From positions 248,001 to 312,000 of the forward strand of contig NW_026938421.1 in NCBI RefSeq assembly GCF_032062105.1: a stretch of DNA of 64,000 nt, read 5' to 3'. Of the stretch, positions 1 through 64,000 are shown in pieces (positions within the stretch are counted from its first letter, which is position 1; every line of letters starts with the position of its first letter). The translations under genes and the position numbers were made by a program. The notes under the pieces are model-generated. The model saw only the letters and a list, made by a program, of their open reading frames with translations, was not told the DNA's origin and did no database searches. This stretch comes from Saccostrea cucullata (lineage: Eukaryota).

Positions 1-1050
1 AGATCTCGACCTTAAAATATTTCCCTTCTGTTTTATTTCTTTGACATTATTGATACCAAAGAGATGACATTTCAGGCTTTCTGGAAAGCCAAACTTGTTA
101 AATAACTATGTTTATCTATTGTGTAGCTTACAGTTTAAAGATTACTACGTAATTGTAATACTTCAAATTTCCTTTTTTTTCTGACGAAAAAGCCCGAGTC
201 ATTATCTGATTGTTCTAAACAAAGACGAGGGAGGTTTTTCTTTAGTCTAAGCACAACCAAAGATAGACTCTAATTTCTGATTGGTCAATTCAGCCAATCT
301 TACAAATTCAAGAAACAAGAATTTACACTAAAAATAACGAATAAATCCAATTTTTATATAAAAAAAAATTCTGATGTGTATGACTTTTAACCGTTCTTGA
401 CAAAAATGACCCAAAGAACCAAACTACTTCACATCTTCACATTCGGAACTCTCTGGATTTCTTTATACAACATACACTTTGAGTTATTTTCTATATTCCT
501 TTTAACTCCCCTGTATTTTCTTTGCTACATTGCCAAGAAATTCTATTTCTAAACCAGCTCGTACAATATAAAGAGTCCCCCCTCTCCAGTAAAGGTCATA
601 AATGTTCCGTTGCGCCAACACTCCAATAGGTCAACCCCCCCCCCCCCCTCGTTTCTTACATATGAGTCTATAAAATACACTTCACAAAACAATTTATAAC
701 TTTATCACACTCCAGCCTCGATAAACATTAAAGAATTCTGAAAAATGAATCACTTGATCACGGACATTCCTTTCTGTGTTAAAAAATTGCTACGGCGCTA
801 GCTCACCTATCTTTTTTAAAAGATAAACTTGTATGATTTCAATGCCATGCACGTTTAGGTTTTGCTGACAAAGGGAGACCATATCTTTTGGCATAATTGT
901 CTATGATCGACTTATTGAAGGATTCAGTTATATCGTTAAGGATTCAAACTATGAAATAAAAGCTTTCAAAATTTATATTCTGCAATTAATTTTTATAGAA
1001 AAAAAAATTTTATATTGTAATATTGTTATATATTTAAAACCAATTTTTAC

Positions 1051-1236
1051 CTGAAAGCCTGAGATGACGGTAAGGTAGATTGGGGGATGTTCCTCGACCC
1101 CGTATATGATGTGTCGATCAATTCGTTTGTTAACATTGACCTCATTTTCTATAACGCTGACCTCGTTTTGGTTCACAAATATCGTTTGCTCTACATCGTC
1201 CTCTGTTGCCTCTTTATGATTTGTCACGTCTGACAT
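1051..1236 (-). CDS. First coding exon of an SLC23 family (nucleobase-ascorbate transporter) gene; rest of gene lies left of the window
   Basis: 62 codons MSDVTNH...IIYGVEEHPPIYLTVISGFQ; the Y-x-V-E-E-x-P-P-x-Y-L-x5-G-F-Q segment is typical of the SLC23 N-terminus; GT donor at 1050-1049 (phase 0) and a poly-T/AG acceptor at 1251-1250. Confidence 0.8.
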
Positions 1237-1580
1237 CTTAAAACGTTTGCTAAAAAAAAAAAACAAACACGAACGTACTCTTTCTATTGATAAAATAGGT
1301 TTAAGTCCAAAAAGGTCTTGCTATGAAATGCATAAAAATTTCTTGTACATATATATAAGCAAAGATAGTAAATGTTTATACAATATATTAGCATTTCTTG
1401 GTATTCGCATGTAAAAGAATTTCATTAAAATGAATCTTAGTCCATTCTCATTTAAACTGCTGCATTTTTTAATTGTCTAAATACTAAGTATCTTATAAAT
1501 GTATTTCATATAGAATTTAAAACAAAGGGTAAGAAAACAGAAAAGTATTACTCGTTTGAATTTCCTGTGCGAATTAACAA

Positions 1581-2320
1581 ATTTTTGGTCACCTGAGTTT
1601 TTCGGATGACCAGTGCATCCTTTTTCCGTCCGTCGTTGTGAGATGTGCGTCGTTCGTAATTTACATTTTCAATTTTTTTCCGTGAACAACTGAATATATT
1701 TCTGCTTAAATCATTTTTGGCATGTGGCATCAATTGATGGAGGGGAAAAATCGAATATCATCGAAAATCATTGAACCCTTGAGGGGTGGGGCTAAAACCA
1801 TTTAAACACTATCTTTAAAAATCGCCTTCTTTACTCTTGAACCACAGACGCTTGTTTCGGAAATAATTTTTTAACCCACAGTAGAAGAATAACGCATATT
1901 ATTGTCCTCTACAAAAATTTGAATTTTTCAATTAAAATTTATATATGACAATTACAAATTTTAATTGAAAAATTCAAATTTTTTTAGAGGACATTATTAT
2001 ACTTTGGGTTAATAATTTATTTCCGAAACAAGTACCTATATGTCTTGAACATCGAGTAGTCAAACTGTTTATAAATATTAAGCCTAAGTCTACCTTCCAC
2101 CAAACCTGTGAATTTTGAATTGATTTTCAAAGCAACTAAGTTCAGAGATTCGAGTGTTAGGGTTGAGCTACAAATTCGAAATTTTATTTTAATTTCCTTG
2201 TTTTACTGCGTTTATTGTTTACTCATTTGTTTAGTATAATCATATGTATTTTAAGTTAAATTATTATTACATGTATTTTTTTTTTTTTTGTTATAGAGAT
2301 CCATTGCAATCATGCCTCCT
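1581..2320 (+). mobile_element. Degenerate Helentron-like non-autonomous element, interrupted by a palindromic MITE
   Basis: Starts TTTTTGGTCACCTGAG followed by a GTCC/GTCG-type microsatellite, the same layout as the intact elements at 4933 and 56962; right end uncertain. Confidence 0.4.
1851..2032. mobile_element. Palindromic (fold-back) MITE
   Basis: CTTGTTTCGGAAATAA...TTATTTCCGAAACAAG termini with inner arms (TGTCCTCTA...AAATTTGAATTTTTCAATTAAAATTT and its reverse complement). Confidence 0.7.
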
Positions 2321-2910
2321 AAAATTAAAGGCTGTTCTCTGAAAATAAAGTTTTAGAGCATTCTGTAAGTTTTTGATCCTTCCGTCAACATTGCTGACAT
2401 TATTTGTATCACATCACCCCCCCCCCTTTTTTTTTTGGTAATATAAAGATTAGCCTTAATATATTGCGCTTTGATTGAATTCAGTTTCAAGCTACATCGG
2501 CTCTCTCCACATTGTAAAACCATTGTAACAACAACCATCCCCCTTGGTGGGTGGGGGAAAGGGCAATGATTTTTTTCACTTAGCTGGCAGAAGTAGCAGT
2601 TTTAAGCGATCAGGGCCTCGACTCTCGTTATTTTTAAGGAGTAGACAAGTGATCGGACTTCAAACCCTATTCTACAAAACGTTACAAACACTTTAAAGAT
2701 TTTGTCTACATTGTATCACAGAATGATTCCCCGCGGAGACAATCATATATGAGGCATCTTTCTGTACGCGGAGTTAGGTTTTGTTTTGCTTGGACATAAA
2801 TAGCAGAGGAGTAGCATTGCATGTAACACAGTGAGTGGCAAACATGCTCATCAAAATTTAGAATATATATCTTTTTAATTTATTAGAAACAAAAGTTTTA
2901 TTCTGGTTAA

Positions 2911-3283
2911 GGACCCTCTCTACACCAGTGCAAAACGTTTTTTGGACATTGAGAAAAATATATTCTATAAAGGTGTTAATATTAAGCTTCTTTGATTAAT
3001 TTTCACTATATGGTACGTGGCATTTACCCCCAGGAAAAATAATCAAACACAACACAGTATCAGTAAATAGAAATTAACTGTTAATTACTTCAGTAGAGAA
3101 AATACATGTAAATAACATGTTCAGTTAATTTACTAGTACCTTGACCTTTTAAAATGCTAAGAATACTTGAATTGATTATGAATTTCTATTTTTTTTAGAA
3201 TTTAGATCTAAGGGCAGATCACTCTAATTGCTAAAAAATACCATAGAATCAGAACTCTTTAGTGTGCAGTGTAGAGAGGGTTC
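2911..3283. mobile_element. Non-autonomous TIR element with TTAA target duplication (Kolobok-like)
   Basis: TTAA-GGACCCTCTCTACAC ... GTGTAGAGAGGGTTC-TTAA; 15-bp TIR with 1 mismatch. Confidence 0.75.
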
Positions 3284-4932
3284 TTAAATCTTTTGAAAAT
3301 TATAGGTTTGTTTTAAAAAAAAGGTAGATATGGCCCAAGTCACAAAAAAGTTTATGTCTTCCTAAAAAGAACAAATAGTTAAAGGTTCCGTCACACAGAA
3401 TAACGTTTGGTCAGGTTAACACCAGAAGCAGCACGTCATCACACGAGATTGATGTTTGTTGTTTTAGCAGCAGCAGACCTATTTCGGCAAATAGGAAAAC
3501 ATGAATTCTTGCAATACTCTTCAAGTTAGTATCAATCACATTATCCAGCGATAAGGTACACGATGGGCAACCAATGCGGTTTTTAAAATAAAAATGACGT
3601 GGTTGCCAGCCCAACACCCATAGTAATCGGACGGTGAATGAGGCCATCGGGCGAATTGATAAGGATTATCGGGAAAAAAATAAGTTGTAGTTAAAATTAA
3701 GCGATGTCTCTACCGAAGCCCACATCGCTCCTCATCGGCAACCCATCATTAATACATCCTTCAAGGATTAGTCGATGTATGGCCGATCATCGTTCAGTGT
3801 CCGTTGAATCTAAGGTCATCGGGAGTGAGTGGTGGGCAACAGACATCGATCATCGGTCAATATTCGATCAAATTATTGGAAAAACCAAACGATTTAAAAT
3901 AATTGTAGATAATAAGTAAATGCCACCAAAGACTTTGAAGAATATCATGAAAGAATACAAATTTAACAGAAAAACTACACGTACAGTTACTTGTTCATAT
4001 AAGCATTGTTTTCTAACTTCTAAAATCAATGTAGTCTGTAATCGTCGAAACTTTATTTCATTATATTAATTTTATATCATCTAAAGAAATGTCCATTAAT
4101 TTGTTATTAACTTTATTCGTTTGAAGACGTGTTTTGAATATATTAACCATTTATATACATATTTTTTAAAAAGGTTTTGTTGTAATTCCAGGTTTTTTTT
4201 TTTTTTTGGATAAATACGCTAATACGCTAAATATTTGATTCAGCAATTTAAAATTTTTGCAAATAGGAAATTGAAAAAGTTTCAAGTTTTGAATTAGCTT
4301 TCCCCTATACCTGTTCTGAGCACACTTCTTACCTGGTGAATCAGGTGCTTCCTCAGACCAATATCAGAATACCGCCAGTTCAATATTTTGGTTAGAAATG
4401 AAATTTTGAAAAAAAAAATAATCCACGTGCTCTATTCACTCCCAAACGCAGCAATGGCGACCGTTTCCTCGGAGCATGCTTCTCTAAGTATGGGATCAGG
4501 TCAGGAGGGCAGACTCGTGTTTTGACAGGCTCTGCCAAAACTTAACACCTGTGCTAAGTGCACAGAGGGCTGATAACGATTAACGTCATCATTTGCAACT
4601 TTAGGAGAGATCGACCATGCAGAATCAAATAAAAGTCCCCAGGTATTATTTATCTTTTACCTCCGGCAATTAATAGTCACATCTCGTTATCTCGAATGAG
4701 ATGGAAAAAAGAAAAACTTCGAAATCTACAAAGATTTGAGGTATAAAGGGAAACTAAGTAAATAAAGAAAAAATTAGTAGACTTCAAGCTCACTTTGACA
4801 ATCCATGGTATTCGAGAAATCGATCTTCGAAAAATCGAAGTTCAACTTTCCCCCCAGATTTATCAGTACTAAAAAGAGCTTATTTAATGAAGATATCTGA
4901 TATTTTCGTATGATGGTCCATGAGCTTACATA

Positions 4933-6360
4933 TTTTTAGCTCACCTCAACGATGTTGGGGGGAGCTTATGTGATACCCTCGGCGTCGGTGTCGGCGTCGG
5001 CGTCCTGGCTTAAGGTTAAGTTTTTTGGAGCAGTTTTCTTTTTAAGTACTTCTATGTCCTATATTGATTAGACATGCATGGAAGATGTTTCTAATGTCTT
5101 TCATTGTACCAGTCAAAGTTTCAGATGCTGCAATTTCAGCAGAGGAATGACCAGGTTAATGTTTTTGGTGCAGGTTAACATTTTTGGTGCAGTTTTTGGT
5201 GTAGGTCTCATTTCCGAGTAAGTATAAGCCCTATGTTGACCAAACTTACATGGATGGTACATCTTAGGATGCATACTACCAGACTTGCTTCGGATGCTGA
5301 ATCTGACCTACATTTTCCGGTTTAGTGAACAGGTTAAAATTTTTGGTGCAGGTTTCATTTCCAAGTTTCTATGAGCCCTATAATGACCAAACTTGCATGG
5401 ATGGTACATCTTAGGATGCATATTACAAGACTTGCTTCGGATGCTGAATCTGACCTACATTTTCCGGTTGAGTGAACAGGTTAAAGTTTTTGGTGCAGGT
5501 TTCATTTCCAAGTTTCTATGATTATAATGACCAAACTTGCAATGGTACATCTTAGGATGCATATTACAAGACTTGCTTCGGATGCTGAATCTGACCTACA
5601 TTTTCCGGTTGAGTGAACAGGTTAAAATTTTTGGTGCAGGTTTCATTTCCAAGGTACTATGAACCCTATAATGACTAAACTTGCCTGGATGGTACATCTT
5701 AGGATGCATAATACCAGACTTGCTTCGGATGCTGAATCTGACCTACATTTTCTGGACGAGTAAACAGGTTAAAGTTTATGGTGCAGGATTCATTTCCAAG
5801 TAACTTTGAGCCCTATAATGACCAAACTTGCATGGATGGTACATCTAAGGGTGCATTCTACTAGGCTGGCTTCAGAAGCTGAATCTGACCTACATTTTCC
5901 GGATTAGTGAAAAGATTAGTTTTTTATACAGGTTTCATTTCCAAGTAACTCTGAGCTCTATGTTGAACAAACTTGCATGGATGATACATCTTAGGATGCA
6001 CACTAATGGACTTGCTTCAGATGCTGAATTCGACATACATTTTCCAGATAATAGACCTTGTAAAAGTTATGGGTGCAGGTCTATCACCTTTAACTATAAG
6101 GCTTATATAAACCAAAGTTGCACAAATGATGCATCGAGGGATGAAAACTTCAATCTTTTCAGATGCTGGATTTTAATTACATTTTCATTATGAAGAACTA
6201 GTTTTAAGTTTTTATATAGGTCTATTCCAAAGTATCAAAATTGCACAAATTTTGCATTTTTGGATGTACACTTTTTGTTGGTTAATTGTGTGACTTAATT
6301 TGCCTTACTTAAAGACAACATTCGTTGAGGTGAGCTCTGTAATCTCTGATCACCTATGTT
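4933..6360 (+). mobile_element. Non-autonomous Helentron-like (HINE) element with internal ~147-bp tandem repeats
   Basis: TTTTT start, perfect 15-bp subterminal IR AGCTCACCTCAACGA / TCGTTGAGGTGAGCT (6322-6336), (GGCGTC)n microsatellite; unit marker TGACCTACAT at 5304, 5451, 5592, 5739, 5886. Confidence 0.8.
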
Positions 6361-6393
6361 TAATATAGAAAAAAATGTGAAACACTGATGTCC

Positions 6394-7276
6394 TGTCACG
6401 TGTAGGGGGACGGATTAGAGCCCAACCGGCCTCCCCACAACACTCAGGGATCGCGTCTGATAAGAATCAGACCTTAGGGATAGAACTAAGACACTGATGT
6501 GCGCTGCCAAAATATACAAATATGCGCAACGTATATACAGACTAAATATATTCAACGTTTTTACAGAACATGCCAAGAAAACATACTAAGCCAACGAAAG
6601 TGAAGACGAAAAGCAAACCAGTGCTCTACCGCACAGACAGATCCACAACAGAACAAGACACAGGGTACCACACTTTACAAACACCGTAAAGCGACAGTCA
6701 TACACTTAATTAAATATGACCAAAATTCCAGCACCCTCAACAGGCCATGAATCAACAAATATTAAAGCAGGACAAAACAGTCCAACAACCCTATTGTCTA
6801 ATAATAGTTAGATACTAGGAAATATAGTTTTAACTCCCCCAATCTTCCTAACTCAAGTACCGATGTACATACAATCAACCTAACTACGTCTGCATAAACC
6901 TAAATACGTCTGCCTATCTAAACAGCCTTCTTTGTTCTTCTCAAACCGCGTGCTCTGCACTTCCCACATCTACTTAGACCCCAGGTGTTACATGCCCCCT
7001 TGGGATCAAGTAGATAACCCGTCCACGCGTATTTCGTTGGACATCAGGTAGCAAATACTATTTTATTCACTGCAATGGCAATATTAAATACACAAATATA
7101 CTAAAATGTTAATGCACAGCTTAGATTATCCAACTGATGCTAAGAATTCACTAAAATAAGAGAGTTGGAGAACTGAAGTCGAATAAATCAGGTACAGGTT
7201 AATTGACAAAAAAAGTTCAACATAAATTTAGATTTTTCATGGCCGATTCTCCGAATTCCGGAATACATCCGCGACA
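6394..7276 (-). repeat. 3' LTR of the Gypsy element
   Basis: Bounded by TGTCACG...CGCGACA; directly adjacent to TTACCCCCTCCTT (7277-7289), which reads as the polypurine tract AAGGAGGGGGTAA on the minus strand; 6789-7006 is repeated near 17320-17521. Confidence 0.75.
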
Positions 7277-7599
7277 TTACCCCCTCCTTAATTTTATGCG
7301 TCCTCGCATAAGCATTTTATATTTTATATATTTTTTCTTTTCTTTTTTTTTATTAGCCAATAAACATATAACATGCTCTATTTACATTAATCTATACCTC
7401 TACATTAATATACATATCAGCCCTCCCTTCACCAATATGTTCACTGGACATAGTCTTTATGCCAGATGGGCTGTTTTCTAATCCTCTTGTCAGATCTACA
7501 TCTTGTCCCTAAACATGGGTATCTACCAAATCTTGTGTGTTGAACGATTCAACCTCATCTTCTTCATTGTCTACAACGACCTCATCTGCCAAAATCTGA

Positions 7600-8818
7600 G
7601 GTTTTAGCAGTCAACCTATCGGCATGTATTATCTGCGACTGTTCCTTCTACCTACAGTTGACTTCATACAATAGATCTGATTTCTTTGAAACGATGGTGA
7701 ATGGGTCTCCAAAAGCTCGTAAATTTCGGGGAGTGACCCACCTTTCTCCGAGGAAAGAAAACATATACTTCATCCCCTTTATGAAAGCTTTGCCAGTTTA
7801 TCTTTGCGTCGTGATATCTCTTCTGTCAACGCATTTCCTGACCCGTATGTTGGCGAACTGCACTATGAGCTTCTTCTATACGCTGTTTCAGTTCACAAGC
7901 CCATACATTATGCGGGACGACAGAGGCAGTGGCTGGCATTTCAAACATCACATCAAGTGGTGTCGCCATTTCCCTTCCAAGCATTAGGGCATTAGGAGTG
8001 CACCCTGTCGTCTCGTGTTCTGCAGATCTATAGGCCATCATCACGTACGGAAGGTGGATATCCCAGTCTTTCTGGTGTTCATCTACATATCCGCTGAGCA
8101 TAGTTGCTATCGTTTTATTAAAACGCTCCACCATTCCGTCGGATTTGGGGTGGTATGGAGTGGTTCGTGTCTTTTTAATACCAAGAAGCTGACAGACATC
8201 TGCAAACAATTTGCTTTCAAATTGTGCCCCCTGATCAGCATGGATGACGTAAGGCACACCGAACCGAGTAATAACTTGTTCAACGATGACTTTTGCCACA
8301 GTCTCGGCTTCCATATTTCTCATCGGAAAGCTCACCGTCCATTTTGAATAGTAGTCCGATACTACAAGTATATACCTATTCCCCTTGTTTGTTATGGGTA
8401 ATTCCCCAAGTATATCTGTTGCTATACGCTCCATTGGTGCCCCAACCTGGACAATTTGCATAGGCGATTGCTTTGTCTTTTGAAAACCTTTCCGTTTATA
8501 ATTACTGCATTTTTCACAGCATGCGATGTACGCACGGACATCTGACTGAAGACCTGCATGGCCAATAGTACCGCTGACGGATCTTCGCAACTGCCTTTGT
8601 CATACCTAAGTGACCCGACACCCTGTTTTCATGATGTTCACCTAGAACTGTGCGCCTCTCACTAAACGGCACAGCAGCTTGTAACTTAGTGCCTTTACCA
8701 TCGATGCATCTCCTATACAGTATGTCATCATCAACAATCAAAGCCTCAAATTGTGACCACAGCGATTTGACTACGCGTCCCTCACTACTTATAGCAGAAT
8801 ACTCAGGTCTCTTGCCCT
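7600..8818 (-). pseudogene. Gypsy integrase (frameshifted)
   Basis: HH...GHLG zinc-binding region in ORF 8514-8741; rve core (ERIATDILG, HADQGAQFES, YHPKSDGMVER) in ORF 7826-8590. Confidence 0.9.
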
Positions 8819-10252
8819 CTAAAACCCAATTTTGACCAGTTCTAAAGCAGCATCTTCCTTTTGTAGAGACTTCATATTTGTGTCCGGAGCTATGTTGCGC
8901 ACTTGCGATACAATCGGTTCCTCAGGCATGCAGCACTTCTTGCAAGGAAGTCGACTTAGCGCATCAGCATTACTATGTTGTTTTCCAGGACGGTGTTCTA
9001 TTTTCATTTTAAAATTCCCTAGCGCCTCGATCCATCGCGCTAGCTGACCCTCCGAGTTTTTAAAATTGAGCAACCAGCGCAATGAACTGTGGTCTGTTCT
9101 CACGGTGAATTGCTTGCCGTACAGATAATGTTTGAAATATTTCGTGAAGTTTACCACCGCTAGCAGTTCTTTCCTCGTGACGCAATACTGGCACTCAGCT
9201 TTTGACAGGGTGCGACTTGCATACGCAATCGGTCTTTCAATGCCATCTAATTCATTCATCTGGGATAAAACAGCTCCAATGGCTTGGTTGCTTGCGTCTG
9301 TATCCAGAATGAACTCATGATTATAATCTGGCATTGCAAGTATCGGAGCCTTGCATAATCGCTGCTTTAGATCCCTAAATGCATCCTGACAATCCTGCGT
9401 CCAGTTCATCGCAGCCCCTTTTTCTGTAAGCTTTGATAAAGGTTTGGCCCTTTCCGAAAATTTCTCAACAAAACGCCGATAATACCCGCAGAGACCAAGA
9501 AACGAACGGAACTCACTGACGTTGCAAGGCTCTGGCCAATCCTTTATCACTTTAACTTTCTCTGGACCTGTGGCAACCCCCTCCTCAGATATAACATGGC
9601 CCAAATATAAAACTTCCTTCGCAAAGAGAGTACACTTTTTCGCCTTGAGCTTGAGACCTGCTGCAATGAGACGATCAAAAACAGTCATCAAATTCTGAAT
9701 CATTTGCTCGAATGTTTTACCGACAATGATTACATCATCCAAATATATCAAACAGAACTCCCATTGAAGCCCCGTCATTATCTTCTCCATGAGCCTCTGA
9801 AATGTCGCGGGAGCGCAACTCAGTCCAAAAGGCATTTTCATAAATTGGTATAAACTCTTACGAGTAACAAAGGCCGTTTTTGGAAGGTCCTCTGGTTTGA
9901 CAGATACTTGCCAATAACCGGAAAACAAGTCAAGGGTCGAAAACCATTTGTTACCTTTCAGACTGTCGAGGGACTCGTCTATGCGAGGAAGAGGATACGC
10001 ATCCTGAATGTTCAACTTGTTCAGCTTCCGATAATCAACACAAAAATGTGTCGAACCATCCTTCTTCTTCACAAGTACAACCCCTGCAGCCCAAGTACTG
10101 GATGATGGCTCAATTATTCCATCTCTCATCATTTCTTGCACTTGCTTGTCAACCGTTTCAGTGGCATGATATGGGAGACGGCGAGGGGGTTCTTTTACAG
10201 GTTTAGCGTTCCCCACATTAATTTCAAGCTCGATAACATTGGTGAAGCCCAA
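8819..10252 (-). pseudogene. Gypsy reverse transcriptase + RNase H portion of pol
   Basis: CVDYRKLN, MPFGL, YLDD catalytic motif, LDTDAS RNase H motif, TDHSSL, NADALSR; bounded by a stop at 10256-10258 and a frameshift near 8820. Confidence 0.93.
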
Positions 10253-10255
10253 GTC

Positions 10256-11460
10256 CTAATTATCTTTTGCAAAAAGATGGCCATAGCTTTTCAGCATATC
10301 ACGAACAGTCTTGACTTGATCCTTTGTTAGGTCCTCACTACATCGTCCGAGAAGGTCCACCAGTTGCTCATTGACTTCCGTAGCAACTACCTCTTGACAA
10401 TTGTTACTCACTGAAAACACCGGGCTTATCTGGCCCAAGCTTGTGCCCTTATGAATAAGACAAGGTTCATCAGTGTAATTGAAGACACGAACTGGTACTA
10501 CATTCGCACCAAGAACCAAAGATCTACCAACTGCAGTAGACGACTCTGCAGTATTTTCCTCTAACGGTTCAACCAAACTTTCACGAGAAGGCAGCTGACC
10601 ACCCTCTGGTATACAAACCTTTCCAGGTATTAAAACCTCTTTGTTTGCAGGAATGGTCACTGTGTTCAACGTTACCACCCTAAAGCACCCAAAGTGACCT
10701 TTCTTTTCCATGGTGAAGTTGTTATGTCGTCCCACGACTAACTCTTGGCTTTTCAGGTCTACACTACAGTCATGTTGTGTTAAGAAATCAAGGCCTAACC
10801 ATCAACATTCAGCAACAACAGCTTTAACAGAACATTGAAAATTGCTTATTTGAAAAGTGAACATACCCTTTCCCATCACATTTAAATTATTTCCACCTGC
10901 GTCTAAAACATCTCGTTCCATTCGAAATAATTCTGGGGTGTCCTGGCTTACGATATGTTCCATCAATTTAGCAGAAACAAGGGTCAAAGTTGCTCCTGTG
11001 TCAACGAGAAGTTTTGAATTCAACCCATTGACTTTAGCATTAACAAACAACCCTGCTTCCAGACCAATAGTATTAGAACCCACAGAAGCATGGGAGAATG
11101 TCTCCCCATTGCTTTTAAAATCGCTACTGCTGCCTTTTGCAGCTTCCTTACCAGCTTCCATGCCCTTGGCTTTAAGATTTGGGCAATGTTTACGCATGTG
11201 ACCCTGTTTATGACAATAGAAGCATTTAACCCTGTCCTTACCCCCTTCTTTGTGACCACCCTTACTCCAAACAGGGGAAGATGGAGATCTCCTTTGTTTT
11301 ATTTCTTCTACATCTTTAGAAAGCTTCTCGAATTTGTCAGAGAGCTTCGTAATCAGGGATATAAGGTCACCCTCTTTATATTCATACACTTTATTGCAAA
11401 CTTCAGGGGTCGCACTCCTGAGATGCCTTTTACGCTCTGCCCTGTTTTATGCCTCTAACT
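10256..11460 (-). pseudogene. Gypsy gag C-terminus (zinc knuckle), aspartic protease and spacer, disrupted
   Basis: CFYCHKQGHMRKHC CCHC knuckle and LVDTGATLTL protease active site in ORF 10802-11389; frameshift near 10800. Confidence 0.88.
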
Positions 11461-12317
11461 CTACAGCCAACCTTATGGCCTAATTTAAATTTGCTGGCCT
11501 AGCTTGCTTTATTCGTATCCTCATCTCGGAATCAACAAGCCCGTCAATAAATTGATCTTTAGAAAGAGTCTCTCTTATCTCGGCGTCTGCTGTTCGATAC
11601 GCGAGGTTGGCAAGTCTCCGAATAGCCTGACCGAGTTCTGGCAAAGTTTCCCCTGGCTTCTGCCGACGCTCTCGCATCTGTACTCTATATAACTCTGTCT
11701 GACTTGGTGGAGCAAACCTCTCTTCCAAAACACGCACCAACTCTTCATATTCTGGAGATCTTCCTCTAGAAAGATTCCCCAAGACCCCCAGGGCATTACT
11801 ACGCAAGGAAACAGCAAGGTAGGTACCTTTACTTTCCTCGTTCCAGTCGTTTATTTGCGCACGCGCTTCAAAGTGACTGCGGTAGTCTTGCCATGCTATC
11901 GTTCCATCATATGTAGCAGGCTTCAAGGCTACAGTGGCTGCCTTAAGGCCCTGTCACACCAACCGCCTCCCCACGGAGTTGTTACGGCGTTGTTAAAATT
12001 TGAAAATAGCCGTGGAATCGCAATGAAACTGCACAAATTTCTGTCAAATTTTCAGAATGTGAAGATGTCACGGAGTCCTTACGGCGACTGGCGCGTTTCT
12101 ACGGCGTTCTCGCAGCGAGCTACTGCGATCCCACGGAGATCTCTAAGCGATTTATTGCGCTTCCACGGCGTCTTCCCGACGTTTTTACGGCGTTCAAGGA
12201 GTTGTCACCTCGCGTGCACGGCGTTCTCAAGGCGCGTGTTCGGCGTTCACAATACGTTCTTCACCTTGCTATATAAACAAAAGCAATACAAGCATCGTCA
12301 TTCAGTTGCCTTTCACC

Positions 12318-13744
12318 ATGACAAGGAAAAGGAAAACGAAATCTAAAAGAAGGACAAAAAATAGTCCTCGGACATTGGATTCAAATCCTACAGATTTAGA
12401 ACCAAAGCAAAATCCAATGCCAACAAATTTGAATCAAGAATCACACTGTCAACCTCATCCAGAGCGCGAGAAATCACCTTGTTCGATTTCCTCTAGAGCA
12501 AGCAGTCCATCAAACCCTTCAACCTCAGACAGTCTTCCAATACAGTCACAGAAAAGATCTAAGACTAATCTCACCGATGAACAAGAGGATGAAATGGCTT
12601 CTTGGCTTGAGGCAAACGAAATTTTGTACAACAAAAAGCTGAATGCCTACAAGGATTTCAAAAAGAAAGACTCTCTTTGGGAATCCAAAGCAGCTAGCCT
12701 TGGCAAGGACGTTAAAACTTTGAAGACCTGGTACCGGTCCATCCGTACCCGGTATACCCGCCTCTTACATAGAAAATCTGGTGATGGTGCAAGTGAGCTA
12801 ACAGAAAGAGACCGCTGGATCCTTCAAAATTTTGCCTGGCTGAAGGTTCATATCTTTGAAATCAAGAAGAAAACTACAGTCAGTGTAAGTACAAAAAGCC
12901 CTTTCATTTTAATGTAGACCTATTTAATATTTTAATGTCCACAAAGTTCCCAACTTGTGATCTACGTTTCTTATTTTTTGTGCTTTTACAGATGAAAGAG
13001 AAGATAGCTTCCACTAAATCCACAGAGGATGATAGTAATTTAGAGAAAGAATTTGAAACAGAAACAGAAACTGACACTATCTCTCATCAACAGCTGGAGC
13101 CTTCATCATCAGTATCGTCCAGAAAGAAAGCCATTCAAGAGGAAGATAGATTGCTCAGCAATATTGTGAACAGTCCATGGCTTTCCAGACGAAAGTATTG
13201 GAGATGCTGGCTCCTCCAAAGGCTACGGAGAGAACGGCATTTGCTGACTGGACAAAGGAAGTAATGATTAACCTGCATCCGTCCCCAAAGGGAATGCTCC
13301 AACCTAATGTACACATACCAAGAAAAGAGTGAAGAGCTCCTCAATCCAGTTGTTCATCAACAGCCATATTCTGCTCATCAACTGCCATTTTCACCACCAC
13401 AGCAGCAGTTCTATGCCTTTTCGCGGCCTTCTCCTTGTACTGGATCGACTAGCGCACTTTGGCAGCCTCCGCCTCCGCAGTGGCCTACAACGGTCCAACG
13501 GAATATGTCTGTTTGGGGATCGCAGAGTCCGGCTTGGGTTCAGACACAGATGACTGAGCTACAGCCGACAACAGTAGTGACCCAAGGGCTATCTAACATA
13601 GCCACTACCAGCACCCCAATTCAATCTGGAGAACAGTCAGTAAACTTAACTAGCCTGGTCAATAGCAGTTTGGAAATGTGTAACTCCCCTCTTAACAGAG
13701 TTTCCGGACCATATGGTGAGTGTCGGGATGGGGAAGGACAGTAA
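12318..13744 (+). pseudogene. Harbinger accessory MADF/Myb-SANT-like DNA-binding protein (exon 12318-12884, intron 12885-12991, exon 12992-13744 with frameshifts)
   Basis: EILYNKKLNAYKD...KDSLW...LKTWYRSIRTRY trihelix-type Trp pattern; GTAAGT donor and TTACAG acceptor in phase 0; TATATAAA near 12270; second exon broken into several frames. Confidence 0.8.
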
Positions 13745-14231
13745 ACAATTGAGGGTTTTTCGATACACAAGAAAATATGAACTGTAACTGACTTCTTATT
13801 TCCTCTTTAACTGATACTCAAGAAACACAGGAAGTGTGAAATATGTTCTTATTTTGTTTGTTTGAATTTTTTTATCTGAACCGTTTTACAATGTACATGT
13901 ATACAGATGGGAGTGGTGAACTTTATTTTCTACATTTATAGGTAAATAAATGATTTCAACATAGTTTTTTTACTTTGCTTATTCTAATGAAAAGTGGGTA
14001 ATCATGAAATTTCATAAAATGCAAATAAAACAATAGGAAATTGATGAACATTCATAAAAATCATATTTAAGTAAATCGATTCATAAACACACATAAAAAA
14101 TTAAACTTCTGTCCTATTCTCTAATGTTATCTTGGTAGAATTCAAATCATACGATCCTGCGAAGGCACAGAACCAGCTGTGGAGTTGAAATACAACTTCT
14201 GTCCTATTCTCTAATGTTATCTTGGTAGAAT

Positions 14232-15512
14232 TCAAATCATACGATCCTGCGAAGGCACAGAACCAGCTGTGGAGTTGAAATACAACTTTAGATACTCCCG
14301 TAGTTTCTTTGCTGCTGTGCTATCTCGATTGGGGCCCACAGCATTCTCCACATCATGCATATTTGTCGTATCCCGCCATGAACCAGGGATTATTTGGTGG
14401 TCTGCGTTTTCTACGTGTATGTCAGGGTTTTGGAGTGCAGGGTAGTGCATACGCATCAAAATGTTTCGACGATTATAGCGATTGTTTCGGGTTCTTGTTG
14501 CATTGTTGTAAATAGAATCTGCCAGCTCTGCGCCATGATTCCAAACGCATTCTCAACAATACGTCGACTCCTCGACACTCGGTAATTAAAAATTCTTTGC
14601 TCTTTTGTCATTTGGCGCTGTGAATATGGCTTCATGAGGTATGTGCAAAGCCCGAAAGCATCGTCACCCAGAATGAAGTACGATGTTGGTATTTCATCAT
14701 TCGGAAGTGGGTCTGCAGCAGGAAATCCAATGCTGCTGTCCTCTAAACATTCCTTCAGCTCGGACGCGTTGAAAATCTGAGAATCGGACATGTGTCCATA
14801 TCCACCTACATCAATCCACAAGAATTTATAGTCTGCATCAACAAGGCCCATGAGCATGATTGAGAAAAAACCTTTATAGTTATAATACAAACTACCGCTG
14901 TTGCGAGGACGTCTACAAGCAATGTGCTTTCCATCAAGTGCGCCACATGCATGGGGCATGTTCCATTTGCGACAAAACTCTGCAGAAATTTCACGCCATT
15001 CTACTTGAGTGATTGGACATTGAAGACACTCGTCCTTATACTCATTTATGATGGCCTGACATACTTCACGAACGCATAGAGAAATTGTGTTGTGGGGTAC
15101 TCTGAAGTCAAATTTCATGCTTGCATATCTTTCCCCGGTCGCAAGGTGGCGTAAAATCATAGCAAGTTTCAAACCTGGTTCGATTGCTTTACGATAATTA
15201 GTGTCTTAATTGCTTGGTAATATATGGTCGCAATCTTGCAAGGAGCTCATCAAACATAGCAGGCGGCAAACGGAGAAAATTTATAAAACTTGCAGGATCT
15301 TCGTTCCGTAACTCAGGCATTAGTCGATGAAAGTGACCGTAATCAAGCCTTCTGTTGACGCCCAGCCACAGCCGTACCCAGACTCTCCTACGCCTTTTGG
15401 CTCTCCTCAGTCTTCGTCTTTGGACAATAAATAAAGCGTCTTCTTCTTCTTGAGCTTGTTGCACGTGTATCAATGCAAGGAGCATTCCTGTTTGTCGTTG
15501 TGCAGCAGCCAT
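14232..15512 (-). pseudogene. Harbinger (HARBI1-like, DDE_Tnp_4) transposase with two frameshifts
   Basis: GALDGKHI, YYNYKGFFSI, ILGDDAF and SRSRRIVENAFG motifs; frameshifts near 15205 and near 14458, where the usual C.LHN motif is missing. Confidence 0.92.
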
Positions 15513-16407
15513 TGCTGCTGTTTTTGTAAAGTGGCTGACAACGATTTAACAACGCCGTGAAAGCGCATTGTGATCGCCAACGGACGCTGTAGAAACGCCA
15601 CGGGAGCGCAGTGATCGCAGTGACAACGCCGTGTTGTCGCATTGAAATCGCAGTCGAGAAAATCACAAGACGATAAATTTCATTAGAAGCGCCGTAAAAA
15701 CGCGATAGAAACGCAGTGACATCTCCAAGGACTCCGTGGGGTCTCCGTAGGGTCTCAGTGGAAGCGCAGTCTACTATCACTGCGTTCATGCCGCGATCAT
15801 GTGCGTCTTCACGGCGTTCGTACGCAGCTCCCACTACGTTGTTGGAGATCCTACCGCGCTGCTACGGCGATCATACAACGTTTCTACTGCGTTCTTATCA
15901 GACGGCGATCACACGGCGTGTACTTTGTGCATGCCCAAAGTGATCGCCGTCCCCTGGCGTTCCAGGAGACCCTACGCGACCCTACGGCGTTTAGTGGAGA
16001 TCTCGTCGCGTTGTCACGGCGCTGTAGGAGACTCTACTGCGATCACCTCGGCGTTTTGCAATTTTTGAGGACGCCGTGCAGTCGCCGTGAGGACGCAGCC
16101 CCGGTGTGACAGGGGTTTTAGGAGAAGGTTTTTCTTTGGCGCTTACACGTGTCGGTGATGAAAACCTTACTCTTGAAGGTTTTCTCATAGTAATACCAGA
16201 CGACAAATAGTCATCATCATCTGTTGGCCAATGCTTTGTCTATAACTAGGATTACCGATATTTTCTTTAGGCCTTGCACCCGAAAAAATGTCTGAGGTAG
16301 GGTGATGCCTCTCTACTTTAGGAGTTTCATGCAACAAAGATGAACTTTTTCTTGAAAACACTAACGGTCGCGCCGTCTCCATTCCCGAGTCAAATGATCT
16401 CGACCCT

Positions 16408-17319
16408 ATTGTCTAATAATAGCGAGCGCAGCGAGCGTCGCGAAGCGAGCTCAATAGACTAACGTGTATGATCAGAGGAAATTCGGATTTCTGTACATAC
16501 GTCAGGCAAATTTCTCTGTGAAACATTCCCAGAATTCCTGCACTACCCAATGTCCTTTGCGCAAATAAATAAATAAATAATAACGTAAAGTATAAAAGGC
16601 ATTCAGTTTGTAGAAAAATTTTCAAAGAAACAAAAAAAACTCTGCAATGTTTCTCGACCAAAATTGCACAAGGTCTATAGTTGCAACCAGGCGCTCGGCT
16701 GTCTCCGTAAGCTCCGACGAGCTCCGTGACGACGTGTGACGTCACAGCTGGTCGAGATGTCTCGTTGCGGCTTGATGTTCGAAGTGGCTGATCAATTTTT
16801 CAAGAAATTTCAAGTGTTTTTGATGGTACAACTGCGCTTAGATAGAACGTTCTATCGTTAAAATGATATTGTCCTACGGACCCGGTTTAACGATAGAATT
16901 CGTTCCGTGTATTCGTAATGTAGCAAAAGAAACATGGGCGATAACTCGTACTCACTATAACTCAGTGCATTTACTACGAACAATCTAGAGAGTTCCGAAT
17001 GTAAACATGGCAGGTAAATTTGAAGCGAGAGAAAAACGTTGAGAAAATTAATTAGATTTTCGTCTTTAGATGGATTATTTTCTGGGATAAAAGGCATAAG
17101 CAATCTCAAAAAGGTTTGTTTTGATTAATTTGGTAGTTATTTCCAGTGCAAATCCTTTTATATTCTTCAAAATCATTTTGGTGCGGATCTGCTCCAATTT
17201 GCTACATTGCAAGTACATGGGACGTATTCTAACTGTGGTGAGGGCTTGTACCGAGACACAGTTAGATCATTCTAACTAAACTGCGCTCGCCCCAATGGTC
17301 ACACCGTAAAACATATTAG
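16408..17319 (+). mobile_element. Helentron-like non-autonomous element inserted in the 5' LTR remnant
   Basis: 897-bp segment (16423-17319) absent from the 3' LTR; subterminal IR GCGAGCGCAG / CTGCGCTCGC followed by a short imperfect hairpin ATGGT-CAC-ACCGT; exact left boundary ambiguous. Confidence 0.7.
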
Positions 17320-17708
17320 TTAGATACTAAGAAATATAGAGTTTTAACTCCCCCCAATCTTCCTAACTCAAGTACCGATGTACATACAATCAACCTAACT
17401 ACGTCTGCATAAACTTAAATACGTCTGCCTATCTAAACAGCCTTCTTTGTTCTGCTCAAACCGCGTGCTCGGCACTCCCCACATCCACTTAGACCCCAGG
17501 TGTTACAAGCCCCCTTGGGATAATATTTACAATTCTAATGTCTTTTCCCCAGATAAAATTACAAATAGTTAATGTACTTTATTTCTACATAAATGTACTA
17601 GTTCTTCAATAGGCGCGGTTAAAAAAATCACGTGCAGGGCGGGACAAATAGCTAGACAGAAGCAGGGCTTGTAGAACGTGGATTGACGAAATCTAGAGCA
17701 TGTAAATA

Positions 17709-17869
17709 TAAGGAATAACTGTCTTATTTTTTCGATTTCTTGATGTGATCAATCGATTGGCTTGCGTGATAATTTTATGCATAAACGTCTTCCGCGTTTA
17801 TGCAAATTATCACGCAAGCCAATCGATTGATCACATCATGAAATTGAAAAATAAGACAGTTATTCCTTA
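17709..17869. mobile_element. Near-perfect palindromic non-autonomous element (Crypton-like)
   Basis: TAAGGAATAACTGTCTTATTTTT...AAAAATAAGACAGTTATTCCTTA with ~75-bp arms and a short central loop; superfamily assignment is from recollection of similar oyster repeats. Confidence 0.7.
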
Positions 17870-17879
17870 AATGAAATTA

Positions 17880-18060
17880 TAAGGAATCATTGCCTAGTTT
17901 GTTGGGTATGCCAGGGACATATGATCAACGATATAGTTGGAAACGTAAGATAATTTATTCATACCAGGCTTTGCCCGTTATGCAAATTATCCCACGTTTC
18001 CAACCCAACCATTGTTGATGCCCTGGCATACCTAGCAAACTAGATGGTGTGATATCTTAA
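17880..18060. mobile_element. Second, more diverged palindromic element adjacent to the first
   Basis: Starts TAAGGAATCA; arms CTAGTTTGTTGGGTATGCCAGGG / CCCTGGCATACCTAGCAAACTAG. Confidence 0.6.
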
Positions 18061-18382
18061 ATATCCACAACCTTTAAACGTGATCATGACTGCGAGATTG
18101 TAGTACGACATAATGATTTATAGCTGTATAGTATTAATGTTTTTAGCCTCTAAATTCATTTCAAGAGACTGCACAGAAAAGTACAAAATACAATTCTGAC
18201 ATTTTTTATCTCACTATCTAAAATAATAAGATATAAGTCTCAATGTTTTTTAATAACAATATGAGTAATAAAATACAGGTCATATAAGCAATACTTTTTA
18301 AAATAGTAAAATCAACAATAAACAAAAGAAGTCAAAAAATAATTCCAGAATGCATAAAGTTATGTACAGTTCATAAGCATTA

Positions 18383-18540
18383 CAGTAAAACTCGTTTATT
18401 ACGAACACGAATATAGCGAAGTTATTTTAGATCCCTAGCTATATGAATTTAATGAATTCCTTACACGGATATAAGGAATTACGGATATAGCGAAGTAATT
18501 TCTCTGGTCCCTGTGACTTCGTTATAACTGAGTTTTACTG
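18383..18540. mobile_element. Tc1/mariner-type MITE
   Basis: TA-CAGTAAAACTC ... GAGTTTTACTG termini with repeated internal CACGGATATA(G/A)CGAA motifs; the right-hand TA is mutated. Confidence 0.7.
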
Positions 18541-18950
18541 AAGTAATATAAATTTTGTAATTTATAAATAATACACATAATGGAAGATATGGAGATAATG
18601 GTAAAAAAGTCTTCTAAATCAGAGAGTTGAAACAGTCAAATCCGCGACGATTGAGTAGTGTTTCCAAACAAAACCCCAAAGACAGGAACATTCTTCAATG
18701 AATCAAGAAAATAAATTGAAATTCAACATTGCTCAGAAGAGTGAAGAACCGAAAAACTTAAGAGGGATATTCATACGCCAATCATACCGGTGTTACTGTG
18801 TTATTCGGTTGTCCAGCGGATACAGACAATTTCAAGATTGCCGCTAAATATAAAAAGTTTACTGTTGCATGTATTTTTGGATTAAAAATACTCAACTAAA
18901 GCATTAGCTCTAAATAAGTATTTCAAGCCCCTGTGTAATCTTGCTTTGCT

Positions 18951-19431
18951 TCATAATTCCATGTGTCCATAATGTTTTGTCAGCTTGCGTTGACATGGAA
19001 GATCATTTTTTCTATAATGATCCACAAGTTCTGAAAGTCGCTCAAAGTAGGTTTTCTCTTCAAGATAAATTTTGTCTTCTTCCTAGAATGACAAATTGTT
19101 TTTTTGTAATTAAAAGAAACAAGATGTTTTTGTGAAACACTGATGCCCCCGTATGGCAATATGGCAAAGATTAAACTTTTCTCAAGTGCAAATTTTTAAA
19201 TATATTGAATATAATATATTAAATAATCATATTGGTACAAAAAGTAGGGTATTCTCACTGGAAATACAATTCTCAAATATGAAAGTAGGCCAAGGTTAAA
19301 GTTTTTTCATAAGTACGGAAATCTTCAAGGTTAAGGTAATCCAATGCAAGGTCTTGCCACAAAAAATACATACGTAAATTATGGAAGCCTTAGCCCTCGT
19401 TTAGAACTTATAGCCAAGCTTAAAAAAATTT

Positions 19432-19462
<31 letters not shown>

Positions 19463-22400
19463 AATTTGCTATCAAATGAAAGGTCTTGTCACAAGGATTA
19501 AATATGTAAAGTATGAAAGCACTAGCCCTAACCCTTTAAAAGTAGTGGTCAAGGTTTGCTTTTTAAAGAAGGTCAAATGTCAAGGTCAAAGGGTCAAAGT
19601 TCTTGGCATCCAATGAAGGGACTTCTCACAAGGGTTACATATATGAAGTATGAAATTACTAGCCTTTACCGTTCAAAAGTTATGGCCAAGGTTTAAGTTT
19701 TTTCTTGAGTACGGAAATCTCCAAGGTCAAGATCATAATGTCAAAATTGTTGGTATCCATTAAATGGTCTTTTCTTCACAAGGAATACATGTATGAAGTA
19801 TAAAAGTCCTAGTGTCTACTGTTCAAAAGATATGGCCAAAGTAAAAGTTTGGAATTTTTGTGTAAAAGTGGGTCAAACTCCAAGGTCAAGGTCAAAAGGA
19901 CAAATTTGGTGGTACCCAAAGAAAGGTCTTGTCACAAGGAATACACATGTGAATATGAAAGTCATAGCTCCACTAAATCAAAAGTAATGGGCAAGGTTAA
20001 AGTTTTTGCGGACAAACAGACAAACAGAGAGACAGACTGACAGACAGACGGACGGGCGCGACAAAAACTATTTACCCCGAAACTTCATTTACGGGGGCAT
20101 AAATACTTCGTTTACGGGGGCATAAAAATATCGACTGTATCAGCTTTAAGTTTAAAATGGTACTTCCAGTTCCAGTACACGACCACTGTGGCACAGAGGT
20201 CGTGTACTGGAACTGGAAGTACGCGAAGTATGTCTACTCCATACACTGAAATACTATTTCTATAAACTTTATATAAAGAAAAAAATCAAATTGGTTCTAA
20301 AGAACTGCGAATGATAGTATTGTTCTCCCGCCTACCTCTAAGTCAATTTTCAAAAGTTAACATATTAGATGAATTTTTAATGTATTTTATAGAAAATTAT
20401 ATGGATTTTCATAAAATATTACTTATTTGGAAAAACAAAGAGAGATAACTTTAAAATTTTGGAAAATACTGTGTTTTTCACTATAGAAATCAACGGAAAA
20501 CGGAAAATATTTTTAAAACATCTTTCCCCCCAGTGTCACAAAAATTCCTTTTTACAGGTAATATGGAATGTTATTTCACAAATTCATACCAAAGCTTTTT
20601 GTGTGACACTGGGGGGAGGGGGGGCATTATGTTTATTGACAAAAAACGATAAAACTGCTTATTTTTCACCAATTTCAAAGCGATTTACAACTGAAACATT
20701 ATATTTTATTAATATATTTATGTTTTATTTATTTGCCAAAGACATAAGAAAAGATATAAAGAACATTTAATCATATCCAAGACTATTTCAAAATATGGTG
20801 ATGCTTGAAACTCCGATTTCAATGGAAAATATCGTCTACCCCCCTTTTTTCAAGAGCTGGAATTATGGATAATTTACTGTTTAGCCCTGGTATTAAGACA
20901 ATACATCAATTAGCATTGAACTGTTCTTTGTATTAAACAAAGATTTTATGGCCAAATTGCTATTTCTATTAAATTAAATGGTTCCAGAATGTAGGCGGGA
21001 ATCGAGAGTTAGCGTGCGTATTTCTTTTCCGCATTTGGTCAAATTAATATATTTTGGTAATTTTAAAGCTGTAGATTGTCATCTTTATCAGAAAATGTCA
21101 AAATTTGCGATTTGCTAGAAACAAGCATGCAACAGTATCCCCACCCCAACCAATAAAACGCACATGAACAGAAACAAATAATATGCATATTAATTACAAC
21201 ATGAAAATGATTGTGATTTAAAGTGACCCCATCGTCTCAAGCCACGGTCCGGAGTCCGCATATAGCTCTCTCCTACAGAATGGGAGAAGATCGTACATTT
21301 TGGTCGCAAACGACGATGAAGTGCCGCATACCTTTTTGTATATCCTGTATTGTAATTCACCAGCAGGACCTGAGACAACCAATACCTACAGGCAAAAATA
21401 GGTATTGAATAAAATAAATAAATTACTTTATAACTATTTTAAAAATCCATTCCTTAATTACCCTATTTATATTGCAATTTACGTGTATCTGTTTTTGTTT
21501 GTATGCTACTGCACTGACCAGTGCAACTGTTATAAGTTTCTTGGTTTCTTACTCTCCTGGAATAAGCGCTAACTGTTACTTTTGTTGCTACCCAGTGTGT
21601 ACATTAGTGATATAGCATACATGAAAGTCCGTCTACACAGGCACTGAACAATGACTAAGTGAACACCTTATATAGAGATCCTCAGATATAACGATTGAAT
21701 AGAGGAATATGGCGGACGAATTCCTTCTACGAATCGATTCCAGCTTTACTGATCGAAGAGCAAAAAGGACTATGAACAAAACTCTTTTCGGACTTAATTT
21801 GTGTACGCCGTATTAAAACATAATCAAATACCAGGTATCTTTGTGCACAGAAATTTAATCGCATGTGCCACTTTTAAGTCCAGTTGGTTGTCTGTCAATT
21901 ACATAACTTAAATTAGACTTGTTACATACTTACAAACATGACTTTATCGCCACCCGTATTAGACTTCCGAATGAGAAATGTTCCAACAGCTTCATCTTTT
22001 ATTGCACTATAACAAATTTAAAGATTATCTAAATATTGATTTCAAATCTCTCTCCTCCTCCTCCTTCTCTCTCTCTCTCTTACCTTTTAGCCTCTGGAGA
22101 ATTCCCTTCAAAGAGAGGCAAGTCAGCCACCTGAAAAATTGAGATTTCCCATAAAAAATAATATAATTCAATCACGGAATTATTAATGAAAGGATATTTA
22201 CCTCAGCCTTAGGACTGAGATACGAATCCGGGCGCGATATTTCGTCTCTTTCATTTACGGGAACGGCTGGTTGGGGTCTAGCTTTATATGACTCAGACAC
22301 AGACCGAGCTAGTTTACCCGGTTTAGCGGTCGGTGGCTCGGGCTTCGTGGTTGGTGGCTCCATTAGAATGTCGTCATAGTTATCAGATGGCGAGTCGTCA

Positions 22401-25400
22401 GAATCATTGCTCACCGAGTCGTTAGAACTACTCTTTGGTGTCATGGGACGAGCTGGCAAACTTTTGGTTCTGTTTATTGATGGTATTGCTGAAAAGATGG
22501 TCGTTTCATGTAAGTCTAGTAAAAAGCTCTTAAGAGTATTACCGGTATATAATGTATGTATATGGTACTGAGTATTTTAGAATTATAAAGACAAATATCA
22601 AATAAACTTTACGTGGCAACTTAGAGTAGCGTTTTTTGGCGGTTTTCGGTGAGTCCTTAGGGAGGTCTTTCAGGAAGTCTTCTGGCATCTCATCTATGTA
22701 GCTGTAACGATTAGGATCAGTCCCTTTCCCGAAAATATCCACCTTCCAACCATCTTTCGTTCTAGAAGTAAAATAGCTTTCAATGAATTGTTAAAAACAC
22801 ACGTGCATATTGTGAACACAACATTTCTGGGTTCTTTTTAATTCTATCACAGTCACTTACATTTCAGTTGGCAATGTCAAGTTGTTTGCAACATGTAAAG
22901 CCTTGTATATAGCGATAAGCCACCCCTGCAAAAAAGGGAGTACCCAACATTAAAGAGACGAGTATAATTTATTTGAGAACGATCCAGATCAAAAAATGAG
23001 AAATATTTGTAAGATGTAAGTTTGCCATCACGTATTGTTTCGATTCTGGAAGTCTTGGATAAGTGGAGGTTGGTATAAAAAATTAAAAGAATGAAACGTT
23101 TGTAGACATGTTACTACATGAAACTTTTTTTTTCAATCTTAACGACAGAGGAACGATATCAATCTGAAATGCAAACATGAACCAGAAATCTCTCACGAGA
23201 CTGTAGCTCTGCTGTGTGTGTGTGTGTGTAATCATATGAATTGTGGTCCCCCGCTTTCGGTTCTTTGTGGGTGAGATGTTATTTTTATGACATACCGGTA
23301 TTGTGTCTAATATGAACACCCTATCATATGTCATTTATTTAGAAATCATCATTGAAGTTCATTTTTTTTAAATAATCGTGAAGGTCAAGGTCAAGGGGTA
23401 AGAAATCATAACATGCTCAGAATCATCTTGTCACAGGTAATGCACATGTCATATATGAAAGCCCTATCTCTTCTCAATATAAGAAATAAGATGTGTTTAT
23501 GAAACACTGATGACCCCGAACGGCAATATACATGTAACCAAGATTAAAATTTTCTTAAATGCAAATTAAATATATTATTACCCAAAGTAGGGTTTTTCTC
23601 ACAACAAATACAATTGTGAACTACAATATCTCCAGAACCACCTGTTCAAAAGCTATAGTCGAGGATAAATATTTGAAAAGTAGGTCAAACTCCAAGGTGA
23701 AAGGGTCTGAGTTGTTGGTTTCTTAAGAAAGGTCTTGTCACAAGTAATACATATGTGAAGGATGAAAACCCTAACCCTTACCGTTCAAATGTTATGTAAA
23801 GGTTTAAGTTTTTCATAAGTAAGTAAATCTCCAAGGTCAAGAGGTCAAAATTGTTGGTATCCAATGAAAGGTCTTGCCACAAAGAATACATATGTGAAAT
23901 ATGAAAGTCCTAGTATCTACCGTTTAAAAGTTGTGACCAAGGTTAAAGTTTTTAAAAAATAGTTCAAACTCCAAGATCAAGGTCAAAGGGTAAAAGTTCT
24001 TGGTGTCCAATGAAGGGTCTTCTCACAAGAATTACACATGTGAAGTACAAAAGCCCTAGCCCTTACCGTTCAAAAGTTATGGTCAAGGTTAAAGTTTTTA
24101 CATAAGTACATAAATCTCCAAGGTCAAAAGATTAAAATTGTTGGTATCCAATGAAAGGTGTTGTCACAAAGAATATATATGTGAAATATGAAAGTCCTAG
24201 TACCTGCCATTCAAAAGCTATGGCCAAAGTAAAAGTTTGGAATTTTTGTGTGAAAGTCAAACTCCAAGGGCAAAAGGTCAAATTTGGTGGTACCCAAGAA
24301 AGGTCTTGTCACAAGGAACACACATGTGAAATATGAAAGTCATAGCTCCACTAAATTAAAAGTTATGGGCAAGGTTAAAGTTTTGTGAGGACAGTCGGAG
24401 AGGCGAATGCGAAAGCGGGGGACAAAAAAGCAGCATTTGGTCTTAAACTTGTAGGTATGGAAACATTAATAAATAAATATTTTGATTATACGCTATTCAA
24501 TCTGGCAGAATAAGTAAATAAATGTTGATTATGGTAATGTGTATACATAATGATATATTAAGAATAGATTAAAAAATGACTGAAGTTTGACTGGCCTGTC
24601 GCGTTTGGTTGTCAGAGGCAGAAAAGCAGTGCTCCTTCAGGAATTCCTCATGACCGGACCTAGGGATAACCTTAAAACAATTCTCCATATCTGCTCGGGT
24701 AAAGCATTCTAATCTAAAAATAGATTATTATAATGAATTGCCGAGAGTTTTTTCACAATTTTGTTTTGTTTTTAATTTAAAGTTTAGTATAATTTTTGCT
24801 GAACTTCTATTCTTCGGAAACATCTCAAACATTACTCGGATTAAAGATGTTCATATTTAATTTTTTGCAAAAAGACTAATATTTAATAGGACTGGAATTC
24901 TTTGCAATGATTATTAATATTCTACACTTTGTACACGATATCAGTTTACTAAATGGGTAACGTTATAATACCTACCGACAATAGTTCTCAAATGAGAACG
25001 CCGTTTTTGATTGTGTAGATTGGTCATTATCGAAAACATAACAACACCCATTTCTTAAGACGACAAAGAATTGTCTCCCTGTAATAAAACATCGAATTTT
25101 GATCTAAGTATGTATATGCAAAAATGTTTTAAGGTTCTTTTTAATAGCTACTATATAACTACAGATATGGATTATTTCGATGAGATTTCATATCCTTACC
25201 ACAAAGAAAATTTTCCTTCAATCTTTTAAAAAAAAAAATCGGTGAACGGATGTAAATCTAAAATATTAATGTTTAACTTTGATCTATAAATGATTTCAGC
25301 CTATGATTAACGAGAGTATAAAAGAACAGTCGAAATGAGTTGAACATTAACACTTACACTTAACAAACTTGCTGAGCAGGGTCCTCTCTAACCCTCCCTC

Positions 25401-25694
25401 TTTTCTGAGATGTCCACATTTGTCAAATTCTAGTTTCAGGATATCTTGAGCACCTGTCAAAAATATCTTACTTATGTAAATTAGGTGTATAAATATTTTT
25501 GACCTTTTATCTTCATCTTACAGTTTGAGTATTACGAATACCGTTTTCGATGCAAGAATTACCTCACTTGTCAAGGAAACCATTCACATCCAACGATTCA
25601 ATTTTACATAAGAAAAATCAGCAAAAAATAAAAGTCACTCTTTCTTACCTATTGATTTCAAAGGCGTTTTCTGGACAAAACCAGGGCGGTCCAT
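18951..25694 (-). CDS. SH3BP2: SH3 domain-binding protein 2-like adaptor (N-terminal PH, Pro/Ser-rich linker, C-terminal SH2), ~389 aa
   Basis: Phase-consistent exons 25649-25694, 25358-25453, 24976-25078, 24596-24713, 22861-22925, 22613-22761, 22202-22488, 22084-22130, 21934-22006, 21332-21385, 18951-19082 (1170 nt). PLKSIGAQDIL...GHLRKEGG...KWRQFFVVLRNGCCYVF...AFSFENYCR resembles the SH3BP2 PH start; GTFLIRKS...VLVV...YRIYKK...IYL...LVDHY...LP resembles its SH2. Confidence 0.85.
19118..20128 (-). mobile_element. Helentron-like element with ~140-150-bp tandem repeats (family D, copy 1)
   Basis: Subterminal IR ATGCCCCCG / CGGGGGCAT, (GACA)n microsatellite near 20010-20055, AAGGTCA-rich tandem units; right terminus locally duplicated. 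Confidence 0.75.
23484..24429 (-). mobile_element. Helentron-like element, family D copy 2
   Basis: Same left end (AAGATGT.TTT.TGAAACACTGATG.CCCCG) and same repeat units as 19118-20128; unit markers near 23730, 23869, 24014, 24156, 24301. Confidence 0.75.
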
Positions 25695-26545
25695 TTCATT
25701 GATTCATAACGTAATTGCTTGGAGAGAAAAAAGGAATCAAATATATCTTAATTATTTTGTGTGTGTGTGTTTTGGATACTACATGTCATTCAATCAAAAC
25801 AAGTCTTTTAAGAATTCCAAATTACTAGAAGTTGAATGATAACAGTAAGCATTTATTCTATTCAATTACATTAGAATAATATAAGATTATGGGGATACTA
25901 GTTCTAAATTTTAGAACAGTGTTTTAATTCGGAAAAGAACAATTTTAACATTGCAGAAAAACAGGTAATATTCAGGCAAGTAGTAATGGTAAGAAGGGAC
26001 CCTCAATTTTCTTCTAAACGAAGCCTTTAAAATGTTCATAAAATGGGCGACTGAACCACTTTTGTGTAGCAGCATTCAAATCGATTTATGTAAATGCACA
26101 CGTTTTATTAAAATTTGTTTGTGGAAAAAAGGCTAACCCCCTAACCCACCCACCCCACCCCCGAAAAAAGGGATTGTCGAGTTTTAAGAATTTTTTGGCT
26201 GTAAGTTGTCAAAAAAAAAAAACCAACTAACCAAAAAAAAAAAAAACTCTGCCCAACCCCACATTGATGAATGAACATAACAGTTAATCTTGATATATAC
26301 TCGTATATTTTTTTTTATTTTCATGCAGTTTTAATAAAACTGGATTTAACAAGGTTAAAAGTTTGATTGTGTTTATGATCAACAGTATAATAACAAATAT
26401 TGGATGTGTTTTCATATTTTTTCTCTCTTTATTCAATATAATATATAATGAAAGTAAAAAAAAGCAAACAAATATCTTCAAAGTTTTGTAATGACTAATA
26501 CACATTAATCCACTTGATTTGATCATAAGACGTTTTGACAAACAA

Positions 26546-28013
26546 TATGGTGGCATAGTTCTGCCTACACTTGTCAAATTATAATTTTTAAAACATTACT
26601 GTATCGACTGCTTGTCAGATCCTCTCACTGACTTGCCAGTTATTTACGTTACAAAAAAATAATCAAGAAATAGTGTCCACTGTTACAACGCACTTTGAAA
26701 AATTACGCACTTTGAAAAAAATTTTCAAAGTGCGTTAAATTTTGGGACCAAGTCAACGCACTTTGAAAAAATAAAATTTCTTTTCAAAGTGCGTTAATAT
26801 GGACCATATTAACGCACTTTGAAAAAAATGTGTATGGATTTGTCAACATTTTTGCAAATCTTAGGTATGATAAATAATTGAACCTGTTTGATAATTCTTC
26901 TGTGAAGATGTCACTTCAGGATGTGAAAGTGAGCGATTTTTCTATACTTTGAAAATTCTTTCTCGCTTAAATGCTTTACTGTACTTATTTTTTTTTCAAG
27001 TTTGAATGCATTTTATCTAAAATTAAATTTATTGAAAGTTTTCAACGTCATACCAGTTATGGTAACACATGTATTTGGGTGTAGCATAGGCATCAGTTCT
27101 GGAAAAGGGGGTTACATGTAGGCATATAAATATTTTGAAAATATATACATTATATGTACATGTATGCATTAAAAATTGGGGCTTTCCTGTGGGGTCAACA
27201 TTCAATTTGCTACCGACGGCTATGCACAATGTTTAAGAAAAAAAAGTTGGGATGAGAGACCTTCTACTCGTCTTCTCCTTGTTCTCAATGAGGTTAAATG
27301 AGTTCATGTAAATTTTAAAAAGTTTTTCAAATGATATAATTATTACAATTTGATTTCCTCTATTACTAAAATCTAAGTCTAGAATTTTTATTTTCATACA
27401 TATCTTTTTTTTCAAAGTGCGTTAAATGCCTCCATGGTAAAAAATGTTTATGTGCATTCTTAACGCACTTTGAAAAATTTTTTCAAAGTGCGTTGAGTGT
27501 GTCCAAAATTTAACGCACTTTGAAAAAAATTACGCACTTTGAAAAATTTTTTCAAAGTGCGTAATTTTTTCAAAGTGCGTTGCCACAGTCCACACTATGG
27601 TTGTGTTATCTAGTTGACAATTTTTTTTTATCGACAACAGTCGACGTGATAATTAAGTATCTGACAAAATCAAAATAATATCTGACAAGTCGACTTATAA
27701 AATAATAATGTTGACTTGTATTAATATGGGTAATGTTATTTCGACTTATCAGATAAATAAGTAACCTTTTCAGATACTTGTGAGAAAATTATGTCTACTT
27801 GTCAAAAAAAGTATCATGTCGACTTGTCAGATAATTTTAATTTATTTACATGTAACAACTTGTCAGATGTAATGACACGAGTAGATATCAGTTTGTGGCA
27901 TATATAATAACGAGTTGATACAAGATACCGAGTTTTTGTCAAAATGATTTTTACTGACAAGTCGACAGAAACTTTTGACAGGTTAACATAAATGTCAAAA
28001 ATACGCCACCATA
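26546..28013. mobile_element. Degenerate IS3EU-like non-autonomous element hosting the fold-back insertion
   Basis: TATGGTGGC...GCCACCATA termini and repeated ACTTGTCAGAT motifs on both strands; target duplication no longer visible. Confidence 0.5.
26681..27587. mobile_element. Fold-back TIR element with TGT...ACA ends and 6-bp TSD
   Basis: GTCCAC duplicated at 26675-26680 and 27588-27593; ~55-bp TIRs built from the palindromic module ACGCACTTTGAAAAA..TTTTTCAAAGTGCGT. Confidence 0.88.
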
Positions 28014-29980
28014 TAACCGTAAATACTTAAGTCTTAAATTTCAATTCTATTTTTTTTGGTTTAAATTCAAGCTTTGCAAACAGTGCGCTATAGCGAAATT
28101 GATACCGTGTACTTCTCTTTTATTTATAATCACGGCAGTGAATTCTCCCTATAAAAATTTACTACATATTTCCTTACAGAGACCTTTGATGATAATTTAT
28201 AAAAATTATTAGATATCAAATAAAATGTCACAAGACCCCGGAAACTGCTGAATTCTAGAGATTTCTCTGGGGAAATTGAAGCCTTCTACTATTTCCTTTG
28301 CCATGATTAATTATTTTCAGATAATATGAATCAAGCCCCCAGAAGGACAAGAATTGCAAGGAATGAATTAAGTTTTTATCAAACACTTTTACCCGATAAA
28401 TCAGTAAGAAAAAAAAATCTATCTTAAATTTGACAATTTGGGGTGATACCCCCTTAAATCCAATGTTTTCCTCATAAATTTCTTGAAGTGTATAATTATA
28501 CTGTTGATATTACTAGTATTTAGGAATTATTGAATTGGCTTTCCATGGAAGAATGAAATTGTATAAAAGGGTCAGAGCTTCAGGAGTAGTGCTTCAATCT
28601 TATTCACTAGTTTAAACATTTAATTGCCAGTTCTAAAATGAATACATGGATTCAAGGTCACAATACAAAACCTGTTGTAATTTTCGGTTCGCGGGTAAAA
28701 ATAATTGCTTTAAAAAACGTGGAATTTTCTTTACATATATACCTGGTAGATATATCAATTTTTGAATACTGAGTAGGTTTCAAATGTCTGCAATATAGTA
28801 CAACATATACTTATATATCAAATTATGAAATATTACTTAACAATCTCCAATCATATCGTCTGTAGGGTACAAAAGTCTGTTACTCATTGAACTGAAGAAT
28901 AAAAAAAAATACGCTTAGAACTTACCAGGACCAGTTATGTATAACTCCTATCACAAGAGACGCTGACTCTTTAATATTGTCTCACCCCCATGTTGTATGT
29001 ACACTGTGTACATGTTGTATATACAATATAACAAAATTTATATAATAATTGAAGTAAATCATAAATTGAGTGCACGTATACCTACCTGCTTGCTCAGGTG
29101 CACACGCACGGGTAGAACCAGGAAGTGTTAGATTTCAATTTTCTGTCCACAGTCCGAAGCTAGGAGCCCATACAAAAATCACTCTAAAATCAGCAAATAT
29201 TCACCCAAACTCTCAAATTCAGATTCCGTATTACAAGTATTTCTTTTAACCTACTGACAAAACAAAATAAGTTCCATATCATTGGTAACTTAGGAATTTT
29301 ATCATCATTAATGAAAGCTTTTCATATGCGTGGTAACTTTATATTCTTTTCAGACAAATGTTATTTAATATCTGGTTCTCAGTACACTTGTAACCCTCCT
29401 GGCCTTTCTTTCTCCCAACCAATTAAGTTCGTTATCATCCGGAAGTTCATTTTAAAATTCTGATTGCAACCATGTGTAAAATATAATGTAGAATGTAGTG
29501 ATTTTGGATTACTGTCTAGTGCTTGAGTGATGTTTTAAACGGATGCAGCCAATCCCATATAAGGATTATTTTACTTCCACTCTGATCAAATAGTTTATAC
29601 GTTTTTCATGTTATACTTCAAGAGCACAATTAAACTGTTGGAGTGAGTGTACGGAGTATATTGATATATCAGCGTTATTCAGTGAAAATTAACAAATTTG
29701 TAGAAATCTTTTCATACAATGCATTACCCTTTCTTCAAAAAGATGAAAAAAACCACCTACGGTGATGATTTTCAAAAGAAATATATAAATTAATCTATTA
29801 TTAAAATGCACAAATTTTCAGCACATTTTTTCGGTCAAAATTAGGCAGAAATGTTTTTTATTTGATAACTTTAAAAGTCAATTTTCCCAGTGAGTGTTAT
29901 CTCTATTAGAGATAAAATATGAAGACAAGCTATATAACAATGATGTGATGAAATGTGGTGTGATTGTAGGATGGTGTGAT

Positions 29981-30268
29981 TATGGTGGCATCAACAAGCG
30001 CCGACTTTATATCTTGTCCAGTCAAGATAAACAATCGTATTTTTGCGATAGGACAGCTATTTTATTCCTGATGCAAGATAAGTTATCTCATCATGTCAAG
30101 ATGGTTAACAGTACAAATGTGATAGCTTATCTTGACTGGACATGATATAAATTCGATGTTTGTCGACAAACCAGAAAGTTATCATGACCTGACGCGATAG
30201 TTATCTTGACTTGGCATGATACAAATGTTAACAGAAAGTTATGTGGATATTATCAATACGCCACCATA
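29981..30268. mobile_element. IS3EU-like MITE at the edge of the satellite
   Basis: TATGGTGGC...GCCACCATA termini flanked by TGTGAT / TGTGAG (6-bp TSD with 1 mismatch). Confidence 0.65.
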
Positions 30269-31721
30269 TGTGAGACAGGATGGTGTGATGACATAAAGGT
30301 GTGATGACATAAAGATGTGATGACAGGATGATGTGATGATAAGATGGTGTGATGACAGGATGAATGTGATGACTGGATAGTGTGATGACAGGATGGTATG
30401 ATGACTGGATAGTGTGATGACAGGATGGTATGATGAAAGGATGGTGTAATGACAGGATGGTATGATGATAAGATGGTGTAATGACAGGATGGTGTGATGA
30501 CATAAAGGTGTGATGACATGATGGTGTGATGACAGGATGGTATGATGATAAGATGGTGTAATGACAGGATGGTGTGATAACAGGATGGTGTGATGATAAG
30601 ATAGTGTAATGACAGGATGGTATGATGATAAGATGGTGTAATGACAGGATGGTGTGATGACAGGATGGTATGATGATAAGATGGTGTAATGACAGGATGG
30701 TGTGATAACAGGATGGTGTGATGATAAGATAGTGTAATGACAGGATGGTATGATGATAAGATGGTGTAATGACAGGATGGTGTGATGACAGGATGGTATG
30801 ATGATAGGATGGTGTAATGACAGGATGGTGTGATGACAGGATGGTATGATGATAAGATGGTGTAATGACATAAAGGTGTAATGACAGGATGGTGTGATGA
30901 CATAAAGGTGTGATGACATAAAGGTGTGATGACATGATGGTATGATGATAAGATGGTGTAATGACAGGATGGTGTGATAAAAGGATGGTGTGATGATAAA
31001 ATAGTGTAATGACAGGATGGTATGATGATAAGATGGTGTAATGACAGGATGGTGTGATGACATAAAGGTGTGATGACAGGATGGTATGATGATAAGATGG
31101 TGTAATGACAGGATGGTGTGATGACAGGATGGTATGATGATAAGATGGTGTAATGACAGGATGGTGTGATGACAGGATGGTATGATGATAAGATGGTGTA
31201 ATGACATAAAGGTGTAATGACAGGATGGTGTGATGACATAAAGGTGTGATGACATAAAGGTGTGATGACATGATGGTATGATGATAAGATGGTGTAATGA
31301 CAGGATGGTGTGATAAAAGGATGGTGTGATGATAAAATAGTGTAATGACAGGATGGTATGATGATAAGATGGTGTAATGACAGGATGGTGTGATGACATA
31401 AAGGTGTGATGACAGGATGGTATGATGATAAGATGGTGTAATGACATGATGGTGTGATGACAGGATGGTGTGATGATAAGATGGTGTAATGACATGATGG
31501 TGTAATGACAGGATGGTATGATGATAAGATGGTGTAATGACAGGATGGTGTGATGACATAAAGATGTGATGACAAGATGGTGTGATGATAAGATAGTGTA
31601 ATGACAGGATGGTGTGATGATAAGATGGTGTAATGACAGGATGGTGTGATGACATAAAGATGTGATGACAGGATGGTGTGATGATAAGATGGTGTAATGA
31701 CCGGATGGTGTGATGTCATAA

Positions 31722-32127
31722 ATTAGGGAATAACTATCTTCTAATTTGGTATTTGCGACCGTTAATGCTGATTTAACGGTCGCAAACATCCGTTTTACCG
31801 GCTCCGCTTACGCGTCGCCGGTAAAACTCAAGCGGAGCCGGTAAAACGGATGTTTGCGACCATTAAATCAGCATTAACGGTCGCAATTACCAAATTAGAA
31901 GATCAGTTATTCCCATTGTAATGCAATCTATATGCATTTTGTTTGTTGTTTACGTCTTATTTTGTTGAGTTTTGTTACATAAAATACGTCACGGGGCATT
32001 GTGTTTTTGCGTCGCTCTATTATGACGTCACAATGAAAAGCTCTCTGCCTCGTTAATGCTCGTTTCACTGCTTCAAACATCAGTGCAATAGCCAATGAAA
32101 GCGTGTTTTACAAAATAATTGCATTAG
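31722..32127. mobile_element. Crypton-like element with ~190-bp palindrome, copy 1
   Basis: GGGAATAACT...AGTTATTCCC palindrome (31726-31914) followed by a ~210-bp tail bounded by TAATGCAAT / ATTGCATTA; interrupts a satellite unit. Confidence 0.7.
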
Positions 32128-33924
32128 AAGATGTGATGACAGGATGGTGTGATGATAAGATGGTGTAATGACAGGATGGTGTTATGACATGATGGTGTGA
32201 TGACACAATGTTGTGATGACACGATTGGGTAATGATAGGAGTGGTGTAATGAGAGGATGGTGTAATGATATGAGTGGTGTGATGACATGATGGTGTGATA
32301 ACAGGATGGTGTTATGAGTTGATGGTGTGATGACATAATAGTGTGATGACATAAAGGTGTGATGACAGGATAAGATGGTGTAATGACATGATGGTGTGAT
32401 GACAGGATGGTGTTATGACAGGATGGTGTGATGACAAGATGTGATGGTGTAATGGTAGGAGTGGTGTAATGATAGGAGTGGTGTAATGACATGATGGTGT
32501 GATGACATGATGGTGTGATGATAAGATGGTGTTATGACGGATGGTGTGATGACATGATGTGGGATGACATGATGGTGTGATGACATGATGTTGGATGATA
32601 TGATGGTATATGACAGGATGGTGTGATGACATGATGGAGTAATGATAGGAGTGGTGTGATAACAGGATGGTGTTATGACAGGATGGTGTGATGACATAAA
32701 GGTGTGATCACAGGATGGTATGATGACATGATGATATGATGACTCGATAATGTGATGATATGATTGTGTTATGACAGGATGGTGTGATGATAGGATGGTG
32801 TGATGACAGGATGATGTGAAGACTGGATAGTGTGATGACAGGATGGTGTGGTGACAGGATGACGTGTTAACAGGATGTTGTGATAACAGGATGGTGTGTT
32901 GATAGGATGGTATGATGGCACGATGGTGTGATAACATAAAGGTGTGATGACATGATGGTGTGATGACATAATGGTGTGTTGACATAAAGGTGTGATGACA
33001 GGATCGTGTCATGATAAGATGGTGTATTGGCATGATGGTGTGATGACAGGATGGTGTTATGACAGGATGATATGATGACAGGATGGTGTGATGATAAGAT
33101 GGTGTAATGATAGGAGTGGTGTGATGACATGATGGTGTTATGACACGATGGTGTGATGACGGAATCGTATGATCATATGATAGTGTGATGATATGATTGT
33201 GTTATGACAGGATGGTGTGATGACAGGATGGTATGACAGGATGGTGTGATGACAGGATGATGTGAAGACAGGATGATATGATGACAGGATCGTGTAATGT
33301 TAGGAGTGTTGTGATGACAAGATAGCATGATAACAGGATAGTGTGATAACAGGATTGCGTGATGACACGATGGTGTTATAACATAAAGGTGTGATGACAT
33401 AATAGTGTGATGACATAAAGGTGTGATGACAGGATAGTGTGATGATAAAATGGTTTAATGACATGATGGTGTGATGACAGGATGGCGTGATGATATGATT
33501 GTGTTATGACAGGATGGTGTGTTGACAGGATCGTGTGATGATAGGATGGATGGTGTGATGACAGGATGATGTGAAGACGTGAGAGTGTGATGACAGGATG
33601 GTGTGATGACAGGATCGTGTAATGTTAGGAGTGGTGTGATGACAGGATGGCATGACAACAGGATAGTGTGATAACAGGATGGCATGATGATAGGATGGTG
33701 TTATAATATAAAGGTGTGATAACAGGATGGTGTTATGATAAGATGGTGTTATGACATGATGGTGTGATGACAGGATGGTGTGATGACAGGATGATGTGAT
33801 GACAGGATAGTGTTATGACACGATGGTGTGATGACAGGATGGTGTAATGATATGAGTGGTGTGATGACACGATGGTGTAATGATAGGAGTGGTCTGATGA
33901 CATGATGGTGTAATGATAGGAGTA

Positions 33925-34078
33925 TCAAATTGTACTCTAAACGCACTTTGAAAAAATTTTTCAAAGTGCGTTGAGTGTGTCCCAAATTTAACGCACTTTG
34001 AAAATTTTTTTCAAAGTGCGTTGATTTTGTCCCAATTTTTACGCACTTTGAAAAAAAATTTTCAGAGTGCGTTGCCAC
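33925..34078. mobile_element. Solo right-end fragment of the fold-back element family (second copy at 37002-37156)
   Basis: Three ACGCACTTTGAAAA..TTTTCAAAGTGCGT modules ending GTTGCCACA, as at 27587. Confidence 0.75.
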
Positions 34079-34773
34079 AATGGTGTGATGACAGGATCGT
34101 GTAATGATAGGAGTGGTGTGATGACAGGATGGCGTGATAACAGGATGGTGTGATAACAGGATGGCGTGATGATAGGATGGTGTGATAACAGGTGGGTGTG
34201 ATGATAGGATAGTGTGATGACACGATGGTGTGATGATAAGATGGGGTAATGACATGATGGTGCGATGACAGGATGGTGTGATGACATGATGGTGTTATGA
34301 CAGTATGATGTGATGACAGGATAGTGTGATGATAGGATCGTGTAATGTTAGGAGTGGTGTGAAGACAGGATAGTGTGATGACAGGATGGTGTGATAACAG
34401 GATGGTGTAATGACATGATGGTGTTATGACAGTATGATGTGATGATAGGATAGTGTGATGACAGGATGGTGTGATGATAGGATGGTGTGATGACAGGATG
34501 ATGTGATGTCAAGATGACGTTATACTGACAGGATGGTGTGATGACAGGATGGTATGATGATAAGATGGTGTAATGACAGGATGGTGTGATGACAGGATGG
34601 TATGATGATAAGATGGTGTAATGACAGGATGGTGTGATGACAGGATGGTGTGATGACAGGATGGTATGATGATAAGATGGTGTAATGGCAGGATGGTGTG
34701 ATGACATAAAGATGTGATGACAGGATGGTGTGATGATAAGATGGTGTAATGACTGGATGGTGTGATGTCATAA

Positions 34774-35156
34774 ATTAGGGAATAACTATCTTTTAATTTG
34801 GTATTTGCGACCGTTAATGCTGATTTAACGGTCGCAAACTGAGTTTTAACGGCGACGCGTAAGCGGAGCCGGTAAAACGGATGTTTGCGACCATTAAATC
34901 AGCATTAACGGTCGCAATTACCAAATTAGAAGATCAGTTATTCCCATTCTAATGCAATCTATGCATTTTGTTTGTTGTTTACGTCTTATTTTGTTGAGTT
35001 TTGTTACATAAAATACGTCACGGGGCATTGTGTTTTTGCGTCGCTCTATTATGACGTCACAATGAAAAGCTTTCTGCCTCGTTAATGCTCGTTTCACTGC
35101 TTCAAACATCAGTGCAATAGCCAATGAAAGCGTGTTTTACAAAATAATTGCATTAG
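34774..35156. mobile_element. Crypton-like element, copy 2 (part of the tandem duplication)
   Basis: Near-identical to 31722-32127 with the same flanks; differs at the palindrome centre. Confidence 0.7.
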
Positions 35157-38100
35157 AAGATGTGATGACAGGATGGTGTGATGATAAAATGGTGTAATGA
35201 CAGGATGGTGTTATGACATGATGGTGTGATGACACGATGTTGTAATGACACGATTGGGTAATGATAGGAGTGGTGTAATGAGAGGATGGTGTAATGATAT
35301 GAGTGGTGTGATGACATGATGGTGTTACGACAGGATGGTGTTATGACATGATGGTGTGATGACATAATAGTGTGATGACATAAAGGTGTGATGACAGGAT
35401 AAGATGGTGTAATGACCTGATGGTGTGATGACAGGATGGTGTTATGACAGGATGGTGTGATGACAAGATGTGATGGTGTAATGGTAGGAGTGGTGTAATG
35501 ATAGGAGTGGTGTAATGACATGATGGTGTGATGACATGATTGTGTGATGATAAGATGGTGTTATGACGGATGGTGTGATGACATGATGTGGGATGACATG
35601 ATGGTGTGATGATATGATGTTGGATGACATGATGGTATACGACAGGATGGTGTGATGACACGATGGTGTAATGATAGGAGTGGTGTGATAACGGGATGGT
35701 GTTATGACAGGATGGTGTGATGACATAAAGGTGTGATCACAGGATGGTATGATGACATGATGATATGATGACACGATAATGTGATGATAGGATTGTGTTA
35801 TGACAGGATGGTGTGATGACAGGATGGTGTGATGACAGGATGATGTGAAGACTGGATAGTGTGATGACAGGATGGTGTGGTGACAGGATGACGTATTAAC
35901 AGGATGTTGTGATAACAGGATGGTGTGTTGATAGGATGGTATGATGGCACGATGGTGTGATAACATAAAGGTGTGATGACATGATGGTGTGATGACATAA
36001 TGGTGTGTTGACATAAAGGTGTGATAACAGGATCGTGTCATGATAAGATGGTGTATTGGCATGATGGTGTGATGACAGGATGTTGTTATGACAGGATGAT
36101 ATGATGACAGGATGGTGTGATGATAAGATGGTATAATGATAGGAGTGGTGTGATGACATGATGGTGTTATGACACGATGGTGTGATGACGGAATCGTATG
36201 ATCATATGATAGTGTGATGATATGATTGTGTTATGACAGGATGGTGTGATGACAGGATGGTGTGATGACAGGATGGTGTGATGACAGGATGGTATGACAG
36301 GATGGTGTGATGACAGGATGATGTGAAGACAGGATGATATGATGACAGGATCGTGTAATGTTAGGAGTGTTCTGATGACAGGATAGCATGATAACAGGAT
36401 AGTGTGATAACAGGATTGCGTGATGACACGATGGTGTTATAACATAAAGGTGTGATGACATAATAGTGTGATGACATAAAGGTGTGATGACAGGATAGTG
36501 TGATGATAAAATGGTTTAATGACATGATGGTGTGATGACAGGATGGCGTGATGATATGATTGTGTTATGACAGGATGGTGTGTTGACAGGATCGTGTGAT
36601 GATAGGATGGATGGTGTGATGACAGGATGATGTGAAGACGTGAGAGTGTGATGACAGGATGGTGTGATGACAGGATCGTGTAATGTTAGGAGTGGTGTGA
36701 TGACAGGATGGCATGACAACAGGATAGTGTGATAACAGGATGGCGTGATGATAGGATGGTGTTATAATATAAAGGTGTGATAACAGGATGGTGTTATGAT
36801 AAGATGGTGTAATGACATGATGGTGTGATGACAGGATGGTGTTATGACATGATGGTGTTATGACATGATGGTGTGATGACAGGATGATGTGATGATAGGA
36901 TGGTGTCATGACAGGATGGTGTAATGATATGAGTGGTGTGATGACACGATGGTGTAATGATAGGAGTGGTCTGATGACATGATGGTGTAATGATAGGAGT
37001 GTCAAATTGTACTCTAAACGCACTTTGAAAAAATTTTTCAAAGTGCGTTGAGTGTGTCCCAAATTTAACGCACTTTGAAAAATTTTTTCAAAGTGCGTTG
37101 ATTTTGTCCCAATTTTTACGCACTTTGAAAAAATTTTTTCAGAGTGCGTTGCCACAATGGTGTGATGACAGGATCGTGTAATGATAGGAGTGGTGTGATG
37201 ACAGGATGGCGTGATAACAGGATGGTGTGATAACAGGATGGCGTGATGATAGGATAGTGTGATGATAGGATGGTGTGATAACAGGTGGGTGTGATGATAG
37301 GATAGTGTGATGACACGATGGTATGATGATAAGATAGTGTAATGACATGATGGTGCGATGACAGGATGGTGTAATGACAGGATGATGTGATGACATTATG
37401 GTGTTATGACAGTATGATGTGATGACAGGATAGTGTGATGATAGGATCGTGTAATGTTAGGAGTGGTGTGAAGACAGGATAGTGTGATGACAGGATGGTG
37501 TGATAACAGGATGGTGTAATGACATGACGGTGTTATGACAGTATGATGTGATGATAGGATAGTGTGATGACAGGATGGTGTGATGATAGGATGGTGTGAT
37601 GACACGATGATGTGATGTCAAGATGACGTTATATCATAATAGTGTAATGACAGAATGTTGTGATGACGTGATACTGTAAATCAATAGGCCTAAAGAATTT
37701 AATATGAAATTATATATCAAGTTCAAGGGTCATGCTCCAAATTATTAACCGAGTGATTTGTCATGATCCCGGATAGCATTTACCAATTCATTCGGTTCAT
37801 TTTACATTTTAAAAATCTTTTGATGTTATTCAGACCTCATTCCGATACTGTTTTAGGAATATCTCATCGGCATACTTCATATAGAATTTTATAAATTTTA
37901 GAGATAAAACAACTGCCTTTCATTGATCTAAATTTGATTATAAAAAAAAAATAGAACGTGACAAATTATTTGTCATGCATTTTATTTCAACTTTTGGCTC
38001 AAAATTAATAAAAGACCCCATGATATAAAATATCATATGCATTCCTCCTTTTTTCATTAAAACTTGGCAAACACAGTGTAATAGTGAAATGGATAAAATT

Positions 38101-39998
38101 GATGATAACACTTGATTAAAATTTATTTCCTTAGAGCGAATTTAAAATAAAATTTGTTTGAAAATATTATGAGTAGTTACTACATGTGCGATACTGAGAA
38201 CCCATCTTCACTCCATTCTGATACCAACAGCTGACCAAGTGTAAATGAATCTAATTTTCCATTACATATGTCACATAACAAAAATTCGTTCAGGACTTCT
38301 TTATCTTTTAACTAGTACTTCATTAAATTACATTCGCTTTGCTTCAACGTAATGCACAAAATAAAGCATTCAAGATGCGTTGGAGTAATTGGCATTTATC
38401 ATACATACTAGTAAATCAAGAGTGTCCTTCTTGTTCATTTGTTTAATCAGAAGCATCCTTATGGTTTTGTATTTTTGTACTCATATTTCAAGTACAAAAA
38501 GATAGCGATAGGGCACCAGTCATGCTAAAGTAGTAAAGTGTTGCACTATTTGAAGCGTTACGTCAATATACTTCCGTAGAATAAAACGTTAAAAACGTCA
38601 CCAACATCAAGAATAACGTCAAGTAGGTGATATGACATATTAATAAATCAAAATTCAAGAAGAAAAAAAAATGTACAATGTGTATATAAACCTACCTGCT
38701 TATAAAAGCATCTCTAACAAGGAAGTGTTCAATTCTGCTTTGACAATGATTGGAATTTAACTCAGTTCGCTCTATCAAAACGCGGAATGGAACACCGGAC
38801 AATGTTAAAAAAAGAAATGGAAATGTCAATCGTTTGCAGTACTGTAAAGTACCTTCATAGTGGTATATGAGAACTCATTAACTAAGCTTACTCTTAACTC
38901 ATTTTCAGTTCTTCCTCTTTTGATATGGAATGTCAACTGTAACTACTTTGCCAGTTGAGCTGTATACAAGTGTTCGAAATATTCACTGTCATTACCATGA
39001 GACAGGTGCAATAGTAACTAGTGCTAATTGTAACGGGAACCGTTACAGATGTTCCCCAAACGCTCCCCAACTCCCTTTTGGTGCCATATTCCCTGTAAGC
39101 CTATTTAATAAGACAACATCTGTGCATTTTTGACTTTAAGAACCTTTTCCCAAAAGGATACCAATTATATTCAAATTTTAACATTGCACGCGTGCCTATG
39201 TGAATGCACGTGCATAATGATCATATAATCTTGTCTACACTTTTTATATATTTAAATATACTTTATATGAAAGCATTTAGTCCAAAAGTATTAAAAATCA
39301 CTCATTCAAGTGTATTTTCAATTTCACTCGTTCCAAATGCACGCACGTGCGTGCACGTGCATGATGACCATACCTTCTTGTAGGAGGCCCTTATATCTAT
39401 CTATGTTCTAAATCTCAACCTGTTTGGTTGAAAATCAAGGGAATTATAGCCATTTCAAGTTTCAGCCAATCAGATTGCAGCACACGTGCATCCACGTGAT
39501 TTCAAGAATTTTTTCTTAATCATATTGTAGAATATCGTAACGCATAACTATGTTTTAAATTTCAAAGCATTTCGTCAAAAATCAAAGGAGATATGTCCAT
39601 TTAAAGTTTCAGCCAATCAGATTGCAGCACACGTGCATGCGAGTGATTTCTTGAAATTATTTGTATATCATATTGCAGGATATCCTAATGCATGACTATG
39701 TTTTAAATTTCAAAGCATTTCGTCAAAAAATAAAGGAGATATAGCCATTTAAAGTTTCAGCCAATCAGATTGCAGCGCACGTGCATGCGCGTGGTTTCTT
39801 GAAATTTTTTGTATATCATATTGCAGGATATCCTAATGCATGACTATGTTATAAATTTCAAAGCATTTCGTCAAAAAATAAAGGAGATGTAGCCATTTAA
39901 AGTTTCAGCCAATCAGATTGCAGCGCACGTGCATGCGCGTGGTTTCATGAATTTTTTTTCCATATTATGTTGTAGGATATCCTAATTCATGACAATGT

Positions 39999-41190
39999 AA
40001 ACCAGAAGTCTCTGTCGAGACTGTAGCTCTACTGGTTTGTACTGATCAAAAACCGATGCACAGAATTATGTATCTTAGTGTAGTGTACTTGTGTGATAAG
40101 TTATATTGAAATCAGACCAAAACTGTAGAAGGAGTAGCATTTTAAAGGAATTCCACAGAAAATTCTACTTTTAGTAACCATGGCAACACCGTTCATTGAA
40201 ATCAAAAACCGATGCACTATTACACTGTAAATAAGTGTAGTTTACTTGTGTGCCAAGTGATAATGAAATCAGACCAAAACTGTAGAAGGAGTAGCGTTTT
40301 AAAGGAATTTCTCAGAAAATTCTATTTTTAGTAACCATTGCAACACCGCTCATCGAAATCAAAAACCGATGCACTATTTTATGTATCTTAGTGTAGTCTA
40401 CTTGTGTGCCAAGTGATATTGAAATGAGACTAAAACTGTAGAAGGAGTAGCGTTTTAAAGGAATTTCAAAGAAAATTCTAATTTTAGTAACCATTGCAAC
40501 ACCGTTCATTGAAATCAAAAACCGATGCACTATTTTATGTATCTTAGTGTAGTCTACTTGTGTGCCAAGTGATATTGAAATGAGACTAAAACTGTAGAAG
40601 GAGTAGCGTTTTAAAGGAATTTCTCAGAAAATTCTATTCTTAGTAACCATGGCAACACCGCTCATCAAAATCAAAAACCGATGCACTATTTTATGCATCT
40701 TAGTGTAGTCTACTTGTGTGCCAAGTGATATTGAAATGAGACTAAAACTGTAGAAGGAGTAGCGTTTTAAAGGAATTTCACAGAAAATTCTATTTTTAGT
40801 AACCATGGCAACACCGTTCATCGAAATCAAAAACCGATGCACTATTCTATGTATCTTAGTGTAGTCTACTTGTGTGCCAAGTTATATTGAAATCAGACCA
40901 AAACTGTAGAAGGAGTAGCGTTTTAAAGGAATTTCTCAAAAAATTCTATTTTTAGTAACCATGGCAACACCGTTCATCGAAATCAAAAACCGATGCACTA
41001 TTTTATGTATCTTAGTGTAGTCTACTTGTGTGCCAAGTTATATTGAAATCAGACTAAAACTGTAGGAGGAGTAGCGTTTTGAAAAATTGTTTACAGACAG
41101 ACGGACAGACAGACAGACAGACAGACGGACGGACGCCGGACGCATTACTATCGCATAAGCTCTTCTGGTCTCTGACCAGTAGAGCTAAAA
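39999..41190 (-). mobile_element. Helentron-like family C copy 1 with 156-bp tandem repeats, inserted in family A copy 1
   Basis: Absent from the homologous position in family A copy 2 (~42413); subterminal IR AGCTCTACTGGT / ACCAGTAGAGCT; (GACA)n microsatellite 41094-41140. Confidence 0.85.
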
Positions 41191-41577
41191 ATTTCAAAAC
41201 ATTTCGTTGGAAAACAAAAGAGATATTGAGATTTTTGTTTCAGCCAATCAGAGGAAGGCGCACGTGCATGCGCGTGAGTTCATGCTAATTTGACAGTGTC
41301 ATATTATTAACACTTTTAATATATCTTTATGTAATGAGTTTCAAAGCATTTCATCAAAAAATGTAAAAGGTATAGCTATATTAAGTATGTCAGTCAATTC
41401 ACTCATTTCACGCGCACGCACGTGCAGGCGTATGCGCGCAAAATGACCTTCGTTCCGCACACCTACACTACACACCTATTAACCCTAAAAAGGTTTTAGC
41501 TCAGTTGGGTGAACAGTTTCTGAGAACACTCGCGGACAAAAAAGTACCGGAGAACAAATAAGAAAAAAAATAATAAT

Positions 41578-42871
41578 AACTAGTGCTAATTGTAACGGGA
41601 ACCGTTACAGATGTTCCCCAAACGCTCCCCAACTCCCTTTTGGTGCCATATTCCCTGTAAACCTTATCAAATAAGACAACAACTGTGCATTTATGGCTTT
41701 AACAACGTTTCCCAGAAGGATACCAATTATATTCAAATTTTAACATTGCACGCGTGCACATGTGAATGCACGTGCGTAATGATCATATCATCTTGTCTAC
41801 ACTTTCTATATATTTAAATATACTTTAAATTAAAGCATTTAGTCCAAAAGTATTAAAAATCACTCATTCAAGTTTATTTTTAATTTTACTCGTACCAAAT
41901 GCACGCACATGCGTGCACGTGCATTATGACCATACGTTCTTGTAAGAGGCCCTTATATCTATCTATGTTCTAAATCCCATCCTGTTTGGTTGAAAACCAA
42001 GGGAATTATAGCCATTTCAAGTTTCAGCCAATCAGATTGCAGCACACGTGCATCCCCGTGATTTCATGAATTTTTTTCTAAATCATATTGTAGGATATCC
42101 AAATGCATGTCTACGTTTTAAATTTCAAAGCATTTCGTCAAAAAACAAAGGAGATATAGCCATTTAAAGTTTCCGCCAATCAGATTGCAGCAGAGATGCA
42201 TGCGCGTGATTTCTTGAAATTTTTGGTATATCATATTGTAGGATATCCTAATGTATGACTATGCTTTAAATTTCAAAGCATTTCGTCAAAAAACAAAGGA
42301 GATATAGCCATATAAAGTTTCAGCCAATCAGATTGCAGCGCACGTGCATGCGCGTGATTTCATGACATTTTTTCCATATCATATTGTAAAATATCCTAAT
42401 TCATGACAATGTTCAAAATTTCAAAGCATTTCATCAAACAAAAGAGATATTGAGATTTCTGTTTCAGCCAATCGTAGCATGGCTCACGTGCATGCGCGTG
42501 AGTTCGTGCTAATTTGACAGTGTCATATTATTAACACTATTAATATATCCTTATATAATGAGTTTCAAAACATTTCATTAAAAAATGTAAAAGTTATGGC
42601 TATTTTAAGTATATCTGTCATTTCACTCATTTCACGCGCACGCACGTGCAGGCGTATGCGCGCAAAATGACCTTCGTTCCGCACACCTACACTACACACC
42701 TATTAACCCTAAAACGGTTTTAACTTAATTGGGTGAACAGTTTCTGAGAACACTTGCGGACAAAAAAGTACCGGAGAACAAATAAGAAAAAAAAGAATAA
42801 TAATAATAATAATAATAATAAGAAACCGAGTAAAAACAATATGTTCCCAAACTCCGTTTGGGGAACATAAT
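41578..42871 (-). mobile_element. Helentron-like family A copy 2 (uninterrupted)
   Basis: Direct repeat of 39016 onward; both termini present; (AAT)n microsatellite near 42796-42821. Confidence 0.85.
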
Positions 42872-45800
42872 AACTAGAAACTCTTGTTGCTACAGCAACA
42901 AATAAGGTCTTCCGTTCTCCTCTATTTATCTGTATGCAGGATGTTTTTTTCTATTTAAAAAAAGACAGATATATCATAAACTAGTAGACTAATTGTTCAG
43001 TGAACAATTATCGGCCTTTCCATCTTTTTAAGCATTTCAATATCATTTGGGCTGAAGAAAGTAGAAAAAAGCCAAAAAATAAATAAAACAGCAAAATTTT
43101 CATTTCTCTACAAGGATTTTAGATCGGGCTCGTAGTTGGTATAAATATACTCTAAACAGACTTCCTGGATTATACGAGTCGACTCGGGGATAACCACGAT
43201 TTCATTGATCACGCAAAGAGAGCGCCTTCAAAACATTGTAACACGCTCCTAGGTGCATATATCAGCTTGAATGAGATTGTTTTCGAGTTAAGATGTAAGG
43301 GGTAGGGTCTGATTAAAATCATGATATACCTAATAATATGAATAACATGCATTTGATCTGCGCATCAAGACGGAAGCGTAAGTGAAAACGTTGTGAAATG
43401 TCCCATGTGTACCTGCATCATATGTGCATTATACATGTATTAAAGAGATGTTTGAAAAATATCCGATTTGAGTTGTTTTATGTTTGAAATGAATGGCGAT
43501 AAATTATTTAAGAGCATGTGAGAAACATGAGCGAGAGATGCAAGCCAGTTTGTAATTATAGAAAAGGAAAACAGAGAATCGGGTTCGGATTTTAATAATC
43601 CTGACCGAAATAGGTATGGAATATGTGTGTGGATTAAATTCATTGTAAGTAGCATAAATAAATTCCAAATAGGTATTTCTAGATGTGAAACACAGGGAAC
43701 AAATGTGTATTGCTTTTTACTATGTTGAAAGCCGCTATTTCTTATAAGATTGTGTTATTCTAGAAAAAAAAAAATCAAATTTCAAATGAAATCAAGATTC
43801 ATTCAATTAATATTAAATCTAAATAAAATTGAAATAAATTCCACATAGCAAAGAAAGCTAGAATACTTGGTATTAAAATGTCGTATTAGAGCAGGAGAAT
43901 CGAATGATATTAGCAACAAATGAAGAAATAGCCAATGCAAGCTTTAATTTATTTTATGCCCATCAGAATTTAAATTTCAGACAGAAACAAATGCAGTTTT
44001 TGCCGATATTCCGTAGAATTTCACTAAACTCAAGAGACTCACCTTAAAACTCTTAGGACACTTTCTTTAAGGTGTCTACTACTCAAATCCTTTATCTTAT
44101 GTCGATCTGTGGTGTCTTTTCAGAGGTAGAAGTTTTTTCTATGTTGCTATTGATTTTTTTCTAGGGACGGGAGGGGGGGGGGGGTTTAATAAGCATTTGT
44201 TAAAATGAGAGTTGTTAATACCTGCACAAACTTAAGCTTGATTGTGACCTTTGGGTCAATGGGGGTCAAAAGTCAAGGTCATTATCAAGGTCAAAGGTCA
44301 AGGTCATCAAAAAGAGAGAGAGAGAGAAAGAGAGATATTAACTTGAGATTAACACTTGAAGCTGAATCTAGATAAAGGTAATGAATGTTTCTTTATTACT
44401 TTTTGAGTAAGGGTCAAAGGTCTCATTTTGAGGACAAGAAATCACATGACCTGAATAAAGTAAATTTTAAAAGAAGATATTTGAGGTTACTCTAGACATT
44501 TGCAGTCTGAATAAAATGTCCCAAAATCATATCAAATACTTTCTTATCAAAGATATGTATGGGATAGTGCGATACTCAATTTATGCAATTTTTCTCTCAT
44601 AATTGAAAGTCGTCGTTTTTCTTACCAGTGGGACTACATATCTCGAAACTACAAGTAAGATGCTATAAGGTAACACTAAGAAAAATTCCATTAAGAAAAA
44701 TTTAAAATTTTGATTTATTTGATCACTTCCTGTGACAACCGGAAGTGACGGCGGACAATCTTAAACTCAAAAGATGTATCAACTCATCAAGGCCTACCAT
44801 CCCTATTAATTTGGTGTCTTAGTCTCTTACCGTTTACGAGATCTAGCTATGATAACTTCTGATTTTGAGGACAGGAAGTCACGCGACCGGAAGTGAATTT
44901 TAATGAGATATTAGACATTACTGTAGACATTTGCAGTCTGAATAACATATCTAAAAATCACTACAAATACTATAACTATAAAAAAATTTTAAGGGAAAGA
45001 AAGATACTCAAATTATGTAGTTTTCCTCTTTTAACCGGAAGTTGTCATTTTGTTTCCGTTGGGACTGATACATTTCGAAACTTCAAATAAGATGCTATAA
45101 TGTGATGCAAAACAAGTTTCAAAAAAGAAAAGTTGATTTTTTTTTAATTTCTTTGATCACTTCCTGTGACGACCGGAAGTGACGGCAGACAATCTTACCC
45201 CAAATAGTTTTGCCTACATATCAAGATATATTACTCATACAAGTTTGGTGTCTTAATCTTTTACTGTTTACGAGATCTAGCTATGATAACTTCTGATATT
45301 GAGGACAGGAAATCATGCGACCGGAAGTAAATTTTACTGAGATATTATACATTACTGTAGACGTGTGTAGTCTGCATAAAATATCCAAAAATCATTACAA
45401 ATACTTTATCTATTAAAAGAATTTATGGGAAAGAAAAATACTCAATTTATGTAGTTTTTCTCCTTGAACCGGAAGTTGTCATTTTTGTTTCCGTTGGGAC
45501 GGATACATTTCGAAACTACAAATAAGATGCTATAATGTAATGCAAAAAAAGTTTCAATAAAGAAAAGTTGAATTTTTCGATTTCTCTGATAACTTCCTCT
45601 GACGACCGGAAGGGACGGCGGACGATCGTACTCCAAATGGTTTTGCCTCCTAATCAAGATCTACCACTTGTATAAGTTTGGTGTCTTAATCTCTTTCCGT
45701 TTACGAGATCTAGCTATGATAATTTCTCATTTTGAGGACAGGAAATCACGCGACCGGAAGTGAATTTTACAAAGATATTTGACGTTACTGTAGACATTTG

Positions 45801-46402
45801 CAGTTTAAATAACATATCCAAAAATCATTACAAATACTTTATCTATAAAAACTATTTATTGGAAAGAAAAATACAGAAAAAATGCAGTTTTTCTCTTATA
45901 ACCGGAAGTTGTCGTTTTTGTTTCCGGTGGGACTGACATATTTCGAAACTACAAATAAGATGCTATAATGTGATTCAAAAAAAGTTTCATAAATGAAAAG
46001 TTAAAAATTTCAATTCCTTTGATCACTTCCTGTGACGAACGGAAGTGACGGCGGACAATCTTATCCCAAATGGACATGCCTACTAATCATGATCTATTAC
46101 TCGTGTAAGTTTGGTGTCTTAATCTTTTACCGTTTCTGAGATATGACTCAGACAAAACTTTTTTGAAAAAAGCGGAAATCGGACATATCTGACGACCGGA
46201 AGTGAATTTTGAAAAACTGAAAACTGCATCTGAAAGATATTTTTACACTCTATCAACCCTGAAAATTTCATGAGAATCTGTCCTGTCATCTCTGAGAAAT
46301 CGTGCTTTTAAAAAGGGAACAAAAATAATAATAGGAAAAAGAAAAAGAAAAAGAAACAGTAGAATCACTATAAGGTCTTCCGTCTGAAACGGAAGACCTT
46401 AA
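42872..46402 (-). mobile_element. Helentron-like family B with ~433-bp higher-order tandem repeats
   Basis: AACTAG + hairpin TTGTTGCTACAGCAACAA + subterminal IR TAAGGTCTTCCG at left; TAAGGTCTTCCGTCTGAAACGGAAGACCTTA at right; units at 44739, 45173, 45606, 46039. Confidence 0.82.
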
Positions 46403-46863
46403 TAAGAAACAGAGTAAAAACAATATGTTCCCAAACTCCGTTTGGGGAACATAATTAACGGTTGATGGGTCGAATTAATCTTGAAGAAGTAAAACACCAT
46501 TTTTTTAAAGCAATATGAGCTGCAACTTTGAAATCAAAATTTTTTTTTGTAAATAACTACCAGGTGTAAGAGTCTGAACTAGGAACAGAATCCATTGCTA
46601 ACCTTCGCTGCAGAACTGTAGCGTTATGACTTTAAGCATTAGTCTTTGACCATAACACTATAGATCCCCTGAAAGTTAAGGAATGTGGCTAAAACGAAGT
46701 GAAAGGTCTTTGACTGACTAATGCTGGGAGGTGAAGAAATTCTTCCCAATGATGCGCACAAAATCGCGCTCTGTAAATTACACTTTATTTGCATTAAGGG
46801 ATCTGCGGCGTTTTCGTCGGAGACTAATTCAGTGGAAGTGTGTAACTTCATATTGAAACGCCA

Positions 46864-47090
46864 TCACTTATCGGTGGCGGGCGTCATTTAGACCTAAACT
46901 TGACACTCAAGCCATTGATCAGTGAAGGATCTTTTTCGTTCCTGCACTTAGTGCGAAACGGGACTTCGGTTTATATGATCTCGTCCAAAGGATGGGTCTC
47001 TACGTCCCGCAATGGTATGAATCGAACCCGCAACGTAAGGATCAACTTCTTACTTCGCAATTTAAGAACTGCGTCACGCTGGCGACTATG
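46864..47090 (-). mobile_element. Degenerate tRNA-derived SINE
   Basis: B-box-like GGTTCGATTC on the minus strand (~47020-47029) followed by a GGACGAGA..TAAACCGAAGTCCCG central domain resembling the next feature. Confidence 0.5.
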
Positions 47091-47159
47091 ACTGTTGAAT
47101 GAATTACTTTTTATAAAAAATTAAAACAATGAAAAATCACATAACTTACTGGCATTCAC

Positions 47160-47345
47160 GGTTGGTAGTCCGCATTGTAGAGCTGGCGTTTGCTCTAGAG
47201 TCGCAGTACAAGGAGTTGACCCTTATGTCGCTCGAATTCCACCGTAGGACGCTGAGACCGGTCCTTCGGATAAGACTGTAAAAACCGAGGTCTCGTGTCG
47301 AATTAGACCGGTGCTGGCACAAAAAAGGTTCCTCAGAGTACACGT
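47160..47345 (+). mobile_element. Degenerate tRNA-derived SINE (Meta-domain-like core)
   Basis: tRNA-like head (..TAGAGC.. / ..CTCGAATTCC), then GGTCCTTCGGATAAGACTGTAAAAACCGAGGTCTCGTGTC, which I recognise as similar to the MetaSINE central domain; this is recollection, not a search. Confidence 0.55.
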
Positions 47346-47451
47346 TACATTGAAATAAGACAAACTCTAGGAGTAGCGTTTTGATAGAATTTCACAGAAA
47401 TTGTGTTCATTAACCATGGCAACGCCCTTCAACATAATCAAAAACCGCTAA

Positions 47452-47710
47452 GGCCATGCAAAATTAATTACTTGGTTCTCAGGCCTTTTTTCAAGAAATA
47501 TGATGAGGGAGGGAGGCATTTTTTTTTTCTTTTTTATTGCCCCCAAAACATGATGAGGCAGCTTTTTACATTGTACAAAACCTCAAAAAATGATGAGGGA
47601 GGTGATTTGGTATTTATATTTTATTGATTTAGCAATAAAAAGGGTCAATGAGGCACCCTTGGAAGAGATGAGGGAGGGCCTGAGAACCAAGAAATTAATT
47701 TTTTTTTGCC
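47452..47710. mobile_element. Harbinger/Tourist-type MITE
   Basis: TAA duplication (47449-47451, 47711-47713); ~34-bp TIR containing AATTAATT.CTTGGTTCTCAGGCC. Confidence 0.7.
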
Positions 47711-48401
47711 TAAATGGAATTATGTCTCAGTGAAGTCCAATTATTCTAATACTCGGGTATACACTGTATTAGAACAAAACAGTAGGAAAAATAGTATTTA
47801 AAATAATTTTCACAGAAATTTTTGTTACCATGACAACGCTGTTCAACAGGAACGAAAATATATGTTGTGTACCAAATTACATAAAAATGAACTTTAAACT
47901 GAAAGAAAAGAAACGTTTTGAAAGAATTTCAGAAAAATCATTTTTAGCAAACATAAATACATCTTTAAAATCGAAAATTGACAAAATTATGCATCTTTGT
48001 TCATTGTGTACCTATAAATTGTGTACCAAGTTATACATAAATTGGACCAATATGAAATCCTAAGCCAAACTTTCCTTTTCTGACACTTGCATGATGAAGG
48101 CACACTCCACAATGACATGCTCAAGTTGTTGCAAAATAGGTACAATCAGAAAGGGTCCAAAAAAATAACTGCCTTGTGATGTTGTCTAGAGTCCCTAGAC
48201 ACTACAACAGATGAACAAACTGGGCAGTATCCTACATAAGGACACCTGAATTCAATAAGGGAACACTTCACTGACAATGAAATACACCACTCCATACTGC
48301 TATCTTCTGTTGTTTTAGAATACCAATAAAAACATATCTGTTTGCTTTTTTTTTTTAATTTGGATTTTTTGTTTTTACACATATAAAAACTTGGTCTTGC
48401 T

Positions 48402-51400
48402 TTAGTCGAACAGACCTGAAATAGATAAAACAGAAAATTAACATTTGATTAATACCAGGAAGATTTATCAATCAGGTAATATGTTATTAAACTTACTCTT
48501 ATGTCCTACATTTCAATCATTTTCCTATACACGTGTATATATTAAATTCTTGAAGTAAAATTACAAATTGCGGTTTTCATGTTCTTGACGATGTCTACAT
48601 TTTTCTACATAAATCTAGGATCACTAATTTGTGACCCCAGCACTATCACTAGAGCACTGTTCAGTACAAACGTAATCTAGCCATTGTGACAATGCTTGTA
48701 TATCAATTAAAGCTGACATGAATTCTTAAAAACGCAACTTTTTCATCTATGTACGACTTGTTTCATACCAACTATAGCCGTATTCCGCCATATTTCTTTC
48801 AGATACCTTGTCTTATTGTAACGATATATACCCCAATGCCCTCGTTACACTTGAATTATTTTTTGGCTTGGCTATCGACTTGTGCACATCTCCGATGGTA
48901 AAACATTTGAGAACACATGGGTTGATCAAGACATTTCAAAACCACAACAAACAACATAATAATCATATTTCTGAATAATTATTGATTTTAATCAAATGTA
49001 ATAATTATAAAAAGAAAGAAAATGCAAGTTTGAAAGAAAGATTTAGTTGCAAGACAATGTATTTTCACAGGGCGCCAATTTATGCAGAATAAACTTGAAA
49101 TAAAAAGCAGTAAAACCCGTAAACACACTTTGAAATTATTATCATTTGAATGGAACAAAACAACCAGCGTCTTTGATTTGCAAGTTTTATGCAGTTGATG
49201 CATGTCGAGAAAACGCGTCGAACGCTGTAAAAGTACCCATACCTGGTAATAAGATCACTGCATCGGTTCGAAGATGTGCACAAGTCAAGTGATATACACC
49301 CTGAATTCCATTTATTGAAATATGCATCACAAAAAAAGAAATAAACTCCATAAAAACTCAAAAGTAAACACACTGTTACTACTCCGTACAGTCTAGGGGG
49401 GGGGGGGCTAAAGTATAATTATAACGGCTTTATAAGGTATAACTGAAAATTGTCTATCTAGTTCTAATAACATTCTATTTATAGTCTGCAGTTGTTTTGC
49501 ATCACAAAATTTTCATTTGTCAATTACAACTGATTATTTTAGTACTAATCTCAAATCTAAGCCAAGTAATTTGATATACGGTAATTATTTACTTCAAGAC
49601 TTAAAAGCATTAAACCATGGCCAGTATACATAATTTCATGTGTACATCTGTACGTTCTTTAACACACACGCGGAAAAAAAAATCCCCTGTTTAGATTGAC
49701 ATTTAGGGGGGGGGGGGGGGGGAGGGGGCAGAAAGAATTGACATGACCATTACCTAAATATTTTAAGAAGACAGACATTTCTGCCTAATCCATTTTTGAG
49801 ATTTTTTATTGTCTCACTCCGACCACAAATTATGTACATTTTTGCGGAATGTGGCTGTTTTATAATTATTACAGGAAGTCTTTCGAGATTTCAGTAATCA
49901 GTATCCCTGTCTGACAGTCTAGTTTTTTTTTTTAAATGAAAATAATTTCTGTTGCAATATTTGGGAGATATTTTTAAAAACTAGGGTAGGGATGCTTGAA
50001 ACCTGGTTGAATACAGATAGGTTTTAATTACTCTTTTATTCATTGAACTCTCTCTCTCTCTCTCTCTCTCCTCCTGTAACCATCCGTAAGCGCAATAATA
50101 GATATAAAATCATATGCACTTTGTGCTGTACCATTTATCAGATCTTGGGACAGATCAAGGATTTTTTTTCAGGCGGGGATGTCGAAACTTGTCAGTTCAA
50201 AAATTAAAATACTAATTTTACTTTTGACAAAAAAATAAACCTAAATGCCGAAAATGAAAGGGAAATAAACATGAAATCTACATCATAGGAATGGGAACGT
50301 TAGCCGATGACTTCCAATTCTTCAAACCTTAGACTTTTCATACCAATTTAACACAAATTCGTGTTTACCTGGTAGTCTGCGTTTTCCGAGGGGATTCAAG
50401 GTAACTTTTTTCTTCCTTTAGTATATAAATTTAAAAACCTTGCAAATCGCAGGGGGGGGGGGGGGTCCTGACCCCCCTCTAGATCTGCGCATGGCACTCA
50501 TGCATAGAATCACACCACGGCCACTTCAAATTATATTGAAGGGGGACCTCCAAAATTAGTTGACAAGGACACAAAACAAAACAAAACTAAAAAAACTATG
50601 CACCACACTCTAAAATCCTTTTTTTGGTAGGGGATAGAGGGGGGCTTCCTGTAACTTTTCTGTTTGATACATTACTTTTGAATGCTTGAATCTGCGTATT
50701 TTCCGGCAACAAAATATGTGGCGGGAGCTTCCAAATCAAAATATTATGTTTACAACTGCAGCAAAAGATTATCCTCAGAAAATTGAGCCCCCCCACATTA
50801 TGAATAACATTAAACACTGTTTTCTGAGAAAATTGTGCTCGTTTATAAAGAAAAAAAAATAAAATATGCCCCCGGCCTAAATTCCCATACTTCACATTTA
50901 TAGCAACCTACAATTTTTTGTTTAGTTTCTTATTCACGCATGCTTTATAGATCTACTGTTATGTATAAAATCACCTATATATTTTTGTGGTCTCTGTATA
51001 CTGTTGTAAAATGGTGAAGAGATTCAAATAAATGATCGAAAAATGATTGCAGATACACGGAGGGAAGCAAATCCGCGAAAATCTACAGATCTAGCGAACA
51101 GAAAGGACAGAGATTTTTTATATTTCTTCAAATTATTAGACGTATAAATATCTATATTCTATATGACAGAAAAAAATTCTCTCTCTGTGTGTGTATGTGT
51201 GTACAAAAATAAAGGGGGTTCCAATCTCCGGAACCCCACCCCACCTCTGGATCCGCCAATGAATTCTATTTTGATCATTCATGTACCACAGAATCAAACT
51301 CGTTTATTGTGTATAAAATTATAAAACAAGTTTAAATCAAGTTATATTAAGTCTATATTTTAAAAAATAAAGCCAATACACAGTATTTAAAATGAAAATG

Positions 51401-54400
51401 TTTGATCGCAATGAAATCTGATCTTTTTAGAGAGCGTTATGCATTTTTTTTTATTACCCCCCCCCCCCCCCCTTTCACGGGAGAATCTCGTCAAAGGATA
51501 AATGATTCGTTTTGTTGCATGCTATAAAATAAATTTAATGTAGTTAAACCATGTTTATAAATTTTGTTTTCATTTACATATACAGACAAGAGTTGAAAAA
51601 AAAATTATTTGCGTTTTTTCAATCAACCAAAATACCAGTAAGTTTTCCACCTTTGAAATTTCCCCTAACCAAATAGACTGATCGTCATGGACCACGTGTG
51701 TCCAAGTGCTATGTGGTGACAATTTTATACTGTTCAGTTAGCAATGGATTACATGACTTCTGAGATGCATATTTCAATAAAAGTAAAATAGGATATTTCT
51801 TTCGACATGTGCACATCCCTGTAACGATAGCAGTATTCAGGTAAATGTCTTTATCACTGCGTTCGATGCGTATTCTCGACCTGCATGCGTGCATATCCAA
51901 ACGGTTTTTGCTGTTTTCCGTTGTTTTTTCTTATTTGCAGCAAATGCATTCTAAAATAATTTACTTCTCAGTATAGTTCTAGTTTTTGTTGGATTTTAAC
52001 TTTTAAAACATGTATTTGGTCAGTTTATGGATTTATGACAACTATGCTATCGGAGATGTGTACATGTCGACAGCCAGGCTAGAAAATCACTCAAGTGAAA
52101 CAAATGTACCAGGCTTTATATAACAGGTACAGGTGGCCAAAAATTTTCAAGTAAATATGGCGGAATCAGAGAAATATGGCGGACAAAGGCGCACAGGAAT
52201 GTAGTAAGTCGTACAAAGATGAAAAATGATGCCTTTTTAAGAGTTCATGTCAGCTTTAATATGAATCTATTTGTGAGTGGTCAATAAAACAAGTAAATCT
52301 CACCAAATCCCATGTCTTCATCAGACTCTGATTCTTCTTTCTTCTCCTCCTTCTTGGGAGCTATAAATAGAAATCACAAACTCCATTTAAATATACTGGC
52401 AATATCTTGTCACACACAGATTAAAACTGAACTCGGCTAATTAAGTTTCCTTTCAGAAGTATCCATTTCCCCACTGATTTCAATTTACTATTATCGGTCT
52501 TTTTTACTGATTTTCAATTTGATAATTTTTTTCCCTAAAGATCTGTTGTGAAATTGAAGCTGCACCAACTAAAATTATTTTTCCCTCGTAATACTGAATA
52601 CTTTTACTGTAATACATTATACAAATGTAAAAAAAAAAATCATCCCCACTTTTATTTTCACCACTCTGCCCTATACACAGGTGGGAGAATTTAAACCCAG
52701 GTGAATTCAAAGAACAGGGTATAATTTCTTAAACAGATCTATGACTGTTACCTAACTTAGCTACCTGTATAAGGTAAGTAAATAGAGTAAACAGATGATT
52801 AATTTTCTAAGCTACCTATATAAGGTATACATGAAGTAAACAGATTTTTACCTTTCTTGTCATCAGCTGGGGCAGCAGCAGCAGCAGCTGGGGCGGCAGC
52901 AGGGGCAGCTCCGGCACCACTGGAAATGTTGGAGATCATCTCCTTAACATTGACACCATCCAAAGCCTTAGCAAACAGGGCTGTAATGCAGAAATTCATA
53001 AATCAATCATCTTTTATAAAATATCAGTTTTGTTCATACATTCTTGCAATGCCAGTATGGCTCAAGAGCTTAAATTCCTATCAACCTACACGGCCAGTAG
53101 GGTTCATCTGCATTTGAATTAAATATCTACTTTAATGCATCAAGATAGCTTGAATTCATATCTATACTTAAAAGGCCAGTACGATTCGACAGAGCTTGCA
53201 GAGATTTTAAACTACCCCGTGTAGGGCCGAATATGGACCCCATTCTCAATTGCAAAACTCCTCCCTTTTTCCCAAAAATGAACTGCCTATATTCAATTTT
53301 TGAAAGAACAAGAACTCAAGAAGGTTACCTGAACATAATTCACAAAATACAAACATACATGTTTAGGTTTGGAAATTTGAATGAAATTTGAATGAAATAA
53401 ACAAAATTTTGAAGAATCTTGGGTAAAACTTTATTATAATGATCAATTCTCCAATTCATAGTTCTGAATAACTAAGTAAAGATCAATTTTTATTCATCTT
53501 AAGTATTTATTTCTTGAAAAACATCATACAATAAAATTTCCCAATAAGTGATAAAATGTCGTAAAATTCCCAATTCCAAGGGCCTGGGCCCCATTCCCAA
53601 AAGTGAGTGGAAAATCCCTGGCTTGAATTCAGTATGATCTATACATGTACTTACAAGGCCAGTATGGTTCAACTGAGACTCCAGCAGCCTTCAAGATGGT
53701 ATTGATTTTCTCCCCCTGAGGAAAAAAAAAATTACTTCAGGGATTCTGGAATTACAGGATTCATACAATATCATTAAACTGCATTTCTTCTAGACATGTA
53801 ATTCCCCTTTCAGTCTTGTGTACTTTCATTCTAAGAGTACTTGGTTGTATACATTTTGCTTTGAACCCAGCATAAAAATTATTGGAAATGTGACTGGTCC
53901 CATTTTAGTATGCTACTGATTCATGGAAAGTGATGAAAATCACAAATAAGGTCCTCATCCTAAGCTTCATTTGTCAAGTCCAATGAAGAACCAGTTATAC
54001 AATGATTAACAGAAATATTTTAGAGCTGCCCTGAATCACTTGAGTATGATGGGAGATTGCAACAATACATTGGGTAGCTGGCTAGATGCACAATATGTTT
54101 TACAGAAGTTTCTCTACAAGTAGTCACTAGATGGTCACTTAAACTAATGTTTTGATTAAAATATCAAAGATTGTTGCACACTTATTGTTAAATACCATGT
54201 GGGTAGATTGAATTTCCTCTACATACCAAATGCTTTCGACAGTCGACACATAAATAGAATACTATGATCGACTTTTATACATCGCTTTTCCTCAGTTTCC
54301 ACACTCTGTTATAAAAGCTCTGCTTTCTTGCGGTACCTTACAATGGGCAAAACATTAGAAACACCGAAACTCTTCAACCAATATATACACCTACATGTGA

Positions 54401-54488
54401 AAAGGGGGTTACTTACTGTGATCGCTACTTGATCGTCTGCGAGAATCAAAGCTGCATAAACGCAAGCAAGTTCGTCTGAAGAAGACAT
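48402..54488 (-). CDS. RPLP1: 60S acidic ribosomal protein P1, 110 aa
   Basis: Exons 54417-54488, 53655-53715, 52852-52980, 52304-52360, 48402-48415 (333 nt): [51 protein letters not shown]...Ala-rich hinge...EESESDEDMGFGLFD*; all introns GT-AG and phase-consistent. Confidence 0.96.
48711..52255. mobile_element. Kolobok-like non-autonomous TIR element filling the last RPLP1 intron
   Basis: TTAA-AGCTGACATGAATTCTTAAAAA ... TTTTTAAGAGTTCATGTCAGCT-TTAA; imperfect TIR of ~50 bp plus subterminal TTCCGCCATATTT / AAATATGGCGGAA; no transposase ORF. Confidence 0.85.
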
Positions 54489-54533
54489 TGTTTTTACTTC
54501 TACTGATTTCGTTAATTGATGCCTAAGTATAAC

Positions 54534-54581
54534 AGTGTAAGTCGCCGGATTGGCCTTAGCTCTTTTTGAGAACTGTACACT
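54534..54581 (-). promoter_or_regulatory. Candidate structured cis-element in the RPLP1 5'UTR
   Basis: Minus-strand AGUGUA-C-AGUU ... GACU-UACACU stem enclosing AGCUAAGGC and AUCCGGC; see findings. Confidence 0.55.
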
Positions 54582-54589
54582 TTACGAAG

Positions 54590-54830
54590 GAAAATTGCGG
54601 AAGAGGCCGGAAGTAGATAAAAATTAAAGAATAGAAGTCAAGACTTCCAAATATTCACGAGGTCCTAGAAGATGTGTCCTAAGAAACATAATATAAAGCA
54701 AAATGCATAATTTGTATTTTGGTTAAAGGTTTCTGAATTAAATAAAATTGTATTCTCTTTGGTTTAGAGATTATATGAGGATTATACAATTTGAATCGGT
54801 ATCGATTCATTCCGGCAAATAACTGTCAAC
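54590..54830. promoter_or_regulatory. Shared bidirectional promoter region of RPLP1 and TXNDC5
   Basis: Start codons are divergent and about 340 bp apart; TCT/5'TOP-like CCTCTTCC on the minus strand at 54599-54606 next to an ETS/GABP site CCGGAAGT (54607-54614). Confidence 0.7.
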
Positions 54831-56961
54831 ATGAAAAACGTGTACATCTTTGTTTTGACAGTACTTTTTTCTCAAGTTGTGTCTGATTCGGACCATGGGG
54901 ATGCAGTTATCAGTTACACATCAGAGAACTTTGATGACGCTTTAGACAAAGCTAAACATTTCGTTATGTTTTATGCTCCATGGTAAGATAAGCGTGATTC
55001 ATTCGAATTTCCTCGGTTGAAATTACTATGTTGATTTTATCATGAGCTGAATATTTCATCTGCTTATTCATTTGAATTTTGACACAGAAAATTTATTCAG
55101 TGAAAGATATACTTACAAGTCACGTATGCCTCAAAATTGGTGATAATTTTTAGGAGAAATAAATTATTTTTCTTTTACACGCATCATCAAATATGTGAAA
55201 AAATTATGAACCATGTTTAAATATTTAAAGTAGTGTAGATTCTGATCCATTTTGGAATTTTATGGATAAATATCTACATTTTATAGAACTTAGAAGAATA
55301 TGAATATAAGGTGCTCTCCATTAGTACATTTATGCTGTATCTACTGATATTTGTATTAACAGACTTTAAGAAAGGATTGTGCTGTACAATAAAACAAATG
55401 TATGTATATTCATTCGTCAGATAAACTGTTACTTGGATGAGCATTCTATGCAATATGGTCCATGCACTTTTTATATAAACGAAGATTAATGTGATGAATT
55501 ACAGAAATCAAGCTTCTTTTTTTCAAATATATAGTCAGACAATACAACTAAGCAAGTTTCAATGAAACTAACAGAAAATGCTTATTTTGATACAAGTGTA
55601 AGTTTTTATGAAAATTTGTCCTATAATTAAAATGATAGTTAATATTAATTTTATTATCTTTATTATGTATTCTGATATATACTTGTAAATTATAAATAAA
55701 TTTTAATTTATGGTAAATTAAATTAATGAAAAATCAAAACAGAACAGCTACACAAGAACTGCATGTATAAGGCACATATCATATAAAAAAACATCTATGA
55801 TAGAGTTTACTAAAGATAAACCAAATCAACGCTGATTCGTAAAGCCTTTCATGAGTAGCCATGTTAACTTTAGATGAACTTATCAATGGATTTATATTAC
55901 ATTGTATGTGTATTACAGCCTTATACTTATAAGATAAAATATTATGCTACAGGTAGTTTTTTTTTTAATTCTTTAAAGTTATTTAGGCTCTTCTGACAAT
56001 ATATTGATTAAAACATCATTGAATCAAATCTTAGTAACACAGAATTTTAATGGGAATATACTCAGTAGAATAAATTGAAAGTGTTAATATGAGTGTGGGA
56101 GCTAGCCAGTAAGAATTGTTAAATTGTAAACTTAGATATATGGTATTGTGTTTACAAGTGTTCTACGAGTGGAGGAAAAAAACCCAATATCTTTAAACCT
56201 TTGTCAGTGGTATTGATCTTTACAGGAAAGGGATTAAATTTGTAACAGCTCCAGTTCTTTTAAATGTCCTTTTAAACTGTTTTAAGCCACTCGATCCTTA
56301 AATACTTTGAGTGCGTTATTGATTCTGAGAACTGTACATTATTTTCCTATGAATACGAGTGAAAGTGACATGACATAAATTAGGAATGAAGTCATTTAAT
56401 TCCTATGAATGAAAAAAAAAATCCTCATGTACACATTTTAAGAGGGACACAATAGTGGACTAGTGCAGCCACTAACATATGGCATCCAAAACTAATGCCA
56501 TTTCGAGACTGTTCAAGCCTTCTGCAAGAACTCTTTCGATAAAATTTAGTGGAACAAAAACAGTCAATATGTTACCTTTATGTAGGGTTTCATACTAAGT
56601 CAAATTCCCCCATCCTCACAATATGTCAGGGTCCTGTATAACCTCCAAACATGGTCATGGGACCCCTGACAAACTTTGTTCAATATTTTACAGGCTGACT
56701 GTAGCAATGTGGTTTGGGGAAAATTATAAATCTTGAATGTTTTTCTTATCTTTGGACAAATCACATTAAGCCTTTGATGTAAAACAACCTGAATCATATT
56801 TTTTCACATTTTATTACAATCTCTAACAGGTATATTTAAATTGTTTTGATTTCCAAATCTTTATTTTAATTCTCTGTAGCAAAAAAGGTGTGGGTTTTTT
56901 CATCTTTCATCATGCTCATTGTTTAATGCATAATGAAAAATCAAATTCGTGAAATCATGAA

Positions 56962-57022
<61 letters not shown>

Positions 57023-57051
57023 CTGTCGTCGTTGTTGTCGTCGTTGTTGTC

Positions 57052-57135
<84 letters not shown>

Positions 57136-57390
57136 GGTGAAGGGGATTCAAGTTTGCTCAAATGTAGGGCCACACCCTTTTCCAAGGGGAGATAATCATG
57201 AATTTGTTAAAAATTAATGGCATTTTTAAAAAATCTTCTTCTCCAGAACCGCTGGGCCAGGAAAGATGAAACTCATGTGGAATCATCCTCAGGTAGTGTA
57301 GATTCAAGTTTGTTCAAATCATGACCCCGGGGCAAGGGTGGGGCCAAAATGGCCGACCCAAGTTTTACATAGGAATATGTAGGAAAAATC

Positions 57391-57424
<34 letters not shown>

Positions 57425-57556
57425 GGAAAGATGAAACTCATGTGGAATCATCCTCAGGTAGTGTAGATTCAAGTTTGTTCAAATCATGACCCCCGGGGCA
57501 AGAGTGGGGCCAAAATGGCCGACCCTAGTTTTACATAGGAATATATAGGATAAATC

Positions 57557-57590
<34 letters not shown>

Positions 57591-57722
57591 GGAAAGATGA
57601 AACTCATGTGGAATCATCCTCAGGTAGTGTAGATTCAAGTTTGTTCAAATCATGACCCCCGGGGCAAGAGTGTGGCCAAAATGGCCGACCCAAGTTTTAC
57701 ATAGGAATATATAAGAAAAATC

Positions 57723-57755
<33 letters not shown>

Positions 57756-60700
57756 TGGAAAGATAAAATTCATGTGGAATCATCCTCAGGTAGTGTAGAT
57801 TCAAGTTTGTTCAAATCATGACCCCCGGGGCTAGGGTGGGACCAAAAATGGCCGACCCAAGTTTTACATAGGCATATATAGGGAAACCTTTTAAAATCTT
57901 TTCAACAAGTACTTCAAAGCTATGATTAGTGATATTTATATGGAATCATCCTCAGGTAGTGTAGATTCTAATTTGTTCAAATGATGAACGCCTGGAGGGG
58001 GGGGGATAAATTCAAGCCCGATGTGCTCAGGTGAGTGCTGTGGCCCCTGGGCCTCTTGTTAGATTGTACTAGGAAATCTTTAGAGAAAAAATGGTACTTA
58101 TCTTATTAAAATATTGCTCCTTCCTTAAAAAATTCAGAAAATGGCCCAATGACTTCTCAGTAATTTGATTCAGGTGAGCATTATGACCATAAACATTTTG
58201 GTGTAATCACAGGCACCTGACGCTACTTATTTTTCTTTTAATAAAAAAATATTCCCCCACCTAATAATTAGTAACGTCAGGTGCCTGTGGGTTTAATGTA
58301 CTGTTTTATGTCTCTAGAAAATCAAGTATGGTATAACTATTTCTTTTCTTTACAGGTGTGGACATTGTAAGAGATTGTCCCCTACATGGAACGAGTTAGC
58401 TAAGTTATACAACCCCATGATAGATCAACCACTTATTATTGCTAAGGTAACACACTCTGAAGCATAAAACATGTAAATACATATAATATACACATAATCT
58501 CATTTAAGGACAGATGATACAAACAAATATTTGTCAAAAGCTATGAAATTAACAACCTGAGTCATGTTTAATTAAGTAAAATGAATATCTTTCACCGTGT
58601 AGTTTTTAATTTTTTATTCAAATTTGCTCAAAAATGGAATCTGAAGTGAAAAATATTTGTATAGATTAATATGGATGGTTTCAGAAGGGCAGACTTTTGA
58701 ACAATTCACACAGGGTTTACAATTTCTTTATATTCTAGAAATTTATTATTTGCATCATTTGCAATAAAATTAGGCCAAAAAATATATACCAATCCAGGCA
58801 TCCATTTTTAGCTCTACTGGTCAGAGACCAGAAGAGCTTATGCGATAGTAATGCGTCCGGCGTCCGTCCATCTGTCTGTCTGTCTGTCCGTCTGTCTGTA
58901 AACAATTTTTCAAAACGCTACTCCTCCTACAGTTTTGGTCTGATTTCAAAGGAACTTGGCAGACAAGTAGACTACACTAAGATACATAGAATAGCTAGTG
59001 CATCAATTTTTGATTTCGATAAACGGTGTTGCCATGGTTACTAAAAATAGAATTTTCTGTGAAATTCCTTTAAAACACTACTCCTCCTACAGTTTTGATC
59101 TGATTTCAATATAACTTGGCACGCAAGTAGACTAAACTAACATACATAAAATAGTGCATCGATTTTTGATTTCGATGAACGGTGCTGCCTTGGTTACTAA
59201 AAATAGAATTTTCTGTGAAATTCCTTTAAAAAGCTACTCCTTCTACATTTTTGGTCTGATTTCAATATTACTTGGCACTCAAGTAGACTACACTAAGATA
59301 CATAAAATAGTGCATCGGTTTTTGATTTCGATGAACGGTGTTGCCGTGGTTACTAAAAATAGAATTTTCTTTGAAATTCCTTTAAAACGCTACTCCTTCT
59401 TCATTTTTGGTCTGATTTCAATATTACTTGGCACACAAGTAGACTACACTAAGATACATTAAATAGTGCATCGGTTTTTGATTTCGATGAACGATGTTGC
59501 TGTGGTTACTAAAAATAGAATTTTCTGTGAAATTCCTTTAAAACGCTACTCTTTCTTCATTTTTGGTCTGATTTCAATATTACTTGGCACTCAAATAGAC
59601 TACACTAAGATACATGAAATAGTGCATCAGTTTTTGATTTCGATGAACGGTGTTGTTGTGGTTACTAAAAATAGAATTTTCTGTAAAATTCCTTTAAAAT
59701 GCTACTCCTCCTACAATTTTGGTCTGGTTACAATATACCTTGGCACACAAGTAGACTACACAAAGATACATAAATTAGTGCATCAGTTTTTTGATTTCGA
59801 TGAACGGTGTTTCCATTGCTACTAAAAATAGAAATGTCTGTGAAATTCCTTTAAAACGCTACTCCTTCTAAAGTTTTGGTCTGATGGCAATGGCTCCTTT
59901 TTACTCATCCTTTGTTATAAGTACAAACCAGTAGAGCTTCAGTCTAGACAGAGACTTCTGGTTTTGTTTGTATCATCTGTCCTTAAGCAACATAAACACA
60001 ATTTTATGAATACAAATATATGTCATCTACAAGATGAAAAATTTTGTTGAATGAGAATGTTGATAATTGAAAATCGATGTTTTTTAACGAACTGAACACT
60101 GGAATTTGTTATTCAGGTGGATTGTACAGTAGAAACTGCTCTTTGTGCCAAACATGAAATCACAGGATACCCCACTCTGAAGTTCTTCCCTGACAGATAT
60201 TCTGAAGTTGTACGCTACAAGTCAGCAAGAGATCTGCAGTCCCTTCAGACTTTCATTGAGGAACAGCTGTCAAATGTAAAGTAGACCTTGTTATGTACCA
60301 AATTGAATTACTTAAAGCAGCAAAACATAAGAATGGAGACATGTTTTCAGTCTGTTCCTCCTGACCTGTGTTTTGTCTTTGGGACAGGCTCCAGAACAGA
60401 CAGAGGAGAAGAATCAGCCGTCGTCAGGACTGTTTGATCTGACCGACGACTCCTTCCCTAAACACATAGAGAGAGGGAGCCACTTCATCAAGTTCTACGC
60501 TCCGTGGTGCGGTCACTGTAAGCGACTGGCCCCCACCTGGGAGGAACTGGCCATGCATTACCTGGGGCAGGAAGAGGTGTCTGTGGCTAAGGTACAGGAT
60601 ACTGTATACAGGGTTAATTACACTTGTTGTGCTTGCTTTTCACACTTACAAACGATTTTGTCTTGTTCTGCCCAGACACAGTTGTTTTTAGAAATAACCT

Positions 60701-62848
60701 TGTCTTTTTATTATTCATGCCATTTTAAATTCATTCACTTGCAGTGAGGATGAAAGGAATAAAATAAACGAGGGAAACTGTGCATATTCGAAACTGCATC
60801 TGTTGTGGTATGACCAATCTTTTTATGATTATTTTATAGGTGGACTGTACTGTACATAGGGCTACGTGTGATTCCTATGGAGTCCGGAGTTATCCCACCC
60901 TGTATTTCTTTAGGAATGGAGAAAAGGTTTGTGTTAAAGATTTAAAAAGAAGTGTTGAAAATTATAGCTATTCTTCATCAGAGTATCCATTTAGTCAAAT
61001 GCTGCTATTAAAACAAGAAAAGATTTCAACCTAGCTTGATTACAATTATCTTGTTTACATTTAGCTTGTTTACAGTTAGCCTGTTTACAGCTTGTTTACA
61101 GTTAGTTTGTGTACAGTTAGCTTGTTTCCATTTGGTTTAAAGTTAGCTTGTTTACAGTTTTTTATTTACAGATACAATGTAGTTTGTTTACACTTAGTTG
61201 TTTACAGTTATCTTGTTTACAGCTTATTTACAGTTAACTTGTTTATAGCTTGTTTACTTTTAGCTTATTTATAGCTTGTTTACAGTATTTCTGTTTTGAT
61301 TTACAGGTGGATGAGTACCAGGGAGGTAGGAGCCTGGAAGATCTACTGAACTATATGGAGATCCAGCTCTCTGCGAAGAATGAAAATGCTGATCGCACTG
61401 ACGAGAAAATTCCCGACGCCATACCAGAAGAAAAGGAACAGGAACAGGAGGAAAACCTGGTACAGTTAACACACCCAATCAATTCTAAGCTCATTTTGTT
61501 ACTTGATCCCAGTAGTAGGATAGGTATACTGTATTGGAATTCTTTTGCTTTTTATCTTACAGCCAATATCAGTCCTGACAATAATTCAATACAATTGATA
61601 TTCCCCCCTCTCAAAAAAAAAAATTAAATTAAAACAAAAAGAATAAGCAGTTGGGACTTTTAACTTACTTCAAAATATCTAAAGTGTTTTCAGATATAGA
61701 AGTTCTAAAGTTCCAGATGTCAAACTAAAGTTCCAGATGTCAAAGTTACCCCCCTTCAAAAAAATTAAATTAAAACAAAAAGAATAAGCGGTTGGGACTT
61801 TTAACTTACTTCAAAATATGTAAAAGTGTTTATGTTATATTAAATTTTCCTTTATTTCTTTATAGGAAGCTGTCTTTGAGTTGGAAGCTGACAGTTTTAC
61901 AGGGGGAATCAGTGAGGGACTTGTCTTTGTCAAGTTTTATGCACCATGGTAATATTTTACTCACTGTTGTTCATAGCGTACAGATTTCTCTGCAGGATCC
62001 CTAAATTATTGATTTTGATGCATCGCCTGTTGGAAATACATGTACCGGGTATTCTGCACAGAAATGAAGAATTTAAAATAAAGTGAATTAGAACCTCCCA
62101 CTATAAAGAAACCTTTCATTATTATCTGTATGTACAGGTGTGGTCACTGTCAGAGACTGGCCCCCACATGGAAGGAGCTGTCCAAGGAGATGGCCCGCTA
62201 CCCTGTGGTCACCATCGCTAAGGTGGACTGCACCGTCAGTACGAACATCTGTAAGGAGAATGGGGTCAGTAGTCATATTCCGTAGGCCAAGGTTTACTCT
62301 AGAGTACTGTATCTGCCAAGACATGTATGCCTAATTGTAAAAAGAGTTTTTAAATGTTTTGGAAGAAGTGTACACATTTTTTGCCCCTTACTAATTAAAA
62401 CTTTTATCAAACTCAAAAGTGTTCTTCTGCACTGGGCATGGTGAGCAGGGGAATTAATTTAATTTAAGAATTTCCCAATAAAAAAATATTAAATACAGTG
62501 TATTTAGATTTTTCAGCAATAACTGTATTTTGTTTTGGAAAGAGTTGAAAGAAGAGTCTGTTAAAGTGGAAAGTCATTTTCCAAAATATGATACCAATTT
62601 TCACATAAATTACATATTAAGTTTAAATTTATTAAAATAGATAAAACTATCTAAGACAGTCGCAGATAGAATATAGCTGATTGAACAAATCAAATCTTTC
62701 ATTTCAAATTTAGGTCAGAGGATACCCGACACTGATTCTCTTCAAGGATGGACAGAAAGTAGCAGAATACACAGGAAGTCGTGACCTTGGTGACCTTGTG
62801 GAGTTCATGCTTGAGCACATCCAACAGGAAGTCCATGATGAGCTGTAA
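54831..62848 (+). CDS. TXNDC5: Thioredoxin domain-containing protein 5 (ERp46, PDI family), 396 aa
   Basis: Exons 54831-54982, 58356-58446, 60117-60275, 60388-60591, 60840-60926, 61307-61459, 61866-61948, 62138-62264, 62714-62848 (1191 nt); signal peptide, three FYAPWCGHC thioredoxin domains, C-terminal HDEL. Confidence 0.95.
56962..58060 (+). mobile_element. Helentron-like element carrying ~166-bp Cg170-like satellite units
   Basis: TTTTTAGCTCACCTGAGCCGAAGGCTCAAGTGAGCT start, GTC/GTT microsatellite, units at 57231, 57396, 57562, 57728, end GCTCAGGTGAG..GGCCCCTGGGCC..TT. Confidence 0.88.
58208..58289. mobile_element. 82-bp mini TIR element with 8-bp TSD (hAT/P-like ends)
   Basis: CACAGGCACCTGACG(C/T)TACT 20-bp TIR (19/20); flanks GGTGTAAT / GGTTTAAT. 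Confidence 0.75.
58805..59965 (+). mobile_element. Helentron-like family C copy 2 (inverted relative to 39999-41190)
   Basis: Reverse complement of family C copy 1 including both termini; 156-bp units give the spurious MHRFLISMN ORFs. Confidence 0.88.
61030..61290. repeat. ~15-bp minisatellite (TTAGCTTGTTTACAG) in TXNDC5 intron 5
   Basis: More than a dozen variant units ending just upstream of the acceptor at 61306. Confidence 0.85.
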
Positions 62849-64000
62849 CCATAGCAATCTGATCAAATTATTAATGATTTAGACTGTGAATGAAACCTGC
62901 TGAAATTTTCTTTTCTCTTTGATAGGAAGACAGATATATTAGTCCCACTTTTTATCAATTTTTGTTTTATGTTTTTCCGTCCAGTTTATATCAGGGTGGG
63001 TAAATACTGGTGGAATTCCCTCATTCATACATGGAAATTAATCAGTCAGTTTGTATTCTGAAGATCAGAGATATTTTCTTAGATTGATCTGGTCAAATAT
63101 TTTTAAGTAAAAAAGATAAATTCATTTGTCTTTTTATGACTTTCAAGTATCGTATGCACTTTGTAGATATGTAAATTTTTAAGGAAAAAGTTTTTTTGAT
63201 GAGTAAAATGCAGTCGTTGTCCTGTAAATTTAGTCCTTGTGACCATTAGGACTGCAATGACAATGTTTTTCTGATTGAATTTAGCTGCCTCTTTGAACAT
63301 TTTACATTTGTCAGATGTATTTAAAATTGTGTTCTTTAGTGAGTGAAAGATATTACTACATGTAGTTCTTTGGTAATTGCTGATTGTGATGGAAGAGTGC
63401 TTTTATGATCTTTGAATATTCTTGTAAGCATTTTATGCATGCTGAGTCCTCCATTGTACTAAGAGCCTTTTCTAGAGAGGGTTGGGGTAAAGTGAACAGC
63501 TGAGAATCAGATTCATCATTATAGTACAGTATCACCAAATAACGCTTTATGTCACACATGTAAAAGAATCTGTCCCTTTGAATAGTGCAGAAGATGTTGT
63601 GTCCGAGTACCTACCCGTTCATAGTATAGAGACGGAAATTAAGTATATAATTATACACAGATTATATTTCTTATGAATTTGATCTATTTTGATTACCTTG
63701 GTAGATTGTGTATATTTAGCTCCAATTGCATACATGTACATGTATTTGTGTTCGGTAAAAAAGGTTGTGTGTCATGCTGCTTGGGATTTTTGTCATCATA
63801 CCATGTAATGTACCAGCATTTAGTGTACTGGGTATATCACAAGTATTTATGTAATGAAGTTATAAACATCTACTTATATGAGACATATGATATTCAATTT
63901 GATCAAATTCAGTACATACACAACCAAGAGTTATAAAATGTTACTTATGGAAAATACACATGTATACAAATATCAACTGTGAATGGTTCATGAGCCATTG

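Follow-up and report, generated by a model that had tools for sequence, protein, structure and literature searches.

Central repeats of oyster Helentrons share one backbone and an interchangeable transcription factor motif slot: possibly a selfish chromatin-opening module

Introduction

According to our analysis, the central repeat units of non-autonomous Helentrons (HINEs) carry a fixed slot at about +50 to +105, situated beside A/T tracts and filled with swappable transcription factor (TF) motifs. Judging from the sequences, these ~150-bp units, apparently built from one backbone with an interchangeable TF-motif slot, may form a selfish chromatin-opening module that would aid access of a transposase supplied in trans, which we regard as quite possible, though short of probable. 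The material was a stretch of 64,000 nucleotides of Saccostrea cucullata, further called the window, and HINEs from other hosts.

Results

The following features were located in the window.

HINE E, 4933..6361, plus strand: array with a 147-bp period spanning 5191-6045, ROR-type site located at +67 relative to the anchor of the backbone, ends (subTIR, microsatellite, palindrome) resembling Cg_HINE_7.
HINE D1, 19112..20128, minus strand: units of ~132-156 bp with NR5A/ERR-type sites, left hairpin duplicated, ends resembling Cg_HINE_8.
HINE D2, 23480..24393, minus strand: units of 139-146 bp, left end truncated.
HINE A1, 39008..46455, minus strand: 148-bp units with NF-Y, E-box and NRF1-like sites.
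HINE C1, 39999..41191, minus strand: 156-bp units, RFX X-box at +77, inserted into an A1 unit at its backbone anchor.
HINE A2, 41578..42872, minus strand: lead unit, then 148-bp array.
HINE B, 42873..46405, minus strand: 433-bp higher-order repeat; the lead unit and a single subunit carry the backbone, which lies 70-71 bp away from the ETS site.
NR5A-type cluster in HINE B, 44240-44310.
HINE G, 56962..58058, plus strand: Cg_HINE_1/2 type, Cg170-like 166-bp array, YY1-like site at +83 beside a GC box.
Backbone example TCTC-N25-AAACTT, 57079..57132, plus strand: lead unit of G, anchor at 57113.
HINE C2, 58805..59964, plus strand: 156-bp units, most copies with a decayed RFX site; located in an intron.

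All these elements are non-autonomous Helentrons, for which subterminal inverted repeats (subTIRs) of 11-15 bp are the criterion. Inverted matches of 12-16 bp between left and right ends (1 mismatch allowed) were found in 7 of the 7 elements tested, namely E, D1, C1, C2, A2, B and G; the left ends are predicted to fold into hairpins of -9.0 to -13.9 kcal/mol, with microsatellites next to them, and the element ends adjoin T runs. The 3' palindrome forms hairpins in A2, B, C1, C2 and G and is imperfect in D1 and E, where it resembles the palindromes of Cg_HINE_8 and Cg_HINE_7. In G the Box 1 left end and a GTGGCCC-type palindrome match Cg_HINE_1/2 by eye, the period is 166, and the unit resembles CgiSat01b, again by eye and with no alignment tool. 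The elements show no coding capacity, a single stop-to-stop frame of 120 aa, in C2, being all that was found. We infer that A1 hosts three nested HINEs, C1, A2 and B, and its left end is probably the fragment 46400-46455, as self-BLAST of 42816-42871 against 46400-46455 suggests; at the C1-in-A1 junction, compared with A2 by eye, no target-site duplication is visible and ~6 bases are unassignable. G lies in an intron of a TXNDC5-like gene.

The unit lengths given by a preceding sequence-only reading match the computed periods: 147 bp at 5191-6045 (E), 137/146 bp at 19429-19694 and 23644-24384 (D elements), 148 bp at 39445-39998 and 41993-42505 (A elements), 156 bp at 40045-41080 and 58912-59885 (C elements), 433 bp at 44421-46142 (family B) and 166 bp at 57229-57987 (the Cg170-like array of G). 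The 433-bp unit consists of three subunits of 137/148/148 bp with one ETS-like site in each. The motifs assigned by the same reading are also present and mostly confined to the families named: AAATGTAGGTCA (ROR-type) occurs 5 times in the window, always on the minus strand and in E; YCAAGGTCA (NR5A/ERR-type) 15 times, 9 of these in the two D elements; AGCCAATCAG 7 times, every one in A elements; GTAACCATGGCAAC (RFX X-box) 5 times as an exact match (4 in C1, 1 in C2), with variants in the remaining C units; CCGGAAGT (ETS-like) 11 times, 9 of them in B; and AAAATGGCCG (YY1-like) 4 times, all in the Cg170-like array. The anticipated enrichment over dinucleotide-shuffled unit consensuses was likewise found, any motif of an 11-motif panel appearing in only 4-10 of 400 shuffles; this panel is post hoc for the window, so the real test is the out-of-sample elements.

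Shared backbone

The families had been taken as unrelated and free of mutual homology, which did not hold: all six match one oriented backbone when scored with a profile trained on outside loci only. The backbone is TCTC-N25-AAAYTT, in one orientation, extends from -34 to +20 and, more weakly, to about +45, and its first copy directly follows the left-end microsatellite, while motif sites of the window lie 67-94 bp downstream. Forward-strand scores were 13.4 bits for E, 5.0 for A, 19.1 for C, 30.2 for G, 9.1 for D and 7.5 for one B subunit, against shuffle maxima of 0.2-6.7 (60 shuffles each), the margins of A and D being slim; reverse strands of all families scored below 0 bits, and in two of the three B subunits the backbone was undetectable by profile scoring. 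Over the window, 44 hits of at least 3 bits fell in ten element segments (13,025 bp) versus 11 elsewhere, the latter fewer than the 12-22 in shuffled windows.

The backbone had been discovered by unbiased enumeration of spaced words over 12 window segments, where it was the top word, reaching 6 of the 12; words with at least two G/C never reached 6 in 150 shuffles, and when all spaced words are counted, 6 segments were reached in 18 of the 150. A gapless Gibbs search on 6 or 8 unit consensuses missed it, with scores at or slightly above the shuffle maxima, to which we give no weight because the real data had 60 restarts against 20. Since the backbone is common to the families, convergence on 140-166 bp is largely common descent, and an independent, convergent origin of the six families is rejected. 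The families that share it have different subTIRs, which fits a host-side constraint.

Elements from other hosts

Outside HINEs were retrieved by the left end only, the metagenome scan covering 1 of 64 parts. Before counting, 44 of 126 metagenome matches were dropped for having less than 70 nt after the microsatellite, and 17 of 48 genome-scan matches were removed by eye (16 judged chance bacterial, 1 a mirror duplicate); 36 of 126 backbone hits were left out as having less than 100 nt downstream. Both matches of a viral contig scan were chance ones. The backbone was found at exactly 25-bp spacing in 44 of 82 outside elements (other spacings, 0-7), and successive backbones lay 133-175 bp apart in 27 of 34 intervals, also where the units are not identical.

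The strings of the sequence-only reading, when 1 mismatch is tolerated (2 in the 14-mer and none in the 8-9-mers), match 11 of 23 outside unit clusters, where the permuted mean was 1.05, the maximum 6, and 0 of 400 permutations reached 11; the profile in this and the periodicity analysis was built without 4 of the 23 clusters. As exact strings they match only 2 of 23, and 13 of 400 permutations were as high. The 11-motif panel, whose IUPAC forms, CTCF entry and +45..+105 window were picked after the outside loci had been inspected, matches 14 of 23, against a mean of 1.0 for permuted motifs (as high in 0 of 2000) and a maximum of 5 among 100 dinucleotide shuffles, and 20 of 20 cluster-motif placements fall at +53..+105 from the backbone anchor. 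CTCF-, SP- and CREB-like motifs were also found in outside slots, ETS, NRF1 and ZNF143 panel motifs in 0 of 23 clusters, and 9 of 23, the largest included, have no panel motif. Because of common ancestry and the limited number of hosts, these cluster counts are not independent events. Motif density in units exceeds that of 160,590 bp of flank 3- to 37-fold for ROR, NR5A, NFY, YY1, SP, CREB and CTCF, an enrichment in the element over background as in Helitron-dispersed TF-site systems of HSE and MRE type. A canonical motif of a ubiquitous TF in each ~150-bp unit, as was originally suggested, can therefore be considered a general feature, replicated in HINEs of other hosts above permuted-motif and shuffle nulls and in a fixed slot.

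Conservation and exchange of motifs

Stronger conservation of motif positions than of the rest of the unit had been expected, and it is seen in pooled data: off-consensus cells make up 18/419 (4%) of motif columns vs 736/4911 (15%) elsewhere in outside clusters (7 multi-member clusters used, 6 pooled), and 12/308 vs 293/3647 in the window (E, C, G and D pooled). It is not seen for the RFX site of family C (10/154 vs 73/1562). Outside the motif, similarity among the three B subunits does not exceed that of shuffles, yet the motif is kept in each. Backbone similarity is no predictor of the motif, pairs with the same motif (n=23) and pairs with different motifs (n=167) having an equal backbone identity of 0.45 (p=0.31), and on alignable backbones we see swaps of RFX vs YY1 and of YY1-like vs SP. 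The YY1 label of the Cg170-like unit is weak: Pacific oyster Cg170 consensuses CgiSat01a/b lack AAAATGGCCG by eye, and homologous units elsewhere have an SP/KLF-type GC box at the YY1-like position. YY1 as a general feature of Cg170 was thus rejected.

A/T tracts of at least 5 lie at +60 or beyond in 32 of 40 cases. A ~10-bp periodicity, suspected by eye, was rejected by permutation tests on conservation and WW/SS dinucleotides (p 0.26-0.93, five tests, 25 unit families), which gives no sign that the backbone positions nucleosomes. The usual nucleosome repeat lengths exceed many of the units here (137-156 bp), so that a unit is unlikely to hold one complete nucleosome together with free linker DNA.

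Discussion

We propose that the slot would be bound by host factors present in the germ line or early embryo (YY1, NF-Y, ETS/GABP, RFX, SP/KLF, CREB, CTCF, NR5A/ERR, ROR), and that one site with A/T tracts per nucleosome length would destabilise or reposition each nucleosome of the array. The Rep-helicase could then get to the terminal hairpins more often, so copies with intact sites would be those that multiply; since any nucleosome-competing factor would suffice, motifs could turn over, and any influence on host genes would arise incidentally. The slot set overlaps the promoter motifs YY1, NFY, ETS, SP, CREB and NRF1 in the available part of bioRxiv 2023.06.27.546584, and single factors of such kind are able to open chromatin alone, as stated in the part available of bioRxiv 2026.04.27.721063. 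More broadly, and tentatively, we would suggest that marine-invertebrate Helentrons carry a standard cassette of nucleosome length, in which a conserved backbone is combined with a plug-in slot that takes any of about ten ubiquitous opening or architectural factors, and which is selected for element replication.

The fixed orientation of the backbone relative to the element ends, its spacer of exactly 25 bp, the position of the first copy directly after the left-end microsatellite, its confinement to HINEs within the window, the absent nucleosomal periodicity and a backbone-bearing array in an autonomous Helentron, L181, could also be read as an origin module. There the backbone would be an iteron-like Rep-helicase site and the slot factor a direct loading or nicking co-factor, chromatin opening being secondary; parvovirus HUH origins are assisted by host factors. 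We find this unlikely, as the backbone spans families with unrelated subTIRs and presumably different transposases, about ten unrelated factor families are hard to square with a direct protein-protein role, and two B subunits keep motif and spacing without a backbone. It is rather improbable, too, that the arrays serve as promoter or enhancer of the autonomous Rep-helicase gene and are passively retained in deletion derivatives. The slot motifs are indeed promoter motifs (available part of bioRxiv 2023.06.27.546584), Caenorhabditis HSE arrays stand upstream of a heat-induced Rep-helicase gene (PMC6927752, in part), and in another host, G001, 2 of 8 Rep-helicase contigs (L181 and L182) have an adjoining array with NR5A-type sites. 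Both of those arrays, however, are 3' of the ORF; sequence upstream of L180, L184 and L185 gives no backbone hit of at least 6 bits, the two-unit array upstream of L183 resembles a separate HINE, and motifs are conserved and exchanged within non-coding families. An upstream promoter array was thus not seen in the 8 contigs, half of them 5'-truncated (L181, L182, L186 and L187 have little or no upstream sequence), and a Rep-helicase search in five further sequence sets gave 0 of 5.

Selection at the host level, where TF-site clusters or CTCF sites would be kept for host regulation or chromatin architecture, has precedents in Helitron-borne HSE and MSL sites, and G and C2 do lie in introns of a housekeeping gene beside a head-to-head promoter. 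It appears improbable to us, because conservation is between family or host master sequences and single inserted copies degrade, as in the intronic C2 array, where 1 of the 6 units has an exact RFX site. In addition, most window elements are nested in other repeats. We would give equally little credit to an absence of any motif function, with one ancient unit inherited and the motifs being chance or mutationally neighbouring words chosen post hoc. The backbone is indeed of common descent, short cores are shared by the YY1, RFX and NF-Y words and likewise by NR5A and ROR, the clusters are not independent, and 9 of 23 lack a panel motif; against this, permuted-motif nulls on the same sequences give ~1 of 23, no such neighbourhood links the ETS, CTCF, SP and CREB words to the rest, conservation is ~3.5-fold higher in motif columns though these contain CpG, and for seven motifs the density in units is 3- to 37-fold that in flank.

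If the cassette reading is true, it would explain why the length of these satellite-like monomers is kept at about 150 bp or multiples of it, housekeeping-type or insulator sites would be seeded in tens of thousands, and unassigned slot words would be sites of unknown factors. A general route by which non-autonomous transposons compete for transposase is also suggested. Nucleosome-sized satellite monomers and the role of their conserved blocks are a long-standing question, usually answered by assertion, and the defined anatomy (backbone, slot, A/T tracts) together with natural motif swaps makes it directly testable. The conserved blocks of the BIV160, Cg170 and CvA satellites presumably overlap the backbone of our units.

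Two boxes shared by BIV160, Cg170 and Pearl CvA, conserved blocks common to diverged monomers as here, were already reported (PMC5139131, citing Plohl 2010 and Gaffney 2003), and in the available part of that paper a role of the blocks as junction signals was tested and found no support; our backbone reaches families counted unrelated, and a variable TF-motif slot accompanies it. Crassostrea gigas Cg_HINE elements have the anatomy of the window elements, with subTIR, inverted repeat, microsatellite, central repeats of 138-181 bp, 3' subTIR, palindrome and fixed array orientation (Vojvoda Zeljko et al. 2020, PMC7492417; satellitome, PMC8268682); the available portions of both papers hold most unit clusters unrelated and give no TF motifs, cross-group backbone or slot. 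For oysters, HINE central repeats of 140-180 bp were known before. Eleven Helitron-associated satellites make up 64% of the Pacific oyster satellitome (PMC8268682, in part), hence a large repeat fraction seen as inert may carry housekeeping-factor and CTCF sites, which would bear on the interpretation of motif enrichments and on regulatory evolution in bivalves.

Rolling-circle elements spread TF sites also in Caenorhabditis (HSE arrays; PMC6927752, in part) and Drosophila miranda (MSL sites of ISX; PMC6417741). Each of those systems has one inducible or specialised factor with occupancy shown, whereas here many ubiquitous factors would be concerned, with motifs read from sequence, and a single positional slot lies in a nucleosome-length unit. 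For the Drosophila DINE-TR1 repeats, Dias et al. 2016 reportedly refer to a chromatin role in their title, 'Chromatin modulation and tandem insertions'. DINE-1/DINE-TR1 is a HINE with core, microsatellite and central repeats, like the window elements, in the available part of PMC4067079.

Elements and their common backbone

The window is animal DNA, in all likelihood from an oyster. Subterminal inverted repeats of 12-16 bp are present in all seven elements tested, together with a hairpin on the left, a microsatellite, and a palindrome on the right, which makes them HINEs (non-autonomous Helentrons); at its left end element G bears Box 1, and its 3' palindrome too is that of Cg_HINE_1/2 of C. 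gigas. The repeat periods and motifs of their six unit families (E, D, A, C, B and G) all lie where the sequence-only reading had placed them. Central repeats of 140-180 bp with a fixed orientation have already been published for oyster HINEs (PMC7492417), and the nucleosomal size of the monomers has been remarked on (PMC8268682). The leading satellite of C. virginica has a monomer of 436 bp (PMC11136912), near the 433 bp of the family B unit.

When every spaced pair of words was enumerated across 12 segments of the window, TCTC-N25-AAA came out at the top, in six segments belonging to three families. None of 150 shuffles reached six segments with a word of at least two G/C, but 18 did when all words were admitted. 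With this, and with two of the six segments being clearly related to each other, the result is modest when taken alone. The gapless Gibbs search did not recover the backbone. HINEs were therefore fetched from other hosts for an outside check, with a pattern describing the left end only: a scan of 1/64 of the metagenome collection reported 121 loci, and prokaryote bins gave 48, of which 31 were kept by eye as host-derived. TCTC-N25-AAAY was present in 44 of the 82 metagenome elements with enough sequence (6 of 18 when counted by cluster), and each other spacing from 15 to 40 in 0-7.

A profile of the backbone, TCTC-N25-AAAYTT, was built from 57 outside elements in 19 clusters. Each of the six families of the window gives a score with it on the strand that the element ends define, and none does on the opposite strand, the margins being slim for families A and D, so the families that had been called unrelated do have a backbone in common. 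Of the profile matches in the window, 44 fall in the elements (13,025 bp in all) and 11 elsewhere, the latter below shuffled level. Two conserved blocks common to BIV160, Cg170 and CvA were already known (PMC5139131), and our backbone is therefore an extension of an earlier sighting and not the first one.

An interchangeable motif slot

Downstream of the backbone, at about +50..+105 (bp from the anchor, its reference point), lies a slot with a motif resembling a transcription-factor site, and this interchangeable slot replicates out of sample. The 90 outside units form 23 clusters. Exact strings of the sequence-only reading occur in 2 of these, with 13 of 400 permutations equally high; with mismatches allowed (one for 10-12-mers, two for the 14-mer) they occur in 11, and letter-permuted strings in 1.05 on average and in 6 at most. 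A wider panel has 11 consensus motifs; NRF1, SP, CREB and ZNF143 were taken into it on the strength of the Puffin promoter list, and CTCF after being seen in the outside units. Its motifs were found in 14 of 23 clusters (permuted mean 1.0, 0 of 2000 as high). Shuffled units gave at most 5 clusters over 100 shuffles, which bears out the expectation that motifs would be more frequent than in such units. Under factor names which are presumptive, YY1 was seen in five clusters, ROR in four, NR5A, NFY, SP, CREB and CTCF in two each and RFX in one; ETS, NRF1 and ZNF143 were found in none of the 23 in the panel scan.

All 20 outside placements fall at +53..+105, and the window motifs at +67..+94. In five clusters the YY1 motif stands at +73..+75, with an identity of only 32% in their +30..+60 region. 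A panel motif is absent from nine of the 23 clusters, and the largest of all, which is among them, has a conserved word of no assigned factor instead. In the available parts of the literature searched, mostly open-access and including two 2025 reviews, no description of such a slot in HINE repeats was found; the elements are known and the backbone partly known, and the interchangeable slot is apparently undescribed.

Units of one host (cluster 7: L081, L008, L010, L101 and others) conserve CATGGGACCCTATGGGAG in their far part without a panel match, a candidate site for a factor outside the panel. Two loci, L146 and L158, have 156-bp HINE units with a CTCF-type core in each at +53, possibly tandem insulator-site arrays.

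Conservation and exchange of motifs

The proposal that the motif is more conserved than the rest of the unit agrees with mismatches in E (0/60 vs 53/675), D (2/54 vs 128/786) and G (0/40 vs 39/624) and with six outside clusters pooled (18/419 motif cells vs 736/4911 elsewhere, the copies not being independent), and fails for family C (10/154 vs 73/1562); A and B, whose units had been cut at the motifs, were left out of the window counts. The three B subunits align outside the ETS-like word no better than shuffles, the word being kept at 137/148/148 bp and the backbone present in one subunit only. By eye, in at most 400 letters of each C. gigas entry, ETS-like sites are kept in CgiSat06 and NR5A-type sites in CgiSat21, and the YY1-like word of G is absent from CgiSat01a/b.

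Units with different motifs can be similar elsewhere: G aligns with SP-bearing units (scores 25 and 23; maxima in shuffles 12 and 14). Of two YY1-bearing units, with scores of 18 and 10 against a shuffle maximum of 13, one aligns with the downstream part of family C. The motif is not predicted by backbone identity (0.45 vs 0.45, p=0.31), and motifs alternate between units of single elements, for instance YY1 and then SP.

Spacing of the units

Of 34 intervals between consecutive backbones in outside elements, 27 measure 133-175 bp, matches less than 80 bp apart being excluded by design; one interval is of 108 bp and six are of 260-361 bp. The same 133-175 bp spacing is seen in elements where consecutive units differ in sequence. 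Helitron-related satellite monomers of C. gigas of 164, 166, 433, 437, 441 and 622 bp fit multiples of ~145-165, and those of 134, 177, 811 and 2077 bp less simply. Several observations speak against simple phasing. Usual nucleosome repeat lengths leave units of 137-156 bp little or no linker. No 10-bp periodicity was found, and A/T tracts are concentrated towards the motif (+60 or beyond for 32 of 40), a position which fits both nucleosome destabilisation and phasing.

Autonomous Helentrons and possible function

One contaminated bin, G001, contains eight Rep-helicase matches. At locus L181 a 2016-aa frame with Rep, PIF1, endonuclease and OTU domains is followed ~700 bp downstream by a 139-bp array with the backbone (16.9 bits) and NR5A-type sites, and no separate left end precedes it; the module can therefore belong to an autonomous element. 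L182 has a downstream 162-bp NR5A-type array, where the backbone does not score. Numerous contigs of animal hosts occur in prokaryote bins (G001, with L123-L156 and L171-L187, G003 and others), and among them are intact Rep-helicase frames of Helentrons, up to 2420 aa long.

From the anatomy, motif conservation and motif swapping described here, we tentatively favour, at somewhat short of even chances, the units as a selfish chromatin-opening module: a factor would bind at the slot, accessibility would follow and transposition might benefit. It is unlikely that the backbone is an iteron working with a host co-factor. Retention of the arrays as a transposase promoter or enhancer looks less likely still; no backbone array was found directly upstream of the Rep-helicase among the eight matches, half of them truncated, and an upstream-promoter role, as for HSE arrays of Caenorhabditis (PMC6927752), is not indicated. 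Selection at the host level, or motifs without function, we consider each improbable. Returning to the chromatin-opening module, Helraiser passes through circular intermediates and inserts preferentially into open chromatin (PMC4778049), from which one may speculate that bound factors might steer circles to active regions.

Other observations in the window

Four HINEs are stacked or nested at 39008-46455. C1 occupies the exact position of the backbone anchor in a unit of A1; for A2 and B, the T-rich microsatellite of A1 seems to be the site. Past its ETS array, element B has a cluster of NR5A-type sites (44240-44310), and thus two motif types in one element. At 47341-47447 and 47768-48050, outside any intact element, are solitary degenerate units of family C, their RFX-like sites decayed.

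Further features of the window
~6380-17520: LTR retrotransposon, its frames broken (LTRs matching each other at 6801-7006 / 17313-17521; matches to RT, RNase H and integrase)
12147-12914 (+), MADF frame, and 14459-15205 (-), DDE_Tnp_4 frame: Harbinger/PIF-type element interrupting the LTR retrotransposon
30269-37667: G-skewed minisatellite of 7.4 kb, 16-bp unit
33940-34074 and 37017-37151: duplicated block of 50-bp palindromic repeats inside the minisatellite
54488 (-) / ~54895 (+): head-to-head gene pair, ~400 bp between

The 50-bp palindromic repeat is also present at both ends of a foldback-like element (~26690-27570). The head-to-head genes we take to be RPLP1 and a TXNDC5-like gene, judging by their translation and a thioredoxin match. 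Between them, at 54607, stands CCGGAAGT, identical to the ETS word of family B, which makes a positive control already present for chromatin assays.

Follow-up and report, generated by a model that had tools for sequence, protein, structure and literature searches.

A candidate ribosomal RNA mimic in the RPLP1 leader of Saccostrea cucullata

A short stretch upstream of the gene for ribosomal stalk protein P1 is conserved across animals but has never been explained. The sequence analysed here (the window) is 64,000 nucleotides from the oyster Saccostrea cucullata (assembly GCF_032062105.1, contig NW_026938421.1, positions 248,001 to 312,000 of the forward strand), and the element lies at window positions 54534-54581 on the minus strand, in the 5' UTR of RPLP1. 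It folds into a small copy, at the level of secondary structure and sequence register, of the rRNA junction where the stalk docks. Thus, the leader may allow spare stalk complexes to switch off P1 synthesis, much as occurs in bacteria, a reading that is about as likely as not on present evidence.

The element and its gene

A preliminary description drew attention to window positions 54534-54584, and reported that AGUGUA (54581-54576) pairs with UACACU (54539-54534) and that, after a bulged C (C54575), AGUU pairs with GACU. These 51 nucleotides and both pairings were found as described, between a predicted TCT-type start (C at 54605) and the ATG at 54488, and the observation is confirmed. The human RPLP1 sequence cited for comparison agrees with the published Homo rows (supplement of PMC4613772, compared by eye). 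However, two inner hairpins that make the structure a three-way junction were missed.

The gene is RPLP1. With the exons searched separately, exon 1 matches P1 chains in the PDB, and the five coding exons add up to 110 codons plus a stop codon, in agreement with the 110 amino acids of a database protein named P1-like of Saccostrea cucullata (P0257 in our set). In the close relative Magallana gigas, intronless Logan contigs that translate to P1 carry the element upstream of the start codon, indicating that it is present in spliced mRNA of that species. A covariance model of the element has a single match in the 1.17-Gb genome, namely this one. The 5' end of the P0 gene was not found in the contig examined, and thus the P0 leader is covered only by this whole-genome search. 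Furthermore, no element was seen upstream of an intronless mite P1 (locus L157) or of a probably non-animal P1 (L158).

Table 1. Features of the RPLP1 locus and other features of the window. Positions are those of the window; rRNA positions follow E. coli numbering.
Position	Strand	Feature	Basis
54599-54606	-	TCT-type start and short 5' oligopyrimidine tract; predicted +1 is C54605	Predicted from sequence and a pattern scan, without reads
54574-54581	-	Outer stem P1a, 5' strand AGUGUA, bulged C54575, then A54574	Sequence; comparison of loci
54571-54573	-	P1b 5' strand GUU (equivalent to rRNA 1054-1056, top of H42)	Comparison of loci and with rRNA
54560-54570	-	P2 hairpin CUC/GAG with variable loop (stub of H43; closing pair equals C1057-G1081)	Comparison of loci and with rRNA; compensatory CUU/AAG in supplement rows of PMC4613772
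54555-54559	-	Junction loop CUAAG, identical to 28S 1082-1086, holding the unpaired UAA that L10 recognises in bacteria	Comparison with rRNA; PMC4538822
54544-54554	-	P3 hairpin GCC/GGC with loop AAUCC (stub of H44; closing pair equals G1087-C1102)	Comparison of loci; both-side changes in Steinernema and Tyrophagus
54534-54543	-	3' strands of P1b (GAC, equivalent to 1103-1105) and of the outer stem (U, UACACU)	Comparison of loci
54547-54551	-	AUCC of the P3 loop
about 54520-54530	-	Second short word like the junction loop
54417-54488	-	RPLP1 coding part of exon 1	Match to P1 chains in the PDB
53655-53715	-	RPLP1 exon 2	Read from sequence
52852-52980	-	RPLP1 exon 3
52304-52360	-	RPLP1 exon 4	Read from sequence
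48402-48415	-	RPLP1 last coding exon with stop codon
54831-62285	+	Thioredoxin-domain gene (TXNDC5-like), head to head with RPLP1, about 230 nt from the RPLP1 start
30269-37667		7.4-kb tandem array of a 16-nt unit with strong GC skew (about +0.6), interrupted twice by the same short 50-nt repeat

As a sequence, the element is already published. It is the RPLP1 conserved non-coding element reported in 33 of 38 animals, from Trichoplax and Nematostella to mammals, as three linear motifs (PMC4613772). The three motifs occur in order within 150 nt of the RPLP1 start, and the Crassostrea rows match the window. That study proposes no structure, ligand or link to rRNA for the element, and the terms 'rRNA' and 'autoregulat' do not occur in it; its division of motif 1 into 1a and 1b corresponds to the 5' strand of a covarying stem. 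Searches of the literature, in a collection lacking most subscription papers, found no other description of a structure or an rRNA mimic in this leader, and a scan of Rfam returned no relevant family at E values up to 1. The preliminary description knew of no earlier account of the element; as a sequence it is described, whereas no account of the fold and its likeness to rRNA was found.

A three-way junction shared by animal leaders

Taken alone, the 141-nt region does not fold better than shuffled sequences (z -0.10), and the evidence for structure is comparative rather than thermodynamic. RPLP1 loci were collected through their proteins (Magallana, chiton, octopus, Dreissena, springtail, mayfly, Drosophila species, Steinernema and an ostracod), and through a DNA pattern (a mite and two loci from what look like coral metagenomes). 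The latter three were found by a pattern that fixes the core, with a spacer too short for mammals, and the pattern scan of metagenomes was swamped by a bacterial repeat and gave only four true loci. A parser anchored only on the loop and on pairing rules found the same fold in all 16 motif-bearing animal loci: outer stem P1a, a bulge or small loop, P1b (GUU/GAC), hairpin P2 (CUC/GAG, loop of 3-9 nt), the CUAAG loop, and hairpin P3 (GCC/GGC, loop of 3-24 nt), with no linker elsewhere. When one Drosophila row was kept, leaving 13 loci, 168 of 169 pair cells are standard pairs and six cells change on both sides, values that were reached in none of 5000 shuffles. A separate count on the plain alignment gives 8 pairs with a both-side change (0 of 500 shuffles), and 84% pairing as compared to 32-39% for slid partners. 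These shuffles ignore relatedness.

P2 does not vary in the loci collected here, and its support comes from published supplement rows read by eye (PMC4613772), which are also the only mammalian evidence. These rows show the CUU/AAG form of P2 in two mammals and a leech, and the CUC/GGG form in tick and aphid; for P3, they add GCU/GGC in the leech and a 7-bp helix in Nematostella. In two rows the junction loop is changed, to CUUAG in the leech and CCAAG in a centipede.

A competing fold was considered. In molluscs the energy model prefers a shifted GUUC/GAGC pairing, with a junction probability of about 0.3, and RNAalifold on the plain alignment chose this pairing and missed the outer stem because hexapod rows are offset by one column. 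However, the shifted pairing is broken in Steinernema and in the mammal, leech and Daphnia supplement rows, including the P2 variants above, and was rejected as the conserved form. The junction is therefore the conserved form, but it is only marginally stable without help.

Register with the stalk site of 28S rRNA

The 28S rRNA of the same genome has GCUAAGG once on its sense strand, and the Rfam structure line places it at the junction of H42, H43 and H44 (the GTPase-associated centre). Here, H43 closes with C-G, followed by C-UAA-G, and H44 opens with G-C. The leader shares the helix order and the zero-length linkers, and is identical to 28S at 11 of 19 junction positions. Where 28S and E. 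coli differ, the leader follows 28S at three pairs (1054-1105, 1057-1081 and 1082-1086) and E. coli at one (1058-1080). A descriptor written from 28S features alone hits 28S once, does not hit E. coli 23S, hits the window once (at 54559), and hits all 16 leaders. Random sequence gives 0.6-2.2 hits per Mb, or 0.7-2.6 in 10,000 per leader, but the descriptor was chosen after both RNAs had been seen and this figure is optimistic; a hundredfold penalty still leaves a few percent.

The differences from rRNA matter. The pair G1055-C1104, which receives A1085 in rRNA, is U-A in the leader, and the sheared 1056/1103 pair is a wobble or standard pair (U-G, U-A or C-G; rRNA contacts from PMC1919483). 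H43 and H44 are cut to 3-bp stubs, and the tips that bind uL11 are missing. In addition, Kt-42 is replaced by a bulge or a U-U loop, and no kink-turn, that is, no tandem G-A pairs with a bulge, was found in any of the 13 loci. The preliminary description had included AUCC in the proposed mimic, which is not supported: in rRNA this word precedes the loop, as the 3' strand of H43, whereas in the mRNA it follows the loop, and many species lack it. It is kept in Trichoplax, many lophotrochozoans, some arthropods and mammals, but is lost in flies, nematodes and cnidarians, and has no rRNA counterpart in register. The interpretation offered in the preliminary description, a deeply conserved stalk-sensing leader that mimics rRNA, is therefore partly supported. 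Deep conservation, preserved pairing and presence in spliced mRNA are borne out, and the likeness to 28S is stronger than was stated because the whole junction is in register, while binding and autoregulation remain inferences.

A possible feedback switch on P1 synthesis

In bacteria, L10(L12)4 recognises a kink-turn and an unpaired UAA in both 23S rRNA and the leader of its own mRNA (PMC4538822, PMC3616713). A yeast model has P0 touching the rRNA backbone near 1218, 1229, 1258 and 1281 (PMC2699499). With a numbering offset of 175 applied here, these positions become 1043, 1054, 1083 and 1106, so that three of the four fall in the part kept by the leader and the fourth is the kink-turn. The distance from the predicted +1 to the equivalent of G1054 is 30-32 nt in five molluscs, Folsomia and Drosophila, whereas the distance to the AUG varies fivefold, from 15 to 76 nt. 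The mayfly deviates, and no nearby TCT motif was seen in the nematode, ostracod, mite or coral-type loci. In Steinernema the element begins right at an acceptor-like site (L154, positions 1430-1440), and a trans-spliced leader of about 22 nt would restore the usual cap distance. A protein site held close to the cap is the arrangement of the ferritin IRE, and the position of the element fits a steric block of initiation.

In the favoured model, a free stalk complex containing uL10/P0, most likely P0(P1-P2)2 in excess of 60S sites, would bind the leader through the CUAAG loop and the adjacent stem. Because the junction lies about 25-70 nt from the predicted cap, at a fixed distance, the bound complex would block 43S loading and lower P1 synthesis, and the leader would be released when new 60S subunits take up the complex. 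Folding probabilities suggest that the fold should not block scanning without the protein. The sequence, its conservation, the secondary structure and the register with 28S are shown by the comparisons made here; the three-dimensional likeness, the ligand and its binding, and the sign of regulation are inferred. The absence of a kink-turn, which is critical for bacterial L10 binding, and the two divergent junction pairs weigh against the model. Published genetics is neutral to mildly adverse. Rplp1 heterozygous mice are clearly haploinsufficient (PMC4069005), and thus feedback, if present, does not make up for a lost allele. P2 depletion lowers P1 in some cells but not in HEK293A (PMC11834158). 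P1 levels are already explained in part by stabilisation through P2.

If this reading is correct, it would give a concrete and readily testable function to one of the oldest conserved non-coding elements of animals, and a possible answer to how stalk stoichiometry and the free P1/P2 pool are set. rRNA-mimic feedback on translation is textbook in bacteria but rare in animals, and stalk dosage affects development (as in Rplp1 haploinsufficiency), GCN2 signalling and membrane-protein synthesis. Somewhat less likely than not, but not excluded, is that animals invented their own kink-turn-free version of the bacterial L10 switch more than 670 million years ago, setting P1 output through the free P0(P1-P2)2 complex, with the equally ancient RPLP2 element as its possible partner. 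This RPLP2 element (PMC4613772) is present in the genome at the end of the non-coding first exon (contig C18888, positions 282270-282294; positions 1490-1530 of locus L010). It has a GUC/GAC hairpin followed by UUAAA, the E. coli form of the 1082-1086 loop, and then a splice donor, with the next exon starting one base before the ATG. However, it is not matched by the RPLP1 model or descriptor, and the A run may simply be start-codon context.

Alternative explanations

An unlikely alternative is that the leader uses the junction to bind some other factor, for example in TOP-type or embryonic translational control, and that the likeness to rRNA follows from the fold. Family C junctions are frequent (PMC1747187), the kink-turn and two junction pairs are not copied, and there are conserved features with no rRNA counterpart, namely the GUGY/RCAC outer stem and the AUCC loop. 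In addition, a multi-copy bacterial repeat with terminal inverted repeats, which looks like the Neisseria Correia element, contains a 27-nt word that reads as the same junction core without the outer stem (20 bits with the covariance model; metagenome loci L019, L020 and about 110 others), probably by coincidence. Against this view, it would be a coincidence that the one gene carrying the element encodes a stalk protein, and that it uses the C1082-G1086, C1057-G1081 and G1054-C1105 variants of 28S.

Similarly doubtful is an rRNA mimic that is not a translational repressor site, but that recruits P0 to the P1 mRNA for co-translational stalk assembly or activation, or is bound by the P0 paralogue MRT4 on the nascent transcript. 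Mrt4 and P0 share the rRNA site (PMC2699499), and haploinsufficiency of Rplp1 argues against strong negative feedback. However, the fixed cap-proximal position fits an initiation block, protein bound in the 5' UTR would be displaced by scanning, and exon 1 has no alternative splice feature at the element.

A ligand-free structure that only tunes scanning or mRNA stability is very unlikely, although no ligand has been shown, as the weak stability and the invariant unpaired loop letters over all phyla sampled point to a binding surface. Least likely is a DNA-level promoter element, possibly serving the head-to-head thioredoxin-domain gene too, as suggested by the fixed distance from +1 and by a bidirectional promoter kept in bivalves and chiton (the arrangement is the same in Magallana, chiton and Dreissena), given the compensatory changes in three helices, the variable loops, the different neighbours in arthropods and nematodes, and the acceptor-like site in Steinernema.

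Comparison with other regulatory leaders

The bacterial L10 leader (rplJL) is likewise the leader of a stalk-protein mRNA that resembles the stalk site of large-subunit rRNA, with an unpaired UAA/AA in a loop above the stem. The RPLP1 leader has CUAAG in all 16 loci, in a true three-way junction with the 28S-type loop, but lacks the kink-turn and encodes only P1 rather than uL10. In the stem below, where the bacterial leader has a bulged C in the non-canonical stem after the kink-turn, a bulged pyrimidine is seen in molluscs and cnidarian-type loci and a U-U loop in hexapods, neither in register with C1049. Thus, the element is not a member of the bacterial L10 leader family but may work like one, probably with an independent origin. 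Feedback by ribosomal proteins through rRNA look-alikes, or a cap-proximal protein site that blocks 43S loading, is represented in eukaryotes by the plant 5S mimic P5SM, the yeast L30 site and the ferritin IRE. These have a different ligand and fold, P5SM and L30 act mainly on splicing, and no such case is known to us for the animal stalk.

Two minor observations concern sequences resembling parts of the element or of 28S. A second short word like the loop (CUUAGGC, CUAAGGC or UUAAGG) lies downstream of the element in three bivalves, without the surrounding stems, in the window and at about -40 from the ATG in loci L150 and L159. Lastly, an E. coli genome record (NZ_CP081009.1, positions 4533592-4533748) holds a piece 89% identical to oyster 28S, likely contamination or vector.
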